Virus record (IMG/VR): IMGVR_UViG_3300036770_003943
Location: 62,001-126,000 of that record
DNA length: 64,000 bases
Reading direction: 5' to 3' (one strand)
Part shown: positions 1 through 64,000 of the stretch, piece after piece
How the letters are laid out: every line of letters starts with the position of its first letter
Position numbering within the stretch: the stretch's first letter is position 1
The notes under the pieces: model-generated
Told to the model about the DNA's origin: nothing
The model's input: only the letters and a program-made list of their open reading frames with translations
The model's database searches: none
Program-made: the position numbers and the translations under genes

Positions 1-76
1 AAGACAAGACAAATGATTACATCTAGCAGAATTATCAATAAGTTTAATAATTTTTATACTTGGGTAGACAAGAAGA

Positions 77-466
77 ATGGCAGCGACGATAATACCATTT
101 CCGAAGAGCGAGTCGGCACTTAAAAAAGCTCGCAGCTTGGACCTTTATTACTGCTGGGACAGCAGGCTTAATAATCCTTTACTCAACAGCATATACCGTC
201 AAGAAACTAGTTATGTAGAAAGATGGTTTCTACAAAGTCAATACTTATTAAATCAAGAAGAACTAGACCATCCCATCATGAAACAATTATTAACCAAAGA
301 AGATAATACCCTAAGTTTACTTATTGATGTTACAGAAAAAGATTTAGCTGTTCAAAGATATTTTAGTGATGTAATTAATTATGACAGTGTTACAGTTAAT
401 GTTAATAAGCTAAACAGATGGATGGCTAAGTGGCAATGTCTACAACAATATCGTCAACGACGCTAA
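77..466 (+). CDS. hypothetical protein (129 aa)
   Basis: Intact ATG ORF; converges on and overlaps the 426-1064 gene by 41 nt; no motif recognised. Confidence 0.55.
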   Translation: MAATIIPFPKSESALKKARSLDLYYCWDSRLNNPLLNSIYRQETSYVERWFLQSQYLLNQEELDHPIMKQLLTKEDNTLSLLIDVTEKDLAVQRYFSDVINYDSVTVNVNKLNRWMAKWQCLQQYRQRR

Positions 467-1064
467 AAGCCTTAGTGCCAATGTGAAGTAATTCGGCAGT
501 TGTTTTTACGTCTAGCCAAGCTGTTATGTTTTTAGCTAACACTTTTCTAAAAAACTCTATATCTTCACCGGTATATTGCATTTGATTAGGATGAAACGCT
601 ATCTCAAACCATGGTAATTCGATTTCATCAAACACAGTAATTTTGATTAGACAAAACCCCAAGGCCATACATTCAACGGGTATATGACTTTCGGTCTGTT
701 CAGCTACATCTATATAACTTTCCCAAGCGTCAATTTTATGCCAAGCTGTAGTAATATAAGGTTCAACTCTTTTACTATAAGCAGCACCCACTAGATCTTC
801 ATCAAATTGAATAAGATTTAAAACATGTTCAGGCTCAAATTGAATGTCACTGTCAATGAATAAAACATGCGTAGCTCCCCACTCATAAGCACACATTACT
901 AGTTCATGTCTTTGATTTACGATTAATGTGCCTGGACATAAAAACAATCTATGTTCAATTTCATTTTTAGTTAAGAACTCACTGAGATTATACATGCTAT
1001 AGGCAAAGGCACTATGTACAGTATCTCTCGCTGGTACACAAACAGCAATTTTTACTTGATTCAT
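426..1064 (-). CDS. GT-A fold (GT2-like) glycosyltransferase
   Basis: N-terminal IAVCVPARD, DxD motif LFIDSDI, late GEDxxF motif (TGEDIEFF). Confidence 0.75.
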   Translation of the reverse strand: MNQVKIAVCVPARDTVHSAFAYSMYNLSEFLTKNEIEHRLFLCPGTLIVNQRHELVMCAYEWGATHVLFIDSDIQFEPEHVLNLIQFDEDLVGAAYSKRVEPYITTAWHKIDAWESYIDVAEQTESHIPVECMALGFCLIKITVFDEIELPWFEIAFHPNQMQYTGEDIEFFRKVLAKNITAWLDVKTTAELLHIGTKAFSVVDDIVVDIAT

Positions 1065-1597
1065 TTTACAGGTTTAAGAATAATACGTTGCTTGTTTAAG
1101 TTATTAGCAGTTTCGGTAGGTACTATACCAATCTCAGTTTCTGCTTTAACTGTAGCATTTTTTACTAGATTGGCCAACTTCAAACTATTCTGAATAGTTT
1201 TAATGTAACTTTCTTCGGGCAATCGAATTAACTTGGTCATAGTGTCTTCACTGAGTTTATCATTAACTAATAATTCAACAGCAGCAATTTTACCTAGTAG
1301 ATCAATCCAATAGTTTTCTTCGTAGGCCTGCCAATTTTTAACTACTCTTAGCATTTCTTGAATATTTTGTTGTTCTAAGTACTCTACTAACAAATCGTGT
1401 TCTTCTTTGAGGCATGTCTTTTCGTAGACAGGCAATTTAGAGTTAGCTAAATCACTGGTAATTTTTCTAACTCGATTAACGAGGCTAATGTAAAAACGTG
1501 CTTTACCTACTCCAGTATTTCCTCGGAAGTTTTCAAACTCGTAGCTACTTTCTACGTGATGCGGTGTTATTTCAAATAGTTCTTTTAATGATATCAT
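1061..1597 (-). CDS. hypothetical helical phage protein
   Basis: 178-aa ORF with 4-nt ATGA overlaps to both neighbours (translational coupling). Confidence 0.7.
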   Translation of the reverse strand: MISLKELFEITPHHVESSYEFENFRGNTGVGKARFYISLVNRVRKITSDLANSKLPVYEKTCLKEEHDLLVEYLEQQNIQEMLRVVKNWQAYEENYWIDLLGKIAAVELLVNDKLSEDTMTKLIRLPEESYIKTIQNSLKLANLVKNATVKAETEIGIVPTETANNLNKQRIILKPVK

Positions 1598-2190
1598 AAA
1601 TGTAAACCAGTTAGAGTTTTGTCGTCGCCAATATATCCGACAGGAAAGGTATTAAATGCTAAACTTATTCTTGTTTTTTCATTTTCCACTGGCGGCACAT
1701 GATGACCAGTAGAACTTGGAAAAACTAAACAACTATACTGAGTAACAGGATACCACCAACTCGGACTATTAAACACATTGAATTCTTTTGCTGGTATGTC
1801 TAATTGTTTCCAAGAATCTTTATGGAAGTATATACGATCTGAATCGCTGGTTTGAATATAAAATACACCACTTAGAAAACTGTTTGGATGAGCATGTTTA
1901 TGATGGAATTGACCTTTTTCACTATAATTAAACCAGGTTTGAGTCAATCGAAGACGAATATCTTTTTCTGGACAATATAGTTGTGTGAAATATGTGTCCA
2001 CACAAAACTGTACAAATTGTTTAATGTTATTGTGTTCAGGCAAATCTAAAACATAATTATTTTTGCTAGTTGTATTGCCTTCATTTGGGCTACGTTCCAT
2101 ATCAACAATACTTTTAAGTTGTTCATCAGATATGATTTCAGTATACTGAAAAATACCAATGGGGGTGGGCCAAAGACTAAGCGTTTCCAT
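1594..2190 (-). CDS. putative 2OG-Fe(II) oxygenase (TIGR02466-like)
   Basis: LWPTPI N-terminus, TQTWFN, HxHxH-PNSFLSGVFYI, distal HHV and RISLAFN motifs. Confidence 0.8.
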   Translation of the reverse strand: METLSLWPTPIGIFQYTEIISDEQLKSIVDMERSPNEGNTTSKNNYVLDLPEHNNIKQFVQFCVDTYFTQLYCPEKDIRLRLTQTWFNYSEKGQFHHKHAHPNSFLSGVFYIQTSDSDRIYFHKDSWKQLDIPAKEFNVFNSPSWWYPVTQYSCLVFPSSTGHHVPPVENEKTRISLAFNTFPVGYIGDDKTLTGLHL

Positions 2191-2239
2191 ATAAATCCTT
2201 TATATGTAATTATTCTGCTTAGTCTTAATTTAAACTAGG

Positions 2240-3634
2240 TTAACTGAAGGTAACTGTACCGCTTCCAGCTGTGACACTGTATATCTTAAAACCAGCTACA
2301 GTAAAATCATCTAAGCTACTAGTGACCCCAGAACTAAATGTTGCTGTATAAGTATCGGCAATCCTAAGAATAATTATACCATCTGCACCATTACCAGCTG
2401 ACTTATATCCAGATGTAGGCGACGTCGAGTATCCGCCAGCACCCCCGCCACCTCCTGTATTAGCAACTCCTGCTAGACCAATACCACTCGGCCTGTCTAT
2501 ATATCCGCCTGGGCTTCGTGTTGTATTTCCATCAACAGTAACATATGCTGGATTAGGTTGTGGGGTTATGTATTGTCCGGTCCCTCCACTACCACCACCT
2601 GCATACCATACATCTACGCCTGTAATGTCTATTCTTAGCCCATCTCCTCCACTTGGAACAGCCCCAGCACTACCTGCGCCACCACCGCCACCACTAGTAC
2701 CACCGAGGCCTGGAGAAAATCCTGGGTAAATGCCAAAAGGAGATGACGTATTTATTCCAGCAGAAGATGCCATTGCTCCTCCTTTATTTCCTTGTCCTCG
2801 AAATTGAGTTGATAATTGAATACTTTCTCCTGCTTCGCCTCCTTCATTTATTGTTGTTGGATTTGGACTACCGATGTACCAATGTGCGCCACCGCCTCCA
2901 GATCCTCCAGCAAGGCCGGACATTGCCCCTTTTCCAATCTCATTGGCCGAGAAGGCACCACCACCTCCGCCCCCGCCACCAAGTGCCCGGATTGAAGATA
3001 GTATACTTGCAGTGCCTGATTTACCTGTACGACGATACTGACTTCCTCGTACTAGACTATAATTGTAAGCATAATCTGCTGTAGTTAAACTTGGAGTATT
3101 GTCTTCGTAGGTGCCACCACCTTTACCTATAGATATAGGATATGATTGATTTAAAGTAAAGTAATCACTTTCGTATACTAGGCCACCAGCACCACCACCG
3201 CCCCCGTTAATTGCTCCTGCACCACCGCCCCCTACAACTAAATAGGTGACTAACAATCGATTTGAAGTCGACGAACTACTGATATTACTACTAGCACTAG
3301 TGCCCGTGTCTAAATTCCAAGTTTCTCCTGCTGCTAGAGTAATTTTATGTGTTTGTCTTTGCGTGCCACTATTATCATATTTGATTATAAAATCATGGCT
3401 TACAGTATCTAAATTGTGGATAAAGATAGATTTAACAATACGCCTTGTACCGCTGCCTGGGGCAGTAGCTAAATCAACATCCAATGTGTCATCAAATGCC
3501 CCATCTCTACTGCCTTCTGTAAAAGCACTGCCAGTATTATCTGCATAGGAAACTACAAATTCTGGCATAGAGGTTGTACTTGATTCTAGCATTGAACCAA
3601 CTATTTTTTTAACTGTACTATCTAAAATAAACAT
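2240..3634 (-). CDS. glycine-rich putative adhesin/virion protein (paralogue of 3644-5218)
   Basis: ~110-aa N-domain shared with 3644-5218 and 5221-5559, followed by YLVVGGGGAG and repeated poly-Gly motifs; C-terminus shared with 3644-5218. Confidence 0.7.
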   Translation of the reverse strand: MFILDSTVKKIVGSMLESSTTSMPEFVVSYADNTGSAFTEGSRDGAFDDTLDVDLATAPGSGTRRIVKSIFIHNLDTVSHDFIIKYDNSGTQRQTHKITLAAGETWNLDTGTSASSNISSSSTSNRLLVTYLVVGGGGAGAINGGGGGAGGLVYESDYFTLNQSYPISIGKGGGTYEDNTPSLTTADYAYNYSLVRGSQYRRTGKSGTASILSSIRALGGGGGGGGAFSANEIGKGAMSGLAGGSGGGGAHWYIGSPNPTTINEGGEAGESIQLSTQFRGQGNKGGAMASSAGINTSSPFGIYPGFSPGLGGTSGGGGGAGSAGAVPSGGDGLRIDITGVDVWYAGGGSGGTGQYITPQPNPAYVTVDGNTTRSPGGYIDRPSGIGLAGVANTGGGGGAGGYSTSPTSGYKSAGNGADGIIILRIADTYTATFSSGVTSSLDDFTVAGFKIYSVTAGSGTVTFS

Positions 3635-3643
3635 TATTATTCC

Positions 3644-5218
3644 TTAGGTAAATGTAACAGTGCCGCTACCATTTGTGACACTATATATTTTAAAACCTGC
3701 TACGCTTGTACTCAAACTGCTAGTGACCCCGGAACTAAATGTTGCTGTGAAAGTATTAGGAATCCGTATTATTATGACACCTGATCCACCGTCGCCTGCT
3801 AGGCTATAAAATGTTCCAGGAGAAGGGAAAATATTAGCGTCAGCAGATACACCACCTCCACCACCCCCTCCACCACCACCTGTATTAGCAGTTCCAGAAG
3901 TGGCATTGAAACCTGAAGTATTAGAAGGAGTAGAAGAACTACCTGGAGAAAAGGCATTTCTGTACATCAATAATCCATTTCCTCCACCCCCAGGGCCACC
4001 TGATCCTGGCCTATTAGCAGTCCATATATTTGACGGATTCCATCCTGGGCTTGATGGTACATATCCACCACCGATCGGTGAATAATCAGAATCTCCGCCC
4101 CCTCCACCACCTGCATAGGTCACTGGGGTTCCAGTAATAGTAGAATCCTTGCCCCCACCACCGTAAAGAATATTGCCTGCTGAGCCAGCACCGCCGCCCC
4201 CTCCAATTACAAAAGAATATCCTGAAGGAAATGCGTTTGCTGCTCCACTAGGAGCATAAGTCGGTGTACCTGTATTCTTTGGGCCTGCAAGATGCCCTCG
4301 ATTACCAAAACCTCCAAAAGGGCCCTGGTGCTGAATAGAATCTACCAAATACGCAAAAGCAGTTGGTTCTGTGGTTGCAGGGCTCACAATGTCTGGCAAA
4401 AAACCTGCGCCAGTGGATCCACCTTTGCTAACACTCACTTCATTATATATTAATTGCGTATCTGAAACTGAACCAGGATAGGTTGTCCGATATGAATTCC
4501 AATAACTGCCAGCGCCCCCACCACCCCCAAAAGCAATAATCGGTAAATTTCCTGTGCCTAGTACGCTATCTTCTCCGTTCTTTCCTGAAGTATTACTAGC
4601 AGTATTAATTGTATTCTGAGCTCCGCTATAATTCCACACCCCAGCTGCTCCGCCTGCTCCAACTTTGAGTGGATAAGCTCTTCCTAGTTCCAATGAGATT
4701 AGACCTTCAACAAACCCTCCGGCGCCTCCACCTCCACCAAGTAAGCCAGGCTTTAATGTGTTACTAGGTGCGTAAGTTCCGTATGGGGGGGTTCCGCTAC
4801 CGCCCCCACCACCCCCTCCTACCACTAGATATTGAACTGGTAAGTAGGTGCCTGTAGTAACTGCAGAACTAGTTGAACTAACTGTGTTTGTGTCTAAATT
4901 CCATGTTTCACCTGATCCTAATGTAAATTTATGAGTGTGTCTTTGAGTGCCGTTATTGTCATACTTTATTGTAAATGTATGGCTAACAGTATCCTTATTA
5001 TAAATGAATAAACTTTTTACCACTCTGCGTGTACTATTAGCCGGTGCAGAAACTAAGGTTACATCACTTGTGCCATTAAAGGTTCCGTCGGTGCTACCTT
5101 CAGTAAAAGCACTTCCGGTATTATCGGCATAGGCCACAGTAAATTCTGGTTGATTAGTAGTGACTGATGAAGCTAATACTGCTAATAGTGATTTAGTAGT
5201 TGTATCTAAAATAAACAT
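3644..5218 (-). CDS. glycine-rich putative adhesin/virion protein
   Basis: Same N-domain, YLVVGGGGGGG, AGGGGGG, NTGGGGGGGG, and GSGVIIIR motifs. Confidence 0.7.
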   Translation of the reverse strand: MFILDTTTKSLLAVLASSVTTNQPEFTVAYADNTGSAFTEGSTDGTFNGTSDVTLVSAPANSTRRVVKSLFIYNKDTVSHTFTIKYDNNGTQRHTHKFTLGSGETWNLDTNTVSSTSSAVTTGTYLPVQYLVVGGGGGGGSGTPPYGTYAPSNTLKPGLLGGGGGAGGFVEGLISLELGRAYPLKVGAGGAAGVWNYSGAQNTINTASNTSGKNGEDSVLGTGNLPIIAFGGGGGAGSYWNSYRTTYPGSVSDTQLIYNEVSVSKGGSTGAGFLPDIVSPATTEPTAFAYLVDSIQHQGPFGGFGNRGHLAGPKNTGTPTYAPSGAANAFPSGYSFVIGGGGGAGSAGNILYGGGGKDSTITGTPVTYAGGGGGGDSDYSPIGGGYVPSSPGWNPSNIWTANRPGSGGPGGGGNGLLMYRNAFSPGSSSTPSNTSGFNATSGTANTGGGGGGGGGGVSADANIFPSPGTFYSLAGDGGSGVIIIRIPNTFTATFSSGVTSSLSTSVAGFKIYSVTNGSGTVTFT

Positions 5219-5220
5219 TA

Positions 5221-5559
5221 TTAATCCTTAAATGTGTATGTTTCCCCGGCTGCTAGTGTTATTTTTCTAAATACTCTTTGTGTGCCATTATTATCGTATT
5301 TTAGTGTAACTGTTACACTAGCTGTATCTTTATTATATATGAAAATATTTCTAACTAATCTTCTAGTAGAACTAGCTGGAGCAGAAACTAGTGTTATATC
5401 AGTGGTGTTATTCAGCACACCATCAGTACTACCTTCGGTAAAATCGCTACCATTATTATCTGCCCAAGCTACAGCGAAATCTGGTTGTGTACTAGTAACA
5501 TTGGCAGAAAGAACTGCCTTTAAACTTTTTGTTGTACTATCTAAAATAAGTAATTTCAT
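5221..5559 (-). CDS. small beta-rich virion protein; stand-alone copy of the N-domain of the two Gly-rich proteins
   Basis: ILDSTTKSL..QPDF.V.WADN.GS.FTEGSTDG..RLVRNIFIYNKDT..KYDNNGTQR aligns by eye with both paralogues; ATGA overlap with 5556-8795. Confidence 0.75.
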   Translation of the reverse strand: MKLLILDSTTKSLKAVLSANVTSTQPDFAVAWADNNGSDFTEGSTDGVLNNTTDITLVSAPASSTRRLVRNIFIYNKDTASVTVTLKYDNNGTQRVFRKITLAAGETYTFKD

Positions 5560-8500
5560 GATAAAAACATCGAATAAGCATTGGCTGATGAACTCGATCC
5601 ACCTCCACCTGTAGCACTAATCGTCACGCTACCTGTACCAGCACTTACGCTAATTCCACTTCCTGCTGTGATGCTAGTTACACCGCTGTTAGCTATAGTT
5701 ACAGCCGTTGAACCGTTATAACTGGTTCCAGATAAACCTGTGCCTATTGTTAATGTTGCTAGATTGTTCCCAAGCGTAATACCTGAAATAGTACTGGCTG
5801 CTAACTTACTAACTGCTATGGCAGCACTGGCATTGATATCACTATTTACAATAGTTCCATCGGCTATCATAGTACTAGTAACTGTTCCAGTATCCCCGGT
5901 AGTTACTAATGTACCAGTAGTAGCAGGAATAGTTACAATTACTCCAGAGCCTGCAGTTGATGTGGCTTTAAGATTTAAACTACCGCTAGTAGAGCCACTT
6001 AGGTTTAGGCCGCCTCCGCCGATTGTTGGGGTAGTTAGGCTAGGACTATTGGCAAACACTAATGCTCCGCTGCCAGTTTCATCACTGATTACACCGGCTA
6101 ATTCAGCGCTGGTTGTAGCAGACAACGCACTTAATTTATTACTAGTATAAACAACCGTGCCGCCAGTACCAAATGCAACCGAACTGCCATCAGTGCCAGT
6201 AAATGTCAGTGTATTACTGGCCGTTAAAGTTTTTCCATCCGCTATAGTTAATGTAGATCCAGTTGCTGGTGCTGTAATTGACACTTTGTTAATGCTTGTG
6301 GCACTAGCAACACCTAATGTTGGAGTAACTAAAGTCGGACTAGTTGCTAATACTATTGCTCCTGAACCAGTGGTTCCATTACTTAAATTAGCAGCAGAAA
6401 TTTGACTACCATTAATATGTACTGCGCCTACATCAATAGTTCCTAATGTTCCTGAAACAACTTCGGAAGAAATACTAGCATCAGGAACGAAAATAAACTT
6501 ACCTGTACTGTCATCAAAACCAAAAAAACCAATCTTAGCAGTGCTACCGTTATGCCATTGGAATGAAATACCTCTATCTTTATTGTCGTCGGTTACTGGT
6601 GCTGCGCCTCCAGTAGAACCTCCTATATCAATAATAGGATCAACTATCGTACTTACTGTAGAATTGACTGTGGTAGTTGTGCCGCTAACAGTTAGATTTC
6701 CACCGACTATCACATTTCCAGAGGTGCTTATACCTGCCGCATTAACTGTGCCTGTTAAAGTAGGACTATTGGCAAACACTAATGCTCCGCTGCCAGTTTC
6801 ATCACTGATTACACTGGCTAATTCAGCACTGGTTGTAGCAGCGAAATCGCTTAGTTTATTACTTGTATATGCTACTGTGCCGCCAGTACCAAATGCAACC
6901 GAACTGCCATCAGTGCCAGTAAATGTCAGTGTATTACTGGCCGTTAAAGTTTTTCCATCCGCTATAGTTAATGTAGATCCAGTTGCTGGTTCTGTAATTG
7001 CTAATTTATTAATACTTGTAGCACTAGCAACACCTAATATTGGGGTAATTAGACTAGGACTATTGGCAAACACTAATGCTCCGCTGCCAGTTTCATCACT
7101 GATTACACTGGCTAATTCAGCACTGGTTGTAGCAGAGAAATCGCTTAATTTATTGCTAGTTAAGGCTACTGTTCCTGAACTATCTTGAATTGTTAATGTC
7201 CTAGTTGTTCCAGTTGTAATTCCTGAAAGTTGAAATTGTAATTTTTTAGTTGCGTCTCCGTCGTCGGCAAAATAGGTAGTACTATCTTGTAGTGTTTTAT
7301 TTGTTAGAGTTTGTACTCCGTCTGTAGTTACAACCGTATTATCAATAGCTATGGTTATTCCAGTACTACCATTGTAGCTAGTACCTGACAGGCCTGTACC
7401 AATGGTTAAGGCATTTAGATTATTGCCTAATGTTACACCAGAAATTGTGTTAGCCGCTAGTTTACTTACTTCAATAGCAGCAGTAGTACTAATATCAGCA
7501 TTGACTATACTACCAGTTAGGTTTAATTTGCTATAAGCAATCGCAGCACTGGCATTTACATCAGCATTGACTATACCATCAGTTAGGTTTAATTTGCTAT
7601 AAGCAATCGCAGCACTGGCATTTACATCAGCATTGACTATAGTCCCATCTTCGATCATAGTACTGGTAACTGATCCTGTATCGCCTGTAGTAACTACAGT
7701 ACCAGTTGTAGCTGGAAATGTTATTGTATTAGTACCGGCTATAGCTGCAGCTGATAATGTAATAGTTCCACTAGTACTTCCGTTTAATAATAAATTTTTA
7801 CCGGCCGCTAACGCTAAATGTTCGCTACTAGTCCAAGCATCGGTGGCATCAATCCAATTAAATGTTTTATCTGTAGCGCCTTTTAATGTAATACCACCAC
7901 CATCTGCTGTAGTATCTGTTGGTGTGGCAACATCTCCCAATACAATGTTTTTATCATCTACGCTTATAGTTGTAGAATTAATTGTAGTGGTTGTACCATT
8001 AACTGTAAGATCTCCGCTTACTGTAAGATTATTAAAGGTAACATTATCTGTTGTTGCTACTGGTTGACCGATCGCTATGCTGCCACTGGTGATTGTCACA
8101 CCAGTGCCTGCTGTAAAATGAGCACGAACTTCGCTGGCACTTGGGCCAGTGTAGGTAATTACACCAGTCGAGCTATCATATGATAACGATCCATCTCCAC
8201 CGGCATCAGTTACACTGATTGCTGCTCTAGCATCACTGTCGGTATATTGTGTTATTGAACTAGCAAAAGAAATACTTTTCGGAGAAGCACTGGCGTTAGT
8301 AGTAATTGTCATTCCACTGCCAGCTACAAACTCAACTGTGTCCAATCCTGATGCTACTAAACTAGTTTGACCAGCAACTTGCCATGTTTTAAATGTGCTG
8401 TTCATTAAAATTTTCACAGCGCCACTACCTAAATCAACTACATCAAAACCCGAATCAGTGTCAAATCTAATAGCATTAACGCCAGAAATTTCCCCCGATA

Positions 8501-8795
8501 ACGTGCCAGCGGTGTCTATTTTACCAATGGTCAATGATGTTCCAGCTGTTGGCCCCGTGTAACTAATTACTCCAGTTGAATTATCATAAGAAATATCTCC
8601 TTCTCCGCTAACTTTTGTTACACTAATGGCTGCTCGGGCCCGATCATCTCTATAACTTAGTTCGACAACCGTACCATCTCCCTTTTCAGCAAAGAGCTTG
8701 CCATCAGCAGTGTTTATGGCTAATTCTCCAAGTTCTAGTTGAGCTGCGGTTGGGACTACCCCGGATGTCGAAGAATTTTTAATAATAATGGCCAT
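5556..8795 (-). CDS. tail fibre-like protein (1079 aa)
   Basis: N-terminal LELGELAINTADGKLF anchor motif, Thr/Ser/Gly-rich, NLTVSGTTTTVNS fibre motifs, internal duplications. Confidence 0.8.
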   Translation of the reverse strand: MAIIIKNSSTSGVVPTAAQLELGELAINTADGKLFAEKGDGTVVELSYRDDRARAAISVTKVSGEGDISYDNSTGVISYTGPTAGTSLTIGKIDTAGTLSGEISGVNAIRFDTDSGFDVVDLGSGAVKILMNSTFKTWQVAGQTSLVASGLDTVEFVAGSGMTITTNASASPKSISFASSITQYTDSDARAAISVTDAGGDGSLSYDSSTGVITYTGPSASEVRAHFTAGTGVTITSGSIAIGQPVATTDNVTFNNLTVSGDLTVNGTTTTINSTTISVDDKNIVLGDVATPTDTTADGGGITLKGATDKTFNWIDATDAWTSSEHLALAAGKNLLLNGSTSGTITLSAAAIAGTNTITFPATTGTVVTTGDTGSVTSTMIEDGTIVNADVNASAAIAYSKLNLTDGIVNADVNASAAIAYSKLNLTGSIVNADISTTAAIEVSKLAANTISGVTLGNNLNALTIGTGLSGTSYNGSTGITIAIDNTVVTTDGVQTLTNKTLQDSTTYFADDGDATKKLQFQLSGITTGTTRTLTIQDSSGTVALTSNKLSDFSATTSAELASVISDETGSGALVFANSPSLITPILGVASATSINKLAITEPATGSTLTIADGKTLTASNTLTFTGTDGSSVAFGTGGTVAYTSNKLSDFAATTSAELASVISDETGSGALVFANSPTLTGTVNAAGISTSGNVIVGGNLTVSGTTTTVNSTVSTIVDPIIDIGGSTGGAAPVTDDNKDRGISFQWHNGSTAKIGFFGFDDSTGKFIFVPDASISSEVVSGTLGTIDVGAVHINGSQISAANLSNGTTGSGAIVLATSPTLVTPTLGVASATSINKVSITAPATGSTLTIADGKTLTASNTLTFTGTDGSSVAFGTGGTVVYTSNKLSALSATTSAELAGVISDETGSGALVFANSPSLTTPTIGGGGLNLSGSTSGSLNLKATSTAGSGVIVTIPATTGTLVTTGDTGTVTSTMIADGTIVNSDINASAAIAVSKLAASTISGITLGNNLATLTIGTGLSGTSYNGSTAVTIANSGVTSITAGSGISVSAGTGSVTISATGGGGSSSSANAYSMFLS
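6157..6990. repeat. internal 114-bp identical direct repeat (6157-6270 and 6877-6990; offset 720)
   Basis: Direct comparison of the two segments. Confidence 0.85.
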
Positions 8796-8813
8796 GTTTA
8801 TATTCCTTTATCA

Positions 8814-8820
8814 TATTTAT
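8814..8820 (-). promoter_or_regulatory. T4-type late promoter ATAAATA
   Basis: Motif 19 nt upstream of the 8795 ATG. Confidence 0.65.
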
Positions 8821-8832
8821 CATTGAATTAAT

Positions 8833-10431
8833 TTAGATAATTTTTTTGATTCTATTTCTCGGATAGACCGATCCCGAGCTAGGACGAACCCAATAATTTC
8901 TTTTAGGAAACACGCTACCTGTTTCCACTCTTTCTTTGTAGTAGTACAAATAACGATTAACTGACCCTTGTAAACTGGTAAAATCAGCGCCACCACCTCC
9001 AGTATCAGTAATTTGATTAGTTTTAGCATAATCAATTATATAAGATCTTGCCTGTGCTTGTGTCATACTAGGATATATTTCTAAAGCACAAGCTAAAACT
9101 CCGCAAACTTGTGGACTTGCCATACTTGTTCCAGAGTATCGATCTATGTTATAGCTAGCGTTCCTAGAATCTGTAGTTCCTCCACTATTCACACTGCTCA
9201 TTATGCCTGATCCTGGAGCATATACATCAACTCTAGGACCACACATACTAAATGAAGATTTTGTTTCAGCACTGGTTGTGCCAATTGAACCGACACACAG
9301 CATATTAGGAGTAGCACTAGGAGCACCTCCTTGATGATAGGGTACTGCATAACCTGACCATACATAAAAATTGTTATAGTCTTGACCAGCTGGTACATCA
9401 ATTTTACCATAAAAATTACTAGCAGCTCCTACCATTAAAATACCATCATTCATGGCATCTGTGATATCTGCTTCTAAAGCACTGTATCTAGCCAAGGTAT
9501 AAGCATTTACTCCGTTATTAAAAATTCCATAATTTAACAAAGTAGCTTGATCATAAGGAGCTCCTCCAACATATGCTCCTCGATAAAATATATTAGTGAT
9601 ATCATTGATTGACAAAGTATACGTGTAACCCCAGCTATTATTACAAATAGTTGGGTTTCGTCGACCAGTTACTGGATTAGTACTCTTATTGGCATGAAAA
9701 GCTCTAATATAATCAAAAATCAATAAATCGCTTAGAGCATTTACATCAGTTCCATAAGGAGTAATATTATATATGTTTGCTTTCCTAGCCCAGCCTTGAC
9801 TATTACCTGCTACGGTACCGGCAACATGTGCTCCGTGATTATTATCTCCTATAGCATCTGCTGAACTATAAGGTCCGTAAAGATAGGTTCCGGTTCCTGA
9901 TCCTAAATTATGTTGAAACCAGTTATACTGAATTACTCTTGATCCCCCCGAACCATCATTATTTACTGCGAACTCAGGATGATTTGGATTAACAATTCCG
10001 TCGACAATGACCACATCAACATTTCTGCCTTCACTGGTAACGGTTACTGTTCCTGATTGATTCGCTGTTCCGTCTGTGCCCCAACTGCTACGTTGTTGAC
10101 CTTCAGTACAACGTAATAGTGCCCAATTTTTATCTGTACTATTTAGGCCGCTTTTGCTCCAACTGTTACTTGAATCCGTCCACATTGGGCGTGCTACAAT
10201 ACCTAACTCAGCTGGAGTAAGTTCAACTGCTGCTACCCGGGAATCATTTTTTAGTTGAACAGCTTCCTCTTCAGACAGCATGTAGTGTGTATTTCTGCTG
10301 ATTGGTCTACGTAGTGCCAGATCTACCTTACGATTTGGAATATACAAAGAACCCCCAGGTGATTCCATGTCGTCATAGAAATTATCTAAATCTTCAAATT
10401 GATGTAAAGTGATTACGTATTCTTTTAACAT
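8833..10431 (-). CDS. subtilisin-like serine protease (peptidase S8) with N-terminal prodomain
   Basis: Catalytic triad motifs VDVVIVDG, NHGAHVAGT, SGTSMASPQV; VDVYAPG. Confidence 0.92.
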   Translation of the reverse strand: MLKEYVITLHQFEDLDNFYDDMESPGGSLYIPNRKVDLALRRPISRNTHYMLSEEEAVQLKNDSRVAAVELTPAELGIVARPMWTDSSNSWSKSGLNSTDKNWALLRCTEGQQRSSWGTDGTANQSGTVTVTSEGRNVDVVIVDGIVNPNHPEFAVNNDGSGGSRVIQYNWFQHNLGSGTGTYLYGPYSSADAIGDNNHGAHVAGTVAGNSQGWARKANIYNITPYGTDVNALSDLLIFDYIRAFHANKSTNPVTGRRNPTICNNSWGYTYTLSINDITNIFYRGAYVGGAPYDQATLLNYGIFNNGVNAYTLARYSALEADITDAMNDGILMVGAASNFYGKIDVPAGQDYNNFYVWSGYAVPYHQGGAPSATPNMLCVGSIGTTSAETKSSFSMCGPRVDVYAPGSGIMSSVNSGGTTDSRNASYNIDRYSGTSMASPQVCGVLACALEIYPSMTQAQARSYIIDYAKTNQITDTGGGGADFTSLQGSVNRYLYYYKERVETGSVFPKRNYWVRPSSGSVYPRNRIKKII

Positions 10432-10432
10432 T

Positions 10433-10951
10433 TTAATTTTCTAACTGTAACAATGTTAAAGTTACTGTAATACTTGTTGAACTACCACTTTTGTTTTTTA
10501 CTGCTATAGGTATAGCTGTAGTTGCTGGGCTTTCATTATTAAATCCTAGGGCAGCAGGAGTTATTAATAAAGTTTGAGCACCCGATGTAATTACTTCTGC
10601 TATTACTCCAGAATTGACGCCAGGGTCTTCTGTTTCAGTTCTAGTAGCGTCAGCTGTTCTACTAGCACTATCAGCATAAATTCTTACCCATGCTGCTGCG
10701 CTGGTTTGAACTTTATATAATATATAGGATTTAAAACCAGTAATGTTTATATTTTCACTATCATTATTGGCAATATTAGATGTGCTTTGACTGGCAGTGA
10801 TTCTAGCAGGAGCATAAACCGGAACTCCTCCAGCTGTAGATCCATCGCCTACGTAGACTAATTTTGTGTCTGTTGTATATATAAGCTCGCCTTCAGCAGG
10901 TGTTATTCCTGTTCTAGCTGTGCTCAATCCTCTTTTAATTACAATAGCCAT
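10433..10951 (-). CDS. small virion protein with Mtd_N-like N-terminal fibre anchor
   Basis: MAIVIKRG..PAEGELIYTTDTKLVYVGDGST motif. Confidence 0.7.
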   Translation of the reverse strand: MAIVIKRGLSTARTGITPAEGELIYTTDTKLVYVGDGSTAGGVPVYAPARITASQSTSNIANNDSENINITGFKSYILYKVQTSAAAWVRIYADSASRTADATRTETEDPGVNSGVIAEVITSGAQTLLITPAALGFNNESPATTAIPIAVKNKSGSSTSITVTLTLLQLEN

Positions 10952-10969
10952 ATGTTATCCCCATTCTTA

Positions 10970-10976
10970 TACTTAT
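10970..10976 (-). promoter_or_regulatory. variant late promoter ATAAGTA
   Basis: Occupies the same position as the TAAATA motifs (19 nt upstream of ATG 10951). Confidence 0.45.
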
Positions 10977-11015
10977 CAAAAAATGACATAGAACAGCAGC
11001 CTTATTAGCTGCTTT

Positions 11016-11654
11016 TTACATGGTGTTGAGGAAAATCAGCTGTGTAAGCCTAGAATCAAATACATTTGTCCCGAAGTGGCCGGCTATGCCGTGCCAGAGC
11101 CATGGTCGAAAAAATACTGCCCTATTAAATTTTATTGGAACATTCAACTCAACGTCCCATAGGGACTCATCAAGACCTTGAGTCTCAAAAAACACTTTCA
11201 TATCGTCAAATGTTGTTACACCAATTTTCGCTGCTTCTATAGAATTTATAGGTGCAGTTGACATACCGCTTTCTTTATGTAGATACATTTTAGTGCCTAC
11301 ATCTAATACTTTTCCGTCTTTAATGTAATGCTCCGGTAAACTAAGATATATAACACCAGCCCATGTTTGTTCAGGCTTTGGGTCAAAATGAATAATTTGT
11401 TTTGCTTTGTCTTCTTCGCGAATATATCTGAAATATCCGCAACTTGAAGTTGGAGTTGGATAGACTGGTTCGTTTACGGCTTTAGTGATCAAAGCCTGTA
11501 TTTCGCTACTCCAATATGATTGGAGAGTATTAACGCCTGGGTAATTTTTATCTAAGTCCCATGTCTCATATTCAGCTTCAAGTGCTAATTTTCTTATTAA
11601 TATCGGATCTGGATAAAAATCATCAACTACAATAACTTTTTTATCAAATTTCAT
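11016..11654 (-). CDS. putative 2OG-Fe(II) oxygenase (DUF6445-like)
   Basis: VIVVDDFYPDP..IR..AL, YPG, HFD (HxD), WAGVIYLS, FNRAVFF..WHG. Confidence 0.7.
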   Translation of the reverse strand: MKFDKKVIVVDDFYPDPILIRKLALEAEYETWDLDKNYPGVNTLQSYWSSEIQALITKAVNEPVYPTPTSSCGYFRYIREEDKAKQIIHFDPKPEQTWAGVIYLSLPEHYIKDGKVLDVGTKMYLHKESGMSTAPINSIEAAKIGVTTFDDMKVFFETQGLDESLWDVELNVPIKFNRAVFFRPWLWHGIAGHFGTNVFDSRLTQLIFLNTM

Positions 11655-12484
11655 TCCAACCCCATTTCTCTCCTTATATTAGTGGCGCTTATGCTAGTTA
11701 TACTGTCATCAAAAGTTTCTTCGCCACTGGTATACCCAACACCCCTACCCCAACCAATATGTACAATATTCGGTACTAACATAATTTCATATTGACCTTG
11801 GTATAAGGGATCCAAATCGCGCTTAATATAGTTTTTAACTTCATCTACGCTGAAAGGATTACTATTTTGCCAGCCTTGAACATCACGTATTTGAATAATG
11901 ACTTGTCCTGTTTTTTCAAGCAGTCTTTCAAATAACGCTCGATGGCCCGGGTGCCATGGTTGCCAACGACCTAGCATTTGTACAGTTTCTTTACGCCAAT
12001 CAAATCTTGGTCTACGACGACCTTCGAGAATATGTGATCCAACAAAAGGTACCCAATGTTCTGCGTTTTGCTCAGTTATCCTAAAATCATATAAGTCAGG
12101 AGAAATAAAAGCACGATTAGTATCTTCATATCGACCAGCATCAATGGTATCCATCCATATTGTCCAATCTGCTTTAAAATTATGGCGCATTTCCGGTAAT
12201 GGAGCTACAAAATCACAAATAACATAATCACTTACAGATTTTATAGCAAACTCGAACATACGTATACTTTGACGAATGCGACCTTCTTTGCTAAAATCCC
12301 AGTCATTATATCTTTTACGAACATCGTCAGCATTAAACCACTCTACTTTGGCATTTATTCGAGGATGTGCTGTATCAGGCACAATGTCATGAGTCATACC
12401 GTGAAATTCTAGATATCGTTTTAGTCGTTCGGCGAAGTAGGTTTTACCTGCTCCAGGCAAGCCCATAATTAATATTTTTTCCAT
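11651..12484 (-). CDS. APS-kinase (CysC)-like P-loop kinase fused to an HxGH nucleotidyltransferase domain
   Basis: GLPGAGKT P-loop, NADDVR, FSKEGRIRQ, ICDFVAP; C-terminal GRWQPWHPGH motif. Confidence 0.8.
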   Translation of the reverse strand: MEKILIMGLPGAGKTYFAERLKRYLEFHGMTHDIVPDTAHPRINAKVEWFNADDVRKRYNDWDFSKEGRIRQSIRMFEFAIKSVSDYVICDFVAPLPEMRHNFKADWTIWMDTIDAGRYEDTNRAFISPDLYDFRITEQNAEHWVPFVGSHILEGRRRPRFDWRKETVQMLGRWQPWHPGHRALFERLLEKTGQVIIQIRDVQGWQNSNPFSVDEVKNYIKRDLDPLYQGQYEIMLVPNIVHIGWGRGVGYTSGEETFDDSITSISATNIRREMGLE

Positions 12485-12488
12485 GAAC

Positions 12489-13112
12489 TTATTTTTTAGT
12501 TGATTTAGTATTTTTTGCTAGAAAATCTACTTGTCGACCGGGCTTATGAACTCTAATAAAAATCTTTACAAGCTCTGCAACATTGCTCATAGTATTCATA
12601 TTGATGTTTAATTGTGCTGGACCAAGTAATCCTATTTCTTGCTGTTCACGCCAGTAAGGAATAATATCATATGTTTCATCATATACTTCAAGATCTACAC
12701 CATGATAAAGTCCGAACGTGCTTTCCCCTAGATTTTTTTCTATAGTAAGTACATTATTATTTTGATCGAACATTTTAAATGTCTTCGAAGTTAATACTCG
12801 CACATGAGTATAGTCATCCCACATAAGATCGCAACGATGATGCGGGACGCAGATGAACCATTCTGCTTGATCGGCACTTACTCGATACATTTCCTGTATT
12901 ACTCGAGTAAACACCTTAGGATCTTGTCCCACATGTTCTAATACATTATCTGCGTGAATATGTGTAAAGAAATTATCTTCATAGGGCCACGGAAACTGTT
13001 CAATATCTAAAACTTGATCAGGATTACATATCGGAGATATATCTATATTCCAATGATCATTTAACTTTCTAAAACCGCAACCAATATTTAATTTATTATG
13101 CTCTGGTGTCAT
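12489..13112 (-). CDS. class I SAM-dependent methyltransferase
   Basis: LNIGCG motif I, NIDIS, NVLEHV, EMYRV. Confidence 0.8.
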   Translation of the reverse strand: MTPEHNKLNIGCGFRKLNDHWNIDISPICNPDQVLDIEQFPWPYEDNFFTHIHADNVLEHVGQDPKVFTRVIQEMYRVSADQAEWFICVPHHRCDLMWDDYTHVRVLTSKTFKMFDQNNNVLTIEKNLGESTFGLYHGVDLEVYDETYDIIPYWREQQEIGLLGPAQLNINMNTMSNVAELVKIFIRVHKPGRQVDFLAKNTKSTKK

Positions 13113-13124
13113 GTTGTCCTCTTC

Positions 13125-13919
13125 TTAAATCCAAGCGTTCCAAAAAACTTCTCGGTTATACTGCTCGTATAACTCTAGCCCAATATACTGTACACAATTA
13201 ACTGTGGTTTTTTGAATACTTGATTTGATTTTGTGTAAATCTTTATAGCCGATTGCAACATCAACATAATGCTCTGTTTGTTCAATACGATTAAAATCAT
13301 GCTCAAAATTAGGTAACTCAAAAAAGTCATAGATACGTTTGGTTTGACTCTTGGGACTATTACAAAATCTAGCGTAATCTACAAAAAGTAATCTATCTAA
13401 ATAACCCATTGTAATAGCATCCTTAATGGATCTGTGACTCATACCTAACGGGCCTTCAGGACCTGCTACATAATATGCTCTAGTAGCAATATTACTTTGA
13501 TCTTTAAGATACTGATCGCTTCGAGCATAATACAAAGGATTCTGATTACGTAGACGTTCAAAACTTGTTACAATTTCTGCTGGATTACGCACACAAACAA
13601 GCATTTTTACTTCACGATCAAGTACTGCTTCTAACTGAGCAATTTGACTTACCCAACCTCTGTCTTTATCAAAAATAACTGGCTTATCAATGTGATTGTA
13701 ATAACCATCTAAGGTTCCTTTGAGTACACCTTTTAGTGCTTGATCATTTTGATATTCTCTATTCTGTTCAAAATTACCCCAATTGGCTTGTAAACTACCA
13801 AATACCCCTGACAAACTGCTAACTCCTTCTCCATGAATTTCAGGATTCTGTTTTAGAATATTTGCCAATAGAGTCGAGCCTGATCTTGGTAAACCGGTAA
13901 TAAAATGTAATGTTTTCAT
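13125..13919 (-). CDS. sulfotransferase family protein
   Basis: 5'-PSB motif FITGLPRSGSTLL; 3'-PB-like CVRNPAEIVTS. Confidence 0.85.
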   Translation of the reverse strand: MKTLHFITGLPRSGSTLLANILKQNPEIHGEGVSSLSGVFGSLQANWGNFEQNREYQNDQALKGVLKGTLDGYYNHIDKPVIFDKDRGWVSQIAQLEAVLDREVKMLVCVRNPAEIVTSFERLRNQNPLYYARSDQYLKDQSNIATRAYYVAGPEGPLGMSHRSIKDAITMGYLDRLLFVDYARFCNSPKSQTKRIYDFFELPNFEHDFNRIEQTEHYVDVAIGYKDLHKIKSSIQKTTVNCVQYIGLELYEQYNREVFWNAWI

Positions 13920-13946
13920 AAATCCTCATTAAAGTAGTATATAACT

Positions 13947-13953
13947 TACTTAT
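13947..13953 (-). promoter_or_regulatory. variant late promoter ATAAGTA
   Basis: Upstream of the sulfotransferase RBS (GAGGA). Confidence 0.4.
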
Positions 13954-15062
13954 TAGTGTAAATCAGTTAGTTTTACGTCGCTGCTTACAACTATTCCTGT
14001 ACTGTCTACGAGTTCGGCTTCCATATTTTTAGAATTTGTTTTAGGAAATTTTAATTGTAATTCTTCCGCAACTCTCTGAAATGTATCTTCCCACTGACCA
14101 AATTTGGTTTGTCTAAAAACTCTAGTTGTTTCCTCATACCACGGACTGTGCTCACCGCCGTAAGCCCAGACATGGTAGGGTAATATAGGCACAACAACCC
14201 AAGTCGGTTTACCCATGGCTGCTGCTGCGTGAGCTATGCTAGTACAACTAGTAATAATAAGATCCATGTTTTCAATTGCTGCTAAAGTATCTTCCCAACT
14301 GATAAGAAGATGCTGTAGATCAATAATTTCTTCAGGTAATTCTCTTACATCATTATCTCTTTGTAAGCTGTAAAATTGTAAATGATCATTATCTTTGTAA
14401 AGGTTAATTAATAATTCGCTAGGAAAAATTCTAAATTGTTGATGTTCAAATTTGGGATTACCGCTCCAGCGAATACCAATTTTTTTCTTAGATGTATTCA
14501 TAAAATTTTGCCATACTTTAACACTATCGTGGCTGGCAAAAAGATAAGGTTCACGTGGCAATGTATCAAAAGTATGACCGAACAACCAACTACAACTAAA
14601 GCTAGGAATCCAAAAATCATGTTGCGTAGTAGAAAATTCATCTAAGGTGATACATTTTTGAACACCTGGTACTCTACTAAACATACTATGCATGGGCTTT
14701 TCGCAGCAAAGAATAGCTTTGCCGCCTCTGCGCCAAATTTCAGTAGCGAACCGAGCATAGATAATTTGATCACCAATACCTGCTTCTAGATTAATTATAA
14801 CAGTTTTACCTGTTAAGTCAGTCTGATCCCAAACTGGCTTAGTAGTATTAGGCTTTTGACTGCCATATACGTTTAAATGTCTGCCTGATTCGAGCAATTT
14901 AAACCCAGCCTGTAAGTCTCCTTTATAGAGTAAAAACCATCCTCTATTAAATCTTGCTCGTAAATCATCGGGCATTTGTTGATGTAGTTCTTCAGCAATT
15001 TTCCAGCCTTCTTCAAACCTACCCCTAATCATTAAATTCAATTGTTGATCAATTAAGTGCAT
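13953..15062 (-). CDS. TPR-like + GT-B (GT9-like) glycosyltransferase
   Basis: EAGIGDQIIYARF, KIGIRWSGNP, FYSLQR, DLIITSCTSIAHAAAAMGKPTWV, SPWY. Confidence 0.8.
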   Translation of the reverse strand: MHLIDQQLNLMIRGRFEEGWKIAEELHQQMPDDLRARFNRGWFLLYKGDLQAGFKLLESGRHLNVYGSQKPNTTKPVWDQTDLTGKTVIINLEAGIGDQIIYARFATEIWRRGGKAILCCEKPMHSMFSRVPGVQKCITLDEFSTTQHDFWIPSFSCSWLFGHTFDTLPREPYLFASHDSVKVWQNFMNTSKKKIGIRWSGNPKFEHQQFRIFPSELLINLYKDNDHLQFYSLQRDNDVRELPEEIIDLQHLLISWEDTLAAIENMDLIITSCTSIAHAAAAMGKPTWVVVPILPYHVWAYGGEHSPWYEETTRVFRQTKFGQWEDTFQRVAEELQLKFPKTNSKNMEAELVDSTGIVVSSDVKLTDLH

Positions 15063-15078
15063 AAATTATTCCTATAAC

Positions 15079-15119
15079 AAAAAAATCAGCTAGTACATTG
15101 TTTATTATACTAGCTGATT
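15079..15119 (-). terminator. Rho-independent terminator after RCC1 gene A
   Basis: 12-bp perfect stem AATCAGCTAGTA/TACTAGCTGATT (15084-15095/15108-15119) followed by a U-run on the minus strand (A7 at 15079-15085). Confidence 0.75.
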
Positions 15120-15143
15120 ATTTAGTTTAATGAAATGAAATTA

Positions 15144-18100
15144 CTAAATTGTTTTTAGTGTTACTGTTTGAGCACCACCTGCACTGGCTGTTAAGTGGTC
15201 GGTGTCGCTGCCAACTTGTACCGGACTACTACGAGTTGTAATTGTTCCATCACCTAGTTGCCCATTGGCGTTGTAACCCCAAGCATATAAATCTCCTGTG
15301 CTTCTAACACCCACTGTGTGCCAAGTACCAGCATCGACTGCGGTCCATGATCCAGAACCAACTTGTGTTGGGGCATCAGCATTTGTTGTAGTACCAAGTC
15401 CTAATTGTCCGTAGTTGTTTCTGCCCCAGGTATATAAACCACTATTAGTTTTAATACCTGCTGTGTGTTGATTGCCTGCGGTGATTGCGGTCCAACTTCC
15501 ACCGCCAGCTACTGCCACCGGACTACTGTAACTAGCTGGCTGCGGTCCAGTAATAGTTGTATTTTCAGCCGGGGTACCAGAACTTGCTAGATTACCGTCC
15601 ATTGGAAGATTGTTGTAATTACTCCAAGCATAAAGTTTACCAGTACTAGTAATGGCCCCATTCACTCCAAAGTGGGTAAAGGCGTTATGGCCTTTTGGTA
15701 CAGCAGTAAATGATACCCCCACAGCAAGCTGTACAGGACTATTTGAGCTGGAAGTATTGTTACCTATCGAACCAAACTGAGTTCTACCCCAAGCATACAA
15801 GGCACCGTCTGGTTGTATGCCTAATAATAATCTGCCTACATAACCAATTGCTGTCCAGCTATCTGTGCCTAACTTAGATAGTGTGTACTGAAAATTGACA
15901 TTATTTATAGTTTGAGTAAATCCTGAGTAATAAAGTTCGCCTGTCGAAGCTAATGCGGCCATACAGCCTATTGCACCTCCGCAGACTGCTGTAAAACTTT
16001 TACCTAAAGATGATCCAATTTGAACAGGACTTGATCTGTTAGTTGATGTGCTAGAAATTCCAATTCCTAAGGCAACACCGTAACCCATTCCCCATAATGT
16101 TCCGTCTGATTTGATAGCCATATTCGCAGCGTCTGAAGATCCAACTTGAATCCAATCGGTGTCTGTGCCTACCTGTACCGGAGTTAGACGGTCTGTGGTA
16201 TCATTATGACCTAATTGCCCTTTATGGTTTTTCCCCCATGTCCAAAGTGTTCCATCAGATTTAATTCCTATAGCACTTCCAGTACTAGCACCTTCACTGA
16301 TGCTTACAATCGACCAGCTTCCAGGCACTTGTGTTGGAGTCGAAACCGATAAGGTGTCACCAAGACCTAATTGTCCTGCGGCATTATTACCCCAGCCCCA
16401 TAAGGTTCCATTTGTTTTTATTGCAAATGCCTGATATTGACCTGAAATTATCTTACTCCAATCACTATCAGTTCCTATTAAGTTTGGCGAGTATCTATCA
16501 GTGGTAGTAATAGGAAGACCTAAATTGTTATAGCTGTTAAACATCGACCATCCCCATAGTCTGCCGCTAGTGGTTATTACGTGAATAGTATCATATTGTA
16601 CTCCAATTGCAGCAAAACTAGCTATGTCAGCTGGTCCAGCAACCTGTGTTGAATCATTTTTACCCCAAGCAAACAGTGTGCCATCTGACTTAATTGCTGC
16701 TGTATGACTACTACCGGCTGCTACTGCTGTCCAACTGCTAGTACCTACCTGTACTGGACTGCTTAAGTTTGTAGTATTTGCTTGTCCTAGTTGTCCAATG
16801 TTATTCAATCCCCAAGCAAACAGGCCGCCGTCCTTGCGTACTGCTACACTATGACTGCCACCAGCTGCTACAGCAGTCCAACTACTAGTGCCTATTTGTA
16901 CTGGGCTACTACGGCTAGTTGTTGTTCCATCACCTAGTCTACCTGTGCCGTTATTACCCCACACAAAAAGTCCGCCATCACTGCGAATGGCCATGCTGTG
17001 AGCATCACCTGCCGATACTGCTGTCCAACTGCTAGTGCCTACCTGTACTGGACTACTTTTTACTGCGCTGGTTCCATCTCCTAGCTGGCCCGAACTGTTA
17101 ACTCCCCAAGCATACAATGTTCCGTCACTGCGAATTGCCAATGTATGATTAGCACCAGTGCTAGCTGATTGCCAAGTTTCAGTGCCGAGTTTAACAGGAC
17201 TTGTTTGAGTTGAAGTTAAATTACCTCCCACTAGGTTTGGTAGCCAGTAGGCATTACCGGAAATTAGTTGGCCTGTATCGTTTATATTGCCGCTTAATCC
17301 ATATGATTCTAACCAACCCCATCCATATAATAAGCCGTCTGATTTAATACCAAAGGTATGTTTAGCATTTATATCAAGGGCATTTTGTCGAATAATAGTC
17401 CAACTACCTGAAATTTGAGTTGGATTACTATTCGCTGTAGTATTGCCTTGGGCTCCTTGACCGTATGAGCCTGCACCCATGTGATAGGCTGTACTGTTAG
17501 TTTTGATTAGATAATTTGCGTGTCTACCTGCTGATACTTTTTGCCAATCTGTATCTGTGCCCACTTGTGTTACTGTGGATCTTGCTGTGGTATCATTTAA
17601 TCCTAACTTCCCGTTAGTATTGTCTCCCCAGGACCATAATGTTCCGTCTGTTCTTACACCAATAGTATGATTAAAGCCTGATGCTATAGCTGACCAGCTT
17701 GCTGTACCTAACTGTACTGGACTAGATACTGATGTTGGTACTGTGCCTACTAGGCCAGTGGCGGTAGCAGTTGACCCGGAAGAGGTACCATCACCAAAAC
17801 TACCACTTATATTATATCCCCAATAATAACCAATTTTATCAGAACCTACAGCCCATCTTGGATTAGCAACATCAGTAAACCTGGTGCTTACTATCGTCCA
17901 GCTAGATGCACCAATCTGTATAGGACTAGTTATATTTTGACCGTAACTACCTGAGTCATCTCCGGTGTAATATGGAGTATAAAAATATCCCCATTTCCAC
18001 AATTTTCCATCAGTAGTGAGGCCGTTTACAGCAGTATAGATACTATTAACATCAGTAGTCGATCTGGCGGTGAATGCACCCACCATTGACCAACTTTTAG

Positions 18101-21100
18101 TATCATCGAGCAGTTGTGGGACAAACCTTCGCGTACGAGCATTTCTAAGCAGTTGACCGTACTCAGACTGACCCCAACCCCATAAACTTCCTACGCTATC
18201 AATAGCAAACGATTGCCATTTTGATGTGTAAGCACGAGTAAAAGTAGGTACACTATCTAATCGTGGACCATCGAGCCAATTAGATGAATTCGCTGAAGAA
18301 TTGTCATTTTTGCCAATATAAGCTCTTGTGGGTGTTGGAACATAATTTCCTTCTGGCCTTGATTGAGCAGGGAACGCACCAAAAATTACAGGATTTGAAA
18401 TATCTGGTTCAGTTGCGGTCAAAGCCCACTCAATCTCTCTACCAGTTGCTCTTGCTTGTGTGGTAAACCATAACACACCAGACTCTGACAGATATAATCC
18501 CATAGAAGGACGACCATATGTTGAATGTGTTCTTGTCGCACTAGCAAATTTCATAGTTGGCTGTGTTCCAATAGCAGCGAATGATGTAATTTGTACTGGG
18601 GTTGTACTACTAACAGGAAAATGTGGAACTACCGATCTTCCGCCCCAAGCCCACATTGTGCCATCTGTTTTAGTACCAATGGTGTGGGTTTCAAAATCAA
18701 CAAGACTATATCTGGGATTTGACTGACCAAGACTTACATGTTTCCAAGTATGTCCTCCCGAAACTAGTACAGGGCTATTCAGAGGAGTAGATGGGTAAGG
18801 ATAAGCATTACCATCACCTAGGCCGCCGCCTTTTCCGCAGCCCCACATATATAAGGAACCATCAGTTCTAATAGCTGCTGAGTGCGCTGCCCCTATGTAC
18901 ACTGCAGTCCAACTGTCTGTACCTACCTGTACTGGACTGCTACGAGCTGTAGTAGTTCCATCGGCTAATCTATTTCCGTATGTGGTACTAGTACCTGTTC
19001 CAGGTTTGCCCCAAGTAAATAGTCCGCCGTCACTACGAACAGCAGCACTAATGCCCATAGTACCGACCGAAATCCAGCTATCCGTGCCGATTTGTGTTGG
19101 ACTTGAACGGTTGGTTGTATCTCCTAATCCTAATTGTCCGACAACATTATTTCCCCACCCAAACAGTGCTCCGTCTGCTCTAATAGCTAAAACTGCGCCG
19201 AAACCAGTACCACTTGTATAACGATTATTACTAGTATGTTCTGTACCACCTATACTAAAGTCACGCCATTTGTCTGCGCCAATACGAGTTGGGGTAGTTG
19301 GGGTAGAAGCATCGTTTAGGCCTAGTTGTCCAAAGTTGTTCGTGCCCCAGCTGTACAGGGCTCCTTCCTCAGTAATACCGATATAGGCCGCATTGTGCTG
19401 CATTACTTTCTTGAAATTCAATGGTCCAGTATCAAATTTTATCAATACTGGACTATCTTTGTTCGAATACCAAACAGTTCCGTCATTTTTAACACCAAGA
19501 AATTGTAGATCACCAGCATCAACATGTTTCCAATAGTCGATAGTTCCTCCCACAGATGGCTGGTTTCTGTTTAATTCTGAAGTACCCCAGGTGTAAAGAT
19601 TTCCTCCTCGAATTCCTACGCTATGACTTGTTGCTGTGCTTATAGCCGTCCAGCTTTCATTGTAGGTGTTGATATTTGGTGTTGGTGTAGTATACACACG
19701 ATCCTCAGTATAAGCCCTGGCGACACCACCTCCCATGGCCCATAGTCTATTATATTCATCTATTAGGCAATTATAGTAGTCTCCAGGAACGAAGGGAGCT
19801 TTGGCGAATTTATATTTTCTAGTACCAATTTGTACAGGACTACTTCTCGAAACTGTATCTCCTAGCCCTAGTTCTCCTATACTGTTTTTACCCCAAGCCC
19901 ACGCATAGCCCGAGGAGTCAATGCCTAGAGCAGTGACAACACTAGGGTTACCACCGCCTATGCTAATCTGTACCCAACTGCCTGTACCTACCTGTACAGG
20001 ACTGCTTCGATCAGTGGTTGTTCCGTCACCTAAAATTCCGTCACTATTTTTACCCCAAGTAAATAAACCACCGTCAGCTCTAATAGCAGCTGAAGTTAAA
20101 TTTACTGTTGCTACTGACAGCCATTTATCAGATCCTACCTGTACAGGACTGCTTATGCTGGTAGTGTTTGCCAGACCTAATTGTCCTGAACTATTATTAC
20201 CCCAAGCCCATAATGCCCCAGCACTATCAATTGCCAATGTACTATCTGATATAGAAATAGCTGCCCAACTTCTTGTTCCTAATTGTACAGGGCTACTACG
20301 ATTTGTTTTGTCGTTCAAACCCAATGGGCCGTATGTAGTATTTCTACCCCAAACAAATAATGCGCCATCTGATCTAATAGCAGCAGAATTTAGATTTCCT
20401 GCAGAAACGCTTACCCAACTATTTCCTGTACCAATTTGAATAGGACTACTTTTTCCTGTGCCGACTGTAGTGCCATCACCAAGTTGGCCATCACTATTTT
20501 GTAAGTTTAATGACCAAGCCCATAGTGTTCCATCGTTTTTGATTCCTAGTGTGTGATTTCTGCCTGCTGATATTTGTTTAAAATTTGAAGCAAATAAGGC
20601 TGGACTAACATTTTTCAGTGTCCAAACTTCGCCATTTTCTTTTAGAATCATTGAATACACGTTCTGACCTTCTACAGTGGCATGAATAATGCCGCTTTCT
20701 TGAACCATAACCGGACTAGACGTGCTATCTCCAGCTAGTCCATTGGCTCTATTGGTACCTGAACCTGTTACAAAAAGTCTATTAGGTTTGCCCCCACTGC
20801 CACCGGCGTTAATATTTGGTGACGCCGATAATAAGAATGTGAATCCGTTACCGGCTGCTACTCCGTTGCTTAACCATTCACCTACGCTGCCGAACGCAGT
20901 TGGTACACTACGATTTGTTGTGTCTCCTAGTCCTAACTGCCCTGAACTGTTTAGTCCCCAAACATAAAATTGTGCGTTCATAGGATAATAAGCAAACACA
21001 TGTTTATTACCAACACTTAATGTTGAATAAAAATCACTGCCAACTTGAACAGGACTTGATCGGTTCGTTGTGTCTCCTAACCCAAGTTGTCCTTGATCAT

Positions 21101-21878
21101 TTAATCCCCAAGCATAGAGATATCCAAGTGTACTAGTAACACTAGTGATACCAAACGTACTACCGTAGGCTGACTCTAAAGCACGCCATTTGAGTGTAGC
21201 TGTAGCAGGCTGAGCTAATTGACTGCTGCCATTACTTCCCCAAACAAATAATTTTCCATCACTTCTGATACCTGTAGTATGACTTGCTCCTACGCTGACT
21301 GTAGTCCAACTACCTGTGATTGCTACTGGACTGCTACGATTGGTTGTATCAGTTAAACCTAAATTATATGTACTATTATTTCCCCAGAGAAATAATCTGC
21401 CTGCTGTGTCAATAGCAGCACTGGTAAAAAGATTAGCATGGACCATAGTCCAGCTGCTGGTCCCTACTTGTACTGGACTTGAGTAAGTAATAGTGTCATT
21501 AAGACCTAGCTGTCCTGAGCCATTAGCTCCCCAAGCAAACAGACCCCCGTCACTGCGTATGGCTACTGTATGGCTGTCACCTGTTGCTACTGAGGTCCAA
21601 CTATCAGAACCTATTTGTACTGGACTAAAATAATTTGTTGTTGTGTTTAATCCTAGCAAACCTAGGTTTCTGTGATATCCCCAAGTCCACAAGGTTCCAT
21701 CGTTACGAATGGCCGTAGCGTGCCATCTACCTGATGATATTGAAGACCAACTTTGTGCTGTATTAACTAATGAAGGATCCCCAAGTTCGCCGCTATTATT
21801 GTTACCCCATACATAGAGGAATTTTTCAATCGTAGTGGTTGCTGATGGTGCTGGGAATGATAATACAATATCTAACAT
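15144..21878 (-). CDS. giant RCC1/BLIP-II repeat beta-propeller protein A (2244 aa)
   Basis: Dozens of WGxNxxGQLGLGDTTxRSSPVQVG..W..V.AG..H repeats. Confidence 0.9.
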   Translation of the reverse strand: MLDIVLSFPAPSATTTIEKFLYVWGNNNSGELGDPSLVNTAQSWSSISSGRWHATAIRNDGTLWTWGYHRNLGLLGLNTTTNYFSPVQIGSDSWTSVATGDSHTVAIRSDGGLFAWGANGSGQLGLNDTITYSSPVQVGTSSWTMVHANLFTSAAIDTAGRLFLWGNNSTYNLGLTDTTNRSSPVAITGSWTTVSVGASHTTGIRSDGKLFVWGSNGSSQLAQPATATLKWRALESAYGSTFGITSVTSTLGYLYAWGLNDQGQLGLGDTTNRSSPVQVGSDFYSTLSVGNKHVFAYYPMNAQFYVWGLNSSGQLGLGDTTNRSVPTAFGSVGEWLSNGVAAGNGFTFLLSASPNINAGGSGGKPNRLFVTGSGTNRANGLAGDSTSSPVMVQESGIIHATVEGQNVYSMILKENGEVWTLKNVSPALFASNFKQISAGRNHTLGIKNDGTLWAWSLNLQNSDGQLGDGTTVGTGKSSPIQIGTGNSWVSVSAGNLNSAAIRSDGALFVWGRNTTYGPLGLNDKTNRSSPVQLGTRSWAAISISDSTLAIDSAGALWAWGNNSSGQLGLANTTSISSPVQVGSDKWLSVATVNLTSAAIRADGGLFTWGKNSDGILGDGTTTDRSSPVQVGTGSWVQISIGGGNPSVVTALGIDSSGYAWAWGKNSIGELGLGDTVSRSSPVQIGTRKYKFAKAPFVPGDYYNCLIDEYNRLWAMGGGVARAYTEDRVYTTPTPNINTYNESWTAISTATSHSVGIRGGNLYTWGTSELNRNQPSVGGTIDYWKHVDAGDLQFLGVKNDGTVWYSNKDSPVLIKFDTGPLNFKKVMQHNAAYIGITEEGALYSWGTNNFGQLGLNDASTPTTPTRIGADKWRDFSIGGTEHTSNNRYTSGTGFGAVLAIRADGALFGWGNNVVGQLGLGDTTNRSSPTQIGTDSWISVGTMGISAAVRSDGGLFTWGKPGTGTSTTYGNRLADGTTTARSSPVQVGTDSWTAVYIGAAHSAAIRTDGSLYMWGCGKGGGLGDGNAYPYPSTPLNSPVLVSGGHTWKHVSLGQSNPRYSLVDFETHTIGTKTDGTMWAWGGRSVVPHFPVSSTTPVQITSFAAIGTQPTMKFASATRTHSTYGRPSMGLYLSESGVLWFTTQARATGREIEWALTATEPDISNPVIFGAFPAQSRPEGNYVPTPTRAYIGKNDNSSANSSNWLDGPRLDSVPTFTRAYTSKWQSFAIDSVGSLWGWGQSEYGQLLRNARTRRFVPQLLDDTKSWSMVGAFTARSTTDVNSIYTAVNGLTTDGKLWKWGYFYTPYYTGDDSGSYGQNITSPIQIGASSWTIVSTRFTDVANPRWAVGSDKIGYYWGYNISGSFGDGTSSGSTATATGLVGTVPTSVSSPVQLGTASWSAIASGFNHTIGVRTDGTLWSWGDNTNGKLGLNDTTARSTVTQVGTDTDWQKVSAGRHANYLIKTNSTAYHMGAGSYGQGAQGNTTANSNPTQISGSWTIIRQNALDINAKHTFGIKSDGLLYGWGWLESYGLSGNINDTGQLISGNAYWLPNLVGGNLTSTQTSPVKLGTETWQSASTGANHTLAIRSDGTLYAWGVNSSGQLGDGTSAVKSSPVQVGTSSWTAVSAGDAHSMAIRSDGGLFVWGNNGTGRLGDGTTTSRSSPVQIGTSSWTAVAAGGSHSVAVRKDGGLFAWGLNNIGQLGQANTTNLSSPVQVGTSSWTAVAAGSSHTAAIKSDGTLFAWGKNDSTQVAGPADIASFAAIGVQYDTIHVITTSGRLWGWSMFNSYNNLGLPITTTDRYSPNLIGTDSDWSKIISGQYQAFAIKTNGTLWGWGNNAAGQLGLGDTLSVSTPTQVPGSWSIVSISEGASTGSAIGIKSDGTLWTWGKNHKGQLGHNDTTDRLTPVQVGTDTDWIQVGSSDAANMAIKSDGTLWGMGYGVALGIGISSTSTNRSSPVQIGSSLGKSFTAVCGGAIGCMAALASTGELYYSGFTQTINNVNFQYTLSKLGTDSWTAIGYVGRLLLGIQPDGALYAWGRTQFGSIGNNTSSSNSPVQLAVGVSFTAVPKGHNAFTHFGVNGAITSTGKLYAWSNYNNLPMDGNLASSGTPAENTTITGPQPASYSSPVAVAGGGSWTAITAGNQHTAGIKTNSGLYTWGRNNYGQLGLGTTTNADAPTQVGSGSWTAVDAGTWHTVGVRSTGDLYAWGYNANGQLGDGTITTRSSPVQVGSDTDHLTASAGGAQTVTLKTI

Positions 21879-21965
21879 AATTTGGCTCCGATTTAGATTA
21901 ATAGTATTTAGCTAAATCGAAGCCATGTCAATTAAATTAAACTGTTTTTAGTGTAATTGTATGAG
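21846..21965. repeat. 120-bp identical block spanning gene B end, intergenic region and gene A start (copy 1; copy 2 at 27493-27612)
   Basis: Direct comparison, offset 5647. Confidence 0.9.
21884..21924 (-). promoter_or_regulatory. RBS-occluding hairpin with late promoter (CTAAATA, 21905-21911) in the loop
   Basis: Minus strand GGCTTCGATTTAG-15 nt-CTAAATCGGAGCC: 13-bp stem with one G-U; GGAG RBS is in the 3' arm. Confidence 0.75.
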
Positions 21966-24900
21966 TACCGCCAGCGCTGGCTGTCAAGTGGTCAATATCA
22001 CTACCTATCTGTACTGGACTGCTGCGAGTAGTAGTTGTTCCATCACCTAGTTGCCCATTGGCGTTGTAACCCCACGCATATAAACGGTTCGTACTTCTAA
22101 CTCCCACAGTATGCCAGTTACCAGCTTCAACAACAGTCCATGAACCAGTGCCAACTTGTACTGGACTACTAGTATCAACTAAATCATTGAGTCCTAGTTG
22201 TCCGTAGTTGTTTCGTCCCCAAGCATACAATAATTTATTTGTACGAATACCAGCTGTGTGCTGATTGCCTGCGGTGACTAAGGTCCAACTATCTGCTCCC
22301 ACTTGTACTGGGCTACTTAGGTTTGTTGTATTCGATAAGCCTAACTGTCCAACATTGTTTAATCCCCAAGCAAACAGGCCGCCATCACTGCGTACAGACA
22401 CAGTATGTGATGCACCGGCTGCTACTGAGGTCCAACTGTCTGCTCCCACTTGTACTGGGCTACTTAGGTTTGTTGTATTCGATAAGCCTAACTGTCCAAC
22501 ATTGTTTAATCCCCAAGCAAACAGGCCGCCGTCCTTGCGTACTGCTACACTATGACTGCCACCAGCTGCTACAGCAGTCCAACTATCTGCTCCCACTTGT
22601 ACTGGGCTACTACGAGATGTAGCTGTTCCGTCACCTAGTCTACCTGTGCCGTTATTACCCCACACAAAAAGACCGCCATCACTACGAATGGCTACAGTAT
22701 GAGCATCACCTGCTGATACTGCTGTCCAACTACTAGTGCCTATTTGTACTGGGCTACTACGAATAGTAGTATCACCAAGACCTAATTGACCGGAACTGTT
22801 TAATCCCCAAGCATACAATGTTCCATTTGTTCTGATAGCGACAGTATGATTAGCTCCAGCACTAGCTGCTTTCCAAACATCAGTTCCTAGCTTACTAGTC
22901 GACGAAGATGTAGTAGCAAGGGCTCCACCTACTTTGTTTGGTGTCGTATAAGCACTACCTGAGCTTAAAGTACCCACATCTGCAGGTTCTCCGCTTACAC
23001 CACCAGCACCAGTGCCTAGCCACCCCCAAGCATACATTAAATTATCAGACTGGATACCAAATGTGTATTCTCGAATAGGGGAATATCCTGCATCTTGACC
23101 TTTTACTAAAATCCAACTAGCAGAACCTAATTGTACTGGGCTGCTACGATTAGTTGTATCGCCCAATCCCAATTGGGCTTGATTGTTTGATCCCCATACA
23201 TATAAAGCTCCATCGGTGTTGATTGCCATAGTACCATATCCATTTGCGCTTAATTTTTGCCAATTTGTTAGGCCGCCCACCTGTGTTGGAGTTGAAACTG
23301 CTGTAGTATTACCCAATCCTAGTTGACCAGAACTGTTTGATCCCCAGGTATATAGTGTGCCATTAGATTTAATACCAACACTATGCGACATACCTGCTGC
23401 TACAGCAGTCCAGCTGTCTGTGCCAAATTGTACTGGACTAAGTTCACTAGTAGAAGCCACCCCAATTAAAGGAGATCTAGCACCAACGCTTGCTGTAACA
23501 TTTATACCTAATTCTCCAGAACCATTAGTTCCAAAGCCTTCAGCTACACCAGTTGTACCCAATAAAAATACAGTGCCCGTGTGGGACGAAGAAATCATAG
23601 TATAGCTGGATCCTGTTCCTAGTTGTATAGGACTAGTAGTGCCTCCGGCGTATTCTGTGGCAATGCCCATCATGCCATAACCCCTAGCTCCCCAAGCAAA
23701 TGCCTGGCCATCTGTTGTGATTCCAATGGCTGTGGGATGAGTATAAGGACTAGAAGATCTAGATCTTATATTAATTTTGCTAAATGTTTTATCTGCTTGC
23801 GTTATTTGAAAATGTGGGTAAGCATAATAAAAACTATTTCCCAGAACACCATAATTACCAGCCCGTCCTGTAATATAGGCTTTACCAGTCGAACTTAATG
23901 CCAATAAATTTTGTTTAGCAGCACTTACCATAGTAAAGCTAGTAGTATCATTAGGATCGAATATTAAATTAGTTCCGCCGAAAACACTTTGATCTTGAGT
24001 AGTTGCCATTGGATACATTCGTCTTGGACTAATGTTTTGCGTTCTAAAACCACCTAAAATTGTTGGACTTGATACTTCACTTTGCCTACTTTCATATGTA
24101 ATAATTCCAGCACGACCCATCCAATACGCATAACCGTTTGGCTCATGAAACACCACTTGTTCAACTTGGCCTTGTCCAGAAATGCTTCTAATTTGTGCTA
24201 GTACTGGGCTACCTACTATGTTAATTTGAACCGGTGTAGCACCATACGGACTACTACTTTGTAACCTAGACCCCCATGCCCATAGTGTATTATCGCTTTT
24301 TACAGCATAAGTCATATGGCCGTTACTGGTCCAGCCTGTTCTTGTTGCCTTGACCGCTACCCAACTATCGGAGCCTATTTGTACCGGGCTCGATCTAGCA
24401 GCACCTCCATCACCTAAAGCACTATCTCCCCACGTAAACAATGCTCCGTCTGATCTAATGGCTGCTGCGTGTCTTTCCATGATAGAAACCGCAGTCCATG
24501 TACTTGCTCCAACTTGAACTGGACTTGACCGAGTTGTTGTATCATTTATACCTAGTTGACCATGTCGATTATCACCCCAGGCCCATAATGTACCATTAGA
24601 TTGTAGAGCCATAGTCCCGAGAGCCATAGAAATCATAGTATAGCTGGCTGTACCTACTTGTACAGGACTACTTACTGACGAAGTATCTCCTAACCCTAAC
24701 TGTCCTTGACTGTTAGCTCCCCAAGTAAATAATGCTCCGTCTTTTCTGATCGCTGCTGATTGTTTTACCGGGGGGTAAGGATATCCTGTATCAAATGTAT
24801 TCCCCCCAGTATAAACTTTTTCCCAGTTGTCATTTCCTACTTGAACCATGGTAGCTTGAGAAGTTGTATTTCCTAAGCCTAATTGTCCTTGATCATTGTT

Positions 24901-27525
24901 TCCCCATGCCCACAGTTTATCATATTGATCGATGGCAAAATAATAATCGAACCAACCAGCTGCTATATATTTGAATGTTTTTCCTGGTGTTGATTTTTGT
25001 GTTAAAGGTTTATTACTATATGAAGCTTCCCATATAGTTCCATCACTTTTCAAACCCATAAAATACCAATAGGCGCCATTTATTCTACCAGTAAATTCAA
25101 TCTGTTTCCATCTTTCTAAACCGTCAGAAAATACTTCATAATTTTCGCCAGTAACTTTACTATTGCCCCATGCGTATAGTTTTGAGTCATATAAAGCTAA
25201 AGTTTTGTCGTTGGCAGCAGATATAGCTGTCCAAGATTTAGTGGCAATAGGCATAGGAAATCTACCATAAGTTGCCACAGTTGGGCTTGTCCATGTTCCT
25301 AATCGATAACTTCCTGTTATGTGCCCAGCTGTTCCCCAAGCATGTAAAACCCCGGTATGATCAATGGCATATCCACCGCACCTTGTAGCATCTTCAACAA
25401 ACACTGATTTGGCTGCTTTTTTCCAAGTTTTTGTACCGGCACTGCCAACTAATCTAGGACTACTACTAAAATCTACACTTTCGTCCCATCCTAAATTTTG
25501 TGCTGTAGAATCATTTAATCCCCATGCCCATAACTGTCCAGATGTATCTATAGCAAATCCTCCATATGGATTCGAACCTATAGACACCCAACTTCCACCT
25601 CCGCTGATAGATGTTGGACTACTAGTATTGGACGTACCGCCGTTGCCCAATCTTCTAAAAGATCCAGTACCCCACGACCATGCTGTCCAATCATTTCTTA
25701 GTGCTATTGTGTGTTGGGGGCCGCCCACAAACTCAAGCCATTTATCCGATCCTAGCTGTACTGGGCTACTCAGGTCGGTGGTGTTACCTAATCCTAATTG
25801 TCCGTAATTATTTCTACCCCAAGCAAATGTAGCACCATCATTTTTTAAAGCAAATACAATACTGCGATTTGCGTCAGCAACTATATTAGCATATATTTTA
25901 TTCCAATCCGTCCCTGCTCCTATTTGTACTGGGCTTGAAGCATTTGTAGCTGAATTGTTACCAATATCAGTACCTAATCCCCAACCCCATAATGTTCCAT
26001 TAGTCCTAACTCCCCAGGTATTACTGTCTCCTGCTGTAAAATCTCGCCACGAGCCTGCGAGTTGTGTAGGTGTGCTTACGTTACTACCTCCTAAGCCCAG
26101 TCTGCCTGTTGTGTTATCTCCCCAAACCCAAGCTGTTTCATCGTGCTTCAGTGCTGTGGCATGTAATTTCCCTAGTGATATTTTTTTCACATTTGTAAAG
26201 GCCGGAATTTGTGTTGGTACACTTCTATCAGTGGTATCACCTAAACCCAATTTACCATTTGTATTTTTACCCCATGCCCATACCGTCCCATCGCTGTGAA
26301 GAGCCATAGTATAATCTGTACTACCTTCTATGCTAACAAATCCTGGTTCACCTACTATGCTTGCCTTACTCATTGTTGATCCGCCAAGACCACTGGCCAT
26401 ACTGGTACCTGCTCCAAATGCCAACAACTGACCTAGACTATTTTTGGCTATAGTATAATTTTCGCCGCAGGTTACATCAGCAATTGTTTGTGTTATCGAA
26501 GCTACACTGGCCAAAGCAACCGGACTGCTACGATTGGTTGTGTCGGATAATCCTAACTGACCGCTGGAATTCAATCCCCAAGTATACAAAACGTTTCCGG
26601 CTAGCGCAGCCATAAATTGATTACCTACACGTACTTTTGTCCAGTTTGTATTTGATCCTACCTGCTGAGGTGTGCTATAAGAAGTAGTATTTCCTAACCC
26701 TAATTGTCCTGCGGCATTATTACCCCAAGTGTACAATTTTCCGTCATTGGTAATACCTATTGAACTTGCATAATTTGTAGATATTTCTGTCCAACTTAAT
26801 GTTGGGGGAGCAGGATACGCTGCTTGACCTCCTGCGTTGCTACCCCATGTAAATAGTGCGCCATCGCTGCGAATAGCCAAAGTATGATTAAATCCTGATG
26901 CTATAGCTGTCCAACTAGCAGTACCAACTTGTACTGGACTACTACGATTAGTTGTGTCTCCCAAACCAAGTTGCCCTTGATCATTTAATCCCCAAGTAAA
27001 CAGGCCGCCGTCGGCTCTAATAGCCATAACTGAATTTTTTCTACCATTGGATGCCACTGCTGTCCAACTACTAGTGCCAATCTGTACTGGGCTACTAAAA
27101 CTTGAAGAGCCGGATGTACCTTGTCCCAATTGACCATGAAGGTTATTTCCGCCCCAAGCCCATAATGTACCATCATTTCTAATAGCAATGAACCATGTCC
27201 CTGATGCTGACCCTGTGCCTGAGCCTACACCGCCTCCTGTTATAGCAGTCCAACTACTAGTGCCTATTTGTACTGGACTGTTACGACTAGTAGTAGTTCC
27301 ATCACCTAGGCCACCGTTGCTACCATTTCCCCAGGTCCATAATGTACCGTCTGTTTTAATTGCTGCTGCTACTTGGTTTCCTAGTGCTACAGCAGTCCAG
27401 CTTTGTGCTGTATTAATTATACTAGGATCACCTAACTGACCATAGCGATTAGATCCCCATACATACATGAACTTTTCTATAGTTGTAGCCGCTGGTGCTG
27501 GGAATGATAATACAATATCTAACAT
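21937..27525 (-). CDS. giant RCC1/BLIP-II repeat beta-propeller protein B (1862 aa)
   Basis: Same repeats; same MLDIVLSFPAP N-terminus. Confidence 0.9.
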   Translation of the reverse strand: MLDIVLSFPAPAATTIEKFMYVWGSNRYGQLGDPSIINTAQSWTAVALGNQVAAAIKTDGTLWTWGNGSNGGLGDGTTTSRNSPVQIGTSSWTAITGGGVGSGTGSASGTWFIAIRNDGTLWAWGGNNLHGQLGQGTSGSSSFSSPVQIGTSSWTAVASNGRKNSVMAIRADGGLFTWGLNDQGQLGLGDTTNRSSPVQVGTASWTAIASGFNHTLAIRSDGALFTWGSNAGGQAAYPAPPTLSWTEISTNYASSIGITNDGKLYTWGNNAAGQLGLGNTTSYSTPQQVGSNTNWTKVRVGNQFMAALAGNVLYTWGLNSSGQLGLSDTTNRSSPVALASVASITQTIADVTCGENYTIAKNSLGQLLAFGAGTSMASGLGGSTMSKASIVGEPGFVSIEGSTDYTMALHSDGTVWAWGKNTNGKLGLGDTTDRSVPTQIPAFTNVKKISLGKLHATALKHDETAWVWGDNTTGRLGLGGSNVSTPTQLAGSWRDFTAGDSNTWGVRTNGTLWGWGLGTDIGNNSATNASSPVQIGAGTDWNKIYANIVADANRSIVFALKNDGATFAWGRNNYGQLGLGNTTDLSSPVQLGSDKWLEFVGGPQHTIALRNDWTAWSWGTGSFRRLGNGGTSNTSSPTSISGGGSWVSIGSNPYGGFAIDTSGQLWAWGLNDSTAQNLGWDESVDFSSSPRLVGSAGTKTWKKAAKSVFVEDATRCGGYAIDHTGVLHAWGTAGHITGSYRLGTWTSPTVATYGRFPMPIATKSWTAISAANDKTLALYDSKLYAWGNSKVTGENYEVFSDGLERWKQIEFTGRINGAYWYFMGLKSDGTIWEASYSNKPLTQKSTPGKTFKYIAAGWFDYYFAIDQYDKLWAWGNNDQGQLGLGNTTSQATMVQVGNDNWEKVYTGGNTFDTGYPYPPVKQSAAIRKDGALFTWGANSQGQLGLGDTSSVSSPVQVGTASYTMISMALGTMALQSNGTLWAWGDNRHGQLGINDTTTRSSPVQVGASTWTAVSIMERHAAAIRSDGALFTWGDSALGDGGAARSSPVQIGSDSWVAVKATRTGWTSNGHMTYAVKSDNTLWAWGSRLQSSSPYGATPVQINIVGSPVLAQIRSISGQGQVEQVVFHEPNGYAYWMGRAGIITYESRQSEVSSPTILGGFRTQNISPRRMYPMATTQDQSVFGGTNLIFDPNDTTSFTMVSAAKQNLLALSSTGKAYITGRAGNYGVLGNSFYYAYPHFQITQADKTFSKINIRSRSSSPYTHPTAIGITTDGQAFAWGARGYGMMGIATEYAGGTTSPIQLGTGSSYTMISSSHTGTVFLLGTTGVAEGFGTNGSGELGINVTASVGARSPLIGVASTSELSPVQFGTDSWTAVAAGMSHSVGIKSNGTLYTWGSNSSGQLGLGNTTAVSTPTQVGGLTNWQKLSANGYGTMAINTDGALYVWGSNNQAQLGLGDTTNRSSPVQLGSASWILVKGQDAGYSPIREYTFGIQSDNLMYAWGWLGTGAGGVSGEPADVGTLSSGSAYTTPNKVGGALATTSSSTSKLGTDVWKAASAGANHTVAIRTNGTLYAWGLNSSGQLGLGDTTIRSSPVQIGTSSWTAVSAGDAHTVAIRSDGGLFVWGNNGTGRLGDGTATSRSSPVQVGADSWTAVAAGGSHSVAVRKDGGLFAWGLNNVGQLGLSNTTNLSSPVQVGADSWTSVAAGASHTVSVRSDGGLFAWGLNNVGQLGLSNTTNLSSPVQVGADSWTLVTAGNQHTAGIRTNKLLYAWGRNNYGQLGLNDLVDTSSPVQVGTGSWTVVEAGNWHTVGVRSTNRLYAWGYNANGQLGDGTTTTRSSPVQIGSDIDHLTASAGGTHTITLKTV
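22292..22530. repeat. tandem duplication of one RCC1 blade: 92-bp identical copies at 22292-22383 and 22439-22530 (period 147 nt = 49 aa)
   Basis: Direct comparison. Confidence 0.85.
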
Positions 27526-27612
27526 AATTTGGCTCCGATTTAGATTAATAGTATTTAGCTAAATCGAAGCCATGTCAATTAAATTAAACTGTTTTTAGTG
27601 TAATTGTATGAG
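27493..27612. repeat. 120-bp identical block (copy 2 of 21846-21965)
   Basis: Direct comparison. Confidence 0.9.
27531..27571 (-). promoter_or_regulatory. RBS-occluding hairpin with late promoter in the loop (identical to 21884-21924)
   Basis: Identical sequence; TAAATA at 27552-27557. Confidence 0.75.
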
Positions 27613-30600
27613 CACCGCCAGCACTAGCTGTCAAGTGGTCAATATCACTACCTATCTGTACTGGACTGCTGCGAGTATCCACTGTTCCATCACCAAGCTG
27701 GCCGTCATAGTTATATCCCCAAGCATAGAGTGCTCCTGTACTTCTAACTCCCACAGTATGCCAAGTACCAGCTTCGACAGCAGTCCATGAACCAGTGCCA
27801 ACTTGTGCTGGACTACTAGTATCAACTAAATCATTGAGTCCTAGTTGTCCGTAGTTGTTTCGTCCCCAAGCATATAAAATACTGTTTTTGGTAATGCCGG
27901 CTGTGTGCTGATTGCCTGCGGTGACTAAGGTCCAACTATCTGCTCCCACTTGTACTGGACTACTACGAGATGTAGTTGTTCCATCACCTAGTCTACCTGT
28001 GCCGTTATTACCCCATGCAAATAGTGCGCCATCACTACGAATAGCTACATTATGAGATCCACCAGCCGCAATTGCTGTCCAACTATCTGTACCTATTTGT
28101 ACTGGACTTGAACGAACAGTTGTATTACCTTGCCCTAGTTGTCCTGAAGTGTTTATACCCCAAGCAAAAAGACTGCCGTCACTACGTAAAGCTAAACTAT
28201 GGGTTCCGCCTGCCGAAATTGCTGTCCAACTACTAGTGCCTATTTGTACTGGGCTACTACGAGATGTAGCTGTTCCGTCACCTAGTCTACCTGAGCCGTT
28301 ATTACCCCAAGTAAACAGTCCGCCATCACTACGAATAGCCATGCTGTGAGCATCACCTGCTGATACTGCTGTCCAACTACTAGTGCCTACTTGTACTGGA
28401 CTTGAAAGATATGTTGTATTACCTTGTCCTAATTGTCCTGAACTATTATTACCCCAAGTAAACAGTGTGCCATCACTGCGAATGGCTAGGGTATGACTAG
28501 CACCAGCACTAGCTGCTATCCACGTGTCTGATCCTAATTTTATCGGGGTTTTTATAACAGACAGAGAATTTCCAACTAAGTTAGGTAATGTGTAAACAGC
28601 ACCACCTTGTAATTGTCCTAGGTCAGATGTGTTTCCGCTTAATCCATATGATTCTAACCAACCCCATCCATATAATAGGCCGTCTGATTTAATACCAAAA
28701 ACATTTTTAACGTTAGTCCGTAGTGGGTTTACTTTCATCATCGTCCAACTACCTGGAATTTGAGTAGGAGTGCTATTACTACTTTCATTTCCTATCCCCG
28801 ATTGGCCGTAAGTGCCTTGCCCTACATGATAGGCTGTGCCATTAGTTTTGATTAGATAATTTGCGTTTCTACCTGCTGATACTTTTTGCCAATCTGTATC
28901 TGTACCTATTTGTGTTATTAGGGATCTTGCTGTGGTATCACCTAATCCTAACTTCCCGTTAGTATTGTCTCCCCAACCCCACAATGTGCCATTAGTTTTG
29001 ATGCCTAATGTATGATTAACACCTGCCGAAACTGTGGTCCAACTAGCTGTACCCAACTGTTCTGGAGTTGTAGCTCGTGAAAGAGATAATGCTGTAATAG
29101 TTCCGATTCCGCTTGTAGATGTGCTGTTGTTAGTGCCCAATTGTCCGTAATTGTTGTATCCCCAATAATGACCAATTTTGTCTGTAGATATGGCCCACCT
29201 ACTGGCATAGTTTGAAAAATTAAATCTAGTACCAACTGCTAGCCAACTTTGACTTGAGCCGATTTGAACAGGACTCGAACTAGGATGCAGGGGTGCTGAT
29301 GTGCCATCACCTGTAAAATTATTCGCGCGGAGCCACCCCCATCTCCACAATTTTCCATCTGTAGTTATTCCATTTACACCAACGGCTCGACCATAACCAG
29401 CGGTATTGGAAGACGTAAATCCACCTATCATAGACCAGCTCTTAGTTGTATCAATTTGTTGAGGGATAAAGTAACGATAATACTCGTATGCAGGTTTAAA
29501 TAATTCACTTCCGTAACTACTGCCCCACCCCCATAGACTTCCTGCGTTATCAATAGCAAAACATTGCCATAATGATGCGTAAGCACGAGTAAAAGTAGGT
29601 ACACTATCCAATCGCGGGCCATCGGGCCAATTCCAAACGAAACTGGCACTATTGTCATTTTTGCCAATATAAGCTCTGGTGGGTGTTGGAACATAATTTC
29701 CGTCTGGCCTTGATTGAGCAGGGAACGCACCAAAAATTACAGGATTTGAAATAACATTATTGCCACCGGTGTCCCATTCAGTCTCTCTGCCAGTTGCTCT
29801 TTGTTGACTGTTAAACCATAACACACCAGACTCTGACAGATATAAACCCATAGCCTCGGCATCATAACCGCTATTTGTCCTTGATATACTAGCAAATTTC
29901 ATAGTTGGTTGTGTTCCAATAGCAGCAAATGATGTAATTTGTACTGGGGTTGTACTAGCTCCACTAGGAAACCATGATTGTTCTCCTCTCGCGCCCCATA
30001 TCCAAATTGTACCATCTGTTTTAGTACCAACAGTTCGTGTTCCAAAACTAGTATTGCTATATCTCCAATTCGACTGACCAAGACTTACATGTTTCCAAGT
30101 ATGTCCCCCAGCAACTAAAACTGGACTGCTAGTATTAGTCGTTGTTCCGTCACCCAAACCTCCAAGACGATTTAAGCCCCACATATATAAGGAACCATCA
30201 GTTCTAATAGCTGCCGAATGTGCTGCCCCTATGTACACTGCAGTCCAACTGTCTGTACCTACCTGTACTGGACTGCTACGAGCTGTAGTAGTTCCGTCAC
30301 CTAATTGATTGCCAGTACTGGCAGTAACTTTAGGTTTACCCCAAGTAAATAGTCCGCCGTCACTACGAACAGCAGCACTAATGCCCATAGTACCTACCGA
30401 AATCCAGCTATCCGTGCCGATTTGTGTTGGACTTGAGCGATTAGTTGTATCTCCTAATCCTAATTGTCCGACAACATTATTTCCCCACCCAAACAGTGCT
30501 CCGTCTGCTCTAATAGCTAAAACTGCGCCGTAACCAGTACCCGAAACATGAAAACTAACATCATTATGTTCTGTACCACCTATACTAAAGTCACGCCATT

Positions 30601-33223
30601 TGTCTGCGCCAATACGAGTTGGGGTAGTTGGGGTAGAAGCATCGTTTAGGCCTAGTTGTCCAAAGTTGTTCGTGCCCCAACCATATAGTTGCCCATCTTC
30701 TGTTAGACCTATATAGGCCGCATTGTGCTGCATTACTTTCTTGAAATTCAATGGTCCAGTATCAAATTTTATCAATACTGGACTTCTATAACGTGAATAC
30801 CAAACACTTCCGTCATTTTTAACACCAAGAAATTGTAGATCACTAGCATCAACGTGTTTCCAATAGTCGATAGTTCCTCCCACACATGGCTGTTCTCTGG
30901 CTAATTCTGAAGTACCCCAGGTGTAAAGATTTCCTTGATATATTCCAACAGTATGGCTACCGGCAGTACTTACTGTGGTCCAGCCGCTTACTTGTGTTAC
31001 GAAATTTCTAGCTGGGCTAGTATCAACTGCTGATCCGCTTCGGCCAAAGGCCGCATTGCTCCCATTTCCCAAACACCAGGGTCTGTTAAATTCATCTATT
31101 AGCGCAGCATAAGTGCCACCCTGTGCATTAACTTGTCTAGCTAATTTATATTTTCTAGTACCTATCTGTACAGGACTGCTACGATCCGTAGTGTCAGCTA
31201 GACCTAATTGACCTACATCATTTCGTCCCCACCCAAACGCATAGCCATTGATGTCAATTCCTAGGGCACTTACTGGTGTAAAGTTGCTGCCGCCACCTAT
31301 AGAGACCTGAATCCAGCTTCCTGTGCCCACTTGTACTGGACTACTACGATTGGTCGTATCTCCAACACCTAAAATACCAAAAGTATTAGCACCCCAAGTC
31401 CATAAAGTATTATCTGCCCTAATTGCAGCAGTTGTTTGATTCATAGTTATCACACTTAGCCATTTATTAGAGCCGACTTGTACAGGACTACTTAAACTTG
31501 TAGTATTTCCTAGGCCTAATTGGCCTACATCATTTTTTCCCCAAGTCCATAGTGCTCCAGCACTGTCAATGGCAGCTGAATTGTCCGACATATGAACTGC
31601 TGACCAACTTCTTGTTCCTAATTGTACAGGACTGCTACGACTTGTCATATTACCTAAACCTAGCTGTCCCTGTGTATCATTCCTTCCCCATACAAACAAC
31701 GCTCCATCTGCTCTTATAGCTGCGCTAGTGTTATTACCTGCTGATACCAATACCCAACTATTTCCTGTACCAATTTGAATAGGACTACTTTTGCCTGTAC
31801 CCACACTAGTACCATCACCTAGTTGACCGCCAGTATTATCTGCGGTCAATGACCAAGCCCAAAGAGTACCATCATTTTTAAGACCCAAATGATGACTTCG
31901 GCCCGCAGACAATTGCTTAAACCCAGACGCAAAAAGTGTAGGACTAGCTGCTGTAGTCCAAATTTCACCATTCTCTTTTAATACCTGTGTTTTGGTATTT
32001 AGACCGTTCATTCCAATATCAATTATACCGCCTTCTTGTATCATAACCGGACTGCTAACATTATCTCCATTTAGGCCGCTTGCTTTATTTGTGCCCGAAC
32101 CAGTAGCGTATAAACGATTAGAAATTCCGTCAGTACCGCCGAGGTTGGATTGGCCTGTACCACTAATGAGCAAAGAAAATCCATTACCAGCTACTACTCC
32201 GTTGCTTAACCATTCATTTGCGCCGCCTAACGCAGTTGGTACACTACGATTTGTTGTGTCTCCTAGTCCTAACTGCCCTGAACTGTTTAGTCCCCAAACA
32301 TAAAGTTGTGCGCCTACAGCAGAATAAGCAAACACATGTTTATTACCAATACTTAATGTTGAATAAAAATCACTACTACTACCGACTTGAACAGGACTTG
32401 ATCGGTTCGTTGTGTCTCCTAACCCAAGTTGTCCTTGATCATTTAATCCCCAAGCATAGAGATATCCAATATTACCATATCCTATATCAGTAATACCAAA
32501 AGTGCTTCCATATGCTGATTCTAAGACTGACCAGCTACGAACTTGGCCTAACGGATAACTCAATTGATTTTCTGCGTTTAATCCCCAACCCATTAGTTTT
32601 CCATCTGATTTTATACCAACAGTATGACTATGTCCCATACTCACAGTGGTCCAACTGCCTGCAATTGCTACTGGACTGCTACGATTGGTCGTATCTCCGA
32701 GCCCTAGATTGTTTACGGCATTGCCGCCCCAAGTAAACAATCGACCAGCTACGTCAATGGCAGCAGTTGATAAATTGTTGGCATTGACCATAGTCCAGCT
32801 GCTGGTCCCTACTTGTACTGGACTTGAACGATTGATAGTATCATCAAGCCCTAACTGCCCTGAACTGTTTAGTCCCCAGGCAAATAAGGCACTATCGCTA
32901 CGTATAGCTACTGTGTGGCTACCACCGGCCGCTACCGAAGTCCAACTATCAGTACCAACTTGTACAGGGCTGTAGTAGTTTAATGCGATATTCAAACCTA
33001 ACAAACCAACGTTTGCATGATTACCCCAGGTCCATAACGTTCCATCGCTGCGTATAGCTGCAGCATGTGAATGTCCTGATGATATAGACGTCCAACTTTG
33101 TGCTACGTCAATAGAAGACGGATCACCAAGTTCACCGCTGTTATTACTTCCCCATACATATAAAAATTTTTCAACAGTAGTAGCTGTTGCTGGTGCAGGA
33201 AATGACAATACAATATCTAACAT
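27584..33223 (-). CDS. giant RCC1/BLIP-II repeat beta-propeller protein C (1879 aa)
   Basis: Same repeats; long near-identical stretches shared with A, C-terminus shared with B. Confidence 0.9.
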   Translation of the reverse strand: MLDIVLSFPAPATATTVEKFLYVWGSNNSGELGDPSSIDVAQSWTSISSGHSHAAAIRSDGTLWTWGNHANVGLLGLNIALNYYSPVQVGTDSWTSVAAGGSHTVAIRSDSALFAWGLNSSGQLGLDDTINRSSPVQVGTSSWTMVNANNLSTAAIDVAGRLFTWGGNAVNNLGLGDTTNRSSPVAIAGSWTTVSMGHSHTVGIKSDGKLMGWGLNAENQLSYPLGQVRSWSVLESAYGSTFGITDIGYGNIGYLYAWGLNDQGQLGLGDTTNRSSPVQVGSSSDFYSTLSIGNKHVFAYSAVGAQLYVWGLNSSGQLGLGDTTNRSVPTALGGANEWLSNGVVAGNGFSLLISGTGQSNLGGTDGISNRLYATGSGTNKASGLNGDNVSSPVMIQEGGIIDIGMNGLNTKTQVLKENGEIWTTAASPTLFASGFKQLSAGRSHHLGLKNDGTLWAWSLTADNTGGQLGDGTSVGTGKSSPIQIGTGNSWVLVSAGNNTSAAIRADGALFVWGRNDTQGQLGLGNMTSRSSPVQLGTRSWSAVHMSDNSAAIDSAGALWTWGKNDVGQLGLGNTTSLSSPVQVGSNKWLSVITMNQTTAAIRADNTLWTWGANTFGILGVGDTTNRSSPVQVGTGSWIQVSIGGGSNFTPVSALGIDINGYAFGWGRNDVGQLGLADTTDRSSPVQIGTRKYKLARQVNAQGGTYAALIDEFNRPWCLGNGSNAAFGRSGSAVDTSPARNFVTQVSGWTTVSTAGSHTVGIYQGNLYTWGTSELAREQPCVGGTIDYWKHVDASDLQFLGVKNDGSVWYSRYRSPVLIKFDTGPLNFKKVMQHNAAYIGLTEDGQLYGWGTNNFGQLGLNDASTPTTPTRIGADKWRDFSIGGTEHNDVSFHVSGTGYGAVLAIRADGALFGWGNNVVGQLGLGDTTNRSSPTQIGTDSWISVGTMGISAAVRSDGGLFTWGKPKVTASTGNQLGDGTTTARSSPVQVGTDSWTAVYIGAAHSAAIRTDGSLYMWGLNRLGGLGDGTTTNTSSPVLVAGGHTWKHVSLGQSNWRYSNTSFGTRTVGTKTDGTIWIWGARGEQSWFPSGASTTPVQITSFAAIGTQPTMKFASISRTNSGYDAEAMGLYLSESGVLWFNSQQRATGRETEWDTGGNNVISNPVIFGAFPAQSRPDGNYVPTPTRAYIGKNDNSASFVWNWPDGPRLDSVPTFTRAYASLWQCFAIDNAGSLWGWGSSYGSELFKPAYEYYRYFIPQQIDTTKSWSMIGGFTSSNTAGYGRAVGVNGITTDGKLWRWGWLRANNFTGDGTSAPLHPSSSPVQIGSSQSWLAVGTRFNFSNYASRWAISTDKIGHYWGYNNYGQLGTNNSTSTSGIGTITALSLSRATTPEQLGTASWTTVSAGVNHTLGIKTNGTLWGWGDNTNGKLGLGDTTARSLITQIGTDTDWQKVSAGRNANYLIKTNGTAYHVGQGTYGQSGIGNESSNSTPTQIPGSWTMMKVNPLRTNVKNVFGIKSDGLLYGWGWLESYGLSGNTSDLGQLQGGAVYTLPNLVGNSLSVIKTPIKLGSDTWIAASAGASHTLAIRSDGTLFTWGNNSSGQLGQGNTTYLSSPVQVGTSSWTAVSAGDAHSMAIRSDGGLFTWGNNGSGRLGDGTATSRSSPVQIGTSSWTAISAGGTHSLALRSDGSLFAWGINTSGQLGQGNTTVRSSPVQIGTDSWTAIAAGGSHNVAIRSDGALFAWGNNGTGRLGDGTTTSRSSPVQVGADSWTLVTAGNQHTAGITKNSILYAWGRNNYGQLGLNDLVDTSSPAQVGTGSWTAVEAGTWHTVGVRSTGALYAWGYNYDGQLGDGTVDTRSSPVQIGSDIDHLTASAGGAHTITLKTV

Positions 33224-33251
33224 AATTTGGCTCCATAAATCACTTTACTAA

Positions 33252-33259
33252 TATTTATA
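33252..33259 (-). promoter_or_regulatory. T4 late promoter TATAAATA (perfect consensus)
   Basis: Exact consensus upstream of RBS GGAG and ATG 33223. Confidence 0.8.
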
Positions 33260-33261
33260 AA

Positions 33262-33289
33262 AATTAAAACCCCTTAAAGGGGTTTTTTT
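33262..33289 (-). terminator. Rho-independent terminator (possibly bidirectional)
   Basis: AAAACCCCT-TAA-AGGGGTTTT 9-bp inverted repeat at 33266-33286. Confidence 0.75.
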
Positions 33290-33319
33290 AATCTTTAAGT
33301 TGTTTATCATTCAGCTTCT

Positions 33320-33913
33320 TCATGAAGAAGCTGCTTCGGCTGCTTCAGCTGCTAACCGTTGTCTTTGTTGTTCGGCTGCTTCAGCTAAGGCTTGATCCAT
33401 AATTTGTTGCTGTTCTTGCCTGTGTTCTTCTATCATTCTTTCTATTTCACGTTCACGTAATTGTTTTTCTTCTTCTTCTGCTGCGAGCTTTTCTAGCTCT
33501 TGACGATGATATGTTGCAATTTGGTCATCTAACACTTTCTGATTATATAAAGCACGTAGTTTATCTACTGGACGATCACCAAATAATTCTCGTAACATAT
33601 CCACGGTTGGGATAATTGTCCCATCATTTAAAATACGAGAAGTATTTAAACTTGGACTAGGTAAAGATTTGTTTTCAATTACAGCAGTTTCTAAAACATC
33701 ATCAGATCTTACTGTATAATCATATCTTGAAATATAATGTGTATCACTATTATAACTGGGTACATTTTTTGTAACCGGTAACCATCCTTGTGACTTTAAA
33801 AAAGTTAGATCGTTTATAGACTTATCTAAGCCTGATATGTTTTTCCAATTTTTTGGCAACATATCATAATAGCTGTCGATTGTGTTGTTAGTAACATGTA
33901 CCCATTCTGCCAT
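33320..33913 (-). CDS. hypothetical protein, possible fibre assembly chaperone, with charged coiled-coil C-terminus
   Basis: Directly downstream of fibre 33923-35332; E/Q/A-rich tail. Confidence 0.6.
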   Translation of the reverse strand: MAEWVHVTNNTIDSYYDMLPKNWKNISGLDKSINDLTFLKSQGWLPVTKNVPSYNSDTHYISRYDYTVRSDDVLETAVIENKSLPSPSLNTSRILNDGTIIPTVDMLRELFGDRPVDKLRALYNQKVLDDQIATYHRQELEKLAAEEEEKQLREREIERMIEEHRQEQQQIMDQALAEAAEQQRQRLAAEAAEAASS

Positions 33914-33922
33914 AATTATACC

Positions 33923-35332
33923 TTATTTGCTGTCAATCATGCTAGCAACACCTCTCCATGTGGTGCCATTGTCATCTGTAATAAATGCTAAAACATCAGT
34001 TCCGCTAGCTGTTAGCGTTGGCGCGGTTCCGCCTGGCCATTTAATACCACTCATCCAGTTTTGTGTGTAGGCACCACCATCGGTTAGCTCAAGAATAAAA
34101 TAGTTCATATAACTACTTCCGCCACTTAGACCTGACACTGTCCAAGTTGTTGTTCCAGTCGATGTCGCGCTAATATAATTTCCTGAAGCTAGGTTAATTT
34201 CGGTTGATCCAGTTACACTGCCTAGGGCATTATGCTTAGGCATAGCATTGTGAATCTGCGTTGTTCCACTAAATGTACTTGTTCCAGAACTTGTTACATT
34301 ACCAGTTACATTACCAGTTACATTACCAGTTACGCTGCCTGTAAATGTTGCGTCTGTTCCGTCTGTGCCACTTTCTAAAATTTTACTGGTTCCATTACTT
34401 GCGTAAACATCTCCAGTTACATTTCCGGTTACTGGACCACTAAATGCTGTAGCTGTAGCTGTGCCAGTTACATTGACTGGTTTGTTGAAATCCCAACTTG
34501 TTGTAGCATGTGTATACAAAATTGTTGCCGATGCGCCGTCGACTGTTAATCCTGCCCCATTCGCTGCTGCGCTATCTGCTGCTCCTTTGGCTACTGTAAT
34601 ATTTAAATCTGTTACATCTAGAGTTGTACTATTAACAGTAGTTGTTGTTCCACTAACTGTTAAATTTCCACCAACTGTTACATTCCCAGTTGTAGTAATA
34701 CCAGCAAAAGTTACGCTGTCTGTTGTAGCCACTGCTTGACCAATAGCTATACTGCCATCGGTTATGGTAACGCCAGTTCCTCCGCTGAAATGAGCACGAA
34801 CATCGCTTGCGCTTGGACCGGTATAAGTAAACACACCATCCGAATAAGATAATGAACCATCACCGCCTGAATCTGTTACACTAAAATGAGCACGAACTTC
34901 TGCGGCGCTTGGACCAGTATAGGTAATTACTCCAGTTGAGCTATTATATGATAAAGATCCGTCACCTCCTGAATCTGTTACGCTGATTGCTCCTCTAGCC
35001 AATGAATCAGTATACTGAGTTACTGTTGTTGCTATAACACCATCAGTAATTGTAATTCCAGTTCCTCCGCTAAAATGGGCACGAACATCGCTTGCGCTTG
35101 GACCAGTGTAGGTAATTACGCCAGTTGTACTGTTATATGATAAACTACCGTCGCCCCCTGAATCTGTTACGCTAATAGCAGCTCTAATAGTAGCGTTATT
35201 AGAGCCGACTTCATTAGCAGTACCGCTATAACCAACGTATAGTTTCTGTGTATCATAAGCGTAAAGTAATTCACCGTCTGCTGGACTAGCAGGAAGATTT
35301 GCTTGTAAGCCTCTTCTAATTTGTAACGCCAT
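33923..35332 (-). CDS. short fibre protein: Mtd_N-like N-terminus, repeat modules, C-terminal adaptor-like domain
   Basis: MALQIRRG..DGELLYAYDT; GDGSLSY..YTGP repeats; C-terminal IKWPGGTAPTLTASGTDVLAF. Confidence 0.75.
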   Translation of the reverse strand: MALQIRRGLQANLPASPADGELLYAYDTQKLYVGYSGTANEVGSNNATIRAAISVTDSGGDGSLSYNSTTGVITYTGPSASDVRAHFSGGTGITITDGVIATTVTQYTDSLARGAISVTDSGGDGSLSYNSSTGVITYTGPSAAEVRAHFSVTDSGGDGSLSYSDGVFTYTGPSASDVRAHFSGGTGVTITDGSIAIGQAVATTDSVTFAGITTTGNVTVGGNLTVSGTTTTVNSTTLDVTDLNITVAKGAADSAAANGAGLTVDGASATILYTHATTSWDFNKPVNVTGTATATAFSGPVTGNVTGDVYASNGTSKILESGTDGTDATFTGSVTGNVTGNVTGNVTSSGTSTFSGTTQIHNAMPKHNALGSVTGSTEINLASGNYISATSTGTTTWTVSGLSGGSSYMNYFILELTDGGAYTQNWMSGIKWPGGTAPTLTASGTDVLAFITDDNGTTWRGVASMIDSK

Positions 35333-35388
35333 TATTATCTCCTAAACTTTTTTGAAAAAAACTCTAAGTTCTTATCATTTCTTAACTT

Positions 35389-35395
35389 TATTTAT
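35389..35395 (-). promoter_or_regulatory. late promoter ATAAATA
   Basis: Motif upstream of RBS AGGAGA and ATG 35332. Confidence 0.6.
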
Positions 35396-35403
35396 CATTT
35401 AAA

Positions 35404-37344
35404 TTAAACTGTTATTACTTTCCAACCAAATTCTGTATTAGAATAAACAAACGATAAAGTACTTTGATTTGTACTTACAACGTAATTACTAGCAGCCCCG
35501 TTTATCAAGTGTCCATTACGTGCTACAGTTAAATTATTAACCGCAAAAGTACCTGCCAAATCATTTAATTTTATTGTATCCCCGATAGTTGCCGAACTAG
35601 GCAACGTAATAGTAACCGCCCCGCCTACCGTGTTTACAAAATAATTTTTATTAGCTGTTGCAGTATCACTGGAAGTAACTACTTCCCAGCGGCTGTTTAC
35701 TTTAATGCTGTCACCCAGGCTCACTGCTTGCCCGTCTATTGTTACACTGCTAAATTCTAAAGCACTGTTAGGAAATCCTGTTACGTTTGATAATCGGAAG
35801 ATAGGATTGTCTAATGCTCCAGCATCCATAGCTGTATCTGTAGGAGTATCAAAAGAACCAAAATTTGGACCAAATCTATGAATTATCGAATTTAACGGTG
35901 TAGCTACTGCCGTTGAAAATTCTCCGTAATCAAAGGTATTATCAGCTATTTCAAATAATTCTATGTTACGACTACTGTTTCCGCCTACAGTTACTTCCCC
36001 TGTCGAATCACTAGCAATCGTTCCTCCACTCGGAGCTCGAAATGTTCCTAAATCGGTTAATTGTTTAAATGAATATTCCGCATTAGTTGTATAGTCATTG
36101 CTAGAAAATGATCCATAATCGTAACTATTTTCTAAACTAAACTCACCAGAAGTACTGTTGTAATCTAATCCAGCACCGGCGCTTAAATCTGTTTTACTTA
36201 TACCACCTTCATCAGCAGCGTTTACCCACTGACTAGTAACACTATTATATTTTAAAACTTGTCCATTACTAGGACTAGTAAGCGTAACATCTGTTAGGCC
36301 ATCTAATGTAGTAGCGAAGTTAGATACAGCCGTATCAACATAAAGTTTAGTAGCTGCTTGGCTATTACTTGATATTTCTCCGCTAAGTGTTACTGTGCTA
36401 AATGTCACAGTACTATTTGTATTAACTTCTTGACCAATAGCTATACTGCCATCGGTTATGGTAACGCCAGTTCCTCCGCTGAAATGAGCACGTACTTCTG
36501 CGGCGCTTGGACCAGTATAGGTAATTACACCAGTCGAGCTGCTATAAGTCAATGAACCATCACCACTGGCATCATTAACGCTAATAGCTGATCGAGCTAA
36601 ACTATTAGCAAAGTATTTGTTAGTTGTTCCTTCTGCTAGATTATCTGTTGTATGATTGCTTAGGCTGCTAACGGTACCAGTTACAGTTCCTGTGAATGTT
36701 GCATTTGTTCCATCTGTTCCTGAATCCAACACTGTTGTTCCATTGCTAGATTTTACATCACCTATTAAATTTCCTTCAAAAGATCCTGCCACAAAAGTAT
36801 CTGAACCTACTGTCCATTTATCGTCAGTTTCGTTCCAAAGTAGAGTCTTATTTGTGCTATCGCCTCTGTTAATCTCTATTCCGGCGTTTTCAGTTGGAGA
36901 GCCGGTATGATTACTGTTAAGAATAATCGTATTATCAGCCAGATTAATTGTTTCTGTATTGATAGTAGTTGTTGTTCCATTTACTGTAAGGTTACCACTT
37001 ACTGTTAAATTGGCAAACTGAACATCACTAGTTGTTCCAACTGCTTGACCAATAGCTATACTGCCATCGGTTATGGTAACGCCAGTTCCTCCGCTGAAAT
37101 GAGCACGTACTTCTGCGGCGCTTGGACCAGTATAGGTAATTACTCCAGTTGAGCTATTATATGATAAAGATCCATCGCCGCTCGCGTTAGTAACACTGAA
37201 ATGAGCACGAACTTCTGCGGCGCTTGGACCAGTATAAGTGAATGTGCCAGTAGCACTATTATAGCTAAAACTACCGTCGCCGCCAGCATCAGTGACGGTG
37301 AAGGTTGATTCTAGTGTATCTGCTGTTAATCTAACTAATGCCAT
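35404..37344 (-). CDS. tail fibre-like protein with C-terminal T4 gp34-like beta domain
   Basis: Three repeat modules; C-terminal YFVNT.GGAVTITLPSSA..GD.I.L.D..G.F..NNLTV.RNG. Confidence 0.75.
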   Translation of the reverse strand: MALVRLTADTLESTFTVTDAGGDGSFSYNSATGTFTYTGPSAAEVRAHFSVTNASGDGSLSYNSSTGVITYTGPSAAEVRAHFSGGTGVTITDGSIAIGQAVGTTSDVQFANLTVSGNLTVNGTTTTINTETINLADNTIILNSNHTGSPTENAGIEINRGDSTNKTLLWNETDDKWTVGSDTFVAGSFEGNLIGDVKSSNGTTVLDSGTDGTNATFTGTVTGTVSSLSNHTTDNLAEGTTNKYFANSLARSAISVNDASGDGSLTYSSSTGVITYTGPSAAEVRAHFSGGTGVTITDGSIAIGQEVNTNSTVTFSTVTLSGEISSNSQAATKLYVDTAVSNFATTLDGLTDVTLTSPSNGQVLKYNSVTSQWVNAADEGGISKTDLSAGAGLDYNSTSGEFSLENSYDYGSFSSNDYTTNAEYSFKQLTDLGTFRAPSGGTIASDSTGEVTVGGNSSRNIELFEIADNTFDYGEFSTAVATPLNSIIHRFGPNFGSFDTPTDTAMDAGALDNPIFRLSNVTGFPNSALEFSSVTIDGQAVSLGDSIKVNSRWEVVTSSDTATANKNYFVNTVGGAVTITLPSSATIGDTIKLNDLAGTFAVNNLTVARNGHLINGAASNYVVSTNQSTLSFVYSNTEFGWKVITV

Positions 37345-37364
37345 GTGTTTAGTTCCATTTCAAG

Positions 37365-37371
37365 TATTTAT
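37365..37371 (-). promoter_or_regulatory. late promoter ATAAATA
   Basis: 21 nt upstream of ATG 37344. Confidence 0.65.
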
Positions 37372-37419
37372 CTTTATTCCAAAATTCAAACTTTTAGAAC
37401 AAAAAAACCAGTCTATCCT

Positions 37420-40400
37420 CTATAGACTTTTAAAAGCACTTAATTGAGCTTCTAGAGTTTCTACTTTGTCATTTAATTCCTTTACTGCTTCTACTAGTAA
37501 GGCAACCAATTTTTCGTACTTGATTGTCATATAATCTTCTCCAGATTTACTAGTTTCTTTACCGTCTACTACTTTTATATCAAAAGGCGCACGAACTACC
37601 ACTTCGGGTAGTACAGTTTTAACATCTTGAGCTAGAAGGCCAACCTGTTTCTTTTTATCTTTATAGCCAAAACTTTCAGCTATATCATTAGCAGTATAAG
37701 TTACTCCGTGTAATTGTAAAACTCTGTGTAAGGCGTCTTCAATTGGTTGTATATTTTCTTTAAGTCGTTTATCTGAATAGTAAGCTGTAATTTCATTCGT
37801 GGCACGAATTTCCCCGCTTGTACCGCTAGCACCTGTGCCTACACCTAATGAACCAAATTGAACCGATGAGCCTGTAGCAATACTTTGAGGTAAACTAAGG
37901 GTAACTGATCCAGTTGAACCGCTTACATTTACTTGATTTGAAGTACCCGATAATCCAGTTACTCCTGAGTTCGATACTGTTATTGAACCTGTGCCAGCAC
38001 TGACACTAACTCCAGTTCCAGCTGTTAATCCAGTTACTCCTGTATTTGTAATGGTAGTTCCTGAAAGACTAATACCTGTTCCATTACTAACATTTCCCGA
38101 ATTCCAAACTGTATTTCCATTCATTAGCAGCCCGTTATTACTAGGAGCTACAAAATTAAACATGTCATCGGCATCGTTTCCGACCGTAAAAGTCATTCTT
38201 TGGGCTTCGCCGCTTGCTGCTGTTAAAGTGATTGTAGCAGTATCTCCACTGCCACCAAACGCATCTGTAGGAAACGCTATTCCTGCTGTGCCGACATTAA
38301 CTTTATTAAATGTAACATTGCTAGTTGTACCGACTGCTTGGCCTATGCTAATTTGACCACTACTAATTGATACACCGGTACCAGCTGTAAAATGAGCACG
38401 CACTTCGCTGGCGTTTGGACCAGTATAAGTGATAATACCAGTAGTATTATCGTAACTTAAACTACCGTCGCCTCCTGCGTCACTAACACTAATATGAGCA
38501 CGTACTTCTGCGGCGCTTGGACCAGTGTAGGTAATTACACCAGTTGAGCTATTATATGATAACGATCCATCTCCTCCTGCGTCACTAACACTAATATGAG
38601 CACGTACTTCTGCGGCGCTTGGACCAGTGTAGGTAATTACACCAGTTGAGCTATTATAACTGAGACTGCCATCTCCACCTGCGTCACTAACACTAATATG
38701 AGCACGTACTTCTGTGGCGCTTGGACCAGTATAGGTAATAACACCAGTTGAGCTATTATAACTGAGACTGCCATCTCCACCTGAATCTGTTACACTAATA
38801 CTATTTCTTGCTCTAGCATTAGTGTAATACATTGTACCTGATGTAACTGTAGCAGCTGGATCTTCGGCTAGTTCACTAGTATTAATTGGTAAAACAACAA
38901 AGTTGGTTCCGTCTCTTGTAGCTTCCCATTTATCTGTGGTTTCATTCCAACGCAATTGAACATTAGAATCTGCTCCTCTGTTAATTTCAATTCCAGCATT
39001 TTCACTAGGAGTACCAGTGGCATTACTGTTTAATAGTATAATATTGTCAGCTAAATTAATGGTTTCTGTGTTTATAGTGGTAGTCGTTCCGCTTACAGTA
39101 AGATTTCCACTAACTGCTAAATTATTAGCCACTGTGGTAGTTCCTGAACTGGCACCTAATATCAAACTGGTAGCAGCACCGAAAGCTGTAACTGCTGTTG
39201 CGTTGGAATTTAAAAGATTAAATGAACTAGCAGTGGTAGTAATATCTCCTCCATTGACTGCTAGATCGCCGCTCAAAGTTAAATTATCTGTAATAGCAGC
39301 AGTACTGGCAAAAGAAATAGTGCCATCAACTTGTAAATTATTACGTATTCTTGTTGTTCCTGTAGTAGCTCCCATTGTAATAGTAGTTCCAGCTTGAGCA
39401 AAATTAACAGTAGTTGCGTTGGCATTAACTAAATTAATACTACTGGCTGCTGTAGTAATGCTGCTAATGGCTGATTTCAAATCCAAACTAGTTTCAGTAA
39501 CATTTAAGGTATTAACGCCATTATTGTAAAAGAATAAAGTATTTTCATTTGACCCTGCGCTTAATTCAGGAATAATATAAGTGTTTCCGTCAACATCTCG
39601 GACACCGCCTAGTGAACCCCATGAGCTTCCTGGACCGTATCCTTCAAAAGAACTAGTAGTTGTGTTATATCTAATTTGACCAACCGCAGGGGTCGAATCT
39701 CTCTGCGCTGTTGTGCCTACAGGAATCTGTATAGAATCTGTACTGTTAAAAATAATTTGATTATTATTAAATGTAGTGGTGCCAGTAGCTGCTCCTAAAT
39801 TTATAGCGGTGGCTGCACCAAAAGCATTTATAGTTGTCGCAGAGGTGTTGGCAAGATTAAATGTTGATGTACTTACAGTTAAGTCGCCGCCATCTATATT
39901 GACATCACCGTCGACATCAAGATTGTTATTAATATTAGTTGTACCGGTAGCAGCACCAATTTCAATTGTCGTTGCGGCCCCAAAGGCGTTTACTGTAGTT
40001 GAGTTAGAATTTAAAAGATTAAATGAACTAGCAGTTGTAGTTAGGTCCCCGCCATTAACTGCTAAATCTCCTGTCATTGTAGTATTACCGGTCACAGCCA
40101 AAGTACCACTTAGTGTTTGATTACCAGTAATTGCTAATGTTGTACCATTCCATCCTAGATTACTATTGGATTCTAAACCATAAGATCCGTTAACATAGGC
40201 AATGGCATTAGTTGTGGTATAATTAAGATTAACACCATTTATCGCATTAAAATATCTAGCTTCAACGTTACCGTTTACATTAACACTAAAACCATCCCAA
40301 GTTAAATTACCGCTATCAACTAAAGAACCTGCTGTCCCAACAAATACTATACGACCTGAAGTTAAATCACTTACTGTAGCACTAGCTAAAGTAGTTTCTC

Positions 40401-42453
40401 CAGTTACTCCCAGAGTTCCGACTACACTGGCATTTCCATCTACAGTGAGGCTATTGTTAATACTAGTAGTTCCAGTAGCAGCTCCAATATCTATCGAAGT
40501 GGCTGCACCAAATGCGTTAACAGTTATAGCATTTGCGTTGAGTAGATTAAAAGCTGAAGCACTAGTTGTTAGATCGCCGCCATTGACTGCTAAATTTCCG
40601 GTGATAGTGGTATTCCCAGTAAAAGTGCTGGTTCCTGAAACGGCCACAGTGCCGTCAATTACAAGATTATTTCTTACAGTTGTGGTTCCAGTTGTCGCTG
40701 CCAATGTTAAGTTTGTAGCTGCACCAAAAGCATTTAATGTAGTAGCAGCGGTATTCAATAAATTAAATGAGCTAGCAGTAGTAGTAATATCTCCGCCATT
40801 AACTGCTAAATCGCCGCTTAACGTAGTTGAATTAACAGTGACATCTAAGGTATTACCTTTTATATCAACATCCCCTCCGGTATCTCCTATTGTTACTCCA
40901 GTTATTGCACTACCTAATAATACTCTACCAACACCACTGCTTCGACCTATCTCAATTTGACCATTTCCGTTACTGTCTATAACCACATAGTTATTAGCGG
41001 TAATAGTTAAATTACCGCTATCCTTCGAATTATCATCATTAGTTATTGCTTGAACATGTATAGTTCCATCTACTGTCAAGTCTCCATTTACCAAAGCATT
41101 ACCGTCTACATCTAAATTGTTATTGATATTTGTTGTACCAGTAGCAGCACCAACCTCAAGAGTAGTTGCACTAGTGGCGAAATTAACTGTTGTAGCGTTA
41201 TTTGGCAACAAATTGAATGTAGCTGAAGTTGTTGTTATATCTCCGCCATCGACTGCTAGGTCGCCGCTTAAGGTTAAATTGTCACTAAGTGAACCTACAC
41301 TACCGAAACTTACTGTTCCATCTACTACCAGGTTATTTCTAATAGTAGTAGTACCTGACGTTGCTGCTACTGTTAAATTTGTTGCTGCGTTAAAGACATT
41401 AACTACAGTAGGAGAATTAAGAAGATTAAAGCTGCTACTAGTTGTTGTTAGGTCACCACCATTAACTGCTAGGTCACTGCTAAATCTACCAGATCCTGTA
41501 ACATCCAATTCTACAGCAGGCGATGTATTCATTATACCCACTCTACCATTTACTGAATCAATATATAATTTATCTTGAAACGTGGTCCTTGCTACACCAC
41601 TTCGAAATACCTCTGTGCTGGAAACTAAGTTATTAGTGCTTATTAAACCAACTAGTTCATGGGCATTAGTAGTTCCATAATATCTTGCTCCAATCTGAGC
41701 ATATCCAGTTACATTACCAGTAGCTCCGTAACTGCGTCCAAATGCCAGTGCTACTCCACCATCATCGGTGGCGTGAGTAGTAGCATCTGTAATACGTTTT
41801 TCTATAATTAGACCAGCTCGAATATCGCTTACCCCTTCTTGAGACTGCGTACGCTCTCTTGCAAACGTAAAAATATCAGTGGCGTCAGTTACTCCTAAAT
41901 ACTTAGAGTTAACAAATTGACCGCTAGCAACATCATATTTTACTAGTTGTCCATAGTCTAAGCCACTGATAGTCACATCAGTTAGGTCAGTGAAATTAAT
42001 CGGAAGAACATAATTAGTCCCATCGCCGTTATCAAATACCCAACGATCATCGCTGTTCCGCCAAGTTATTGTTTTATCTGTAGAACCTTTAAGTGAAATT
42101 CCTCCGCCATCAGCAGTAGTATCAGTTGGAGTAGCTGTTGCTCCTAGTTCGATTAATTTATCATCAATGGTTACCACAGTTGAGTTGACTGTGGTTGTGG
42201 TTCCGTTCACAGTAAGATTTCCACCAAGTGTTATATTACCAGAAGTATTAATGTCTCCAGTGAATCCACCACCGCCTAAATAATCGGCTACTCTGATATC
42301 TCTATAAGAAACTTCATAAACACTGCCATCATTCTTTTTCATAAAAACTTTACCGTCAGCAGTATTAAGGGCGATTTCGCCCAAGTTCATCTGCGTAGTC
42401 AATGGGGTATTCCCAGCTACACTACTTCTTTTATGTAAAATCGTATTAGACAT
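37420..42453 (-). CDS. long tail fibre with C-terminal intramolecular chaperone (peptidase S74)
   Basis: N-terminal GEIALNTADGKVF anchor; repeated GDLAVNGGDLTTT units; C-terminal SDKRLKENI..L..V..L.GV.Y and YEKLVALLVEAVKEL coiled coil. Confidence 0.88.
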   Translation of the reverse strand: MSNTILHKRSSVAGNTPLTTQMNLGEIALNTADGKVFMKKNDGSVYEVSYRDIRVADYLGGGGFTGDINTSGNITLGGNLTVNGTTTTVNSTVVTIDDKLIELGATATPTDTTADGGGISLKGSTDKTITWRNSDDRWVFDNGDGTNYVLPINFTDLTDVTISGLDYGQLVKYDVASGQFVNSKYLGVTDATDIFTFARERTQSQEGVSDIRAGLIIEKRITDATTHATDDGGVALAFGRSYGATGNVTGYAQIGARYYGTTNAHELVGLISTNNLVSSTEVFRSGVARTTFQDKLYIDSVNGRVGIMNTSPAVELDVTGSGRFSSDLAVNGGDLTTTSSSFNLLNSPTVVNVFNAATNLTVAATSGTTTIRNNLVVDGTVSFGSVGSLSDNLTLSGDLAVDGGDITTTSATFNLLPNNATTVNFATSATTLEVGAATGTTNINNNLDVDGNALVNGDLTVDGTIHVQAITNDDNSKDSGNLTITANNYVVIDSNGNGQIEIGRSSGVGRVLLGSAITGVTIGDTGGDVDIKGNTLDVTVNSTTLSGDLAVNGGDITTTASSFNLLNTAATTLNAFGAATNLTLAATTGTTTVRNNLVIDGTVAVSGTSTFTGNTTITGNLAVNGGDLTTSASAFNLLNANAITVNAFGAATSIDIGAATGTTSINNSLTVDGNASVVGTLGVTGETTLASATVSDLTSGRIVFVGTAGSLVDSGNLTWDGFSVNVNGNVEARYFNAINGVNLNYTTTNAIAYVNGSYGLESNSNLGWNGTTLAITGNQTLSGTLAVTGNTTMTGDLAVNGGDLTTTASSFNLLNSNSTTVNAFGAATTIEIGAATGTTNINNNLDVDGDVNIDGGDLTVSTSTFNLANTSATTINAFGAATAINLGAATGTTTFNNNQIIFNSTDSIQIPVGTTAQRDSTPAVGQIRYNTTTSSFEGYGPGSSWGSLGGVRDVDGNTYIIPELSAGSNENTLFFYNNGVNTLNVTETSLDLKSAISSITTAASSINLVNANATTVNFAQAGTTITMGATTGTTRIRNNLQVDGTISFASTAAITDNLTLSGDLAVNGGDITTTASSFNLLNSNATAVTAFGAATSLILGASSGTTTVANNLAVSGNLTVSGTTTTINTETINLADNIILLNSNATGTPSENAGIEINRGADSNVQLRWNETTDKWEATRDGTNFVVLPINTSELAEDPAATVTSGTMYYTNARARNSISVTDSGGDGSLSYNSSTGVITYTGPSATEVRAHISVSDAGGDGSLSYNSSTGVITYTGPSAAEVRAHISVSDAGGDGSLSYNSSTGVITYTGPSAAEVRAHISVSDAGGDGSLSYDNTTGIITYTGPNASEVRAHFTAGTGVSISSGQISIGQAVGTTSNVTFNKVNVGTAGIAFPTDAFGGSGDTATITLTAASGEAQRMTFTVGNDADDMFNFVAPSNNGLLMNGNTVWNSGNVSNGTGISLSGTTITNTGVTGLTAGTGVSVSAGTGSITVSNSGVTGLSGTSNQVNVSGSTGSVTLSLPQSIATGSSVQFGSLGVGTGASGTSGEIRATNEITAYYSDKRLKENIQPIEDALHRVLQLHGVTYTANDIAESFGYKDKKKQVGLLAQDVKTVLPEVVVRAPFDIKVVDGKETSKSGEDYMTIKYEKLVALLVEAVKELNDKVETLEAQLSAFKSL
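38392..38799. repeat. four tandem 102-bp (34-aa) fibre modules
   Basis: gtcactaacact recurs at 38479, 38581 and 38683. Confidence 0.9.
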
Positions 42454-42555
42454 CGTTTTTCCTTGAGTGGGTCAGGACATAAAGTCGCCCAACGGGTCAA
42501 ATTAACTCAGTTAATGCCCAACGGGTCAGGTTGGGAGGAAAATCCCAACGCCCAA
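42454..42555 (-). promoter_or_regulatory. GC-rich structured/repeated intergenic leader of the longest fibre gene
   Basis: 13-bp direct repeat GCCCAACGGGTCA (42487, 42516), hairpins at 42501-42515 and 42530-42549; ~51% GC by hand count; no TAAATA. Confidence 0.5.
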
Positions 42556-45261
42556 TTAAAATGTTCCACCGTCTATATTGCTTGTGCTGCTTATATTAGC
42601 TTCTAGCGTATATAGATCACCTGCAGAATTTTTAAAACTTACTTTACTACTCTCTTGTTTGATAAGAGCAGAACCAATATAAATTGTATTTCCGCCTAAA
42701 TATAAATCGCGCCATTTATAAGTGCTGCTACCTAAATCGTAGGTATTATCCGCAGAAGGAATAATACTAGCATCAAGATTGCCTAATAAACTCTTTACTT
42801 TAGAATTTGTATAATACAAATTTACAGAACCTTCTGGTACCACATCAGTGTCTGTGATTTGCTGAGCTACACCAGTGGTGAAGTCAATAACCTCTACAAT
42901 TTCGCCAGAATTTGGTGTACCACCCAGGGTTAAAGTAGTTCCTGAAACTGTATAGGTAGTAGATCTTTGTGGAATACCTGAAACTGTAACAAATAAATAT
43001 TCTCTGCTAGCAGGAGCATCATTGAGAGTAAAAACATTTGATGATCCAGTGGCGGTAAATTGTTGGCGTCTCATCGTAAATGACATCATGTCGGCCATGA
43101 TCCATTTTGATGTTGCTGAATCGTATCTTAAAATTTTATCGTTGGCTATGCCTGTTGTATTAACATCACTAATAGAACCCAAAGTGTGATTACTCAAACT
43201 ACTTACTGTTCCTGTAACTGCTCCAGTGAAAGTGGCATTAGTTCCATCAGTACCATTTTCTAAGATTTTACTAATTCCATCCGACGCATAAACATCACCG
43301 AGTAAATTAGTAGTAACTGTGGCAAATGTTACGTTATCTGTTGTCGCTACGGCTTGACCTATGCTAATTTGACCACTACTGATCGATACACCAGTGCCTG
43401 CTGTAAAATGAGCACGCACTTCGCTGGCACTTGGGCCAGTGTAGGTAATTACACCAGTCGAACTATCATATGATAACGATCCATCTCCACTTACATCAGT
43501 TACACTAATATGAGTACGCACTTCGCTGGCACTTGGGCCAGTGTAGGTAATTACACCAGTCGAACTATCATATGATAACGATCCATCTCCACTTACATCA
43601 GTTACACTTATAGCACCACGTGCTAGTGTGTTTGAAAAATATTTGTTTGTAGTTCCTTCAGTAACATCAGAAGTGGACAATAAACTTATAGGCTTTTGTA
43701 TAACAATATTACCAACCATAGAAGAATGGTTGGTACATTGATAAACATATGTGTTACCAGCTAGACTATAAGGTATTTTCCAAAATAATTTTCCTGAAAC
43801 TTTACCTTGAGCAGATGAACCTGTAGAAGTTGTTCCGTCTGTTGCTATATGAGTAAGACCAGTATTGTAATTAGAACCACCGTTAGAAACCCTTATAGCA
43901 AATGGATGTGATGCACCTTGATTTAAGTCAAAAGATATAGTTTCTCCAGCATTAACATATATTGTCGGATTATCTCCAGAATATTGATCTATATTATAAT
44001 TGAATACGGGTGTAGTAACTACTAATTGAGTAACGGCTGGAATGGCTGCTAATATGGCACGAGCATTGGTATAGTAAAGATTTGTACTGCCTTCTGTCAA
44101 GTTGTCTGTAGTATGATTACTAATATCACTCACTGTACCGGTTACATTTGCTGTAATGCCTTTATTAAAGTCAAATGTATCTGTGGCCGATACATATGTA
44201 ATTGTAGCACCAGCACCATCAATGGTAATTCCTGCTCCATTTGCTGCTGCGCTATCTAGAGCTCCTTTAGCCAATGTAATATTTAGATCTGCTATATCTA
44301 CAGTTGTACTGTTAACTGATGTAGTAGTGCCATTGACTGTAAGATTTCCGCCAATAGTTACATTTCCTGTTGTTGTGACAGCAGCAAAAGTCACGCTATC
44401 TGTTGTCGCTACGGCTTGACCTATGCTAATTTGACCACTACTGATCGATACACCAGTGCCTGCTGTAAAATGAGCACGAACTTCGCTGGCACTTGGGCCA
44501 GTGTAGGTAATTACACCAGTCGAACTATCATATGATAACGATCCATCTCCACTTACATCAGTTACACTAATATGAGCACGAACTTCTGTGGCGCTTGGAC
44601 CAGTATAGGTAATTACACCAGTCGAACTATCATATGATAACGATCCATCTCCACCGGCATCAGTTACACTTATAGCACCACGTGCTAGTGTGTTTGAAAA
44701 ATATTTGTTTGTAGTTCCTTCTGATAAATTATCAGTGGTGTGATTACTAATATCACTTACTGTTCCTGTAACATTACCAGTGACATTTCCTGTTAGATTT
44801 CCGCTAAATCCCGAGGATGCTGTAATAGTAGTTCCGGTTACTGCTGCTGCGCTTGCAGCCCCAATAATTGTGCCGTCAATGTTTCCGCCATTTATATCTA
44901 CACTAGCAAAAGTACTTGTACCTGCACTGCTAATATCGGCATTAATTGTACTTGGTAAGCCTATAGTAATAACTTGTCCGGAGACACTGGTTTCAATTTC
45001 ACTAGCTGTGCCTGAAATTTGTAATGATTGAGTTTTCAGATTTACTGTACTGGCAGTTCCTGTATCAGCTTGAATACCTAACGTGGTACTATAATTTGCC
45101 AATGAAGTATCAACGTATTCTTTGGTCGATGGGTGACTGTTTTGAGTTGGAGCAGCTACCGAAACTGTCCTTGCTGTTAGATCGAAAGTGTCTGCTATTT
45201 GACTGCCGGTTATACGAAAACTCGGATCAATCGAAATATTCTTAATCTTTGTTAATGCCAT
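42556..45261 (-). CDS. fibre-like virion protein with an inserted cupredoxin-like domain
   Basis: Four repeat modules; HPF..YQCTNHSSMVG motif; QQFTATGSSNVFTL..FVTVSGIPQ domain. Confidence 0.75.
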   Translation of the reverse strand: MALTKIKNISIDPSFRITGSQIADTFDLTARTVSVAAPTQNSHPSTKEYVDTSLANYSTTLGIQADTGTASTVNLKTQSLQISGTASEIETSVSGQVITIGLPSTINADISSAGTSTFASVDINGGNIDGTIIGAASAAAVTGTTITASSGFSGNLTGNVTGNVTGTVSDISNHTTDNLSEGTTNKYFSNTLARGAISVTDAGGDGSLSYDSSTGVITYTGPSATEVRAHISVTDVSGDGSLSYDSSTGVITYTGPSASEVRAHFTAGTGVSISSGQISIGQAVATTDSVTFAAVTTTGNVTIGGNLTVNGTTTSVNSTTVDIADLNITLAKGALDSAAANGAGITIDGAGATITYVSATDTFDFNKGITANVTGTVSDISNHTTDNLTEGSTNLYYTNARAILAAIPAVTQLVVTTPVFNYNIDQYSGDNPTIYVNAGETISFDLNQGASHPFAIRVSNGGSNYNTGLTHIATDGTTSTGSSAQGKVSGKLFWKIPYSLAGNTYVYQCTNHSSMVGNIVIQKPISLLSTSDVTEGTTNKYFSNTLARGAISVTDVSGDGSLSYDSSTGVITYTGPSASEVRTHISVTDVSGDGSLSYDSSTGVITYTGPSASEVRAHFTAGTGVSISSGQISIGQAVATTDNVTFATVTTNLLGDVYASDGISKILENGTDGTNATFTGAVTGTVSSLSNHTLGSISDVNTTGIANDKILRYDSATSKWIMADMMSFTMRRQQFTATGSSNVFTLNDAPASREYLFVTVSGIPQRSTTYTVSGTTLTLGGTPNSGEIVEVIDFTTGVAQQITDTDVVPEGSVNLYYTNSKVKSLLGNLDASIIPSADNTYDLGSSTYKWRDLYLGGNTIYIGSALIKQESSKVSFKNSAGDLYTLEANISSTSNIDGGTF

Positions 45262-45266
45262 TGAAG

Positions 45267-45313
45267 ACTCTCCTAGGGATTTAGCTTGTACTATTTACCT
45301 AAATTCTAAGAGT
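45267..45313 (-). promoter_or_regulatory. late promoter GTAAATA (45292-45298) inside an RBS-occluding irregular hairpin
   Basis: Minus strand ACTCTT AG A ATTTAG [GTAAATAGTACAAG] CTAAAT CC CT AG GAGAGT. Confidence 0.6.
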
Positions 45314-45329
45314 ACAGGCTGTTAAGAAC

Positions 45330-45734
45330 TTAGATTTTAATAAAGTCTACCCGAGCAGTCCAATTAAGTGTAGCACTGGATATTCCTGAAACTCCTATGC
45401 TCATGAGACCTGATGTATTGAAACTAATCGTCGGAGCAGGGATGGTAGATGTATTAACAAATGTGTTAGTAACTGCCCCGCTAACACCACTTACACCTGA
45501 CAAATAACAACCTTTTATTTCAAATGCTCCAGTTTGGCCGCCGCTGGCTTGACAAACAATATAAGCAGTAAAAAACACAGTACCTGATGCAGTGTACTGA
45601 TTACCTTCTCTATCTACTAAAGTTGTAGACCCTGTGTTTACAGTAGTACCACTGTGAGTAATAGATTCTGTTTTTGATCCAATTGAGAATGTATCAACTG
45701 TTGTGCCGTGTAGTTTTAGAAAAGTATTTGCCAT
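45330..45734 (-). CDS. hypothetical beta-rich structural protein
   Basis: 134-aa ORF with its own late promoter (ATAAATA at 45740-45746). Confidence 0.7.
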   Translation of the reverse strand: MANTFLKLHGTTVDTFSIGSKTESITHSGTTVNTGSTTLVDREGNQYTASGTVFFTAYIVCQASGGQTGAFEIKGCYLSGVSGVSGAVTNTFVNTSTIPAPTISFNTSGLMSIGVSGISSATLNWTARVDFIKI

Positions 45735-45739
45735 AATAT

Positions 45740-45746
45740 TATTTAT
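45740..45746 (-). promoter_or_regulatory. late promoter ATAAATA
   Basis: Motif immediately upstream of ATG 45734 (possibly a leaderless transcript). Confidence 0.5.
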
Positions 45747-45780
45747 CCTTTAATCTTTATAGCACATATTTTGGTATGAA

Positions 45781-46497
45781 TTACAGTCCGTAAGTGGTCT
45801 TAGTAGCATTGTAATTTTGTAAAATTTCCGAAGAACTCAATGTTCTATCATAAACAAAGCATTCTCCTAGGTCTCCTGTATACTGATAACTTCCAGCAGG
45901 ACGCACACCACCACCCGTAAATGCACTCTTACCAAACCATACTTCCTGAGCGTTAACGATAGTTCCCGATAGGGTATCTGATGCAGTGGCGATCTGAACA
46001 CCATTTACATATAGCCATAATGAAGTATCGTTTCTAACGAACATCACATAATACCAGTTGCCATTATTATATGTAGTTAAAGGACTGGATATGCTGGTAG
46101 TAGTGCCGCCGCTGAGTGCTATATCACCTAAGATTCGTCCGCCATCCATCCATATACGATAATTCCAAGGGTATCCAGCAGTTTCTTCTTTGCTCAAGAT
46201 CATCTTGATACCAGCAGCAGAGGTGCGGAACCAAGATCCAACCGAAAATTCTTCAGAAGACAAACTTTGATTAGTATCGAAATACTGCGTTGTACCGTTA
46301 AAAGTAAAATAAGTAGTATTGTAACTAGGAGCACCGACAAGATTAGTTGTAAAAGCATTACTACTAGAATCTGTCCAGCTAGTTCCTGATCCAGTGTACT
46401 GAGTAGGTTGTAAATAAAGTTGAAGACCGTTAGTGACTATGCCAGTGATATTTTTCCTTTTACCAAAAGCAAATGATCCTGTAAATGAACTTAACAT
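45781..46497 (-). CDS. LamG/concanavalin A-like lectin domain protein
   Basis: GLQLYL, FSVGSWFR, WYYVMFVR...LYVNG, YTGDLGECFVYDRTLSSSEILQNYNA. Confidence 0.85.
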   Translation of the reverse strand: MLSSFTGSFAFGKRKNITGIVTNGLQLYLQPTQYTGSGTSWTDSSSNAFTTNLVGAPSYNTTYFTFNGTTQYFDTNQSLSSEEFSVGSWFRTSAAGIKMILSKEETAGYPWNYRIWMDGGRILGDIALSGGTTTSISSPLTTYNNGNWYYVMFVRNDTSLWLYVNGVQIATASDTLSGTIVNAQEVWFGKSAFTGGGVRPAGSYQYTGDLGECFVYDRTLSSSEILQNYNATKTTYGL

Positions 46498-46502
46498 CTA
46501 TT

Positions 46503-47573
46503 TTAACCAAAAGATGTTAGTTGGCCTAATACTGTGTACGTTCCGCTATTATTAAGAATACTAAAGTTAACAATATCTGTTTTATTAGCATTACCTGAAG
46601 GAGCACTCGACGATCCTTGCCAATTTACAGTAACCGATGCTCCACCAATTTGTACTGCATTTGGTACATAAGCAGTAGCTCCTTGAACTAAAACCATTGT
46701 AATGGCTGTTGCGTATCCTGAAGTTAAACTCAAATTAGTAAAATTGGGTGTGAAATTATTACTAAGCGATGAGTGATAGAAAATATGTCCAGTTGAACAA
46801 TCATGTTCAACTACACCTGTAGCTGACGTTTTAGCAGCAAATTTTTCATTAAATCCAATATCGGCAGTAACTAAGCCGTTAGTTACTGTAAGACCTGTCG
46901 ACCATGTTAGGCCGCCCGAAGAATTATAAGTAAGTACTTTACCAGTGCTTGGGCTGTTATCTACAATAAACTTAGCAGGTGTAATTGTACCGTCGGCTGG
47001 AGTTCCGATAGCTACAGTACCTATATCAATAGCATAAAAATCACTGATTGCAGCCGGAGCTTCCGTAAATGTAATTGCATCTCCGCTTAGTGTATAAGCA
47101 ACACCAGGTTCTTGAATAACTCCATCGATGCTAACAATTAAAACATTTGACCCTAATAAATTAGCAGCAACACCACCGGCTTGTAAAGTAAAAACTGTAG
47201 TTGCTCCGTCAAATCCTGCACTAATGTCATCTAACTTACGAATAGTCGATTGAGCTTCATTTCTAGGAAATAACAAATGATGAACACTAATAGTATGTCC
47301 GTTAGCTGGCGCTGTTGTAAACTGTAAATTTCCCTGTCCTGTTAGTGTGTAATCTGTGGTTGGGATCGTTAAAACTCCATTCACGCTAACTAATAAAGAT
47401 CTTACGCTAGGTGGTTTAGGACTACTTAAAGTAAAAACAGTTTGAACGCCTGTTCCTGTGAAAGTGTCAACAACAAAACTACTTTCAGGTGGAGTAGTTA
47501 CCGGCTGTAATCCAATATAATTTGGACTTAGCTGAGTACTATCCGTCGATGTTGTGTAACCTATATAAGCCAT
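46503..47573 (-). CDS. virion structural protein (MAYIG-type) with C-terminal adaptor-like domain
   Basis: MAYIG start, FTGTGVQTVFTL/FDGATTVFTL beta domains, C-terminal VNWQGSSSAPSGNANKTDIVNF. Confidence 0.7.
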   Translation of the reverse strand: MAYIGYTTSTDSTQLSPNYIGLQPVTTPPESSFVVDTFTGTGVQTVFTLSSPKPPSVRSLLVSVNGVLTIPTTDYTLTGQGNLQFTTAPANGHTISVHHLLFPRNEAQSTIRKLDDISAGFDGATTVFTLQAGGVAANLLGSNVLIVSIDGVIQEPGVAYTLSGDAITFTEAPAAISDFYAIDIGTVAIGTPADGTITPAKFIVDNSPSTGKVLTYNSSGGLTWSTGLTVTNGLVTADIGFNEKFAAKTSATGVVEHDCSTGHIFYHSSLSNNFTPNFTNLSLTSGYATAITMVLVQGATAYVPNAVQIGGASVTVNWQGSSSAPSGNANKTDIVNFSILNNSGTYTVLGQLTSFG

Positions 47574-47574
47574 A

Positions 47575-47808
47575 TTAGTTTCTATTCCATGAATCTAGAA
47601 TTAATTCTTCTAGTTTGTTTATTAAACTAGTTCCTGCTGTACTTTTTTCCCATTTCATTTCTGGACAATGTGATTCAGCAAAAGTTACTTTAGCAGGAAC
47701 ATAACAACCGCATTTACTACAAATTTTAATTTTAGTTACAAAATTTTCGCAACTTTTACAAATCTTTAATCGAGACTGCCTTAATTCTTCGTTAACGGTC
47801 TTAATCAT
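47575..47808 (-). CDS. small Cys-rich metal-binding protein (DUF6171-like)
   Basis: RLKICKSC..CSKCGC..K......CP..KW. Confidence 0.7.
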   Translation of the reverse strand: MIKTVNEELRQSRLKICKSCENFVTKIKICSKCGCYVPAKVTFAESHCPEMKWEKSTAGTSLINKLEELILDSWNRN

Positions 47809-48128
47809 TAAACTTCCATAACGCTGGCAAACGCTGTAATTGGTGTGCCAGTATTACTTTTGATTCTTAGGATATCCGAAGTTTCTAAATTAATAGGTTT
47901 TTCTAAAACTAATGTTGTGTTAGCCCTTAACGGCACTTTGTCTAGCACCGGAATATTTGTAGTAGCACTAGAGTCTACTACTTCTAACACTACATCTGCG
48001 TTTGATCCAACACTATTATTACTAATATATACAGCATGAATTACGGTTGTTCCGGTAGCTGTAAAAATATTAGCGTAATTAGTATCAGTGTTAGGAATAC
48101 TTGCTGATGCGTTCTTAAAGGTTGCCAT
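47808..48128 (-). CDS. small beta-sandwich virion protein (likely start MATFKN at 48128)
   Basis: RBS GGAGGA inside the last codons of the upstream gene, immediately before ATG 48128. Confidence 0.7.
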   Translation of the reverse strand: MATFKNASASIPNTDTNYANIFTATGTTVIHAVYISNNSVGSNADVVLEVVDSSATTNIPVLDKVPLRANTTLVLEKPINLETSDILRIKSNTGTPITAFASVMEV

Positions 48129-48129
48129 G

Positions 48130-50673
48130 TTATCCTCCAAATACTATAGCGTATGCTATGGCGTCATCTGTTGTTGCCACTTCTTTATTATTTATTTTGA
48201 CCTTTCCTGTGCCATTCGCGGCAAGATTTAGATCGCCATCTGAATTACTAGCAGATACTGTATTTGATGTAATATTAATATTACCTGCCGTAACGTTTGA
48301 ACTAGCAAACGCTGTTAAATTTGAGCCTAAACGGCTTTCCCAACGACTAGTAGATTCATTCCATTTGAACGTAGCTAAGTCTTGACCAGTTCCTCTGTCA
48401 ATCTCAATACCAGCTGTTCCGGCTGTCACTCCGGGGCCTGTTTCGCCTTTATTTAAAGTAATTATATTGTCTTGTAAATTTGTATTTGTACTATTAATTG
48501 TTGTCGTTGTGCCACTTACGGTTAGATTCCCACCGACTGTTACATTACCAGTAGTACTTAAACCAGCGAAAGACACTGTGTCTGTTGTACCCACTTCTTG
48601 ACCAATAGCTATACTGCCAGCAGTTATTGTAACGCCAGTTCCTCCACTAAATGCTGCTCTGTAGTCACTTACGCCAGGACCAGTATAAGTGAATTGACCA
48701 TTTGAATTATCGTACGATAATGATCCATCTCCAGTTGAAGAAGTTACGCTTAAACTACTCAATGACAAGCCAGTGCCGTTGACCCAACTAACACCATCAT
48801 ACGTTAGTATTTGACCAGCACTCGGTGTTCCAATAATTACGTCATTGAGATCATCAATGCTAGCAGCAGAAATTCTAGCATCTGCGTCTGTATCTGTGTA
48901 TTGAGTAATTGTACTGCTAATTTCCCCAGATACACTAATATTGATTCCGCTACCAGCACTAAATGCTGCTCTGTAGTCACTTACGCCAGGACCAGTATAA
49001 GTGAATTGACCATTTGAGCTATTATATGATAAAGATCCATCTCCAGTTGAAGAAGTTACGCTAATCGCTCCTTGAGCATCCGAATCTGTATATTGAGTAA
49101 TTGTACTGCTAATTTCCCCAGATACACTAATATTGATTCCGCTACCAGCACTAAATGCTGCTCTATAGTCACTTGCGCCAGGACCAGTATAAGTGAATTG
49201 ACCATTTGAATTATCATACGCTAATGATCCATCTCCAGTTGAAGAAGTTACGCTTAAACTCGATAGTGTTATACCATTGTCAGTATCGTTAACCCAAAAA
49301 GTACCGTTATACTTAAGAACTTGACCGTTGCTTAGAGATGTAATGCTTACGTTACTCAGCGAATTCAAATCTGTTACTAGTGTAGGCTTGTTAATTAAAT
49401 CATCATAATCACCTGTTGTGGCAACTGTTGCTAGTGAAGGAATATCGGTTGTGAGCGCCAGAGTCCCTGTACTTGCTGGTAAAGTTAAAGTACCACTAGC
49501 TATTGCTGCTGCTTGTATTGTTGTTTGCCCACTAGTGCTTCCAGTTACTATAAAAGAAGAGCTAGATACGGCACCTGTTACATTAAGAGGCTTATTAATG
49601 TCAAAACTAGTAGTACCATGAACATAGGTAATTGTAGCGTTCGCTCCATCTATAGTAATACCAGCACCATTGGCAGCGGCACTATCTAAAGCACCTTTAG
49701 CAAGAGTTAAATTTTTATCTGCTATATCTACTGTTGTTGAATTTACTGACGTTGTTGTTCCGTTTACAGTAAGATTACCGCTTACTGTGAGATCATTGAA
49801 AGTAACATTATCTGTTATTTCTACTCCTTGCCCAATAGCTATACTACCACCGGTTATTGTAACTCCAGTTCCAGCACTAAATGCTGCTCTATAGTCACTT
49901 GCGCCAGGACCAGTATAAGTGAATTGACCATTTGAATTATCATACGCTAATGATCCATCTCCAGTTGAAGAAGTTACGCTAATCGCTCCTCGAGCATCTG
50001 TATTTGTATATTGAGTAATTGTTGAGCTAATCTGACCTGTGACAATATTGATTCCAGTGCCCGCAGTTAATTTGTTTGATAAATCATCATAGTCGCCTGA
50101 TGTAGCTACTGTAGCAAAATAATTATTACCTAAGCTATTCTTAAATAGTCCATTAGCAGGCAAAGTTACATCACCGTTGGAGTCAAATTGCCATGTTTGT
50201 TGAGTTCCTAACGCTGTTTTAGCATTAATATTAACATAGCTACCGCCAACTTGAACACTGTTTGTGTCAGTACCTAAAAACAGATCATTACTTGTTGATC
50301 CTGCTTTTAAATGTATATGATTAGGAGCAGTAGGATCTACTATAATATATTGTCCAGAACTATACAAAGCGTTATCTGGAACAAGTTCAATGGTTCCATC
50401 GCCAAATTCGCCTGCTGTTCCAGCTCCAATAATTTTAATTCCGTCAAATGTGATAAGACCTGTGTCTCCTACACCGGACACAGCATCGTCAACATACTGT
50501 TTAGTTACTAAGTCTGATGTGCCAGTTGGCGTTGCTGACATAGTAAGTTTACCAGTAATACTAACTACGCCGCTACTAGGAACGAAGGTAATATTTTGTC
50601 CGGAATCCGAACTGAAGGTAAGAGCATCAGTGCTCGCGATAGTGTTGGTAGGGTGGTTGATATTAATTGCCAT
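48130..50673 (-). CDS. fibre-like virion protein ending in hydrophobic AIAYAIVFGG
   Basis: Four variant repeat modules (GDGSL.Y..SNGQFTYTGPG.SDYRAAF); first gene after the capsid terminator. Confidence 0.75.
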   Translation of the reverse strand: MAININHPTNTIASTDALTFSSDSGQNITFVPSSGVVSITGKLTMSATPTGTSDLVTKQYVDDAVSGVGDTGLITFDGIKIIGAGTAGEFGDGTIELVPDNALYSSGQYIIVDPTAPNHIHLKAGSTSNDLFLGTDTNSVQVGGSYVNINAKTALGTQQTWQFDSNGDVTLPANGLFKNSLGNNYFATVATSGDYDDLSNKLTAGTGINIVTGQISSTITQYTNTDARGAISVTSSTGDGSLAYDNSNGQFTYTGPGASDYRAAFSAGTGVTITGGSIAIGQGVEITDNVTFNDLTVSGNLTVNGTTTSVNSTTVDIADKNLTLAKGALDSAAANGAGITIDGANATITYVHGTTSFDINKPLNVTGAVSSSSFIVTGSTSGQTTIQAAAIASGTLTLPASTGTLALTTDIPSLATVATTGDYDDLINKPTLVTDLNSLSNVSITSLSNGQVLKYNGTFWVNDTDNGITLSSLSVTSSTGDGSLAYDNSNGQFTYTGPGASDYRAAFSAGSGINISVSGEISSTITQYTDSDAQGAISVTSSTGDGSLSYNSSNGQFTYTGPGVSDYRAAFSAGSGINISVSGEISSTITQYTDTDADARISAASIDDLNDVIIGTPSAGQILTYDGVSWVNGTGLSLSSLSVTSSTGDGSLSYDNSNGQFTYTGPGVSDYRAAFSGGTGVTITAGSIAIGQEVGTTDTVSFAGLSTTGNVTVGGNLTVSGTTTTINSTNTNLQDNIITLNKGETGPGVTAGTAGIEIDRGTGQDLATFKWNESTSRWESRLGSNLTAFASSNVTAGNINITSNTVSASNSDGDLNLAANGTGKVKINNKEVATTDDAIAYAIVFGG

Positions 50674-50678
50674 AATCT

Positions 50679-50685
50679 TATTTAT
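50679..50685 (-). promoter_or_regulatory. late promoter ATAAATA
   Basis: Directly after the capsid terminator, immediately upstream of ATG 50673. Confidence 0.6.
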
Positions 50686-50690
50686 GCCGA

Positions 50691-50719
50691 AATAAAAAAG
50701 GGCTCCGAAGAGCCCTTTT
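50691..50719 (-). terminator. Rho-independent terminator after major capsid gene
   Basis: Minus strand AAAAGGGCTC-TTCG-GAGCCCTTTTTT; UUCG tetraloop and U-tract. Confidence 0.9.
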
Positions 50720-50745
50720 AATAACTAAGTTCTTTATCTCTTAGA

Positions 50746-51927
50746 TTAGAAGAACTTGCTGGTTCCCATAGCAATCTTGCCTAGGTAATCTGCTGCGTTA
50801 CCTAGCGAGCTTGCTGTATTTGTTAGCTCTACATAACCATAACGTGTCATAAAGCTAACTACTGGTTCCATTGTGCTTGGATCTAGAACAACACCGCTGC
50901 TCATCAATGGGATGTATGGGCAGTAGAATGCTGCTGCGTCCATTTCGTTAGGACCTTTGTAACCAACTAGAATTGGTGTTGTTGCGTCAGCATAGCTGTC
51001 AACATAAACACGAACGCTGCTGTTTAGTGTACCAGCAAATTTTGTGTTTGTTGGAGCTTCAAATGTACCTTCTGTTGTACGAGCAAATGCTGATGTTGTC
51101 GCACTTTGTAGCACTGTTAGTGCTGTTGGGCTTACAACAACAAAATTACCTGCACCACGACGTGTACGCTGAGCAATTCTGTTAGCAACATCATTGATCA
51201 TGATTGCTAGAGCAGCGTGTTGGTCACCAACGAATGTTGGAGTACCTGTGAAGCTTGTACCGCCAGAACCTTGGTCAAAAGTATGAACTGCTGTACCGCT
51301 TAGACTGCGTAGGCTATTTAATAGCTCTTGATCAATCTCAGCTGTAATTTCTTGTGCTAGAGCAGCCATGATTTCTGCCTCAACGTCCAAACCATGCATG
51401 GCTTGTGCGTCTTGAGCAGCTTCAAAAGTCCAGCGAGCAGACATTTTACGTGTCTTAGCTTCAACTGTTTGCTTTAGAATCTGGATGCTTAATTTCTTAC
51501 CTGGTACACCTTCTAATGTTGCTGTAGCATCGGCAGCTGGTGAGCTTGCGTTAGCGTTACCGCTATATGCTTTAGCAATGTTAAAAGGACTTAGAGCTTC
51601 TGTACCTGCTGTAACGCCTGCTGCTGTTTCAGCATAACGTACACGCAATGTGTGAATTTGACCAACTGGACCAGTCATTGGCTGAACACCAACGATTTCG
51701 TTAGCAATAACGGTTGGCATTACACGACGAATTACTGGAAGAATCACTTTGTTTAGAACTGCTACGTTACCGCTTTGTGTAGCACCTGCAGTTGCAGCTT
51801 CCATCAAGTTTTTCTTGGTATTTTCTAATACTGATTCCATGACAGCCTTACGGTTGCCATTGAGCCCTTCTAGTAGAACTTCCTTAGTTGCAGTCCAATT
51901 TTGGGCCTCGAAAAGTTTTTCAGACAT
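50746..51927 (-). CDS. gp23: major capsid protein (T4 gp23-like)
   Basis: LPVIRRVMP..IANEIVGVQPMTGPVGQI, TVEAKTRKM.A.WT.EAAQD, AAAFYCPYIPL, FMTRYG. Confidence 0.95.
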   Translation of the reverse strand: MSEKLFEAQNWTATKEVLLEGLNGNRKAVMESVLENTKKNLMEAATAGATQSGNVAVLNKVILPVIRRVMPTVIANEIVGVQPMTGPVGQIHTLRVRYAETAAGVTAGTEALSPFNIAKAYSGNANASSPAADATATLEGVPGKKLSIQILKQTVEAKTRKMSARWTFEAAQDAQAMHGLDVEAEIMAALAQEITAEIDQELLNSLRSLSGTAVHTFDQGSGGTSFTGTPTFVGDQHAALAIMINDVANRIAQRTRRGAGNFVVVSPTALTVLQSATTSAFARTTEGTFEAPTNTKFAGTLNSSVRVYVDSYADATTPILVGYKGPNEMDAAAFYCPYIPLMSSGVVLDPSTMEPVVSFMTRYGYVELTNTASSLGNAADYLGKIAMGTSKFF

Positions 51928-51943
51928 TTTTGTCTCCTTTGGT

Positions 51944-53050
51944 TTACTTTCCTATTCCGGCTAATTTTCTTAGTGATACAATTTCTGCCTCAGGAGCAGC
52001 GTTCTCACTAGAAGTTTTGTCGCCTGTGATCGCAGTCTTCTGCGATGTTGCGCTTTCAGAAATCATAGTCTTGCCGGTGGGTTTGACTGTTGTTTCATTT
52101 AACACAGCTGGTAGATACTTGTTGTATGCTTCACGTAGATTTTCTGTCTTAGTTGTCTTTAACAGGTCTTCCATGATATCACGCTTTTCTTTACCAAGTG
52201 GAGCTACCAACTCTTGCATAATTGTTTGACGCTTTACAGCATCTTCAGCTATGCGAATTTTAGCCTGCGCTTTGGCAATTTCAGCATCTTTAGCTTCCAC
52301 TAACTTAGTTGATTCGGTTAGTTTTTGTTCTATAGATACTAATTTATCACTTAGTTTTTTCACTTGTGTGCCGTCAGCAAAGCCGCTAACCATAAACTCA
52401 GCAGCAAATGCTTCCATGATCTTACGACCAAAGGCATTTTCGCGGCTGATTTGAATATCTTCACGTAATTGTGTTAGTTCATTGCGTAATGATTCTGTCA
52501 ATAGTTTTTCCGCTTTTACAGAAGCTTCTTTGATAAACTTAGATTTGGCTTCAGCTATTACTCGACGACCTTCTGTAACTAGGTCTACACGAGCTTTAAC
52601 TAGCTTGTCCTCGTCTTCTTTCAGTTCACGTAATTCAGAACTCAACTTCTTCAGAGCAAATTCTTCAAGTTTTTCAAAGTTTGCTTTTTGAGCAGTGCGA
52701 TCTTCTCTAAGTTCATTGATTTCTTTTACTAGTTGTTCCATAACAAACTTGTTAAGAATTTTAGCGTGTTCTTTCATTTGCTTTTTATAATTGACTTTGG
52801 CTTCTACTACGCCACGTTTGTCAATTGAAAATTCTTCTAGTTCTTTACGGATAGCTTCGGAAATCATCTTGTCAGCAGCTTCTACAATCAAACCTTTGTC
52901 ATGCTCATAACGCTGGCTAAACTCTTCACGAAGATTTGCTTCTACTTCTTCGTGTAATTGTTTAACTTTTGTATCCCATGCTTCTTGTAGAGTTGTCTGA
53001 ACTTCCTCAGATAAAACCCCAGTGCCGAATAGTTCTTTTAGTCCGCTCAT
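51944..53050 (-). CDS. gp22: prohead scaffold/core protein (gp22-like)
   Basis: Long E/K-rich coiled coil located between protease and capsid genes. Confidence 0.8.
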   Translation of the reverse strand: MSGLKELFGTGVLSEEVQTTLQEAWDTKVKQLHEEVEANLREEFSQRYEHDKGLIVEAADKMISEAIRKELEEFSIDKRGVVEAKVNYKKQMKEHAKILNKFVMEQLVKEINELREDRTAQKANFEKLEEFALKKLSSELRELKEDEDKLVKARVDLVTEGRRVIAEAKSKFIKEASVKAEKLLTESLRNELTQLREDIQISRENAFGRKIMEAFAAEFMVSGFADGTQVKKLSDKLVSIEQKLTESTKLVEAKDAEIAKAQAKIRIAEDAVKRQTIMQELVAPLGKEKRDIMEDLLKTTKTENLREAYNKYLPAVLNETTVKPTGKTMISESATSQKTAITGDKTSSENAAPEAEIVSLRKLAGIGK

Positions 53051-53060
53051 CTATTTCCCC

Positions 53061-53693
53061 TTATTTTTTTAGGTTATTGATGAACCTGAGAACCTCTTCC
53101 TTGAGGTATTTTTGTGCTCTATCATCATGTCTTACTGCTGTGGCAACGTCCATTAAAGCACCACGTCTACGATCCGTCATTACACGCTCATAGATTGCTT
53201 TGGGATATGCGTTAGGAGCACTAGGTTGAGCCACGATGTCCACCGTGACAATTTCAAAATCAGAAACGCCACCAGATTCATTGACGTTTCCAGATCCCCT
53301 ACTTGACACACCTAGTTTAACACCACTCTCTAATAGAGTTCGTACAATGTTACCCATTGGTGTGGGTAGGATTTTTAGCTTACCGATACCGTTGTTATCA
53401 TTCATATACATATTAGTAATCATGTGGCTAACACGGTCTAGGTTTACTTGTAGGTCATCTGGGTGATCTGCTTCACCTAATACAGAATAACCATTTTTAA
53501 TTTTTTCTGCGATTACATTACAGGCTTTAGCAATTTCGTTAACAGGATAGACACGTTTGTTTTCGTTTTGTATTCCACCCTGAATGAAAATACCTTCCAT
53601 GTAGAGATCCTTGCCGCCATTGGCATTCTCGACAAGCTGGGTTTTTAAACCAGCTTGGTCGTAGGTTAGACTTTCTACTAGTGGTAGTGCCAT
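53061..53693 (-). CDS. gp21: prohead maturation protease (gp21-like)
   Basis: YMEGIFIQG..N.NKRVYP, LGEADHP, VSH, LGVSSRGSG, DIVAQPSAPNA. Confidence 0.95.
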   Translation of the reverse strand: MALPLVESLTYDQAGLKTQLVENANGGKDLYMEGIFIQGGIQNENKRVYPVNEIAKACNVIAEKIKNGYSVLGEADHPDDLQVNLDRVSHMITNMYMNDNNGIGKLKILPTPMGNIVRTLLESGVKLGVSSRGSGNVNESGGVSDFEIVTVDIVAQPSAPNAYPKAIYERVMTDRRRGALMDVATAVRHDDRAQKYLKEEVLRFINNLKK

Positions 53694-53697
53694 AAAA

Positions 53698-54507
53698 TTA
53701 ACTCTTTGCTACTGGGCTAGTTTTGTTGCTAGCAGTATCACTGTTCATCTTAGGAACGCTTACACTTTTTGGAGCAGGAGCTTTAGCGTTACCGACTTTA
53801 TTTACATTACCCATATTGTCTTCTTTAACGCTAGGGTTAGACATGCCTTTATCAGCTTCGCCGGTAAAATCAACAGCTTTGGCACCGTTACCATCTACAC
53901 GCTTGCTGCTAGCAACTGGACTCTTTGTATTTTGTGCATTGTCGCCGTGTGTTGGCTTACTGACAGCTTTTAGACTGGCACTTTCGCCAAATGCTGCGAT
54001 GCTTTCTTCTGCTGGCATTTCTTCGCTAGCGGCTTCATAGTCACCGCCTAATTCAGCAAATAATTCTTTTAGATCTTCTAGTGCTTGCGTAGCAACGTCA
54101 ATTTTTTCGCCTGCTTGAGCAGCAGCATCACCTGCAGGTGCTGCGTCATCTGCGGACATTTCATCGCCCATGGCTAAATCTGCTGTAGCTTCATCTTCGC
54201 CTGGCTCATCTGCTGCCATTGCGTCGTCATCTTCAGCTTCGCCGAATAGTTGCTCATTTTCTAAATCTAGTTCATCATCGATGATTTCATCTTGGAAATC
54301 ACTGTCTGGACTAGCTCCGAAACTTTCTTCAACTTCTTCGTCTTCTGACTCATCAAGTTCTTCTTCGGCTGTTTCATCGAACTGACTTAGCTCTTCGTAA
54401 ATGCTTTTGCCTTTGCTGACAAAATAGTGATGTAGTAAATCACTGGCACGATCTTCTTCTTTGTTGATCAATGCTTCTAATACTTGCTCTAGTGTATGTT
54501 TAGACAT
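53698..54507 (-). CDS. acidic prohead core-like protein (likely start MSKHTLEQ at 54507)
   Basis: Very D/E-rich; RBS AGGAG at 54515-54519; located between portal and protease. Confidence 0.7.
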   Translation of the reverse strand: MSKHTLEQVLEALINKEEDRASDLLHHYFVSKGKSIYEELSQFDETAEEELDESEDEEVEESFGASPDSDFQDEIIDDELDLENEQLFGEAEDDDAMAADEPGEDEATADLAMGDEMSADDAAPAGDAAAQAGEKIDVATQALEDLKELFAELGGDYEAASEEMPAEESIAAFGESASLKAVSKPTHGDNAQNTKSPVASSKRVDGNGAKAVDFTGEADKGMSNPSVKEDNMGNVNKVGNAKAPAPKSVSVPKMNSDTASNKTSPVAKS

Positions 54508-54510
54508 TAA

Positions 54511-54583
54511 ATTTCTCCTTTTGGCCAAAAGTGGTCTTGTCTGTAATTATATTTACAGTATTGACTAATTATCTAGGAGAAAT
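54511..54583 (-). promoter_or_regulatory. late promoter GTAAATA (54550-54556) between an anti-RBS and the RBS
   Basis: 9-bp perfect inverted repeat ATTTCTCCT (54511-54519) / AGGAGAAAT (54575-54583). Confidence 0.55.
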
Positions 54584-54634
54584 ATAGTTAAAAACGCAGT
54601 TTTTGATCAGAAACTTCGAGTAAGTATCAACTTT

Positions 54635-54853
54635 TTACATTGCGGCTACTGGCCGTTGATAAATCTTTTTGTAAAGTTCTTTGCGTTCTTCAACTTCTAG
54701 TTTACGAACTTCTCGCATTTTACGTAACTTGTTTAAATGTAAAAGACTGAGCCGTGGACGACGTGTGTCCATTTTTTCACTTTGTTGAAATTCATTATCC
54801 GCAGGATCGGCATAGCCAAGTTTTTCCATGTCTTTAACTTCTTTAAGTCGCAC
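54635..54853 (-). CDS. small basic head-module protein
   Basis: 72-aa ORF overlapping the portal stop; DTRRPRLSLLHLNKLRK. Confidence 0.7.
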   Translation of the reverse strand: MRLKEVKDMEKLGYADPADNEFQQSEKMDTRRPRLSLLHLNKLRKMREVRKLEVEERKELYKKIYQRPVAAM

Positions 54854-56558
54854 TGGGTGGTCCTCCTGTTGGTGCTGGCGCAGCCGCAGCTGGTGCTCCG
54901 CCTAGCGGGCTTACTCCTGGTTGTTCGACCGGAGCTGCCTGAGCTTGTGCTAGTTGATCAAGCTGAGTCATATCATTTTCACTAGGTCGTTGAATCCCTA
55001 GGGTGGTTAAATCGCTAGGTGCCAAAGCAGCATCCGCAGCCGTACTAGTAAGTGCCCCTTCGGGGTTTTCTTCAGCCCACATACCTTCATTCTCTACAAT
55101 CTCATCATCAGTTAAGCCGAGATATTTCTTAAGAACAAAGCGTCTAGCTAGATATGGAACCTCAGCCAGCTGACTGAATACAGAAGCTCTAGCATTGTTT
55201 ACTTCGATTTCTCTGTACTCACTAAAACTCTGTGGTGGCAAGAAAGTTAATTTAAATGTGCTTGAATCTAATTCAATGCCTTTCTTCTTCAAAAACATTT
55301 TAAACTCTTTGTCCAATGGATCTGTCATTAAATTTTGTAGTCTCTGACAGTACTTGTTAAATCTATATTCTTGAATAAATGCTGTACCTACTCTACCATC
55401 GTTAAAAACCGCAGTGCCATCATCTGGCCCAGTGGGCATATAACTACTAGGTATACGCAGTGCTCGATTTAGTTTATTGGTAAAATATCTCAAATCATCA
55501 ATCTGTCCTAGATTGTCTCCACCAGGCAACACTTCAACTTTTGATCCTCGACCTTCAGCCGTTTGAGCAAAAAAGTAGTCTTCTAACATACTTAAAGGGT
55601 TATAGCTAGCGTCCATAATACTAGTGCCACCACCAGTTCTACTGGGAATACGTCTTTGATGTATTTCATTTTTAACACGCTCAACAAAGCTCATAGCCAT
55701 ATTAGCTGGCATGTTACCAACATCAATATAAAATACACGGCGCTCAGGAGCACGTTGTACACGGTAGATAATAATCGAATCTTCTAATAAACTTTTCTGT
55801 TGGTAAACTTTGTAAACAGCTTCTAATACGCTAGTACCAAAAGGATAGTTTATATCCATACCTTCACTTAAACTCATATGTACTACATGACTGGCCTTAA
55901 CTGCTGTCTCTACATTTTGAGCATTCTGACCGCTGGGATTTGGACTGGCATACTGCGTAAATGCTGTTTTGTTAAATTGCGTTGGTCCATAATTACTGTC
56001 AGTGATTAAAGGTTCGCTGGCCACCTTGCTAACAATGTCCAGGCTCATGTTCTTAATCAAATATTGCTCTATTTCTTTGCCTTTAGCTTGATTAATAATA
56101 ATCTTACTAATGTCTGCAGCGCTCACGTAATAAAGTACATAGGTTTCCGGATCTCTAATAAAGAACTGATCACCAAACTTTAGTGTATTACGAACCATGC
56201 GCCATAAACGTTTGTTCCATTCATTTATTAGACACCATTGACGAAGGCTAGCTGTTAAAACTTTTACTTCAGCTTCAGTAGGGTCATTGAAATATTCTAT
56301 AGTAAACGGTAAGTTACTTTCGTAATCAAATTGAGTACAAAATTCACTTATAGTATCTAAAGCAGCATTGACTTCGCTGTCACTGTCCATTATTTCATAT
56401 TGCATATATCTGTCTACACGATTCGGTGCACCGGTATAAACATCTTTTAGCCAACTACTAAATTTACTAGATGAACCCGTGTGGTTACCTTGTTTATTTT
56501 TAGTAGCAGCTATCTCATTTGCAGTTTGGGGTATTTGAAAGTACTTGCGCCAGCTCAT
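54843..56558 (-). CDS. gp20: portal vertex protein (T4 gp20-like)
   Basis: LEDSIIIYRVQRAPERRVFYIDVGNMP, MLEDYFF, GRGSKVEVLPGG, YF..KL.RALRIP. Confidence 0.95.
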   Translation of the reverse strand: MSWRKYFQIPQTANEIAATKNKQGNHTGSSSKFSSWLKDVYTGAPNRVDRYMQYEIMDSDSEVNAALDTISEFCTQFDYESNLPFTIEYFNDPTEAEVKVLTASLRQWCLINEWNKRLWRMVRNTLKFGDQFFIRDPETYVLYYVSAADISKIIINQAKGKEIEQYLIKNMSLDIVSKVASEPLITDSNYGPTQFNKTAFTQYASPNPSGQNAQNVETAVKASHVVHMSLSEGMDINYPFGTSVLEAVYKVYQQKSLLEDSIIIYRVQRAPERRVFYIDVGNMPANMAMSFVERVKNEIHQRRIPSRTGGGTSIMDASYNPLSMLEDYFFAQTAEGRGSKVEVLPGGDNLGQIDDLRYFTNKLNRALRIPSSYMPTGPDDGTAVFNDGRVGTAFIQEYRFNKYCQRLQNLMTDPLDKEFKMFLKKKGIELDSSTFKLTFLPPQSFSEYREIEVNNARASVFSQLAEVPYLARRFVLKKYLGLTDDEIVENEGMWAEENPEGALTSTAADAALAPSDLTTLGIQRPSENDMTQLDQLAQAQAAPVEQPGVSPLGGAPAAAAPAPTGGPPSAT

Positions 56559-56574
56559 ATTTTATCCTATAGTA

Positions 56575-56581
56575 TATTTAT
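56575..56581 (-). promoter_or_regulatory. late promoter ATAAATA
   Basis: Upstream of the portal ATG. Confidence 0.65.
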
Positions 56582-56589
56582 TGCCTAGT

Positions 56590-58815
56590 TCAAGCTGAGC
56601 CTCTAATAGCAAGGTCTCTCATGTAACGATTATTATCAGATTGTATAGCAGTATTTCTTGCACCTATCATATTCCCATAACTCGACTCATCAGTTAAGTG
56701 GCTTAGGCCTTCATTCATTTTTTTCATTTCCTGTAGCATGGCTATCTGTGTGCTATTGCTAGAGTCCATGGCACTAGCCTGTTCTGTTTGTATTTCTTTA
56801 GCAGCTTCTCCTGGAAATAAAGTATCTTTGTTTTCATATAGTCCTTTCATTAAGCCTATTGCACCACCAATCGCTGCTCCGGCCGCAGTGCCAATACCAG
56901 GAATTATACTACCAATAGCAGCAAAATTAGCTGCGTAACTGGCTGTGGTTCCCAATGTACCTAATAAAGCACCGCCGGTGGTTTCTCGGCCCACGGCATT
57001 GGCACCCATATCTAAGCCCATACCTGCTACTGTACCTATTCCTGCCATAGCGCCTGCTCGAGCAGCACGCTGTCCTGCAGTCATTGGCGCTGGTGGACCC
57101 ATGCCTGGATTACGGGGAGGCTGATTGGCCATTCTATTAAGCGATGCTGCTGTATTCCAAACTGCTCTTTCTAATTCTGTGAATGAACCTTTTAGCTTGG
57201 TTGACGTGAATACTAAAAGATTCCAAATTCCTATACCGCCCGCAATTACAGCACCTATACCTAATAGGCCTCCAATTATTTTTCCGCCAGCACCTCTTAT
57301 TTCTTCAGCAAATGGTATGAGATTTAAAAAGCTGTCAATGCCTTGACCTATATAGTCAAACAGTGTATTGAAAGCATCAATCACTGTACTAATAACAGTA
57401 ATAAAAGTACCCCAATTAACCTGATTCAACAAGCGTAGAATAGGAATCGCAAGTGCTTGGACATTGGCCTGTAATTCTCTCACTGCTGCGTTAAACTGTT
57501 GAGCTGTTTTATCCTGTTCTCTACGTCGAGCTCCTTCTTCTGTATTGTAAAATTCTGCTTCATTGGCTAATTCTAATATCTGCTTGGCACTGTCTCCAAC
57601 TGCGCCCCCTAACAGAGCAAAGGCATTGAGTTCCTGGCTACGTGATTTGGCTTCTTTGATAATTAAATTTCTAAGTCTTTCTCTGTCTGCTTCTGTGGCT
57701 GTTTCTCCTCTAGCAGCATTTTGTGCTTGACGTTCTAATTCACTGTAGATACTACTACTAGCCAAAGCAAGATTTTTTCCCGTCTGTGATATCACCATGG
57801 GAAGGCCACTCAAAGCAGACTGTAAAGCATCTTTAGCTAGCTGATCTCCTCTTTCGCCAAATATGCCTCGCAGATTAGCGGCAAATACCTGTACTGATTT
57901 GCTAATTTCTTCGCCACCCTGTCGAGCTGATCGAACAAAGTTAGCTACTATAGGATCTTGTGCTAGTTTAGCCGCTGCTTCAGTTAGTTCTAGGACGCTT
58001 TTACCAGTACGATTGGCAAGATTATCAATTTCTTCTGCTAGAACTCTTGTATTTCTTATAACCAAATCCTGCGCTTGTCTTCCCTTGAATCCTTGTGTTA
58101 CTGCTACCTTAACCTGCTGTGCGGTTAAACTAGCCAACTGCTCGTTGTTCAAACCTAGGTTTCCAAATTCAGCTGTACTAGTGCGAACATTTCTAATCAA
58201 ATTAGCAAACTGTTTGGCACCATCTGTAGCACCCATGCCCAACGAAGCAAAGCCGCCAGCTGAATCTTTCAGTGCTGAAGAAAAGTCTTTGATACTAAGA
58301 CCTGCTGTTTTAGCAGCGATAGCGAAATCAAAGATATTACCACTTATACCACGCTGTAGTCCTGATGTAAGAGTATCTGCATAGCCGATCAAACCACCAA
58401 TAACAGCACCAACACCAATAGCTAGTCTAGTGCTAAGGCCTTCTACGCTGTACAGGGCTTGACCAAAATTACCGCGTATTAAAGGTTGAAATACTGCGTT
58501 TAATTTATATAAGTTTTTGCTAAAATCTCTGTTTTGATCATTAAGTTCACGCTGCTGCTCCAACGCTGTTCTTAGTTCATCGGTATTTTCTTCAACAACT
58601 TTTTGCTGCTCTTCCTGTACCCGTTTGAATTCTTTAGCTCTACGTAAGGCCGAACTACCTGATTCTCCTGGAGCCTGTATCCCGGCTCGGCCAAGGCTAG
58701 CACTAATTGAACTTATCAATCGATCCATTTGACGGCTAGTAGCTAGTCCATCGAATGTGATTTCAAATAAGGATCCGTCAGGTAAGGTTCCGTAACCTTT
58801 TGATATCTCAGCCAT
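56590..58815 (-). CDS. tape-measure-like protein (741 aa)
   Basis: Ala/Gly/Gln/Leu-rich helical sequence with hydrophobic Gly-rich stretches; adjacent to baseplate hub genes. Confidence 0.65.
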   Translation of the reverse strand: MAEISKGYGTLPDGSLFEITFDGLATSRQMDRLISSISASLGRAGIQAPGESGSSALRRAKEFKRVQEEQQKVVEENTDELRTALEQQRELNDQNRDFSKNLYKLNAVFQPLIRGNFGQALYSVEGLSTRLAIGVGAVIGGLIGYADTLTSGLQRGISGNIFDFAIAAKTAGLSIKDFSSALKDSAGGFASLGMGATDGAKQFANLIRNVRTSTAEFGNLGLNNEQLASLTAQQVKVAVTQGFKGRQAQDLVIRNTRVLAEEIDNLANRTGKSVLELTEAAAKLAQDPIVANFVRSARQGGEEISKSVQVFAANLRGIFGERGDQLAKDALQSALSGLPMVISQTGKNLALASSSIYSELERQAQNAARGETATEADRERLRNLIIKEAKSRSQELNAFALLGGAVGDSAKQILELANEAEFYNTEEGARRREQDKTAQQFNAAVRELQANVQALAIPILRLLNQVNWGTFITVISTVIDAFNTLFDYIGQGIDSFLNLIPFAEEIRGAGGKIIGGLLGIGAVIAGGIGIWNLLVFTSTKLKGSFTELERAVWNTAASLNRMANQPPRNPGMGPPAPMTAGQRAARAGAMAGIGTVAGMGLDMGANAVGRETTGGALLGTLGTTASYAANFAAIGSIIPGIGTAAGAAIGGAIGLMKGLYENKDTLFPGEAAKEIQTEQASAMDSSNSTQIAMLQEMKKMNEGLSHLTDESSYGNMIGARNTAIQSDNNRYMRDLAIRGSA

Positions 58816-58825
58816 TATATACGCA

Positions 58826-58833
58826 TATAAATA
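58826..58833 (+). promoter_or_regulatory. late promoter TATAAATA for hub genes
   Basis: Perfect T4 consensus upstream of RBS GGAG and ATG 58872. Confidence 0.75.
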
Positions 58834-58846
58834 TAAGAGTAGTCTC

Positions 58847-58859
58847 TATTTAATATTTA
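58847..58859 (-). promoter_or_regulatory. two tandem TAAATA late-promoter cores for the tape-measure-like gene
   Basis: tattta at 58847-58852 and 58854-58859. Confidence 0.55.
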
Positions 58860-58871
58860 GTTGGAGAAAAA

Positions 58872-59714
58872 ATGGAAAATCAAAGCAACCCGTTAAAAAA
58901 TTATTTTAGAAAACCGGGTATATGGATCAAGTTACCTAGTCTAGGAAAGTTTTATAAAGACAAGCCGTTGGAGTTAAATGAAATGGGGGAAGTACCTGTC
59001 TACCCAATGACAGCAAAAGATGAACTCTTAATGAAAAATGCCGATGCTCTATTAAATGGCACAGCAGTAACACAGCTTATTCGAAGTTGCGTTCCTTGTA
59101 TACAAGACCCAGAAAGTATGCCCAGTATTGATCTTGATGCTCTGTTATTAGCCATACGTAGATCTACTTACGGAGAAAACATGGATGTTAGCACCCAACA
59201 TGACTGTCAAGCTAATGCTACCACTGATTCAACACTTAATTTAAATGCTTTTATCAGCACAATCAAAACCATAGACAGTTTCGATCCAGTAGAATTAGAA
59301 AACAAAATTAAAGTATTCGTAAAACCTGTCAGTGTAAAACAATTATTACAGTTGAATTGGATTCAGTACGAACAGATTAGAAATCTACAAATAGCTGAAC
59401 AACAGAATCTCGACGAAAAATCAAAAGTGAATATTTTACAAAACAGTTATATTTTGCTGACACAGACTAATTTGGAAATCATAAGCCAGTGTATCGAAAC
59501 TGTACTACTTCCAGACAGTATCACAGTAACTGATCCAGGATCGATACTTGAATGGGTTCAAGATCTTGATAGCCCTACATTTAAATTAATTGAAAACGCA
59601 GTAATGTCTTTGGGCAGCAAAGGAGTTGAAAAGAAGTTCCAAGTAACCTGTAGTAAGTGTAACAAAAACTATGAAACCGAACTGAATTTAAACCCAACAA
59701 CTTTTTTCGGATAA
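58872..59714 (+). CDS. gp26: baseplate hub subunit/assembly protein (gp26-like)
   Basis: NPLKNYFRKP.I.IKLPS.G.FY, PMTAKDELL, ID.DALLLAIRR.TYG, CxxC near C-terminus, NPTTFFG. Confidence 0.75.
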   Translation: MENQSNPLKNYFRKPGIWIKLPSLGKFYKDKPLELNEMGEVPVYPMTAKDELLMKNADALLNGTAVTQLIRSCVPCIQDPESMPSIDLDALLLAIRRSTYGENMDVSTQHDCQANATTDSTLNLNAFISTIKTIDSFDPVELENKIKVFVKPVSVKQLLQLNWIQYEQIRNLQIAEQQNLDEKSKVNILQNSYILLTQTNLEIISQCIETVLLPDSITVTDPGSILEWVQDLDSPTFKLIENAVMSLGSKGVEKKFQVTCSKCNKNYETELNLNPTTFFG

Positions 59715-59719
59715 GGCTT

Positions 59720-59953
59720 TTGTCCCTACGTTCGGGGCCTGAAATTCTAAAGTTACTAGATAATTTAGAAAAAGAGACAAAAGCCATCATTGAAGATATA
59801 GCTACTATGGCCGTATACAGTGGACAAAGTTATCATGAATTATGGCACTTAACCAACGACGAACGCAGAATATTCCTTAAGATATTACAGAGCAAAATTA
59901 GTCTAGAAAGAGGCATAAAACCCAAAGACGTTATTACCCAGGAATTACGTTAA
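59720..59953 (+). CDS. small baseplate-hub-associated protein (gp51-like by position; TTG start)
   Basis: 77-aa ORF coupled to the gp26-like gene; YHELWHL...ER.IFL. Confidence 0.55.
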   Translation: MSLRSGPEILKLLDNLEKETKAIIEDIATMAVYSGQSYHELWHLTNDERRIFLKILQSKISLERGIKPKDVITQELR

Positions 59954-59960
59954 AGTTTTA

Positions 59961-60034
59961 AGTTGTTCATAGAACAACTAAGAATCGTGTTTTATTCACT
60001 TCGGCTCTAAAACACGATTCTTTTTATTCTTTCT
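59961..60034 (+). terminator. tandem hairpins/terminator for the plus-strand hub operon
   Basis: AGTTGTTC-ATA-GAACAACT (59961-59979); perfect 15-bp stem AAGAATCGTGTTTTA/TAAAACACGATTCTT (59980-60022) followed by a T-rich run. Confidence 0.75.
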
Positions 60035-60060
60035 TTACTGTCGAACACTTTAGTTTAGAG

Positions 60061-60465
60061 GTATAGCTTGCCAAGGTTTTGAAGTCGTACTTTGCCCTGT
60101 TAGGGGCAAAAGTAAAAAAATAACTTGCCGGAGGCCCATTATCGTAATCTATCGCTGCAACTTTTAAAGTAAGGGCGGTTACGCTGTACCCTTTTACGCA
60201 GTCCTTATAATAACGCAGAATCAAACCAGCTGATAGATGAACCAGTTTGCTCATGTGGGTTAGAATGACTCACTAGTGCCCACTCTTTTTTGACTATACA
60301 TACACTTGCCAGCGTCTTTCAAGTCTAACGCTTCGTCCCGTCATCAACGGGATAGTGGCAATCATGTCTCCGCTACCGCTCGGAATTTCCTACCCTGCGA
60401 CATCACCAGGGATTCGGGCACCTTAATCAACTTGCCGGTGCGGGCATTATCGGTAGTGCTTGGAC
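60061..60465 (-). ncRNA. candidate large structured non-coding RNA (or origin-like DNA element); family unassigned, strand inferred
   Basis: No credible ORF; 54% GC by hand count over 60301-60460; at least 6 hairpins; bipartite direct repeat near both ends. Confidence 0.5.
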
Positions 60466-60894
60466 CTAGATTTTGCCAATAATATGGGAGCCGTGAACTC
60501 TTAGATTAATAATGTTGTTATAGTAGTCGGGAGATTCTAATACACGTCTGTTGAATTGTTCTTTTGCTTCGAGATATGAGCAGACTGCTTTGCTAGAGCC
60601 ATAATAGAGTATTTCGCGGATAAATTTGTCGGGACCTAGGGCAGCAACGTCCTTTTTTAGTTCTTCGCTGCTGCCCCAATATTCTTGCCAATCGCTGTCT
60701 ATTTTAGATTTTATACGTTTGCGTTTTTTAGTGCCGTTTTTGAGTTTTATAGTTTTGTAAGTTGTTTTAGAGAATTTTGCCAGTTTTTTGCCAATATACA
60801 TACGGCCTGTGATCGTATTGGTAATACAATAAACATATCCAACACAGTCGTTGGGAAGTTGTTCTACTAGTTTACCTTCAAATACCCATGTCAT
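60466..60894 (-). CDS. short single-domain GIY-YIG family endonuclease
   Basis: GYVYCITN..TGRMYIGKK, YWGSS, F.REIL, YLE, YYN. Confidence 0.85.
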   Translation of the reverse strand: MTWVFEGKLVEQLPNDCVGYVYCITNTITGRMYIGKKLAKFSKTTYKTIKLKNGTKKRKRIKSKIDSDWQEYWGSSEELKKDVAALGPDKFIREILYYGSSKAVCSYLEAKEQFNRRVLESPDYYNNIINLRVHGSHIIGKI

Positions 60895-61094
60895 TTAACT
60901 GACATAGCTGCCTTTTCCTCAGTAATCTCTTTACGTCGAGCCTTAACTAATTTGGCAACTTCCTGTAATGCTTTACGAGCTCTACCCGCAGCCGCCTTTA
61001 CTTTTTTATCAGTAAATTTTTGATTTTCTTCAATGTATACTTGAAATTGTCGTACTAATTCTTCTTGAGTGTTTACTGGTGTTTGTTCTGTCAT
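60891..61094 (-). CDS. histone H1-like (Hc1-like) small basic DNA-binding protein
   Basis: KF.DKKVKAAAGRARKALQEVAKLVKARRKEI. Confidence 0.7.
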   Translation of the reverse strand: MTEQTPVNTQEELVRQFQVYIEENQKFTDKKVKAAAGRARKALQEVAKLVKARRKEITEEKAAMSVK

Positions 61095-61095
61095 A

Positions 61096-62871
61096 TTATG
61101 CCTCTATCATTTCAATATCAGTATTATAGGTAGTAAATCCATTTTCTTTTACTACCTGTAGTATGCTATTTACTCGTCCTATCAGTTCATCTCGGTGACT
61201 AATTAAGAAAATATTCTTTCTACTTTCCCGACTCATTTTCTTTAGCAAGCCCAGAGCATTCTCTACTCCAGAAGAATCCAACCCGCTGTCAATCATCTCA
61301 TCAATGAACAGCAGGTTAATAGGATGGTTTAGACTTTCATATACATCTCTAAATGCCCAGCTTAGGCCTAGAATAAGTCGATTACGTTCGCCCCTGCTAA
61401 GATTGTCGAAATCAAACTCTTGTCCTAGCTGAGTAATATCTACTTCTAGATCACTACGAAATTTAACCTCGTGCGGTAATGCTAGTTTCTCTAAGTAGTA
61501 GGCTAGTCTGTGGTTAAGGTAACTAAGATTTTGTTCAATGATACGTTTTCGAATAAAACTGTCTTTGTTGGTTAAGAGTTTTAATAGAAACTCTTGGTGC
61601 TCATTTAGCTTAGTTAACGCATTAATGCTCTCGAAATTAATTTCTTCAAGGGCCGTTGTTTGAAGGCTTTCAATTTGTTCTATATAAGGATCCAAGTCTA
61701 GCATTCTACGTTCGAACTGATCCTGTGCTGTTTCTAAAGTACTTTTATGGTTGACTGCGTCATCGATGTTTGGATATTTGACCTTAGGACCAGAACCTAA
61801 TTTGCCTATCTCTTTGATGCGGTCATCTAATTGTAGCAGCAGTCGTTCTTCGGTGCCTAATTCTTTTTCTAAATCATGTATGGCAGATTTTATTTCATAG
61901 GTCATTTCTTGCTGTTGACTATCATGTAGTTCATGACCACAAGCATGACATTTGTGATCCTCAGCCTTGGATAATGCTCGTTGTAAGTCTGCGATATTTT
62001 GATTTAGCTTCCTACAATTGCTAGTATGCTGCGCTAGATCCTTATTATACTGCTTTAGTTCTTTTTCAGTTTGTTGCCATTTAGTTAATAGCTTATGATT
62101 TTCAAGTTCTTGTTGAATGTCGATGTTTAATAGTTCGTTTATAGTAGCTTCAAGTTTTTCAATATCTTCTTCCTGTTTGGCCTGCCAAAGACGACTACGA
62201 CGTTCGAGATCCTCAATAGATTTTTTAACTTTATTGTTTGCATCTGTTACTGCCTTTATTCGATATTCTTCTTCTTTAATTTGATCTTTGGTATTTTTGA
62301 TTAGTTCTTTCAATAGGTCAGCCTTTTGACTTAACTGTGTTATACCTAAGAGTTGTTCAATAATGCTACGTTGATCATTTGTTTTTAGACTTAAAAAAGG
62401 TTCAGTGTAGGTATTAAGAGCACAGATGTGCTTGAACATGTCATGACCTACTCCTAGTAAACGCTCAATTTCAGCCTGAGTTTCTCTATTTTCTCCCTGC
62501 TGTTCCTCGGTTTCTTCTTTATTGTATTCTTTATTATCCATAATAAAACGTAATACATTAGGTTTGCGTCCACGTTCTATTTTGTAGCTATGACCATTTG
62601 ATTCTAGTTCACAGGTAACTAACATGTTTTTATTATTGGTCTTATTAATGAGATTATCTTTTTTAATGTTAGTCAAGGCGTTGCCATATAGTACATAGCT
62701 AAGAGCATTTACTATAGTAGTTTTGCCTGTGCCATTGCGACTACCATCTCCACCTAGGTCGAGATTATTGCCTAACACCAATGTTAGGCCGCTTTGATCA
62801 AACTTCAAAGCCTGGGTTACATTGCCCACAGAAAGAAAGTTACGTACTGTTAAGTTTTTTATACGGATCAT
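61096..62871 (-). CDS. gp46: recombination endonuclease ATPase subunit (gp46/SbcC/Rad50-like; likely start MIRIKNL at 62871)
   Basis: Walker A NGTGKTT, zinc hook CHAC, signature LSRGERNR, Walker B LFIDE, H-loop ISH. Confidence 0.93.
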   Translation of the reverse strand: MIRIKNLTVRNFLSVGNVTQALKFDQSGLTLVLGNNLDLGGDGSRNGTGKTTIVNALSYVLYGNALTNIKKDNLINKTNNKNMLVTCELESNGHSYKIERGRKPNVLRFIMDNKEYNKEETEEQQGENRETQAEIERLLGVGHDMFKHICALNTYTEPFLSLKTNDQRSIIEQLLGITQLSQKADLLKELIKNTKDQIKEEEYRIKAVTDANNKVKKSIEDLERRSRLWQAKQEEDIEKLEATINELLNIDIQQELENHKLLTKWQQTEKELKQYNKDLAQHTSNCRKLNQNIADLQRALSKAEDHKCHACGHELHDSQQQEMTYEIKSAIHDLEKELGTEERLLLQLDDRIKEIGKLGSGPKVKYPNIDDAVNHKSTLETAQDQFERRMLDLDPYIEQIESLQTTALEEINFESINALTKLNEHQEFLLKLLTNKDSFIRKRIIEQNLSYLNHRLAYYLEKLALPHEVKFRSDLEVDITQLGQEFDFDNLSRGERNRLILGLSWAFRDVYESLNHPINLLFIDEMIDSGLDSSGVENALGLLKKMSRESRKNIFLISHRDELIGRVNSILQVVKENGFTTYNTDIEMIEA

Positions 62872-62878
62872 AATTTTA

Positions 62879-63898
62879 TTATACAGTAAGACTGTTGTAA
62901 ATGTCAACGAGAATTTGACGATCGACTACATCGCTTTCGATAGAACTTAGTTGTTTTATGACTATTTGATCTACACTTTCAAAATGTATATCACCGCTCC
63001 AATCTTGTGCGTGTTCTTCTTGTTTGGATGGGATCAAACTGAGTTCTCGGAGATTAAATGTTTCCTGCCAAGTTTCTTTTAAAAAGTTAGCTTCTTCAAA
63101 ACTAATATCAGCGTCACAGGTTACACGAAGAAAAGTATTTTTATTCATATAACGATCAGGGTCTTCGATCAATTTTGTTAGATTAATTGTTTTAAAACTA
63201 GGAGCATCAGGCCATGCTATGTATTCGGGTTCTTTATCCCATTCAAATATCATCATACCACGATTGTCATCCCACGCATCGGCATAATTATGGGGGAAAG
63301 CATTGCCTATATAGTGAACATTGCCTCTCTGCTGCCTTAGGTGAAAGTGTCCACTGAATACATATTCTTGATTAGGAAAATGATTAGAATTTAGGCCACC
63401 ATGATCAGGCATTTCTACCATGGCATTCATTTTAAAACTAGGTAGTTCAAAGTGTCCAAAAACATAACGACTGTCTAGTCGAGACATTTTAGTCCATTCA
63501 TCGCTTACAAGCCAAGGAACAAGACTAACCCCACCTTCAGAGTAGATTTCGTTTACCAAAACTACGTTATTTAAATGTCTAATAAACGGTAAACTATTTA
63601 AATCACGACGTTCTCGATAGTATAAGTCATGGTTACCAGGAATGAAAAAGAAACGCTCGAAGTGTTGACTAATATACTCTATGGCGTTAACAGTGTAATT
63701 CAGTGTACTGACGTTGACAGTGGCACGATGGTGATGCCAATCCCCTTGAAATATAGCAGTGTCGCAATCATGTTTATTAGCAGTTTCACAGAACCATTTA
63801 ACGAACTCCATACAGTCGTCGTTATGTGCTTTACTGTTTTGACGCATGCCAAAATGTATATCTGTAAATACTGCAGCTCGTTTAAACAATTGACTCAT
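62879..63898 (-). CDS. gp47: recombination endonuclease nuclease subunit (gp47/SbcD/Mre11-like)
   Basis: Phosphoesterase motifs TDIHFG, GDWHH, GNHD, SGHFH. Confidence 0.93.
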   Translation of the reverse strand: MSQLFKRAAVFTDIHFGMRQNSKAHNDDCMEFVKWFCETANKHDCDTAIFQGDWHHHRATVNVSTLNYTVNAIEYISQHFERFFFIPGNHDLYYRERRDLNSLPFIRHLNNVVLVNEIYSEGGVSLVPWLVSDEWTKMSRLDSRYVFGHFELPSFKMNAMVEMPDHGGLNSNHFPNQEYVFSGHFHLRQQRGNVHYIGNAFPHNYADAWDDNRGMMIFEWDKEPEYIAWPDAPSFKTINLTKLIEDPDRYMNKNTFLRVTCDADISFEEANFLKETWQETFNLRELSLIPSKQEEHAQDWSGDIHFESVDQIVIKQLSSIESDVVDRQILVDIYNSLTV

Positions 63899-64000
63899 CA
63901 ATAATCCTCTGTCTTTAGATTGGCTATACGTTCTCTTTCGTCACGCATCATGGCTTCGTGTTCGAATTGACGAGTAAAGCTGGGGTTGCTTCCTAGTTCA
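63898..64000 (-). CDS. partial CDS (C-terminus), probably the late-transcription sigma factor (gp55-like)
   Basis: Frame reads ELGSNPSFTRQFEHEAMMRDERERIANLKTEDY*; TGA overlaps the gp47 ATG; 55-47-46 order is typical of T4-like phages. Confidence 0.4.
   Translation of the reverse strand, partial: ELGSNPSFTRQFEHEAMMRDERERIANLKTEDY

Follow-up and report, generated by a model that had tools for sequence, protein, structure and literature searches.

A candidate minimal PAPS synthase in a jumbo phage: fusion of an APS-kinase-like domain to a small NMNAT-like nucleotidyltransferase

The locus and its genes

The gene described here lies in a 64,000-nucleotide stretch (referred to below as the window) of the IMG/VR virus record IMGVR_UViG_3300036770_003943, corresponding to positions 62,001 to 126,000 of that record. 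An ATG-started open reading frame encodes a 277 amino acid protein comprising an N-terminal APS-kinase-like domain (K) joined to a C-terminal HxGH nucleotidyltransferase domain of ~118 amino acids (N), confirming the domain architecture proposed in the initial annotation. The gene is real and not a chance ORF: more than 7,900 homologues are present in the 90%-cluster database, with 1,896 representatives at 50% identity and 518 viral contigs. A nucleotide search of the locus against 50,697 phage records found nothing. The coordinates of the gene, its conserved motifs and its neighbours are listed in Table 1.

Table 1. Genes, domains and motifs at the K-N locus (window coordinates)
Feature	Coordinates	Strand	Length or residues	Remarks
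K-N fusion gene	11651..12484	-	277 aa	AlphaFold model pLDDT 90.6, pTM 0.81
K domain	12011..12484	-	residues 1 to about 158	Lid-less APS-kinase fold
P-loop GLPGAGKT	12440..12463	-	residues 8-15	G8, G13 and K14 invariant in 35 sequences
Insertion of 19 aa	12347..12403	-	residues 28-46	Found in this phage group, absent from SAR11/SAR86 K proteins; lowest-confidence part of the model (pLDDT 67 for residues 31-40)
APS-site block FNADDVRKRYNDWDFSKEGRIRQSIRM	12257..12337	-	residues 50-76	Aligns to LDGDxxR...GFSxxDR of solved APS kinases; R56 and F64 invariant, D53 and R69 at least 90% conserved
DFVAP	12200..12214	-	residues 91-95	Counterpart of the FISP motif whose backbone NH groups bind phosphosulfate
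RYEDTN	12116..12133	-	residues 118-123	Y119 aligns with the second adenine-stacking Phe; D121 and T122 at least 90% conserved
N domain	11654..12007	-	residues 160-277	Minimal NMNAT-derived HxGH nucleotidyltransferase, proposed sulfate adenylyltransferase; separate model pLDDT 90.1
GRWQPWHPGH	11942..11971	-	residues 172-181	Nucleotide-binding HxGH motif; G172, R173, Q175, P176, H178, G180 and H181 invariant or at least 90% conserved
NPF	11852..11860	-	residues 209-211	Shared with archaeal NMNAT (1f9a, 2qjt); N209 and P210 invariant in the cleaner family alignment
WGRGVGY	11732..11752	-	residues 245-251	G246, R247 and G250 family-invariant, flanking the deletion; candidate second-substrate site (inferred)
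ISATNIR	11672..11692	-	residues 265-271	SxTxxR phosphate-binding motif of the superfamily; S266 and R271 conserved
Sulfotransferase	13125..13919	-	264 aa	PF13469 56.5 bits, PF00685 46.9 bits; GLPRSGST at 13872-13895, RNPAEIVTS at 13563-13589; presumed PAPS consumer
Methyltransferase-like protein	12489..13112	-	207 aa	phrog_6636 E 5.1e-9; weak Methyltransf_11/23 hits; recurs beside K-N in several related loci
Protein of unclear fold	13953..15062	-	369 aa	Faint GT9 hit only; fused to the sulfotransferase in related phages
DUF6445 protein	11016..11654	-	212 aa	PF20043 36.4 bits, phrog_1644; start overlaps the K-N stop codon by 4 nt

The sulfotransferase located two genes upstream of K-N is also real, and its GLPRSGST and RNPAEIVTS motifs are probably the two PAPS-binding motifs. 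Together with the methyltransferase-like protein, the DUF6445 protein and the 369 amino acid protein, it forms a small modification cluster that sits among fibre-type genes. In five related phage loci the sulfotransferase and the 369 amino acid protein are fused to give proteins of 523-617 amino acids. Neither is a close homologue of the 520-600 amino acid SAR11 sulfotransferases, with only the motif region around GLPRSGST matching. No Sat, CysD or AprA was found in the 232 kb of phage genome sequence examined.

The K and N domains

Residues 1 to about 158 match the Pfam APS_kinase family PF01583 at 21.6 bits, barely above the cut-off of 21.1, and KTI12 at a similar weak level, whilst the NCBIfam apsK model scores the protein at only 13.8 bits against a cut-off of 138.7; homologues reach up to 61 bits with PF01583. 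A 35-sequence family profile hits solved APS kinases at E 8.5e-15 (2yvu), and about the top 20 Foldseek matches of the AlphaFold model are genuine APS kinases (for example 7yq1, 3cr7, 4bzp and 2ofx, prob 1.00). The residues that bind APS in Mycobacterium tuberculosis (Mtb) CysC, namely D480 (2'-OH), R483 and R497 (phosphosulfate), F492 and F576 (adenine stacking) and the backbone NH groups of Ile523 and Ser524 (PMC4373884), align to D53, R56, R69, F64, Y119 and the DFVAP motif, respectively, although the first Asp of the LDGD motif is N or A in most members. Some longer homologues (336-489 amino acids) carry additional domains, but these were inconsistent (DUF4118, chorismate synthase and DHQS fragments) and several look like assembly chimeras; they were not used further.

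The K domain does, however, lack the mobile lid (residues 552-581 in Mtb CysC) that carries the Arg that stacks on ATP and the catalytic Lys that contacts the gamma-phosphate (PMC4373884). About 21 residues preceding Y119 are absent relative to canonical APS kinases from three SAR11 genomes (designated G042, G019 and G060); in contrast, a short kinase encoded next to Sat in another genome retains a lid-like segment and is a divergent CysC. K could therefore be slow, inactive on its own, or dependent on N. It is also conceivable, though unlikely, that K is non-catalytic and serves only as an APS/PAPS-binding regulatory module, as may be the case for the APS-kinase-like C-terminal domain of fungal ATP sulfurylase, so that the protein makes or uses APS but not PAPS. 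That several SAR11 genomes encode an additional canonical APS kinase elsewhere (in G060 between sulfotransferases, and also in G016, G019, G025 and G037) is consistent with this. The conservation across the family of the P-loop residues and of the catalytic-site D53 nevertheless suggests selection on catalysis, and in G042 a canonical APS kinase occupies exactly the position of K, implying that K normally provides that activity.

By sequence, the N domain is a cut-down archaeal-type NMNAT. It matches CTP_transf_like weakly (17.1 bits, below the cut-off of 21), archaeal NMNAT/NadM models in NCBIfam at 27-28 bits (against cut-offs of 127-181) and the NMNAT MJ0541 at profile E 3.4e-11, whilst the best Foldseek match is archaeal NMNAT 4yp7 at 27% identity. 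The ESM Atlas gave only 'putative cytidyltransferase' labels. Structural comparison with VIA-align placed PPAT (Z 9.6), NadM (9.4), NMNAT (9.0), NadR (8.5) and ATP sulfurylase 1v47 (8.4, 115 of 118 residues aligned) all within about 1 Z. A segment of about 23 amino acids, lying between the third strand and the R-x-G-F element of true NMNAT, is deleted in every N member relative to an NMNAT from Thermoplasmata. N is not a canonical Sat: there is no PF01747 hit and no PUA-like domain, and hhalign aligns only 20 columns covering the HxxH helix (probability 3.6%), with no counterpart of the GxxKxxD mobile loop aligned. At the positions of the Sat sulfate-binding residues Gln199 and Arg201 (QxRN), N has G-R-[FW]-Q. 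A G-R-[GDK] triplet (G246, R247) is invariant but aligns to the R-E-K-G-F segment of a true NMNAT.

Given these similarities, N might still be an NMN (or NaMN) adenylyltransferase, and the fusion an NAD-related enzyme, for example a permuted NadR-like riboside kinase plus NMNAT, or an NMNAT plus a kinase acting on NAD, that in phages would help restore NAD(P) during infection. The K profile weakly hits the NadR kinase domain (E 3e-5), a COG3236 (NADAR-family) gene overlaps the K-N start in Sano-type phages, and distant phage members lie in replication or early modules. We consider this doubtful, however, as the scores are far below the NMNAT family cut-offs, the 23 amino acid segment is missing, K matches APS kinases ten orders of magnitude better than it matches NadR, and no NAD-pathway gene recurs among the neighbours annotated.

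Gene context and a proposed role in sulfate activation

What decides the reading is gene context. The same two domains are encoded by separate overlapping genes in SAR11 and SAR86 and are fused as K-N in phages and Alphaproteobacteria. In addition, N is fused to full-length canonical APS kinases in Omnitrophota (PF01583 192 bits) and Acidobacteriota (173 bits), in the reverse order in Planctomycetota (136 bits), and is adjacent to them in SAR11 genome G042, Flavobacteriaceae, Marinimicrobia and Peribacteria. Three of these loci carry further sulfur genes: two sulfotransferases in Omnitrophota, two sulfatases plus TauE in Planctomycetota, and CysD and CysN in Acidobacteriota.

Intriguingly, N is also found without K in the position that sat holds in sulfur oxidisers. 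In two loci the gene order is N, aprM-like, aprB, aprA on one strand and, by coordinates, seven sampled SAR11 genomes have N upstream of aprA with no K gene found beside it, matching the sat-aprMBA arrangement of A. vinosum (PMC3779200). Among 61 Pelagibacteraceae genomes, 21 of 22 AprA-carriers have N (odds ratio 81, p 9e-9), 26 of 29 N-carriers lack Sat and CysDN, and 18 of 21 sulfotransferase-carriers have N or CysDN. These co-occurrence statistics are not corrected for phylogeny and many of the genomes are incomplete. That N is present in only 29 of the 61 genomes argues against K and N being the CoA or NAD(P) enzymes of SAR11.

Taken together, these results favour a model, more likely than not in our view, in which the N domain transfers AMP from ATP to sulfate (ATP + sulfate <-> APS + PPi) and the K domain phosphorylates the 3'-OH of APS to give PAPS, pulling the unfavourable first step forward, with the PAPS feeding the nearby sulfotransferase in this phage. 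Both catalytic activities, sulfate as the substrate of N, and the target of sulfation are inferred; no enzyme activity has been shown. The initial annotation, which suggested a minimal non-canonical PAPS synthase serving the sulfotransferase, is thus supported, with two qualifications. First, N is not a small Sat but descends from the NMNAT lineage, so that any sulfurylase activity would be an independent invention. Second, the link to a phage sulfotransferase is partial: a homologue was found within 8 kb of K-N in only 20 of 80 related phage loci, and one relative genome rated 100% complete and three complete isolate genomes carry the fusion with no Sulfotransfer_3 gene. The alternative offered in the initial annotation, activation of a sugar or phosphonate, is not excluded but has no support here.

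The association with AprBA can be read in another way. N might act on APS or PAPS differently, for example as an APS:phosphate adenylyltransferase (ADP sulfurylase) or only in the direction APS + PPi -> ATP + sulfate, with APS coming from host AprBA or host sulfurylase. In SAR11, AprBA could supply APS without N; N lacks the Sat sulfate-binding residues; and in Acidobacteriota a CysDN sulfurylase sits next to the N-APS kinase fusion, so N is not always the only sulfurylase, although A. vinosum also has both Sat and CysDN (PMC3779200). This reading appears unlikely. Fusing two competing APS consumers has no obvious benefit, whereas sequential enzymes are the ones usually fused, and fusions of N to APS kinase arose in both orders in several lineages. 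ATP sulfurylase is in any case reversible (PMC3779200), making 'reverse only' a physiological distinction and not a different enzyme. Furthermore, the modules comprising APS kinase, N and a PK-barrel protein in G042 and the Flavobacteriaceae locus have no sulfurylase gene beside them; G042 has no Sat or CysDN match genome-wide and the Flavobacteriaceae genome has neither Sat nor CysD.

A further possibility, also improbable, is that N adenylylates (or nucleotidylates) a different anion or phospho-compound that K then 3'-phosphorylates, giving a PAPS-like donor for a non-sulfate group, as in the Campylobacter Cj1416/Cj1415 route to 3'-phospho-CDP-phosphoramidate (PMC11800397) or as PPAT plus dephospho-CoA kinase do for CoA. 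PPAT is the top structural match to N by a small margin, loss of the lid could open the acceptor site of K to a bulkier group, and a methyltransferase neighbours K-N in the window and in Omnitrophota. Against this, the partners of N elsewhere are high-scoring canonical APS kinases in specifically sulfur-related contexts.

SAR11 genomes have long been described as carrying aprBA and a 'cysC' whilst lacking sat and cysDNCHIJ (PMC3448164; PMC5069961), leaving unexplained the fate of the APS made by AprBA and the source of PAPS for their sulfotransferases. We found no prior description of the proposed enzyme. At its broadest, and only slightly more likely than not, N would define a third, independently evolved class of ATP sulfurylase, about 120 amino acids in length, NMNAT-derived and GTP-independent, that is the 'missing sat' of SAR11, SAR86 and several other lineages. 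With AprBA it would turn sulfite into sulfate plus ATP and with a lid-less or canonical APS kinase it would make PAPS, the pair having been captured by phages as a fused auxiliary gene allowing them to sulfate their own or host structures independently of host sulfate activation. Such an enzyme would change how sulfite oxidation and sulfation are scored in metagenomes, where these genes are currently labelled 'cytidyltransferase' or 'hypothetical', and would add a new solution to a classic thermodynamically difficult reaction; a 277 amino acid PAPS synthase could also offer a compact tool for PAPS regeneration in biocatalysis.

Comparison with known enzymes

The Campylobacter MeOPN donor pathway resembles the proposed system in that a nucleotidyltransferase (Cj1416) and a 3'-kinase (Cj1415) build a 3'-phospho-nucleoside-5'-diphospho-X donor for glycan decoration (PMC11800397). 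That pathway uses CTP and phosphoramidate and needs the phosphoglutamine hydrolase Cj1417 and the glutamine kinase Cj1418; no large glutamine-kinase-type protein or amidohydrolase family appears among the five cluster genes or the two genes just downstream (encoding an Mtd_N protein and a subtilase) in the window.

The archaeal NMNAT and NadM enzymes (MJ0541 1f9a; M. thermautotrophicus 1ej2/4yp7; NadM 2qjt) are closest to N by sequence (22-28% identity), sharing GRFQPFHxGH, NPF, R-x-G-[FY] and SGTxIR motifs, but in N the C-terminal helices are missing in addition to the deleted segment, and the partners of N are APS enzymes rather than NAD-pathway genes. With ATP sulfurylase Sat (PF01747), N shares the superfamily fold, the HxxH motif and the SxTxxR motif (SGTxxR in ATP sulfurylase; PMC3779200), as well as the same genomic partners, namely APS kinase fusions and the slot upstream of aprMBA. 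It is, however, much smaller (about 118 amino acids, against 312-356 for the three SAR11 Sat proteins aligned here).

The K domain shares with CysC (Mtb 4bzp, P. chrysogenum 1m7g, A. fulgidus 7yq1) the P-loop kinase fold, the Asp, Arg-pair and aromatic-sandwich APS site and the FISP-like strand, but LDGD reads NAD and the lid is deleted. Finally, the metazoan-type bifunctional PAPS synthases (PAPSS1/2; for example 1x6v) have the same proposed overall chemistry and the same domain order, with APS kinase at the N-terminus and adenylyltransferase at the C-terminus, and K matches the PAPSS1 kinase domain structurally (2ofx, 1x6v). The phage protein is less than half the size (277 amino acids, against 586-630 residues for the PAPSS1 chains compared), its kinase lacks the lid, and its proposed sulfurylase module is NMNAT-derived and not homologous at profile level.

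The K-N fusion gene and its predicted domains

The K-N gene begins with ATG and encodes a 277-aa protein. Domain matches obtained with the single sequence are weak but agree with one another: residues 4-104 match the APS_kinase family PF01583 at 21.6 bits (against a cut-off of 21.1) and KTI12 at a similar level, residues 172-210 match CTP_transf_like at 17.1 bits (below the cut-off of 21) and the NCBIfam models for archaeal NMNAT and NadM score 27-28 bits, far below their cut-offs. A match to PHROG 10255 (annotated ‘kinase’) is seen at 4.9e-40. The gene is real: it has more than 7,900 homologues in a database clustered at 90%, many of them 73-82% identical and located on contigs of up to 361 kb, with 1,896 representatives at 50% identity and 518 confirmed viral contigs. 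The genome itself is an IMG/VR virus record of 231,776 bp with a GC content of 38.5% and an estimated completeness of 65%, whose UvsX protein is closest to those of jumbo phages of the Rak2/GAP32/CBB/Atu_ph07 type (350-490 kb). DNA near-identical to the region around K-N is found in subsurface (probable source), aquaculture and freshwater metagenome runs from several studies, but in no RNA run.

To examine the N-terminal K domain (residues 1 to about 158), we used an alignment of 35 sequences to generate an AlphaFold model (pLDDT 90.6, pTM 0.81). About the top 20 Foldseek matches to this model in the PDB are genuine APS kinases at a probability of 1.00, including those of A. fulgidus (7yq1), P. 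chrysogenum (3cr7 and 1m7g), Mtb CysC (4bzp) and human PAPSS1 (2ofx), and the family profile hits APS kinases at E 8.5e-15. The structure of Mtb CysC has revealed details of the APS site (PMC4373884): Asp480 of the LDGD motif contacts the 2'-OH, Arg483 and Arg497 contact the phosphosulfate, Phe492 and Phe576 sandwich the adenine, the backbone NH groups of Ile523 and Ser524 contribute to the site and a lid (residues 552-581) carries Arg559 and Lys562. In HMM alignments these map to D53, R56, F64, R69, the DFVAP strand and Y119 of the phage protein, with R56 and F64 being invariant and D53 and R69 at least 90% conserved. When aligned with canonical APS kinases from SAR11 genomes, however, the K family lacks about 21 residues, corresponding to the lid. 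K is thus an APS-kinase-fold domain with an intact nucleotide-acceptor site and P-loop but no lid.

The C-terminal N domain (residues 160-277) was also modelled in isolation from its own alignment (pLDDT 90.1). Its best Foldseek matches are archaeal NMNATs, with 27% identity over about 80 columns, whilst an exhaustive VIA-align search places several enzymes within about one Z unit of each other: PPAT (9.6), NadM (9.4), M. jannaschii NMNAT (9.0), NadR (8.5) and T. thermophilus ATP sulfurylase (8.4, with 115 of 118 residues aligned). Fold alone therefore does not identify the substrate. By sequence, N belongs to the NMNAT lineage: the profile hits MJ0541 at E 3.4e-11 and N shares GRFQPFHxGH, NPF, an R-x-G-[FY] element and SGTxIR. 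Compared with a genuine Thermoplasmata NMNAT recovered in our genome scan, however, every N member lacks the same segment of about 23 residues. Profile-profile comparison with three real Sat proteins aligned only the HxxH helix (20 columns, probability 3.6%), and the sulfate-binding Gln and Arg of the Sat QXRN motif (PMC3779200) are not found at equivalent positions. N is therefore neither a member of the Sat family nor a complete NMNAT.

Gene neighbourhood of K-N in phages

K-N is the fourth gene of a five-gene cluster that lies between giant fibre-type proteins on one side and an Mtd_N protein, an S8 subtilase and a 1,079-aa fibre on the other, and is embedded among receptor-binding-type genes. 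Coordinates of these and other features are collected in the table below. Across 80 related IMG/VR loci (63-75% identity) the neighbourhood is highly variable. A homologous sulfotransferase lies within 8 kb of K-N in 20 of these loci, and in several related phages (loci L020, L032, L033, L035 and L073) the sulfotransferase is fused to the 369-aa protein to give a single protein of 523-617 aa, implying that the two act together, although the 369-aa protein itself has only faint Pfam hits (GT9, DOT1).

Not all K-N genes have such company. A relative genome of 383 kb rated 100% complete carries K-N with no Sulfotransfer_3 match, as do the complete genomes of phages Sano, DLP_6 and Bacata, and distant members of the family sit in early or replication modules. 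In Sano/Salvo-type phages, a gene annotated as COG3236/GTP cyclohydrolase II overlaps the start of K-N and, as these genomes have no Sulfotransfer_3 gene, the role of the fusion there may differ. Within the 231,776 bp of the present phage record, there is no Sat, no CysD/CysH-type gene and no AprA.

Coordinates of the K-N gene, its neighbours and other features noted in phage and cellular sequences
Sequence	Coordinates	Strand	Feature
Window	2240-3634; 3644-5218	-	Two adjacent Gly_rich_2-domain proteins (464 and 524 aa), downstream of the fibre gene
Window	15144-33223 (-); also 5556-8795, 8833-10431, 10433-10951		Three giant proteins (2,244, 1,862 and 1,879 aa), the first reading as RCC1-like repeats by eye; nearby a 1,079-aa fibre-like protein, an S8 subtilase and an Mtd_N (tropism-determinant N-terminal) protein
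Window	13953-15062	-	369-aa protein, first of the cluster in order of transcription
Window	13125-13919	-	Sulfotransferase, second of the cluster
Window	12489-13112	-	Methyltransferase-like protein, third of the cluster
Window	11651-12484	-	K-N, fourth of the cluster
Window	11016-11654	-	DUF6445 protein, fifth of the cluster
Window	10400-15100		Region with near-identical DNA in metagenome runs
G000 contig, outside the window	219325-220404	-	Second HxGH nucleotidyltransferase gene (359 aa, GGGFQPFHEGH; PF01467 25.7 bits) with a long C-terminal extension
Locus L001 (phage Sano)	4559-5002		147-aa gene annotated COG3236/GTP cyclohydrolase II
Locus L003 (phage Bacata)	4559-5002		147-aa gene annotated COG3236/GTP cyclohydrolase II
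Locus L173 (SAR11 genome G042)	1192-2199	-	Truncated pyruvate kinase (barrel domain only, 335 aa)
Locus L159 (Flavobacteriaceae)	1716-2723	+	Truncated pyruvate kinase (barrel domain only, 335 aa)
SAR11 genomes G041, G048 and G042	G041:C11:36274-36606; G048:C1:283943-284289; G042:C8:7196-7543		Variant N genes: one inside a 465-aa open frame (a possible further fusion), one split across two frames, one flagged with an internal TAA by six-frame search

N, APS kinases and AprBA in cellular genomes

The evidence that we regard as decisive comes from the context of these genes in cells. A scan of one genome per prokaryotic species identified the family in dozens of Pelagibacteraceae (SAR11) single-cell genomes, in SAR86 and in marine and soil Alphaproteobacteria. 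In SAR11 and SAR86 the two domains are encoded by separate genes, with K being about 135 aa and N about 124-130 aa, that overlap by 1-11 nt, whereas in other lineages they are fused. Variations on this arrangement are seen in SAR11: in three single-cell genomes (loci L106, L108 and L135) an autotransporter gene of 754-778 aa is inserted between K and N, whilst in loci L144, L149, L153 and L154 a longer K variant (164 aa) plus N sits between a type I secretion ABC/HlyD pair and a convergent aprM-like/aprB/aprA cluster, together with a 116-aa protein of unknown function and a GST-like gene.

N also pairs with full-length, lid-bearing APS kinases. In SAR11 genome G042 and in a Flavobacteriaceae genome, the APS kinase is followed by N and then immediately by a truncated pyruvate-kinase barrel that might regenerate ATP for the module, and in Marinimicrobia and Peribacteria the APS kinase and N genes are adjacent. 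Omnitrophota and Acidobacteriota encode N-APSK fusions (PF01583 at 192 bits over the whole profile and 173 bits, respectively) and Planctomycetota an APSK-N fusion (136 bits). The neighbours of these fusions are two sulfotransferases plus a methyltransferase in Omnitrophota, two sulfatases plus a TauE exporter in Planctomycetota, and CysD plus CysN in Acidobacteriota. Four of five such distant genomes have no Sat or CysD, although these assemblies are incomplete.

To investigate the link to AprBA, we searched 61 Pelagibacteraceae genomes of at least 85% completeness. N is present in 29 and AprA in 22, of which 21 also have N (odds ratio 81, Fisher p 9e-9), although these statistics are not corrected for phylogeny. 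Sulfotransfer_3 is present in 21 genomes, of which 15 have N and three more have canonical CysD plus CysNC. CysD plus CysNC is found in four genomes, none of which has N, and Sat in three. Thus, 26 of 29 N-carriers have no recognisable sulfurylase, and 14 of those 26 also have sulfotransferases.

In SAR11 loci L151 and L155 the gene order on one strand is N, an AprM/QmoC-like membrane protein, AprB (190 bits) and AprA (990 bits), with no K gene. Gene coordinates place N directly upstream of aprA, with no K gene found beside it, in seven sampled genomes (designated G013, G030, G036, G047, G060, G064 and G068), whilst in an eighth (G012) the order is K, N, then aprA about 2.2 kb downstream on the same strand. 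This is the position of sat in the co-transcribed sat-aprMBA operon of A. vinosum, an organism that also keeps a separate CysDN (PMC3779200). The SAR11 literature reports aprA and ‘cysC’ in the same five of seven strains, with sat and cysDNCHIJ absent, and interprets AprBA as sulfite detoxification (PMC5069961; PMC3448164). We found no paper proposing an alternative sulfurylase.

A proposed sulfurylase and its relationship to known sulfate activation

Three independent kinds of partner share a single metabolite, APS: kinases that consume it, a reductase that makes or consumes it and sulfotransferases that act downstream of it. The enzyme that normally keeps this company is ATP sulfurylase, and the repeated fusion of N to APS kinases in both orders is what one expects of consecutive steps. 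N keeps every nucleotide-binding residue of an adenylyltransferase, whilst the deletion removes a segment that, on our reading of the NMNAT fold, contributes to the second-substrate side. On balance, and with moderate confidence only, since activities, substrate and target are all inferred, we conclude that N catalyses ATP + sulfate <-> APS + PPi and that the phage K-N fusion is a minimal PAPS synthase. The missing lid, the absence of the Sat sulfate-binding residues, the presence of a CysDN neighbour in Acidobacteriota and the many phages without a sulfotransferase are real counter-points to this view. In the present genome K-N would serve the adjacent sulfotransferase, and the placement of the cluster among fibre genes suggests, by inference, that virion or host-surface structures are the target.

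Some indication of the origin of the family comes from a tree of N domains (119 columns, of limited resolution), which places the N domains partnered with canonical APS kinases in Omnitrophota, Acidobacteriota, Planctomycetota, Peribacteria and Marinimicrobia next to the NMNAT outgroup. The Flavobacteriaceae N is the exception, falling, unresolved, in the other clade. The phage group that includes the present sequence forms a weakly supported cluster inside a group containing SAR86 and AprBA-linked SAR11 sequences, whereas Sano- and DLP_6-type phages fall elsewhere, suggesting several transfers between cells and phages.

The proposed activity is of particular interest because it would make a long-standing gap in SAR11 sulfur metabolism directly testable. 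The overall logic, in which a kinase–sulfurylase fusion makes PAPS, is already known. What would be new is the sulfurylase module, as an independently derived and much smaller solution, whilst the kinase differs from known APS kinases as a new variant that lacks the lid.

Follow-up and report, generated by a model that had tools for sequence, protein, structure and literature searches.

In the bacterial autotransporter heptosyltransferase systems (TibC/TibA and Aah/AIDA-I), a GT9-fold enzyme is encoded next to a large repeat-rich adhesin that it O-glycosylates in the cytoplasm. TPR-containing GT-B protein glycosyltransferases (OGT and SPINDLY; GT41) carry an N-terminal TPR ahead of the GT-B catalytic domain, and in mycobacteriophages, phage glycosyltransferase genes close to structural genes are reported to decorate virion proteins (Freeman et al. 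2023; cited in PMC11256854). With regard to sulfation, protein-tyrosine sulfotransferases are represented by TPST1/2 and by the bacterial RaxST, and the bifunctional PAPS synthases (human PAPSS1/2 and the Sat-CysC fusions of Aquifex and Thiobacillus) join an APS-kinase domain to an HxxH-superfamily nucleotidyltransferase domain. Finally, bacterial operons in which a hydroxylase, a methyltransferase, a sulfotransferase and a PAPS synthetase are co-encoded with tail-collar or collagen-like proteins, the proposed substrates, have been predicted from genome sequences (Iyer, Abhiman, de Souza and Aravind 2010, PMC2938197).

Here, we examined a cassette of enzyme genes in a 64,000-nt window (positions 62,001 to 126,000 of IMG/VR record IMGVR_UViG_3300036770_003943) of a PA5oct-like jumbo freshwater phage. 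The first-pass annotation had described five enzymes (GT9-like, sulfotransferase, SAM methyltransferase, APS-kinase-like fusion and 2OG oxygenase) forming a tight operon next to 18 kb of Ser/Thr-rich surface proteins, and this observation was confirmed. As summarized in Table 1, exactly five co-directional open reading frames fill the interval, separated by gaps of 33, 12, 4 and -4 nt, and they lie directly behind 18.1 kb of giant RCC1-repeat genes. Near-identical contig pieces from aquaculture and freshwater metagenomes of other studies bridged the four junctions from DUF6445/KinNT to GT9/RCC1a, indicating that the gene order is not an assembly artefact. Nevertheless, a strong terminator-like hairpin separates the first RCC1 gene (RCC1a) from the cassette, and the designation "surface proteins" is an inference from context.

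Table 1. Features of the cassette and its surroundings (positions in the 64,000-nt window)
Position	Strand	Feature	Size	Remarks
13953..15062	-	TPR + GT9-fold (GT-B) glycosyltransferase, predicted	369 aa	TPR at about residues 7-60; GT-B domain at about 84-342; last 25 residues disordered
13125..13919	-	PAPS-dependent sulfotransferase, predicted	264 aa	Soluble
12489..13112	-	Probable class-I SAM methyltransferase	207 aa	
11651..12484	-	KinNT, proposed mini PAPS synthase	277 aa	APS-kinase domain (1-157) fused to minimal HxGH/ISxTxxR nucleotidyltransferase domain (164-277)
11016..11654	-	DUF6445 protein, probable 2OG/Fe(II) oxygenase	212 aa	Overlaps the KinNT stop by 4 nt; not a conserved member of the cassette
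15084..15119	-	Terminator-like hairpin	14-bp stem, 8-nt loop, T-run	Between the RCC1a stop and the GT9 start
10995..11013	-	Short hairpin		Just after the DUF6445 stop, marking the 3' edge of the cassette; no T-run on the coding strand
15144..33223	-	Three giant RCC1-repeat (beta-propeller) proteins, presumed fibre or adhesin substrates	2244, 1862 and 1879 aa	
1594..2190	-	Second 2OG-Fe(II) oxygenase (2OG-FeII_Oxy_5)		

To identify the first enzyme, Pfam, PHROG and NCBIfam were searched, and none gave a hit, although a profile search of the PDB revealed the TPR. In its AF2 model (pLDDT 87.8), the Foldseek top hits were WaaF, a GT9 structure, TibC and WaaC, with OGT-type proteins also among the hits, and VIA structural comparison gave Z scores of 18.1 for WaaF (rmsd 3.0 over 241 residues), 16.6 for WaaC and 16.4 for TibC, against 12.1 for the next non-GT9 fold. 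Among its 1777 homologues, some are named ADP-heptose:LPS heptosyltransferase by JGI. Thus, the catalytic domain is clearly closer to GT9 than to GT41, and there are only about 1.5 TPR repeats. Compared with TibC, the phage enzyme adds the N-terminal TPR, shows no sign of the iron-finger or dodecamer features, has an RCC1 propeller rather than a beta-helix passenger as presumed substrate, and is joined by sulfotransferase (ST) and methyltransferase (MT) enzymes. The mycobacteriophage enzymes are of the GT2/GT-A type and act on capsid and tail-tube proteins of phages that differ in host and lineage, and no sulfation, methylation or PAPS supply has been described for them.

The sulfotransferase was matched by Pfam Sulfotransfer_3 (56.5 bits against a cut-off of 27; 5.9e-15) and Sulfotransfer_1 (3.1e-12), and its 5'-PSB loop GLPRSGST and 3'-PB residues R111 and S119 are invariant in 23 homologues. 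In the PDB profile search the best hits were TPST1 and TPST2 (1.6e-15 over 200 residues), followed by the CurM sulfotransferase, while heparan 3-OST scored only 0.8. The identity to the tyrosine sulfotransferases is low, and the phage enzyme is soluble and cytoplasmic rather than Golgi-luminal or secretion-linked. Support for the methyltransferase was weak, since Methyltransf_11 scored 18.6 bits (E 0.003), below the cut-off of 21.2, and the PDB profile search returned no hit; however, phrog_6636 "methyltransferase" gave 5e-9, motif I (LN-GCG) and D24 are invariant in 14 homologues, and a 37%-identical positional homologue carries a recorded PF08241 hit. The DUF6445 protein was matched by PF20043 (36.4 bits against a cut-off of 24; 6.9e-9), and the residues H89, D91, H188 and R202 of its HxD...H...R motif are invariant in 6 homologues. 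Its Atlas neighbours are DUF6445 clusters, one of them auto-named phytanoyl-CoA dioxygenase, whereas a PDB profile search gave no hit; its assignment as a 2OG oxygenase, from profile and motif alone, is probable. The second 2OG-Fe(II) oxygenase of the window (Pfam, 1.1e-18) has a homologue that sits between ST and MT in three related loci (L021, L022 and L104).

Next, we sought to define the fourth protein, which we named KinNT. Its Pfam APS_kinase score was 21.6 bits against a cut-off of 21.1, but 44 of 46 family members hit this profile (best 2.5e-18) and 40 of 46 hit CTP_transf_like. In the PDB profile search all top 20 hits were APS kinases (1e-15), and the C-terminal domain matched archaeal NMNAT at 2.7e-11. 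VIA comparison of the AF2 model (pLDDT 91.9) gave a Z score of 17.2 for CysC (rmsd 1.7 over 127 residues) against 14.2 for the next kinase and 10.0 for nicotinamide riboside kinase, while the nucleotidyltransferase (NT) domain matched PPAT, NadM and NMNAT at Z about 10. PAPSS1 aligned across both domains and, as in PAPSS, the kinase is N-terminal. The APS-kinase substrate motif residues D53, R56, F64, R69 and Q72 are conserved. On the other hand, the NT domain is only about 110 aa and is closest in sequence to NMNAT/PPAT, not to ATP sulfurylase, with no match to Pfam ATP-sulfurylase, and the kinase is divergent, with NAD replacing the DGD motif; in most family members the first Asp of this motif is Asn. 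NCBIfam NMNAT scores were far below the cut-offs, and the domain lacks the NMNAT C-terminal subdomain.

The cassette lies within the structural module, where the portal, the major capsid protein (66-69% identical to PA5oct-type jumbo phages), tail-fibre-like ORFs, a Peptidase_S74 fibre and Mtd_N proteins are all on the same strand. The three giant proteins matched WD40_RLD and RCC1 at about 1e-240 to 1e-277, with an S+T content of 22-23% and 14% Gly, evenly spread. Neither they nor any of the enzymes has a signal peptide or TM segment. That they are virion fibres is inferred from this context and from the presence of RCC1-like "DNA condensation proteins" in the phAPEC6 virion proteome (PMC7247149).

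To test if the cassette co-occurs with RCC1 genes, as the first-pass annotation had proposed to check, we examined related contigs and found that only RCC1-GT9-ST-MT constitutes a conserved core, which all informative related contigs keep. In the 33 contigs with a close ST, this order is kept wherever the flank allows, and in a second set of 20 close loci, several of which are on contigs shared with the first set, RCC1 is present in 19, GT9 in 19 and MT in 20. Divergent versions (about 30% identity) in loci L059, L061, L111 and L125 still follow RCC1 genes. The cultured Synechococcus phage S-SRM01 has the island in the order tail fibre - RCC1 - RCC1 - TPR/GT9 - 2OG oxygenase - ... - RCC1 - sulfotransferase - GT - epimerase, and BUCT-ZZ01 has tail fibre - BNR propeller - GT9-like. 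ST-TPR-GT9 is a single ORF in L111 and L052 and in a Bradyrhizobium MAG contig next to KinNT, and a non-orthologous version in L123 comprises a 2565-aa giant, then a GT2+MT24 fusion, then ST, then KinNT. By contrast, DUF6445 is not syntenic in relatives, and KinNT is missing within the flank in about a third of the close loci. Thus, this is not a conserved five-gene unit.

KinNT is far more widespread than the cassette, occurring also in SAR11, SAR86 and Alphaproteobacteria. Of 79 KinNT loci, 46 show no ST in the flank, and no ST is recognisable in a 98%-complete 340-kb relative (none over the cut-off) or in the Xylella and Stenotrophomonas phages; the Sano and DLP_6 homologues lie in early nucleotide-metabolism regions, and the closest KinNT (82% identity) sits among FolE, QueD, Vut_1 and MazG. 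Since KinNT borders the T4-like gp13-gp20 block, its constant position upstream on the same strand, and hence the ST-KinNT adjacency, partly reflects synteny. Moreover, of 54 distant phage ST loci only 4 have KinNT-type ORFs within 10 kb, and S-SRM01 and S-SKS1 have an ST but no KinNT; phage sulfotransferases therefore mostly rely on host PAPS.

Even so, the NT travels with APS kinases in three architectures, often beside sulfotransferases: it is fused to the kinase, it follows a canonical CysC (PF01583, 6e-64), which it overlaps or abuts, in L186 and L176, and it precedes an APS-kinase-like ORF in L149, with a sulfotransferase nearby in these three loci. In two Alphaproteobacteria (Inquilinus and a Rhodospirillaceae genome), KinNT lies about 3 kb from the only Sulfotransfer_3 gene, while canonical CysD/CysH/CysNC lie elsewhere. 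A complete SAR86 genome has two strong sulfotransferases but no Sat, no CysD/CysH and no AprA, and its only APS-kinase hit is the KinNT pair. KinNT is therefore probably a self-sufficient mini PAPS synthase, which would make it a previously unrecognised miniature enzyme for producing the activated sulfate donor.

Taken together, we favour, with moderate confidence, a late-gene, cytoplasmic post-translational modification cassette for the giant RCC1-propeller fibres. What the analysis establishes is the genes, their folds and motifs and their conserved neighbourhood; the catalytic activities, the target and the following mechanism are inferred. In this view, the TPR domain of the GT9-fold enzyme would dock on the fibre protein and its GT-B domain would O-glycosylate it, by analogy with TibC on TibA and with OGT; the sulfotransferase, fused to the GT in some relatives, would transfer sulfate from PAPS to that glycan or directly to Tyr/Ser/Thr; and the methyltransferase would cap a hydroxyl or carboxyl group. 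KinNT would supply PAPS locally, its NT domain adenylylating sulfate (ATP + sulfate -> APS + PPi) and its APS-kinase domain phosphorylating the 3'-OH, such that fusing the two would pull the unfavourable first step. DUF6445 would be an optional hydroxylase that may create extra acceptor sites. The likely payoff is altered adhesion, charge or protease resistance of the virion fibres, although no experiment or read data show a modified virion, no RNA run was found to hold the locus, and GT9 enzymes classically act on LPS cores. The predicted operons of Iyer et al. follow the same logic, but they are in bacterial genomes with different oxygenase families, have tail-collar or collagen-like rather than RCC1 substrates, involve no GT9/TPR enzyme, and are themselves only a prediction.

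The interpretation of the first-pass annotation, a self-contained pathway decorating virion adhesins (or the host surface) with a sulfated, methylated glycan rather than serving sulfur assimilation, was thus supported only in part. The enzyme identities hold at the strengths given above, the location and the RCC1 linkage of the GT9-ST-MT trio agree with it, and the kinase fusion is linked to sulfotransferases rather than to assimilation. "Self-contained" is plausible if the NT domain makes APS, the 231 kb searched containing no Sat or CysD. However, since the ST resembles protein-tyrosine sulfotransferases more than carbohydrate ones, a sulfated glycan is no better supported than direct protein sulfation.

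Of the alternatives, remodelling of the host envelope survives best, though we consider it unlikely. Here the GT9-fold enzyme, ST and MT would modify LPS core, capsule or exopolysaccharide of the infected cell, for example to block superinfection or to stop progeny sticking to debris, and the fibre genes would be neighbours only because both lie in a variable host-interaction island. The closest folds are indeed the LPS heptosyltransferases WaaF and WaaC, in agreement with the JGI names of some homologues; soluble enzymes could act on the inner-membrane face, the hairpin separates the cassette from the RCC1 genes, and islands in relatives also hold nucleotide-sugar epimerases and other GTs. 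Against this, linkage to RCC1 or other giant ORFs persists across 30%-identity versions and across non-orthologous GT and MT enzymes, a TPR on a GT-B enzyme is typical of protein-directed enzymes such as OGT and SPY, TibC is a protein heptosyltransferase, the nearest solved relatives of the ST are protein-tyrosine sulfotransferases, and the location is mid-structural-module in a lytic-type jumbo phage.

It is similarly doubtful that KinNT is an independent lineage gene merely abutting the island, either as a sulfur-assimilation helper or as an enzyme of another nucleotide pathway, such as an NMNAT-like NAD or CoA-type adenylylation followed by 3'-phosphorylation, with the ST using host PAPS. 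In favour of this reading, KinNT is 70-82% conserved across contigs whose STs are only 27-35% alike or absent, it is present in the 98%-complete relative, it sits beside queuosine-type genes or Fe-S assembly genes and at a fixed place before gp13, its depth in environmental contigs is 20-40 times that of the rest of the cassette, and the best sequence matches of the NT are NMNATs. However, the kinase domain is specifically APS-kinase-like, the NT pairs with canonical CysC next to STs, the two Alphaproteobacteria keep KinNT beside their sole ST and apart from cysDNC/cysH, and SAR86 has STs and KinNT but no other route to APS or PAPS.

A role in building or tailoring a small molecule or peptide natural product appears very unlikely. 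Iyer et al. (PMC2938197) describe cyanophage and bacterial clusters of 2OG oxygenases, sulfotransferases and methyltransferases and propose secondary-metabolite roles for some, and the CurM polyketide ST is among the best ST matches; yet no scaffold-forming enzyme (NRPS, PKS or RiPP precursor) was found among the larger ORFs of the window, the linkage is to giant structural ORFs, and for the operons with tail-collar or collagen-like proteins the same paper predicts that those proteins are the substrates. Hypermodification of phage DNA or nucleotides is least likely of all, since, although phage GTs, MTs and 2OG oxygenases often act on DNA and one KinNT homologue sits in a 7-deazaguanine-type cluster, no DNA-modifying family in Pfam, PHROG or NCBIfam matched any of the five proteins, the ST is TPST-like, the GT fold is GT9 with a TPR, and the cassette lies in the structural module, not the replication module.

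The record from which the window was taken is a 231.8-kb IMG/VR virus record with an estimated completeness of 65%. On its minus strand, the window runs through genes for the portal and the major capsid protein, several tail-fibre-like ORFs, a 1677-aa Peptidase_S74 fibre, three RCC1-repeat giants, the five enzyme genes of the cassette, an Mtd_N protein, an S8 subtilase, a 1079-aa virion protein, two Gly-rich proteins and another 2OG oxygenase, and the capsid protein is 66-69% identical to those of the jumbo myoviruses PA5oct, Vibrio 2.275.O and Sinorhizobium Phosso. The five enzyme ORFs were found exactly where the first-pass annotation had placed them, with spacers of 33, 12, 4 and -4 nt, and the observation is thus confirmed. 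A hairpin with a 14-bp stem and a T-run lies between the stop of RCC1a, the RCC1 gene next to the cassette, and the first enzyme gene, while a weaker hairpin follows the last one. Near-identical short contigs from aquaculture and freshwater metagenomes of other studies bridge the four junctions from DUF6445/KinNT to GT9/RCC1a. A search for RNA runs containing the locus returned none, and the sequences that matched the locus were contigs only. A DNA-level search of cultured phages with the cassette found only short fragments. The coordinates of the features are summarized in the table below.

Coordinates of features in the window and of related loci (L) and a cellular genome (G)
Feature	Location	Coordinates	Strand
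Portal	window	54843-56558	-
Major capsid protein	window	50746-51927	-
Second Mtd_N protein	window	33923-35332	
RCC1-repeat giant (N-terminus at 33223)	window	27584-33223	-
RCC1-repeat giant (N-terminus at 27525)	window	21937-27525	-
RCC1-repeat giant (N-terminus at 21878)	window	15144-21878	-
Segments of raised contig depth (KinNT and one GT9 segment)	window	11618-12487 and 14402-14749	
Mtd_N-domain protein (172 aa) and S8 subtilase (532 aa, phrog_9158)	window	8833-10951	-
2OG-FeII_Oxy_5 gene	window	1594-2190	-
KinNT upstream of gp13 and the conserved core	L124, T4-like relative	9920-18822	
KinNT upstream of gp13 and the conserved core	L125, T4-like relative	9899-18849	
Cluster around the closest KinNT homologue	L119	2583-12221	
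Second nucleotidyltransferase fused to a mannose-6-P-isomerase/cupin domain	L124	8243-9004	
Second nucleotidyltransferase fused to a mannose-6-P-isomerase/cupin domain	L119	2583-3371	
Second nucleotidyltransferase fused to a mannose-6-P-isomerase/cupin domain	L116	16649-16855	
Fe-S assembly genes after KinNT	L123	9862-10569	
Genes near the CysC-NT pair and the sulfotransferase	L186	8676-10004	
Genes near the CysC-NT pair and the sulfotransferase	L176	9129-10004	
ST-GT9 fusion ORF and fused KinNT	L211, Bradyrhizobium MAG contig (8.8 kb)	1889-4479	
AprA and split KinNT pair	G006, Pelagibacter HIMB1495	C1:816534-818330 and C1:1226056-1226298	

To examine the identity of the 369-aa protein, we first searched it against Pfam, NCBIfam and PHROG, and this revealed no family, including Glyco_transf_9 or a heptosyltransferase model, at E <= 0.01, such that the only sequence-level support for a GT9 enzyme is the COG-style name given by JGI to some homologues. 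Single-sequence searches of the PDB with this protein and with the sulfotransferase were uninformative, and profiles were needed. The profile detected TPR repeats at residues 7-60, and the AF2 model (pLDDT 87.8) showed a predicted GT-B fold of two Rossmann domains that is closest to solved GT9 enzymes, with VIA Z scores of 18.1 for WaaF, 18.1 for a Veillonella GT9 (3tov), 16.6 for WaaC and 16.4 for the protein heptosyltransferase TibC, versus 12.1 for the next GT-B fold, UDP-GlcNAc 2-epimerase. Foldseek returned the same top hits. G97, D98, H278, A282 and G284 are invariant in 20 homologues and, judged from sequence without superposition on a ligand complex, look like the catalytic N-terminal Gly-Asp and the C-terminal H-x-AAA-x-G-x-P nucleotide-sugar signature of GT9.

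The 264-aa protein is a member of Sulfotransfer_3/_1, as it scored 56.5 bits against a curated cut-off of 27 and 46.9 bits against 22, and it was recovered again at 53.5 bits in a genome scan. The 5'-phosphosulfate-binding loop (G9, L10, P11, R12, G14 and S15) and the 3'-phosphate-binding R111 and S119 are invariant in 23 sequences down to 25% identity. A profile of the 23 sequences found protein-tyrosine sulfotransferases first (1.6e-15 over 200 residues), followed by the CurM ST and cytosolic SULTs, whereas carbohydrate sulfotransferases scored only E about 0.8. The likeness to the TPST/RaxST type rests on profile similarity alone.

The 277-aa protein, designated KinNT, has two domains in its model (pLDDT 91.9). 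Residues 1-157 are an APS kinase by several criteria: the window protein scored 21.6 bits against the PF01583 cut-off of 21.1, which is borderline, but 44 of 46 family members match, the best at 2.5e-18; the top 20 hits of the PDB profile search are all APS kinases (1e-15), as are about 45 top hits in Foldseek; and VIA gave Z 17.2 (rmsd 1.7 A over 127 residues) versus 14.2 for the next kinase family, gluconate kinase. Of the APS-kinase substrate motif (DGDxxR...LGFS...R..N..RR and FISP), D53, R56, F64, S65, R69 and the F-x-x-P element are conserved, while the first Asp is Asn, and Asn becomes Gln, in most members. Residues 164-277 are a minimal HxGH/ISxTxxR nucleotidyltransferase (NT) resembling NMNAT/PPAT at Z about 10. 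Its motifs, H178-x-G180-H181 and I265, S266, A267, T268 ... R271, are those of archaeal/NadM-type NMN adenylyltransferases and are conserved, yet the NCBIfam scores were only 27-28 bits against cut-offs of 127-181, the domain is about 113 aa as opposed to 168-181 aa, and the protein ends 6 residues after the last motif residue and lacks the C-terminal substrate subdomain. R173, R200 and R247 of this domain are invariant. Neither the protein nor the 231 kb of the record matched ATP sulfurylase (Sat, PF01747) or CysD (PF01507), and the ATP-sulfurylase hits in the PDB search came only through their kinase-like domains. What is proposed for the NT domain is that it works like an ATP sulfurylase, and not that it belongs to that family.

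The 207-aa protein is a probable class-I methyltransferase on weak evidence: Methyltransf_11 scored 18.6 bits, below the 21.2 cut-off, a PHROG methyltransferase family matched at 5e-9, G11, C12, G13 (motif I) and D24 are invariant, a positional homologue has a recorded PF08241 hit, and a PDB profile search was blank. The 212-aa protein matched Pfam DUF6445 over its cut-off, and H89, D91, H188 and R202, an HxD...H...R pattern, are invariant in 6 homologues, but a PDB profile search was again blank, and an assignment to the 2OG/Fe(II) oxygenases is predicted from sequence alone. None of the five enzymes, and none of the RCC1 giants, has a signal peptide or membrane segment.

To test if the cassette is linked to RCC1 genes in other phages, we examined the neighbourhoods of related sulfotransferases. 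Close homologues (58-73% identity) occur on 33 viral contigs, and the order RCC1 -> GT9 -> ST -> MT is kept wherever the flank allows. In a second sample of 20 close loci, several from the same contigs, MT is present in 20, GT9 in 19, RCC1 in 19, KinNT in 8 and DUF6445 in 5. These data indicated that the conserved unit is RCC1 plus three enzymes, that KinNT is a frequent neighbour and that DUF6445 is incidental; in three relatives a 2OG-FeII_Oxy_5 gene, like the one in the window, sits between ST and MT instead. The trio is tied to fibre-like giants beyond simple synteny. ST-TPR-GT9 is a single ORF in two related loci, L111 and L052, and versions only about 30% identical still follow RCC1 genes. 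In L123, a non-orthologous GT2+MT fusion, then ST, then KinNT lie behind a 2565-aa giant. The cultured freshwater cyanophage S-SRM01 has the order tail fibre - RCC1 - RCC1 - TPR/GT9 - 2OG oxygenase - ... - RCC1 - sulfotransferase - GT - epimerase, BUCT-ZZ01 has a GT9-like gene behind a BNR propeller and a tail fibre, and RCC1-like proteins are in the virion proteome of the 'hairy' jumbo phage phAPEC6 (PMC7247149).

The three RCC1 giants share an almost identical 20-residue N-terminus before the first repeat. A motif search for this N-terminus found nothing in relatives, which (L011, L013, L002 and L005) show either a related short hydrophobic N-terminus or a different N-terminal domain of about 85 aa, and the segment may be a virion-attachment adaptor. 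Directly downstream of the cassette lie the Mtd_N-domain protein and the S8 subtilase, and a protease inside a fibre module could process the giants.

We next examined the distribution of KinNT, which is much more widespread than the cassette, occurring in 483 viral stretches and 1896 representative clusters. In environmental contigs its depth is 20-40 times that of its neighbours; at 85% likeness or more, contigs from three metagenomes pile up 10-40 times deeper on KinNT and on one GT9 segment than on the rest of the cassette, and many related phages in those samples evidently share these two genes. Much of this distribution argues against a dedicated role. Of 79 KinNT loci, 46 show no ST in the flank, and a 98%-complete 340-kb relative has no ST over the cut-off. 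The closest homologue (82% identity, L119) lies among FolE (GTP cyclohydrolase I), QueD (a QueD-like PTPS), Vut_1, a MazG-like PRA-PH, an IMPDH-like protein and a GIY-YIG protein, which looks like a 7-deazaguanine-type cluster, and the Xylella and Stenotrophomonas phage homologues lie in early regions. In T4-like relatives (L124 and L125) KinNT sits immediately upstream of gp13, gp14, gp15, terminase, sheath, tube and portal, at the edge of the gp13-gp20 block, and therefore marks the boundary between a variable fibre/modification island and the conserved core. The finding that 33 of 79 loci have an ST upstream on the same strand, and none anywhere else, is therefore partly synteny. Furthermore, most distant phage sulfotransferases (50 of 54 loci) have no KinNT nearby. 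A search for contigs encoding the KinNT of related locus L054 returned no record.

Other observations argue for a role in PAPS supply. Besides the fused form, the NT occurs as a standalone gene immediately after a canonical CysC (PF01583, 6e-64) in two large viral contigs, L186 and L176, and in a third locus, L149, it precedes an APS-kinase-like ORF; each time a sulfotransferase is close by. A search of cellular genomes with an alignment of 10 KinNT sequences showed that the gene is fused in several Alphaproteobacteria and split into two overlapping ORFs in SAR11 and SAR86. Inquilinus limosus and a Rhodospirillaceae genome hold canonical cysD/cysH/cysNC at one locus, while at another locus KinNT lies about 3 kb from their only Sulfotransfer_3 gene. 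A complete 1.3-Mb SAR86 genome has two strong sulfotransferases but no Sat, no PAPS_reduct-family protein (CysD/CysH) and no AprA, and its only APS-kinase match is the KinNT pair. The SAR11 genome of Pelagibacter HIMB1495 has AprA (E 1.6e-298) but no Pfam ATP-sulfurylase match while carrying the split KinNT pair, and the NT protein could also be the missing APS-to-sulfate step of SAR11 sulfite oxidation. On a short contig binned as Bradyrhizobium (L211), an ST-GT9 fusion ORF lies directly upstream of a fused KinNT, which could be a phage contig in the bin or a cellular copy of the module.

The simplest reading of these data is that the NT domain makes APS and the kinase domain makes PAPS, which would be a PAPS synthase with the PAPSS domain order but a non-orthologous, much smaller adenylyltransferase; this chemistry is inferred. 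A bolder reading, which the data allow but which we regard as tentative and less likely than not, is that the 110-residue HxGH domain is a previously unrecognised, non-orthologous ATP sulfurylase that, fused or paired with an APS kinase, would form the smallest known PAPS synthase. Jumbo and T4-like phages would use it to sulfate their own fibre proteins, which would be the first sulfated phage virions, and streamlined marine bacteria (SAR86, SAR11) that lack Sat and CysDN would use it to feed their sulfotransferases.

The analysis establishes the gene order, folds, motifs and conserved neighbourhoods, whereas the activities, expression late in infection and the target are inferred. In this view, the enzymes would act in the cytoplasm on the RCC1 fibres: the TPR-GT9 enzyme would glycosylate, the ST would sulfate either the glycan (favoured by the ST-GT fusion) or the protein directly (favoured by the TPST likeness), the MT would methylate, and KinNT would feed PAPS, with oxygenases being optional. 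The 231 kb scanned contain no other sulfate-activation gene and only one ST. The first-pass annotation had proposed a five-enzyme, self-contained pathway, and this interpretation is only partly supported, since the cassette is better described as a conserved three-enzyme fibre-linked core, a broadly distributed, probably complete PAPS-making fusion, and a non-conserved putative oxygenase. Action on the host envelope remains the main rival, although an unlikely one. An NAD-salvage (NadR-like) role for KinNT was considered and set aside, since nicotinamide riboside kinase scored Z 10.0 versus 17.2 for APS kinase and the NMNAT cut-offs were not reached, and DNA modification was likewise set aside.

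The nearest published idea is the prediction of hydroxylase-MT-ST-PAPS-synthetase operons acting on tail-collar and collagen-like proteins (Iyer et al. 2010, PMC2938197). Phage virion glycosylation is known in mycobacteriophages (cited in PMC11256854), a 2023 paper calls the role of phage sulfotransferases unclear (PMC10580990), and the S-SRM01 paper does not mention the island. Literature searches on phage sulfotransferases with RCC1, tail fibres or APS kinase, and on SAR11 and PAPS, found nothing relevant. The locus offers a concrete and testable hypothesis, namely that phage sulfotransferases work with a TPR-GT9 glycosyltransferase and a methyltransferase on giant propeller fibres, and a cultured phage with the same island, S-SRM01, is available. 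Sulfated or glycosylated fibres would add a new layer to host recognition, virion stability and phage-particle surface chemistry in freshwater and marine systems. Separately, KinNT may be a new route to PAPS, which would explain how genomes without Sat or CysDN, such as the SAR86 genome examined here, can run sulfotransferases, and it would give biotechnology a 277-aa PAPS-regenerating enzyme.

Further genes were found around KinNT and the NT in relatives. A second nucleotidyltransferase, about 255 aa and fused to a mannose-6-P-isomerase/cupin domain, recurs near KinNT in L124, L119 and L116. In L123, Fe-S assembly genes (Fe-S_biosyn and NifU_N) follow KinNT, and further on come a carbamoyltransferase, a 2OG oxygenase and a GT25. 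In L186 and L176, which are contigs of 262 and 465 kb, a DUF2061 membrane protein (seen in L186) and a conserved protein of about 292 aa with no family (in both loci) sit near the CysC-NT pair and the sulfotransferase, and they may be further parts of a sulfation module, possibly for sulfate uptake.

What the first reader, a model, noticed from the sequence alone, without database searches (positions are those of the whole stretch)
15144..33223. Three giant RCC1 paralogues with constant scaffolds and short hypervariable patches
Seen: all start MLDIVLSFPAP. A and C share near-identical DNA (e.g. 19235-19349 = 30565-30679, 115 bp; 19381-19454 = 30711-30784) interrupted by same-length, fully divergent patches (TSNNRYTSGTGF vs NDVSFHVSGTGY). 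B and C share the C-terminus and a 120-bp identical junction. Variable segments are rich in Y/W/F/R. Inference: an antibody-like repertoire of propeller adhesins, with scaffolds homogenised by gene conversion and loops diversified; the identical junctions allow array expansion, contraction and chimeras.
Basis: partly seen in the sequence, partly recalled or inferred. Interest (0 to 1): 0.65.

Follow-up and report, generated by a model that had tools for sequence, protein, structure and literature searches.

The report
Gene-converted giant RCC1 propeller array, jumbo phage
Three neighbouring giant beta-propeller genes of an uncultured jumbo phage keep copying short stretches of their scaffolds onto one another while the loops on one face of each propeller stay completely different, which fits a set of related but distinct binding proteins on the virus particle rather than an actively mutating, antibody-like system.

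Summary
Three tandem minus-strand genes, C 27584-33223, B 21937-27525 and A 15144-21878, encode proteins of 35, 35 and 42 RCC1 blades, that is 5, 5 and 6 seven-bladed propellers. They lie in the tail-fibre region of a 232-kb jumbo myovirus contig.

The A/C codon alignment falls into three classes:
- Homogenised blocks: dS 0.036.
- Old background: dS 1.4, dN/dS 0.13.
- Saturated patches: 33% nucleotide identity at every codon position, with indels.

Exact runs of 25 nt or more number 28, against 2.9 expected. In the shared last propeller all three pairings alternate (z = -9.7), so conversion is reticulate.

Divergent patches sit almost only in the D-A and B-C loops, which lie on one propeller face.

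The patches are not hypervariable in the population. Contigs from three other metagenomes, 98-99.8% identical to A, carry at least 17 of them essentially unchanged. I found no reverse transcriptase, no adenine bias and no donor cassettes.

B shares only the 11-residue leader and the last propeller. Only Tyr (with Asn and Ser) is enriched in the patches, not Trp or Phe.

The 120-nt identical junction is confirmed and hides a hairpin over the ribosome-binding site. Cultured Rak2-like coliphages have analogous RCC1 arrays whose products are found in virions.

Verdict: a new variant of a known kind. The adhesin role is inferred.

The parts
27584..33223 (-). Gene C: first gene of the array, 1879 aa, 35 RCC1 blades (5 seven-bladed propellers)
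   Evidence: ORF list and translation. Pfam RCC1/RLD. 35 blade-HMM hits. AF2 models of aa 700-1085 (pTM 0.81) and aa 1-362 (pTM 0.85). Foldseek best matches are UVR8, HERC2 RLD and RCC1.
21937..27525 (-). Gene B: 1862 aa, 35 blades. It shares only the leader and the last propeller with A and C
   Evidence: Per-propeller identity to A and C is 32-56% in propellers 1-4 and 74% in the last one.
15144..21878 (-). Gene A: 2244 aa, 42 blades (6 propellers), collinear with C
   Evidence: Codon alignment with C.
15504..16643 (-). A-specific insertion of about 380 aa (seven extra blades, A aa ~1746-2125) inside the region that corresponds to the last propeller of B and C
   Evidence: Alignment gap and blade count. 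It is only 35-44% identical to any other propeller of the array, so it is not a recent internal duplication.
18228..19605 (-). Mosaic zone of A (aa ~758-1217): near-identical blocks shared with C, interrupted by saturated loop patches
   Evidence: Exact runs, codon view and HMM segmentation.
29579..30935 (-). Mosaic zone of C, the counterpart of 18228-19605
21846..21965 (-). 120-nt block identical to 27493-27612: last 29 nt of B including its stop codon, the 58-nt spacer, and the first 33 nt of A (leader MLDIVLSFPAP)
27493..27612 (-). 120-nt block identical to 21846-21965: end of C, spacer, start of B
21879..21936 (-). B-A spacer with a 14-bp hairpin (GGCUUCGAUUUAG...CUAAAUCGGAGCC). It pairs the Shine-Dalgarno sequence, and an outer stem pairs the start codon of A. 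The same sequence lies at 27526-27583 in front of B
   Evidence: RNA fold: -23.6 kcal/mol, z = -6.2, 0 of 200 shuffles fold as well. A sigma-70-like TTGACA-17-AATACT lies in both spacers.
33252..33286 (-). Terminator of the upstream gene (33266-33286), then TATAAATA (33252-33259) 29 nt upstream of the ATG of C: the likely start of the C-B-A transcription unit
   Evidence: The motif is not enriched in the window (3 found, 8.6 expected), so the promoter call is a lead only.
15084..15119 (-). Strong terminator-like hairpin (14 pairs plus a T run) just downstream of A: the likely end of the unit
15144..16100 (-). Last-propeller region of A, with counterparts at 21937-22900 in B and 27584-28550 in C. 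Tracts identical between A and B, A and C, and B and C alternate here
   Evidence: Three-way codon alignment and runs test on 322 informative sites. Coordinates are approximate.

Best explanation
The locus is one late transcription unit, C-B-A, in the tail-fibre region of a jumbo myovirus. It encodes three giant proteins made only of RCC1-type seven-bladed propellers (5, 5 and 6 of them) behind a short, flexible, conserved N-terminal peptide.

Shown:
- A and C are old paralogues (silent sites near saturation) under purifying selection on the blades.
- Short tracts of about 30-190 nt (longest exact run 115 nt) have recently been copied between paralogues. This happened between A and C over about 540 codons, and among all three genes in the last propeller and at the gene junctions.
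- The segments that stay fully different lie almost only in the D-A and B-C loops. In a four-stranded meander blade these loops point to the same face.
- These segments are stable between strains.

Inferred:
- The proteins are virion-associated surface proteins (fibres or 'hairs'). Their 16 propeller faces are distinct ligand-binding surfaces for host cell-surface structures.
- Homology-dependent recombination keeps the frameworks, the common N-terminal peptide and the common last propeller (the likely attachment or assembly parts) uniform.
- It does not erase the face loops, because strand exchange stops at saturated, indel-bearing heterology, because convertants that lose a specificity are selected against, or both.

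The result is a fixed family of related specificities, comparable to conserved motifs flanking hypervariable segments in T-even gp38 adhesins. It is not a somatic-type diversity generator.
For: Phage and context:
- The major capsid protein is 67-69% identical to those of jumbo phages Phosso, PA5oct and Vibrio 2.275.O.
- Neighbouring genes are tail fibres, portal and capsid.
- Terminators bracket the array.

Fold:
- Pfam RCC1/RLD. Blade counts are 42, 35 and 35.
- AF2 pTM is 0.81 and 0.85. Foldseek matches UVR8, HERC2 and RCC1 at E about 1e-24.

Three divergence classes:
- A three-state HMM gives logL -2046 against -2287 for one state.
- Homogenised blocks: dS 0.036, dN 0.008. Background: dS 1.42, dN 0.19. 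Saturated patches: 0.33, 0.37 and 0.32 identity at codon positions 1, 2 and 3, against a random value of 0.26.

Conversion:
- 28 exact runs of 25 nt or more against 2.9 expected.
- The three-way runs test gives z = -9.7, with AB, AC and BC tracts of up to 22-23 informative sites.
- The junctions are identical over 120 nt.

One face:
- Saturated residues make up 25% of D-A loops. Inserted residues in the B-C loop are 29-70% saturated.
- Strands A and D, the A-B loop and the C-D turn hold 2-4%, strand B 6% and strand C 9%. Fisher p = 9e-22.
- The patches fall in coil and low-pLDDT segments of the model.

Stability and age of the patches:
- Patches are unchanged on contigs 98-99.8% identical to A from three other metagenomes.
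- Patch identity is 0.1-0.44 whatever the flank.

Leader:
- Residues 1-16 are predicted unstructured.
- The same kind of leader is seen across metagenomic relatives. In the 14-gene RCC1 array of an Asteriusvirus coliphage all genes start MLPF(V/A)RM..YGN and have conserved spacers.

Virion association in relatives:
- GAP32 gp1 (PMC5259590).
- phAPEC6 gp003 and gp005 are listed in the structural proteome. That phage bears unexplained 'hairy' fibres (PMC7247149).

Other:
- Tyr, Asn and Ser are enriched in the patches.
Against: - There is no direct evidence that these proteins are in the virion or bind anything. The closest cultured-phage RCC1 proteins are only about 25-38% identical.
- Saturation at all codon positions is exactly what unconstrained loops would show at dS 1.4, so selection for different loops is not demonstrated. 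dN/dS cannot be estimated in the patches.
- Long top-face loops are more variable in related protein pairs generally, but the contrast there is modest (24-30% against 17%). Part of the pattern may be mere structural tolerance.
- The HMM classes are defined from the same differences that are then summarised, which is partly circular.
- The face assignment rests on blade topology and DSSP, not on coordinates.
- The contig is a metagenome assembly. Identical runs of up to 120 nt make the phasing of patches along each gene uncertain. Logan's own contig of the likely source run is chimeric across the 115-nt block.
Confidence: 0.55

Rival explanations
1. Neutral loops plus homology-limited conversion. 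The proteins need only intact propeller frameworks. The long D-A and B-C loops are unconstrained and have drifted to saturation. Recombination copies whatever is still similar and stops at heterology. On this reading the mosaic is a by-product and there is no repertoire of specificities.
For: - The patches show equal, near-random identity at all three codon positions and carry indels. This is the expectation for dN/dS about 1 at dS of 1.4 or more.
- Patch identity does not depend on the flank.
- About half of the top-face loops inside the mosaic zone were converted together with their flanks.
- Top loops are the more variable parts in the wider family too.
Against: - Tyr is enriched 2.5-fold in the patches, which is unusual for unconstrained coil.
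- The patches are confined to one face, while the loops of the other face are as conserved as the strands.
- The phage maintains about 18 kb of such genes in its fibre module.
- No patch differences accumulate between strains at 98-99.8% identity, although the time span is short.
Confidence: 0.27
2. Active targeted diversification: a diversity-generating retroelement or another mutator rewrites the loop patches, so they are truly hypervariable.
For: - Sharp boundaries between identical and fully different DNA.
- Neighbouring fibre genes carry the Mtd_N domain known from the Bordetella phage DGR target.
- The record is only about 65% complete, so a reverse transcriptase could lie outside it.
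Against: - No PF00078 match at E <= 1 in the 232 kb held.
- Differences hit all four bases and include indels; they are not adenine-specific.
- No template copy of any patch occurs elsewhere in the record; the best matches are 10-19 nt chance hits.
- The patches are unchanged in three other metagenomes.
- Mtd_N is only the N-terminal attachment motif of the fibres.
Confidence: 0.03
3. Assembly artefact: the mosaic arises because a metagenome assembler switched paths between strains or paralogues.
For: - The record is a metagenome contig.
- All identical runs are 120 nt or shorter, below common maximum k values.
- Logan's k=31 contig of the best-holding run is C-type at 18960-19234 and A-type at 19350-19513.
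Against: - Path switching can permute which patch sits in which gene. It cannot create blocks that are identical next to patches that are saturated, because both versions must exist in the reads.
- Error-free Logan contigs of the likely source run reproduce long stretches of A (0 differences over 250-781 nt).
- Three other metagenomes hold the same sequences.
- The reading frames stay open over 5.6-6.7 kb, with exact multiples of seven blades.
Confidence: 0.05
4. The proteins are not surface binders. They could be internal head or DNA-condensing proteins, as was suggested for phAPEC6, or proteins that act inside the host cell.
For: - The phAPEC6 authors proposed a DNA-ordering role for its RCC1-like virion proteins (PMC7247149).
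- Eukaryotic RCC1 binds chromatin and Ran (established knowledge).
Against: - The genes lie between tail-fibre genes, not in the head module.
- Face-specific loop divergence between paralogues is hard to reconcile with binding a uniform ligand such as DNA.
- The proposal in the paper is explicitly speculative.
Confidence: 0.1

Closest known systems
Tandem RCC1-like gene arrays of Rak2-like jumbo coliphages (Asteriusvirus: 121Q, PBECO4, phAPEC6, vB_Ec-M-J; also GAP32 gp1)
   Same: - They are jumbo myoviruses with head-to-tail arrays of RCC1 propeller genes on one strand.
- Every copy starts with the same short hydrophobic leader: MLPF(V/A)RM..YGN there, MLDIVLSFPAP here.
- The intergenic spacers are conserved and contain a hairpin and a ribosome-binding site.
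- Members were detected in virions by mass spectrometry (PMC5259590; PMC7247149).
- The function is unknown in both cases.
   Different: - There, 6-14 single-propeller genes of about 375-395 aa. Here, 16 propellers fused into three proteins of 1862-2244 aa.
- There, only the leader and spacer are shared at DNA level (longest exact runs 20-40 nt). Here, scaffold tracts inside the genes are homogenised.
- Protein identity to this locus is only about 25%.
- That array lies apart from the fibre genes, next to a 'virion structural protein'.
gp38 adhesins of T-even phages: hypervariable segments between conserved glycine-rich motifs
   Same: - A conserved structural core alternates with short segments that carry the specificity.
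- The conserved motifs have been proposed as sites where recombination swaps specificity segments (PMC3157838 and its reference to Tetart et al. 1998).
   Different: - The fold is unrelated and the protein is small, with four variable segments. It is a single gene per phage, compared between phages.
- Here the comparison is between paralogues in one genome, with dozens of loops on 16 propellers, and a receptor-binding role is not shown.
Diversity-generating retroelements (Bordetella phage BPP-1 Mtd)
   Same: Phage tropism proteins with a constant scaffold and a variable binding surface. Mtd_N domains occur in neighbouring fibre genes.
   Different: No reverse transcriptase, no template repeat and no adenine-specific changes. 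The patches are stable between strains.
Concerted evolution with spared specificity regions in multigene families (general population-genetic model of gene conversion balanced by selection)
   Same: Silent-site identity in the frameworks, saturated divergence in binding regions, and reticulate tracts between several paralogues.
   Different: As far as my two literature searches went, this has not been described for phage RCC1 proteins or for multi-propeller proteins.
Giant multi-RCC1 proteins of uncultured phage-like contigs from freshwater and other metagenomes
   Same: - Thousands of relatives of 1100-3300 aa exist, many with an M-L-[LI]-x-[ED]-x-L-L type leader.
- Tandem pairs or trios occur, with ORFs of up to 5218 aa.
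   Different: - They are at most 47% identical to this locus.
- The seven other tandem arrays examined show no inter-paralogue tracts of 90% identity or more beyond 41 nt. The fine mosaic is so far particular to this phage.

Membership tests
RCC1 / RCC1-like domain (Pfam PF00415, PF13540, PF25390) | Repeats scoring above the curated Pfam thresholds | tested here: met
   PF25390 scores 801-919 bits and PF00415 scores 607-666 bits in all three proteins. All 70 PF00415 matches in the genome fall inside these three genes.
RCC1 / RCC1-like domain (Pfam PF00415, PF13540, PF25390) | Seven-bladed beta-propeller of four-stranded blades | tested here: met
   Blade counts are 42, 35 and 35, all multiples of seven. 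AF2 pTM is 0.81 and 0.85 with four strands per repeat. Foldseek matches UVR8, HERC2 RLD and RCC1 with TM 0.62-0.67 and E down to 1e-24.
RCC1 / RCC1-like domain (Pfam PF00415, PF13540, PF25390) | Guanine-nucleotide exchange or chromatin binding, as in eukaryotic RCC1 | not testable with these tools
   Sequence identity to RCC1 is about 20%. No functional inference is drawn.
Phage RCC1 tandem arrays (Rak2-like type) | Head-to-tail RCC1 genes with a common N-terminal leader and conserved spacers | tested here: met
   This locus. Asteriusvirus array L058.
Phage RCC1 tandem arrays (Rak2-like type) | Product present in the virion | not testable with these tools
   Known only for GAP32 gp1 and phAPEC6 gp003/gp005.
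Diversity-generating retroelement target | Reverse transcriptase gene in the element | tested here: not met
   No PF00078 match at E <= 1 in the 232-kb record. The record is about 65% complete, so absence from the whole genome is not proven.
Diversity-generating retroelement target | Template repeat nearly identical to the variable region, with differences at adenines only | tested here: not met
   No second copy of any patch exists in the record. Differences involve all bases and indels.
Diversity-generating retroelement target | Variable region differs between closely related genomes | tested here: not met
   At least 17 patches are unchanged on contigs 98-99.8% identical to A from three other metagenomes.
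Gene-conversion (concerted-evolution) mosaic | Silent-site identity in tracts, far above the paralogue background | tested here: met
   dS 0.036 against 1.42. Run-length excess.
Gene-conversion (concerted-evolution) mosaic | Clustered, conflicting phylogenetic signal among three or more copies | tested here: met
   The 322 informative sites split 107 AB, 85 AC and 130 BC. They form 130 runs against 212 +/- 8 expected (minimum 181 in 5000 shuffles).
gp38-type adhesin (hypervariable segments / glycine-rich motifs) | Homology to gp38, location at the fibre tip | not tested
   No gp38 family appeared in the Pfam scan of these proteins; the PHROG scans covered only neighbouring genes. The resemblance is one of organisation only.
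Invertible shufflon-type fibre switch | Alternative segments in opposite orientation flanked by inverted repeats, with a recombinase | tested here: not met
   All three genes and every gene around them are on the same strand. No recombinase was found among the neighbours scanned. I ran no dedicated inverted-repeat search.

The most novel reading that the evidence does not exclude
The conserved blade scaffolds act as built-in recombination sites. Through them, loop 'cassettes' are reshuffled between the three paralogues and between co-infecting relatives. The phage population would then explore combinations of roughly two hundred face loops on 16 propellers. This would be a recombinational, template-free way of generating new multi-loop binding faces on a scale far beyond gp38, possibly tuned further by the adjacent sulfotransferase and kinase genes acting on the Tyr-rich loops. 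The contigs of other metagenomes that combine A-type and C-type patches would then be real recombinants rather than assembly chimeras.
Probability: 0.15. Interest if true: 0.75.

Novelty: new variant of a known kind. Interest (0 to 1): 0.5.

Why it matters
RCC1-like genes occur in multiple copies in jumbo phages, and in thousands of giant versions in metagenomes. Their products are found in virions, yet nobody knows what they do; the only published guess is DNA condensation.

This locus gives a testable lead. The parts kept uniform are the leader peptide, the blade frameworks and the last propeller. The parts kept different are the loops of one propeller face. That is the signature expected of a family of binding modules on a common mount.

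If it holds, these proteins are candidates for the unexplained 'hairs' of jumbo phages and for host-range determinants that current receptor-binding-protein predictors miss.

The locus is also a clean natural example of short-tract gene conversion in a phage genome, with three rate classes that differ forty-fold or more at silent sites.

Tried and rejected
- **Close orthologues, to see whether patches vary between phages.** None was found. IMG/VR gave 35% identity or less, JGI metagenome contigs 38% or less, the 5.8-billion protein index 47% or less, and the GenBank phage collection gave no DNA match and 38% or less at protein level.

- **Read-level variation.** Only Logan contigs were available, not raw reads.
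  - They are short and chimeric across identical blocks. X1 record 4 has 29 differences where pure C would have 64.
  - The apparent recombinant contigs in X2 and X3 were therefore rejected as evidence for loop reshuffling.
  - The many 'joints' were not interpreted, because at 85% likeness other RCC1 repeats map there.

- **DGR:** rejected.

- **Donor cassettes for the patches elsewhere in the genome:** none.

- **T4-type late promoter.** TATAAATA sits upstream of C but is not enriched in the window (3 found, 8.6 expected). It is kept only as a lead.

- **Antisense ORFs inside the genes** (for example 18895-19221 on the + strand). They have no counterpart at the homologous place in C and were dismissed as products of composition.

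- **All-against-all BLASTP of the 121 relatives.** One script call returned nothing and was repeated.

- **dN/dS in the patches.** It cannot be estimated, because pS is 0.75, at the saturation limit.

- **Tools and restrictions.**
  - Read laying was given 5951 bases.
Full report
**What is there**

The region holds three head-to-tail ORFs on the minus strand. In order of transcription they are C (27584-33223, 1879 aa), B (21937-27525, 1862 aa) and A (15144-21878, 2244 aa). All three score far above the Pfam thresholds for RCC1 repeats and the RCC1-like domain, and nothing else.

The window is bases 62001-126000 of a 231,776-bp IMG/VR virus record that CheckV rates about 65% complete. All 70 RCC1 matches in that record fall inside these three genes.

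The neighbours are phage structural genes:
- Upstream: tail-fibre proteins (one with an Mtd_N domain, one with the endosialidase-chaperone domain), then the major head protein and the portal.
- Downstream: a sulfotransferase, a methyltransferase-like protein and a P-loop kinase.

The capsid protein is 67-69% identical to those of jumbo myoviruses Phosso, PA5oct and Vibrio phage 2.275.O. This is an uncultured jumbo phage, and the array sits in its fibre module.

A terminator and a TATAAATA box precede C. A strong terminator follows A. The three genes therefore look like one transcription unit.

**Checking the observation**

19235-19349 equals 30565-30679 (115 nt) and 19381-19454 equals 30711-30784. 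The B->A and C->B junctions are identical over 120 nt, from 87 nt upstream of the ATG to codon 11.

A and C share 28 exact runs of 25 nt or more. Shuffling the codon columns gives a mean of 2.9 and a maximum of 12. The longest run is 115 nt against a shuffled mean of 31.

Three details are wrong or overstated:
- B is not a third copy of the same scaffold. It is 32-56% identical to A and C in propellers 1-4 and resembles them only in the leader and in the last propeller.
- Many patches differ in length.
- Of Y/W/F/R, only Tyr is clearly enriched (2.5x), together with Asn and Ser. Trp is depleted.

**Architecture**

A blade profile built from the canonical 49-residue repeats finds 42 blades in A and 35 each in B and C, which is six and five seven-bladed propellers.

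A's extra seven blades (about aa 1746-2125) are inserted within the region that corresponds to the last propeller of B and C. They are no closer than 44% to any other propeller, so they are not a recent duplication.

AlphaFold models of C 700-1085 (pTM 0.81) and C 1-362 (pTM 0.85) give four strands per repeat.

The first 16 residues, which include the shared MLDIVLSFPAP, are predicted without structure and with pLDDT under 50. The leader is therefore probably a free peptide, not a propeller strand.

**Three rate classes**

A three-state hidden Markov model on the A/C codon alignment fits far better than one state (logL -2046 against -2287).

| Class | Codons | Silent sites | Replacement sites |
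|---|---|---|---|
| Homogenised | 541 | dS 0.036 | dN 0.008 |
| Background | 1000 | dS 1.42 | dN 0.19 |
| Saturated | 324 | pS 0.75, at the saturation limit | pN 0.63 |

The background class shows old paralogues under purifying selection. The saturated class has 33, 37 and 32% identity at codon positions 1, 2 and 3, against a random expectation of 26%, and it carries indels.

The classes are defined from the same differences that are then summarised, so the numbers describe the pattern and do not test it. The trimodality itself is supported by the likelihood and by the histogram of 8-codon windows.

Identity at silent sites cannot come from protein-level selection. The homogenised blocks are recent copies.

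**Conversion is reticulate**

All three genes align in the last propeller. There, codon-identical tracts alternate between A=B, A=C and B=C.

The 322 informative sites split 107 AB, 85 AC and 130 BC. They form 130 runs, where shuffling gives 212 +/- 8 with a minimum of 181 in 5000 shuffles (z = -9.7). Single tracts carry up to 22-23 informative sites.

This needs several independent exchanges among all three copies.

**Where the divergent patches lie**

I mapped every residue to the blade profile. Saturated residues make up 25% of the D-A loop, peaking at profile positions 14-18 and in the insertions there. Inserted residues in the B-C loop are 29-70% saturated.

The other elements are far lower: 2-4% in strands A and D, the A-B loop and the C-D turn, 6% in strand B and 9% in strand C. 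Top-face loops against bottom-face loops give 295/1322 against 12/373, Fisher p = 9e-22.

In a four-stranded meander, successive connections alternate sides. The D-A and B-C loops therefore share one face. This is an inference from topology, because I could not read coordinates.

In the model of C 700-1085 the patches fall in coil segments, several with low confidence. The patches are thus exposed loops of one face, not buried.

**Are the patches hypervariable?**

No, not in the sense of ongoing change.

- Contigs from three other metagenomes (aquaculture and freshwater, two other studies) are 98-99.8% identical to gene A. They span at least 17 patches with 0-4 differences per contig overall.
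- Patches that adjoin freshly converted blocks are as saturated (0.11-0.44 identity) as patches in old background. None is half-diverged, so they did not re-diverge after conversion. They were left out of it.
- The differences hit all bases and include indels.
- No reverse transcriptase is found in the 232 kb held.
- No second copy of any patch exists in the record.

A DGR or similar mutator is therefore very unlikely, although a third of the genome is unseen.

**What the reads cannot tell**

Only Logan contigs (k = 31) were on offer. In the likely source run, one contig is C-type at 18960-19234 and A-type at 19350-19513. It shows 29 differences from A where pure C would show 64.

Such contigs switch paralogue inside the 115-nt identical block. 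The contigs of X2 and X3 that combine A-type and C-type patches therefore cannot be taken as recombinants.

For the same reason, the phasing of patches along A and C in the IMG/VR contig is not fully secure wherever identical runs approach read length. The existence of the blocks and the patches is secure.

**Relatives**

Giant multi-RCC1 proteins are abundant in metagenomes: 4247 hits among the 8000 candidates scored, none above 47% identity. Many begin with a similar short hydrophobic leader. Tandem pairs and trios occur on other contigs, with ORFs of up to 5218 aa. None of the seven arrays I checked shows inter-paralogue tracts of 90% identity or more beyond 41 nt.

In related pairs from different samples, top-face loops are again the most variable parts, but only moderately so (24-30% against 17% for bottom loops). 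This cautions that loop tolerance alone explains part of the pattern.

The best-characterised parallel is in cultured Rak2-like coliphages. Phage vB_Ec-M-J carries 14 tandem single-propeller RCC1 genes. Each begins MLPF(V/A)RM..YGN. They are separated by conserved spacers with a hairpin, a promoter-like box and a ribosome-binding site.

The literature records the following:
- Such multi-copy sets occur in 121Q, PBECO4 and phAPEC6.
- GAP32 gp1 and phAPEC6 gp003/gp005 are in the virion proteome.
- These phages bear unexplained hair-like fibres.
- Only a speculative DNA-condensation role has been offered (PMC5259590, PMC7247149).

**The junction**

The 58-nt spacer in front of A and B folds into a 14-bp hairpin that pairs the Shine-Dalgarno sequence. 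An outer stem pairs the stop region of the upstream gene with the start codon (-23.6 kcal/mol, z = -6.2). The upstream region of C has the same ribosome-binding site but no hairpin.

This suggests that B and A are translated when ribosomes finishing the upstream gene open the stem. That is an inference.

The identity of the junction and leader at DNA level, here and in the coliphage array, shows that this part is kept uniform in such arrays.

**How it most likely works**

Shown:
- An array of old paralogues.
- Recent short-tract conversion among all three.
- Saturated divergence confined to one propeller face.
- Stability of that divergence between strains.

Inferred:
- The proteins are on the virion surface. 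The common leader and the common last propeller serve mounting or assembly.
- The 16 faces are distinct binding surfaces.
- Conversion spares them because strand exchange stops at saturated, indel-bearing heterology, because homogenised variants lose a useful specificity, or both.

The organisation recalls the gp38 adhesins of T-even phages, where conserved glycine-rich motifs frame hypervariable specificity segments (PMC3157838). There is no homology to gp38.

The main rival is that the loops are simply unconstrained and the mosaic is a by-product. The data at hand (equal saturation at all codon positions) cannot exclude this. Tyr enrichment and the strict one-face pattern speak mildly against it.

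**Verdict**

- Gene conversion and exposed one-face loops are supported.
- 'Hypervariable' and 'antibody-like' are not supported.
- The adhesin role is plausible but untested.
- Against what is known (RCC1 arrays in jumbo phages, motif-framed variable segments in phage adhesins, concerted evolution in gene families), this is a new variant of a known kind. It gives a concrete, testable hypothesis for an abundant family of unknown function.

Noticed in passing
window 21879-21936 and 27526-27583: The 58-nt spacers before A and B fold into a 14-bp hairpin that buries the Shine-Dalgarno sequence and, with an outer stem, the start codon (-23.6 kcal/mol, z = -6.2). The first gene, C, has the same ribosome-binding site without the hairpin. 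This suggests translational coupling or an RNA-processing site.
   Followed up: partly
window 11016-15062 and 1594-2190: A run of modification-type enzymes lies directly downstream of the array: an unknown 369-aa protein, a sulfotransferase (13125-13919), a methyltransferase-like protein (12489-13112), a P-loop/APS-kinase-like kinase (11651-12484) and DUF6445 (11016-11654). A 2OG-Fe(II) oxygenase lies further on (1594-2190). Given the Tyr-rich loops, sulfation of virion proteins or of a glycan is a lead; I did not test it.
   Followed up: partly
window 2240-3634, 3644-5218, 5221-5559: A second tandem paralogue family: three adjacent genes whose products start MFILD(S/T)T.K or MKLLILDSTTK. The two large ones match phrog_2295 (unknown function); the third was not scanned.
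   Followed up: no
window 5556-8795, 10433-10951, 33923-35332, 37420-42453: Four fibre-type proteins share an N-terminal attachment motif of the type ...RG..a..P....GEL.... Pfam Mtd_N matches two of them (10433-10951 and 33923-35332); the other two were judged by eye. The phage probably carries several different fibres on a common mount.
   Followed up: partly
L058 9021-26582 (Escherichia phage vB_Ec-M-J, OQ718158.1): 14 tandem single-propeller RCC1 genes all begin MLPF(V/A)RM..YGN. Most spacers (~70 nt) are conserved and hold a GCCAGTACT...AGTACTGGC hairpin, a TTAAATATAGTATAAT box and AAGGAGG. Only the leader is shared at DNA level (exact runs 32-40 nt).
   Followed up: partly
L016 5069-20725; also L011, L015, L018, L019: Metagenome contigs carry tandem RCC1 ORFs of 3499-5218 aa that all start MSITRS(A/S)PVQ, each preceded by a shorter RCC1 ORF that abuts or overlaps it by up to 4 nt.
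   Followed up: no
window 18839-19513 (Logan contig of run X1): The k=31 contig of the likely source run switches from the C-type to the A-type sequence inside the 115-nt identical block. This is a warning that Logan contigs cannot phase paralogue mosaics.
   Followed up: yes
window 19424-19453 = 30754-30783: A 12-bp inverted repeat (GTCCAGTATTGA...TTTGATACTGGAC) lies inside a homogenised coding block of both A and C. The terminator scan picked it up; it is probably coincidental to the coding sequence.
   Followed up: no
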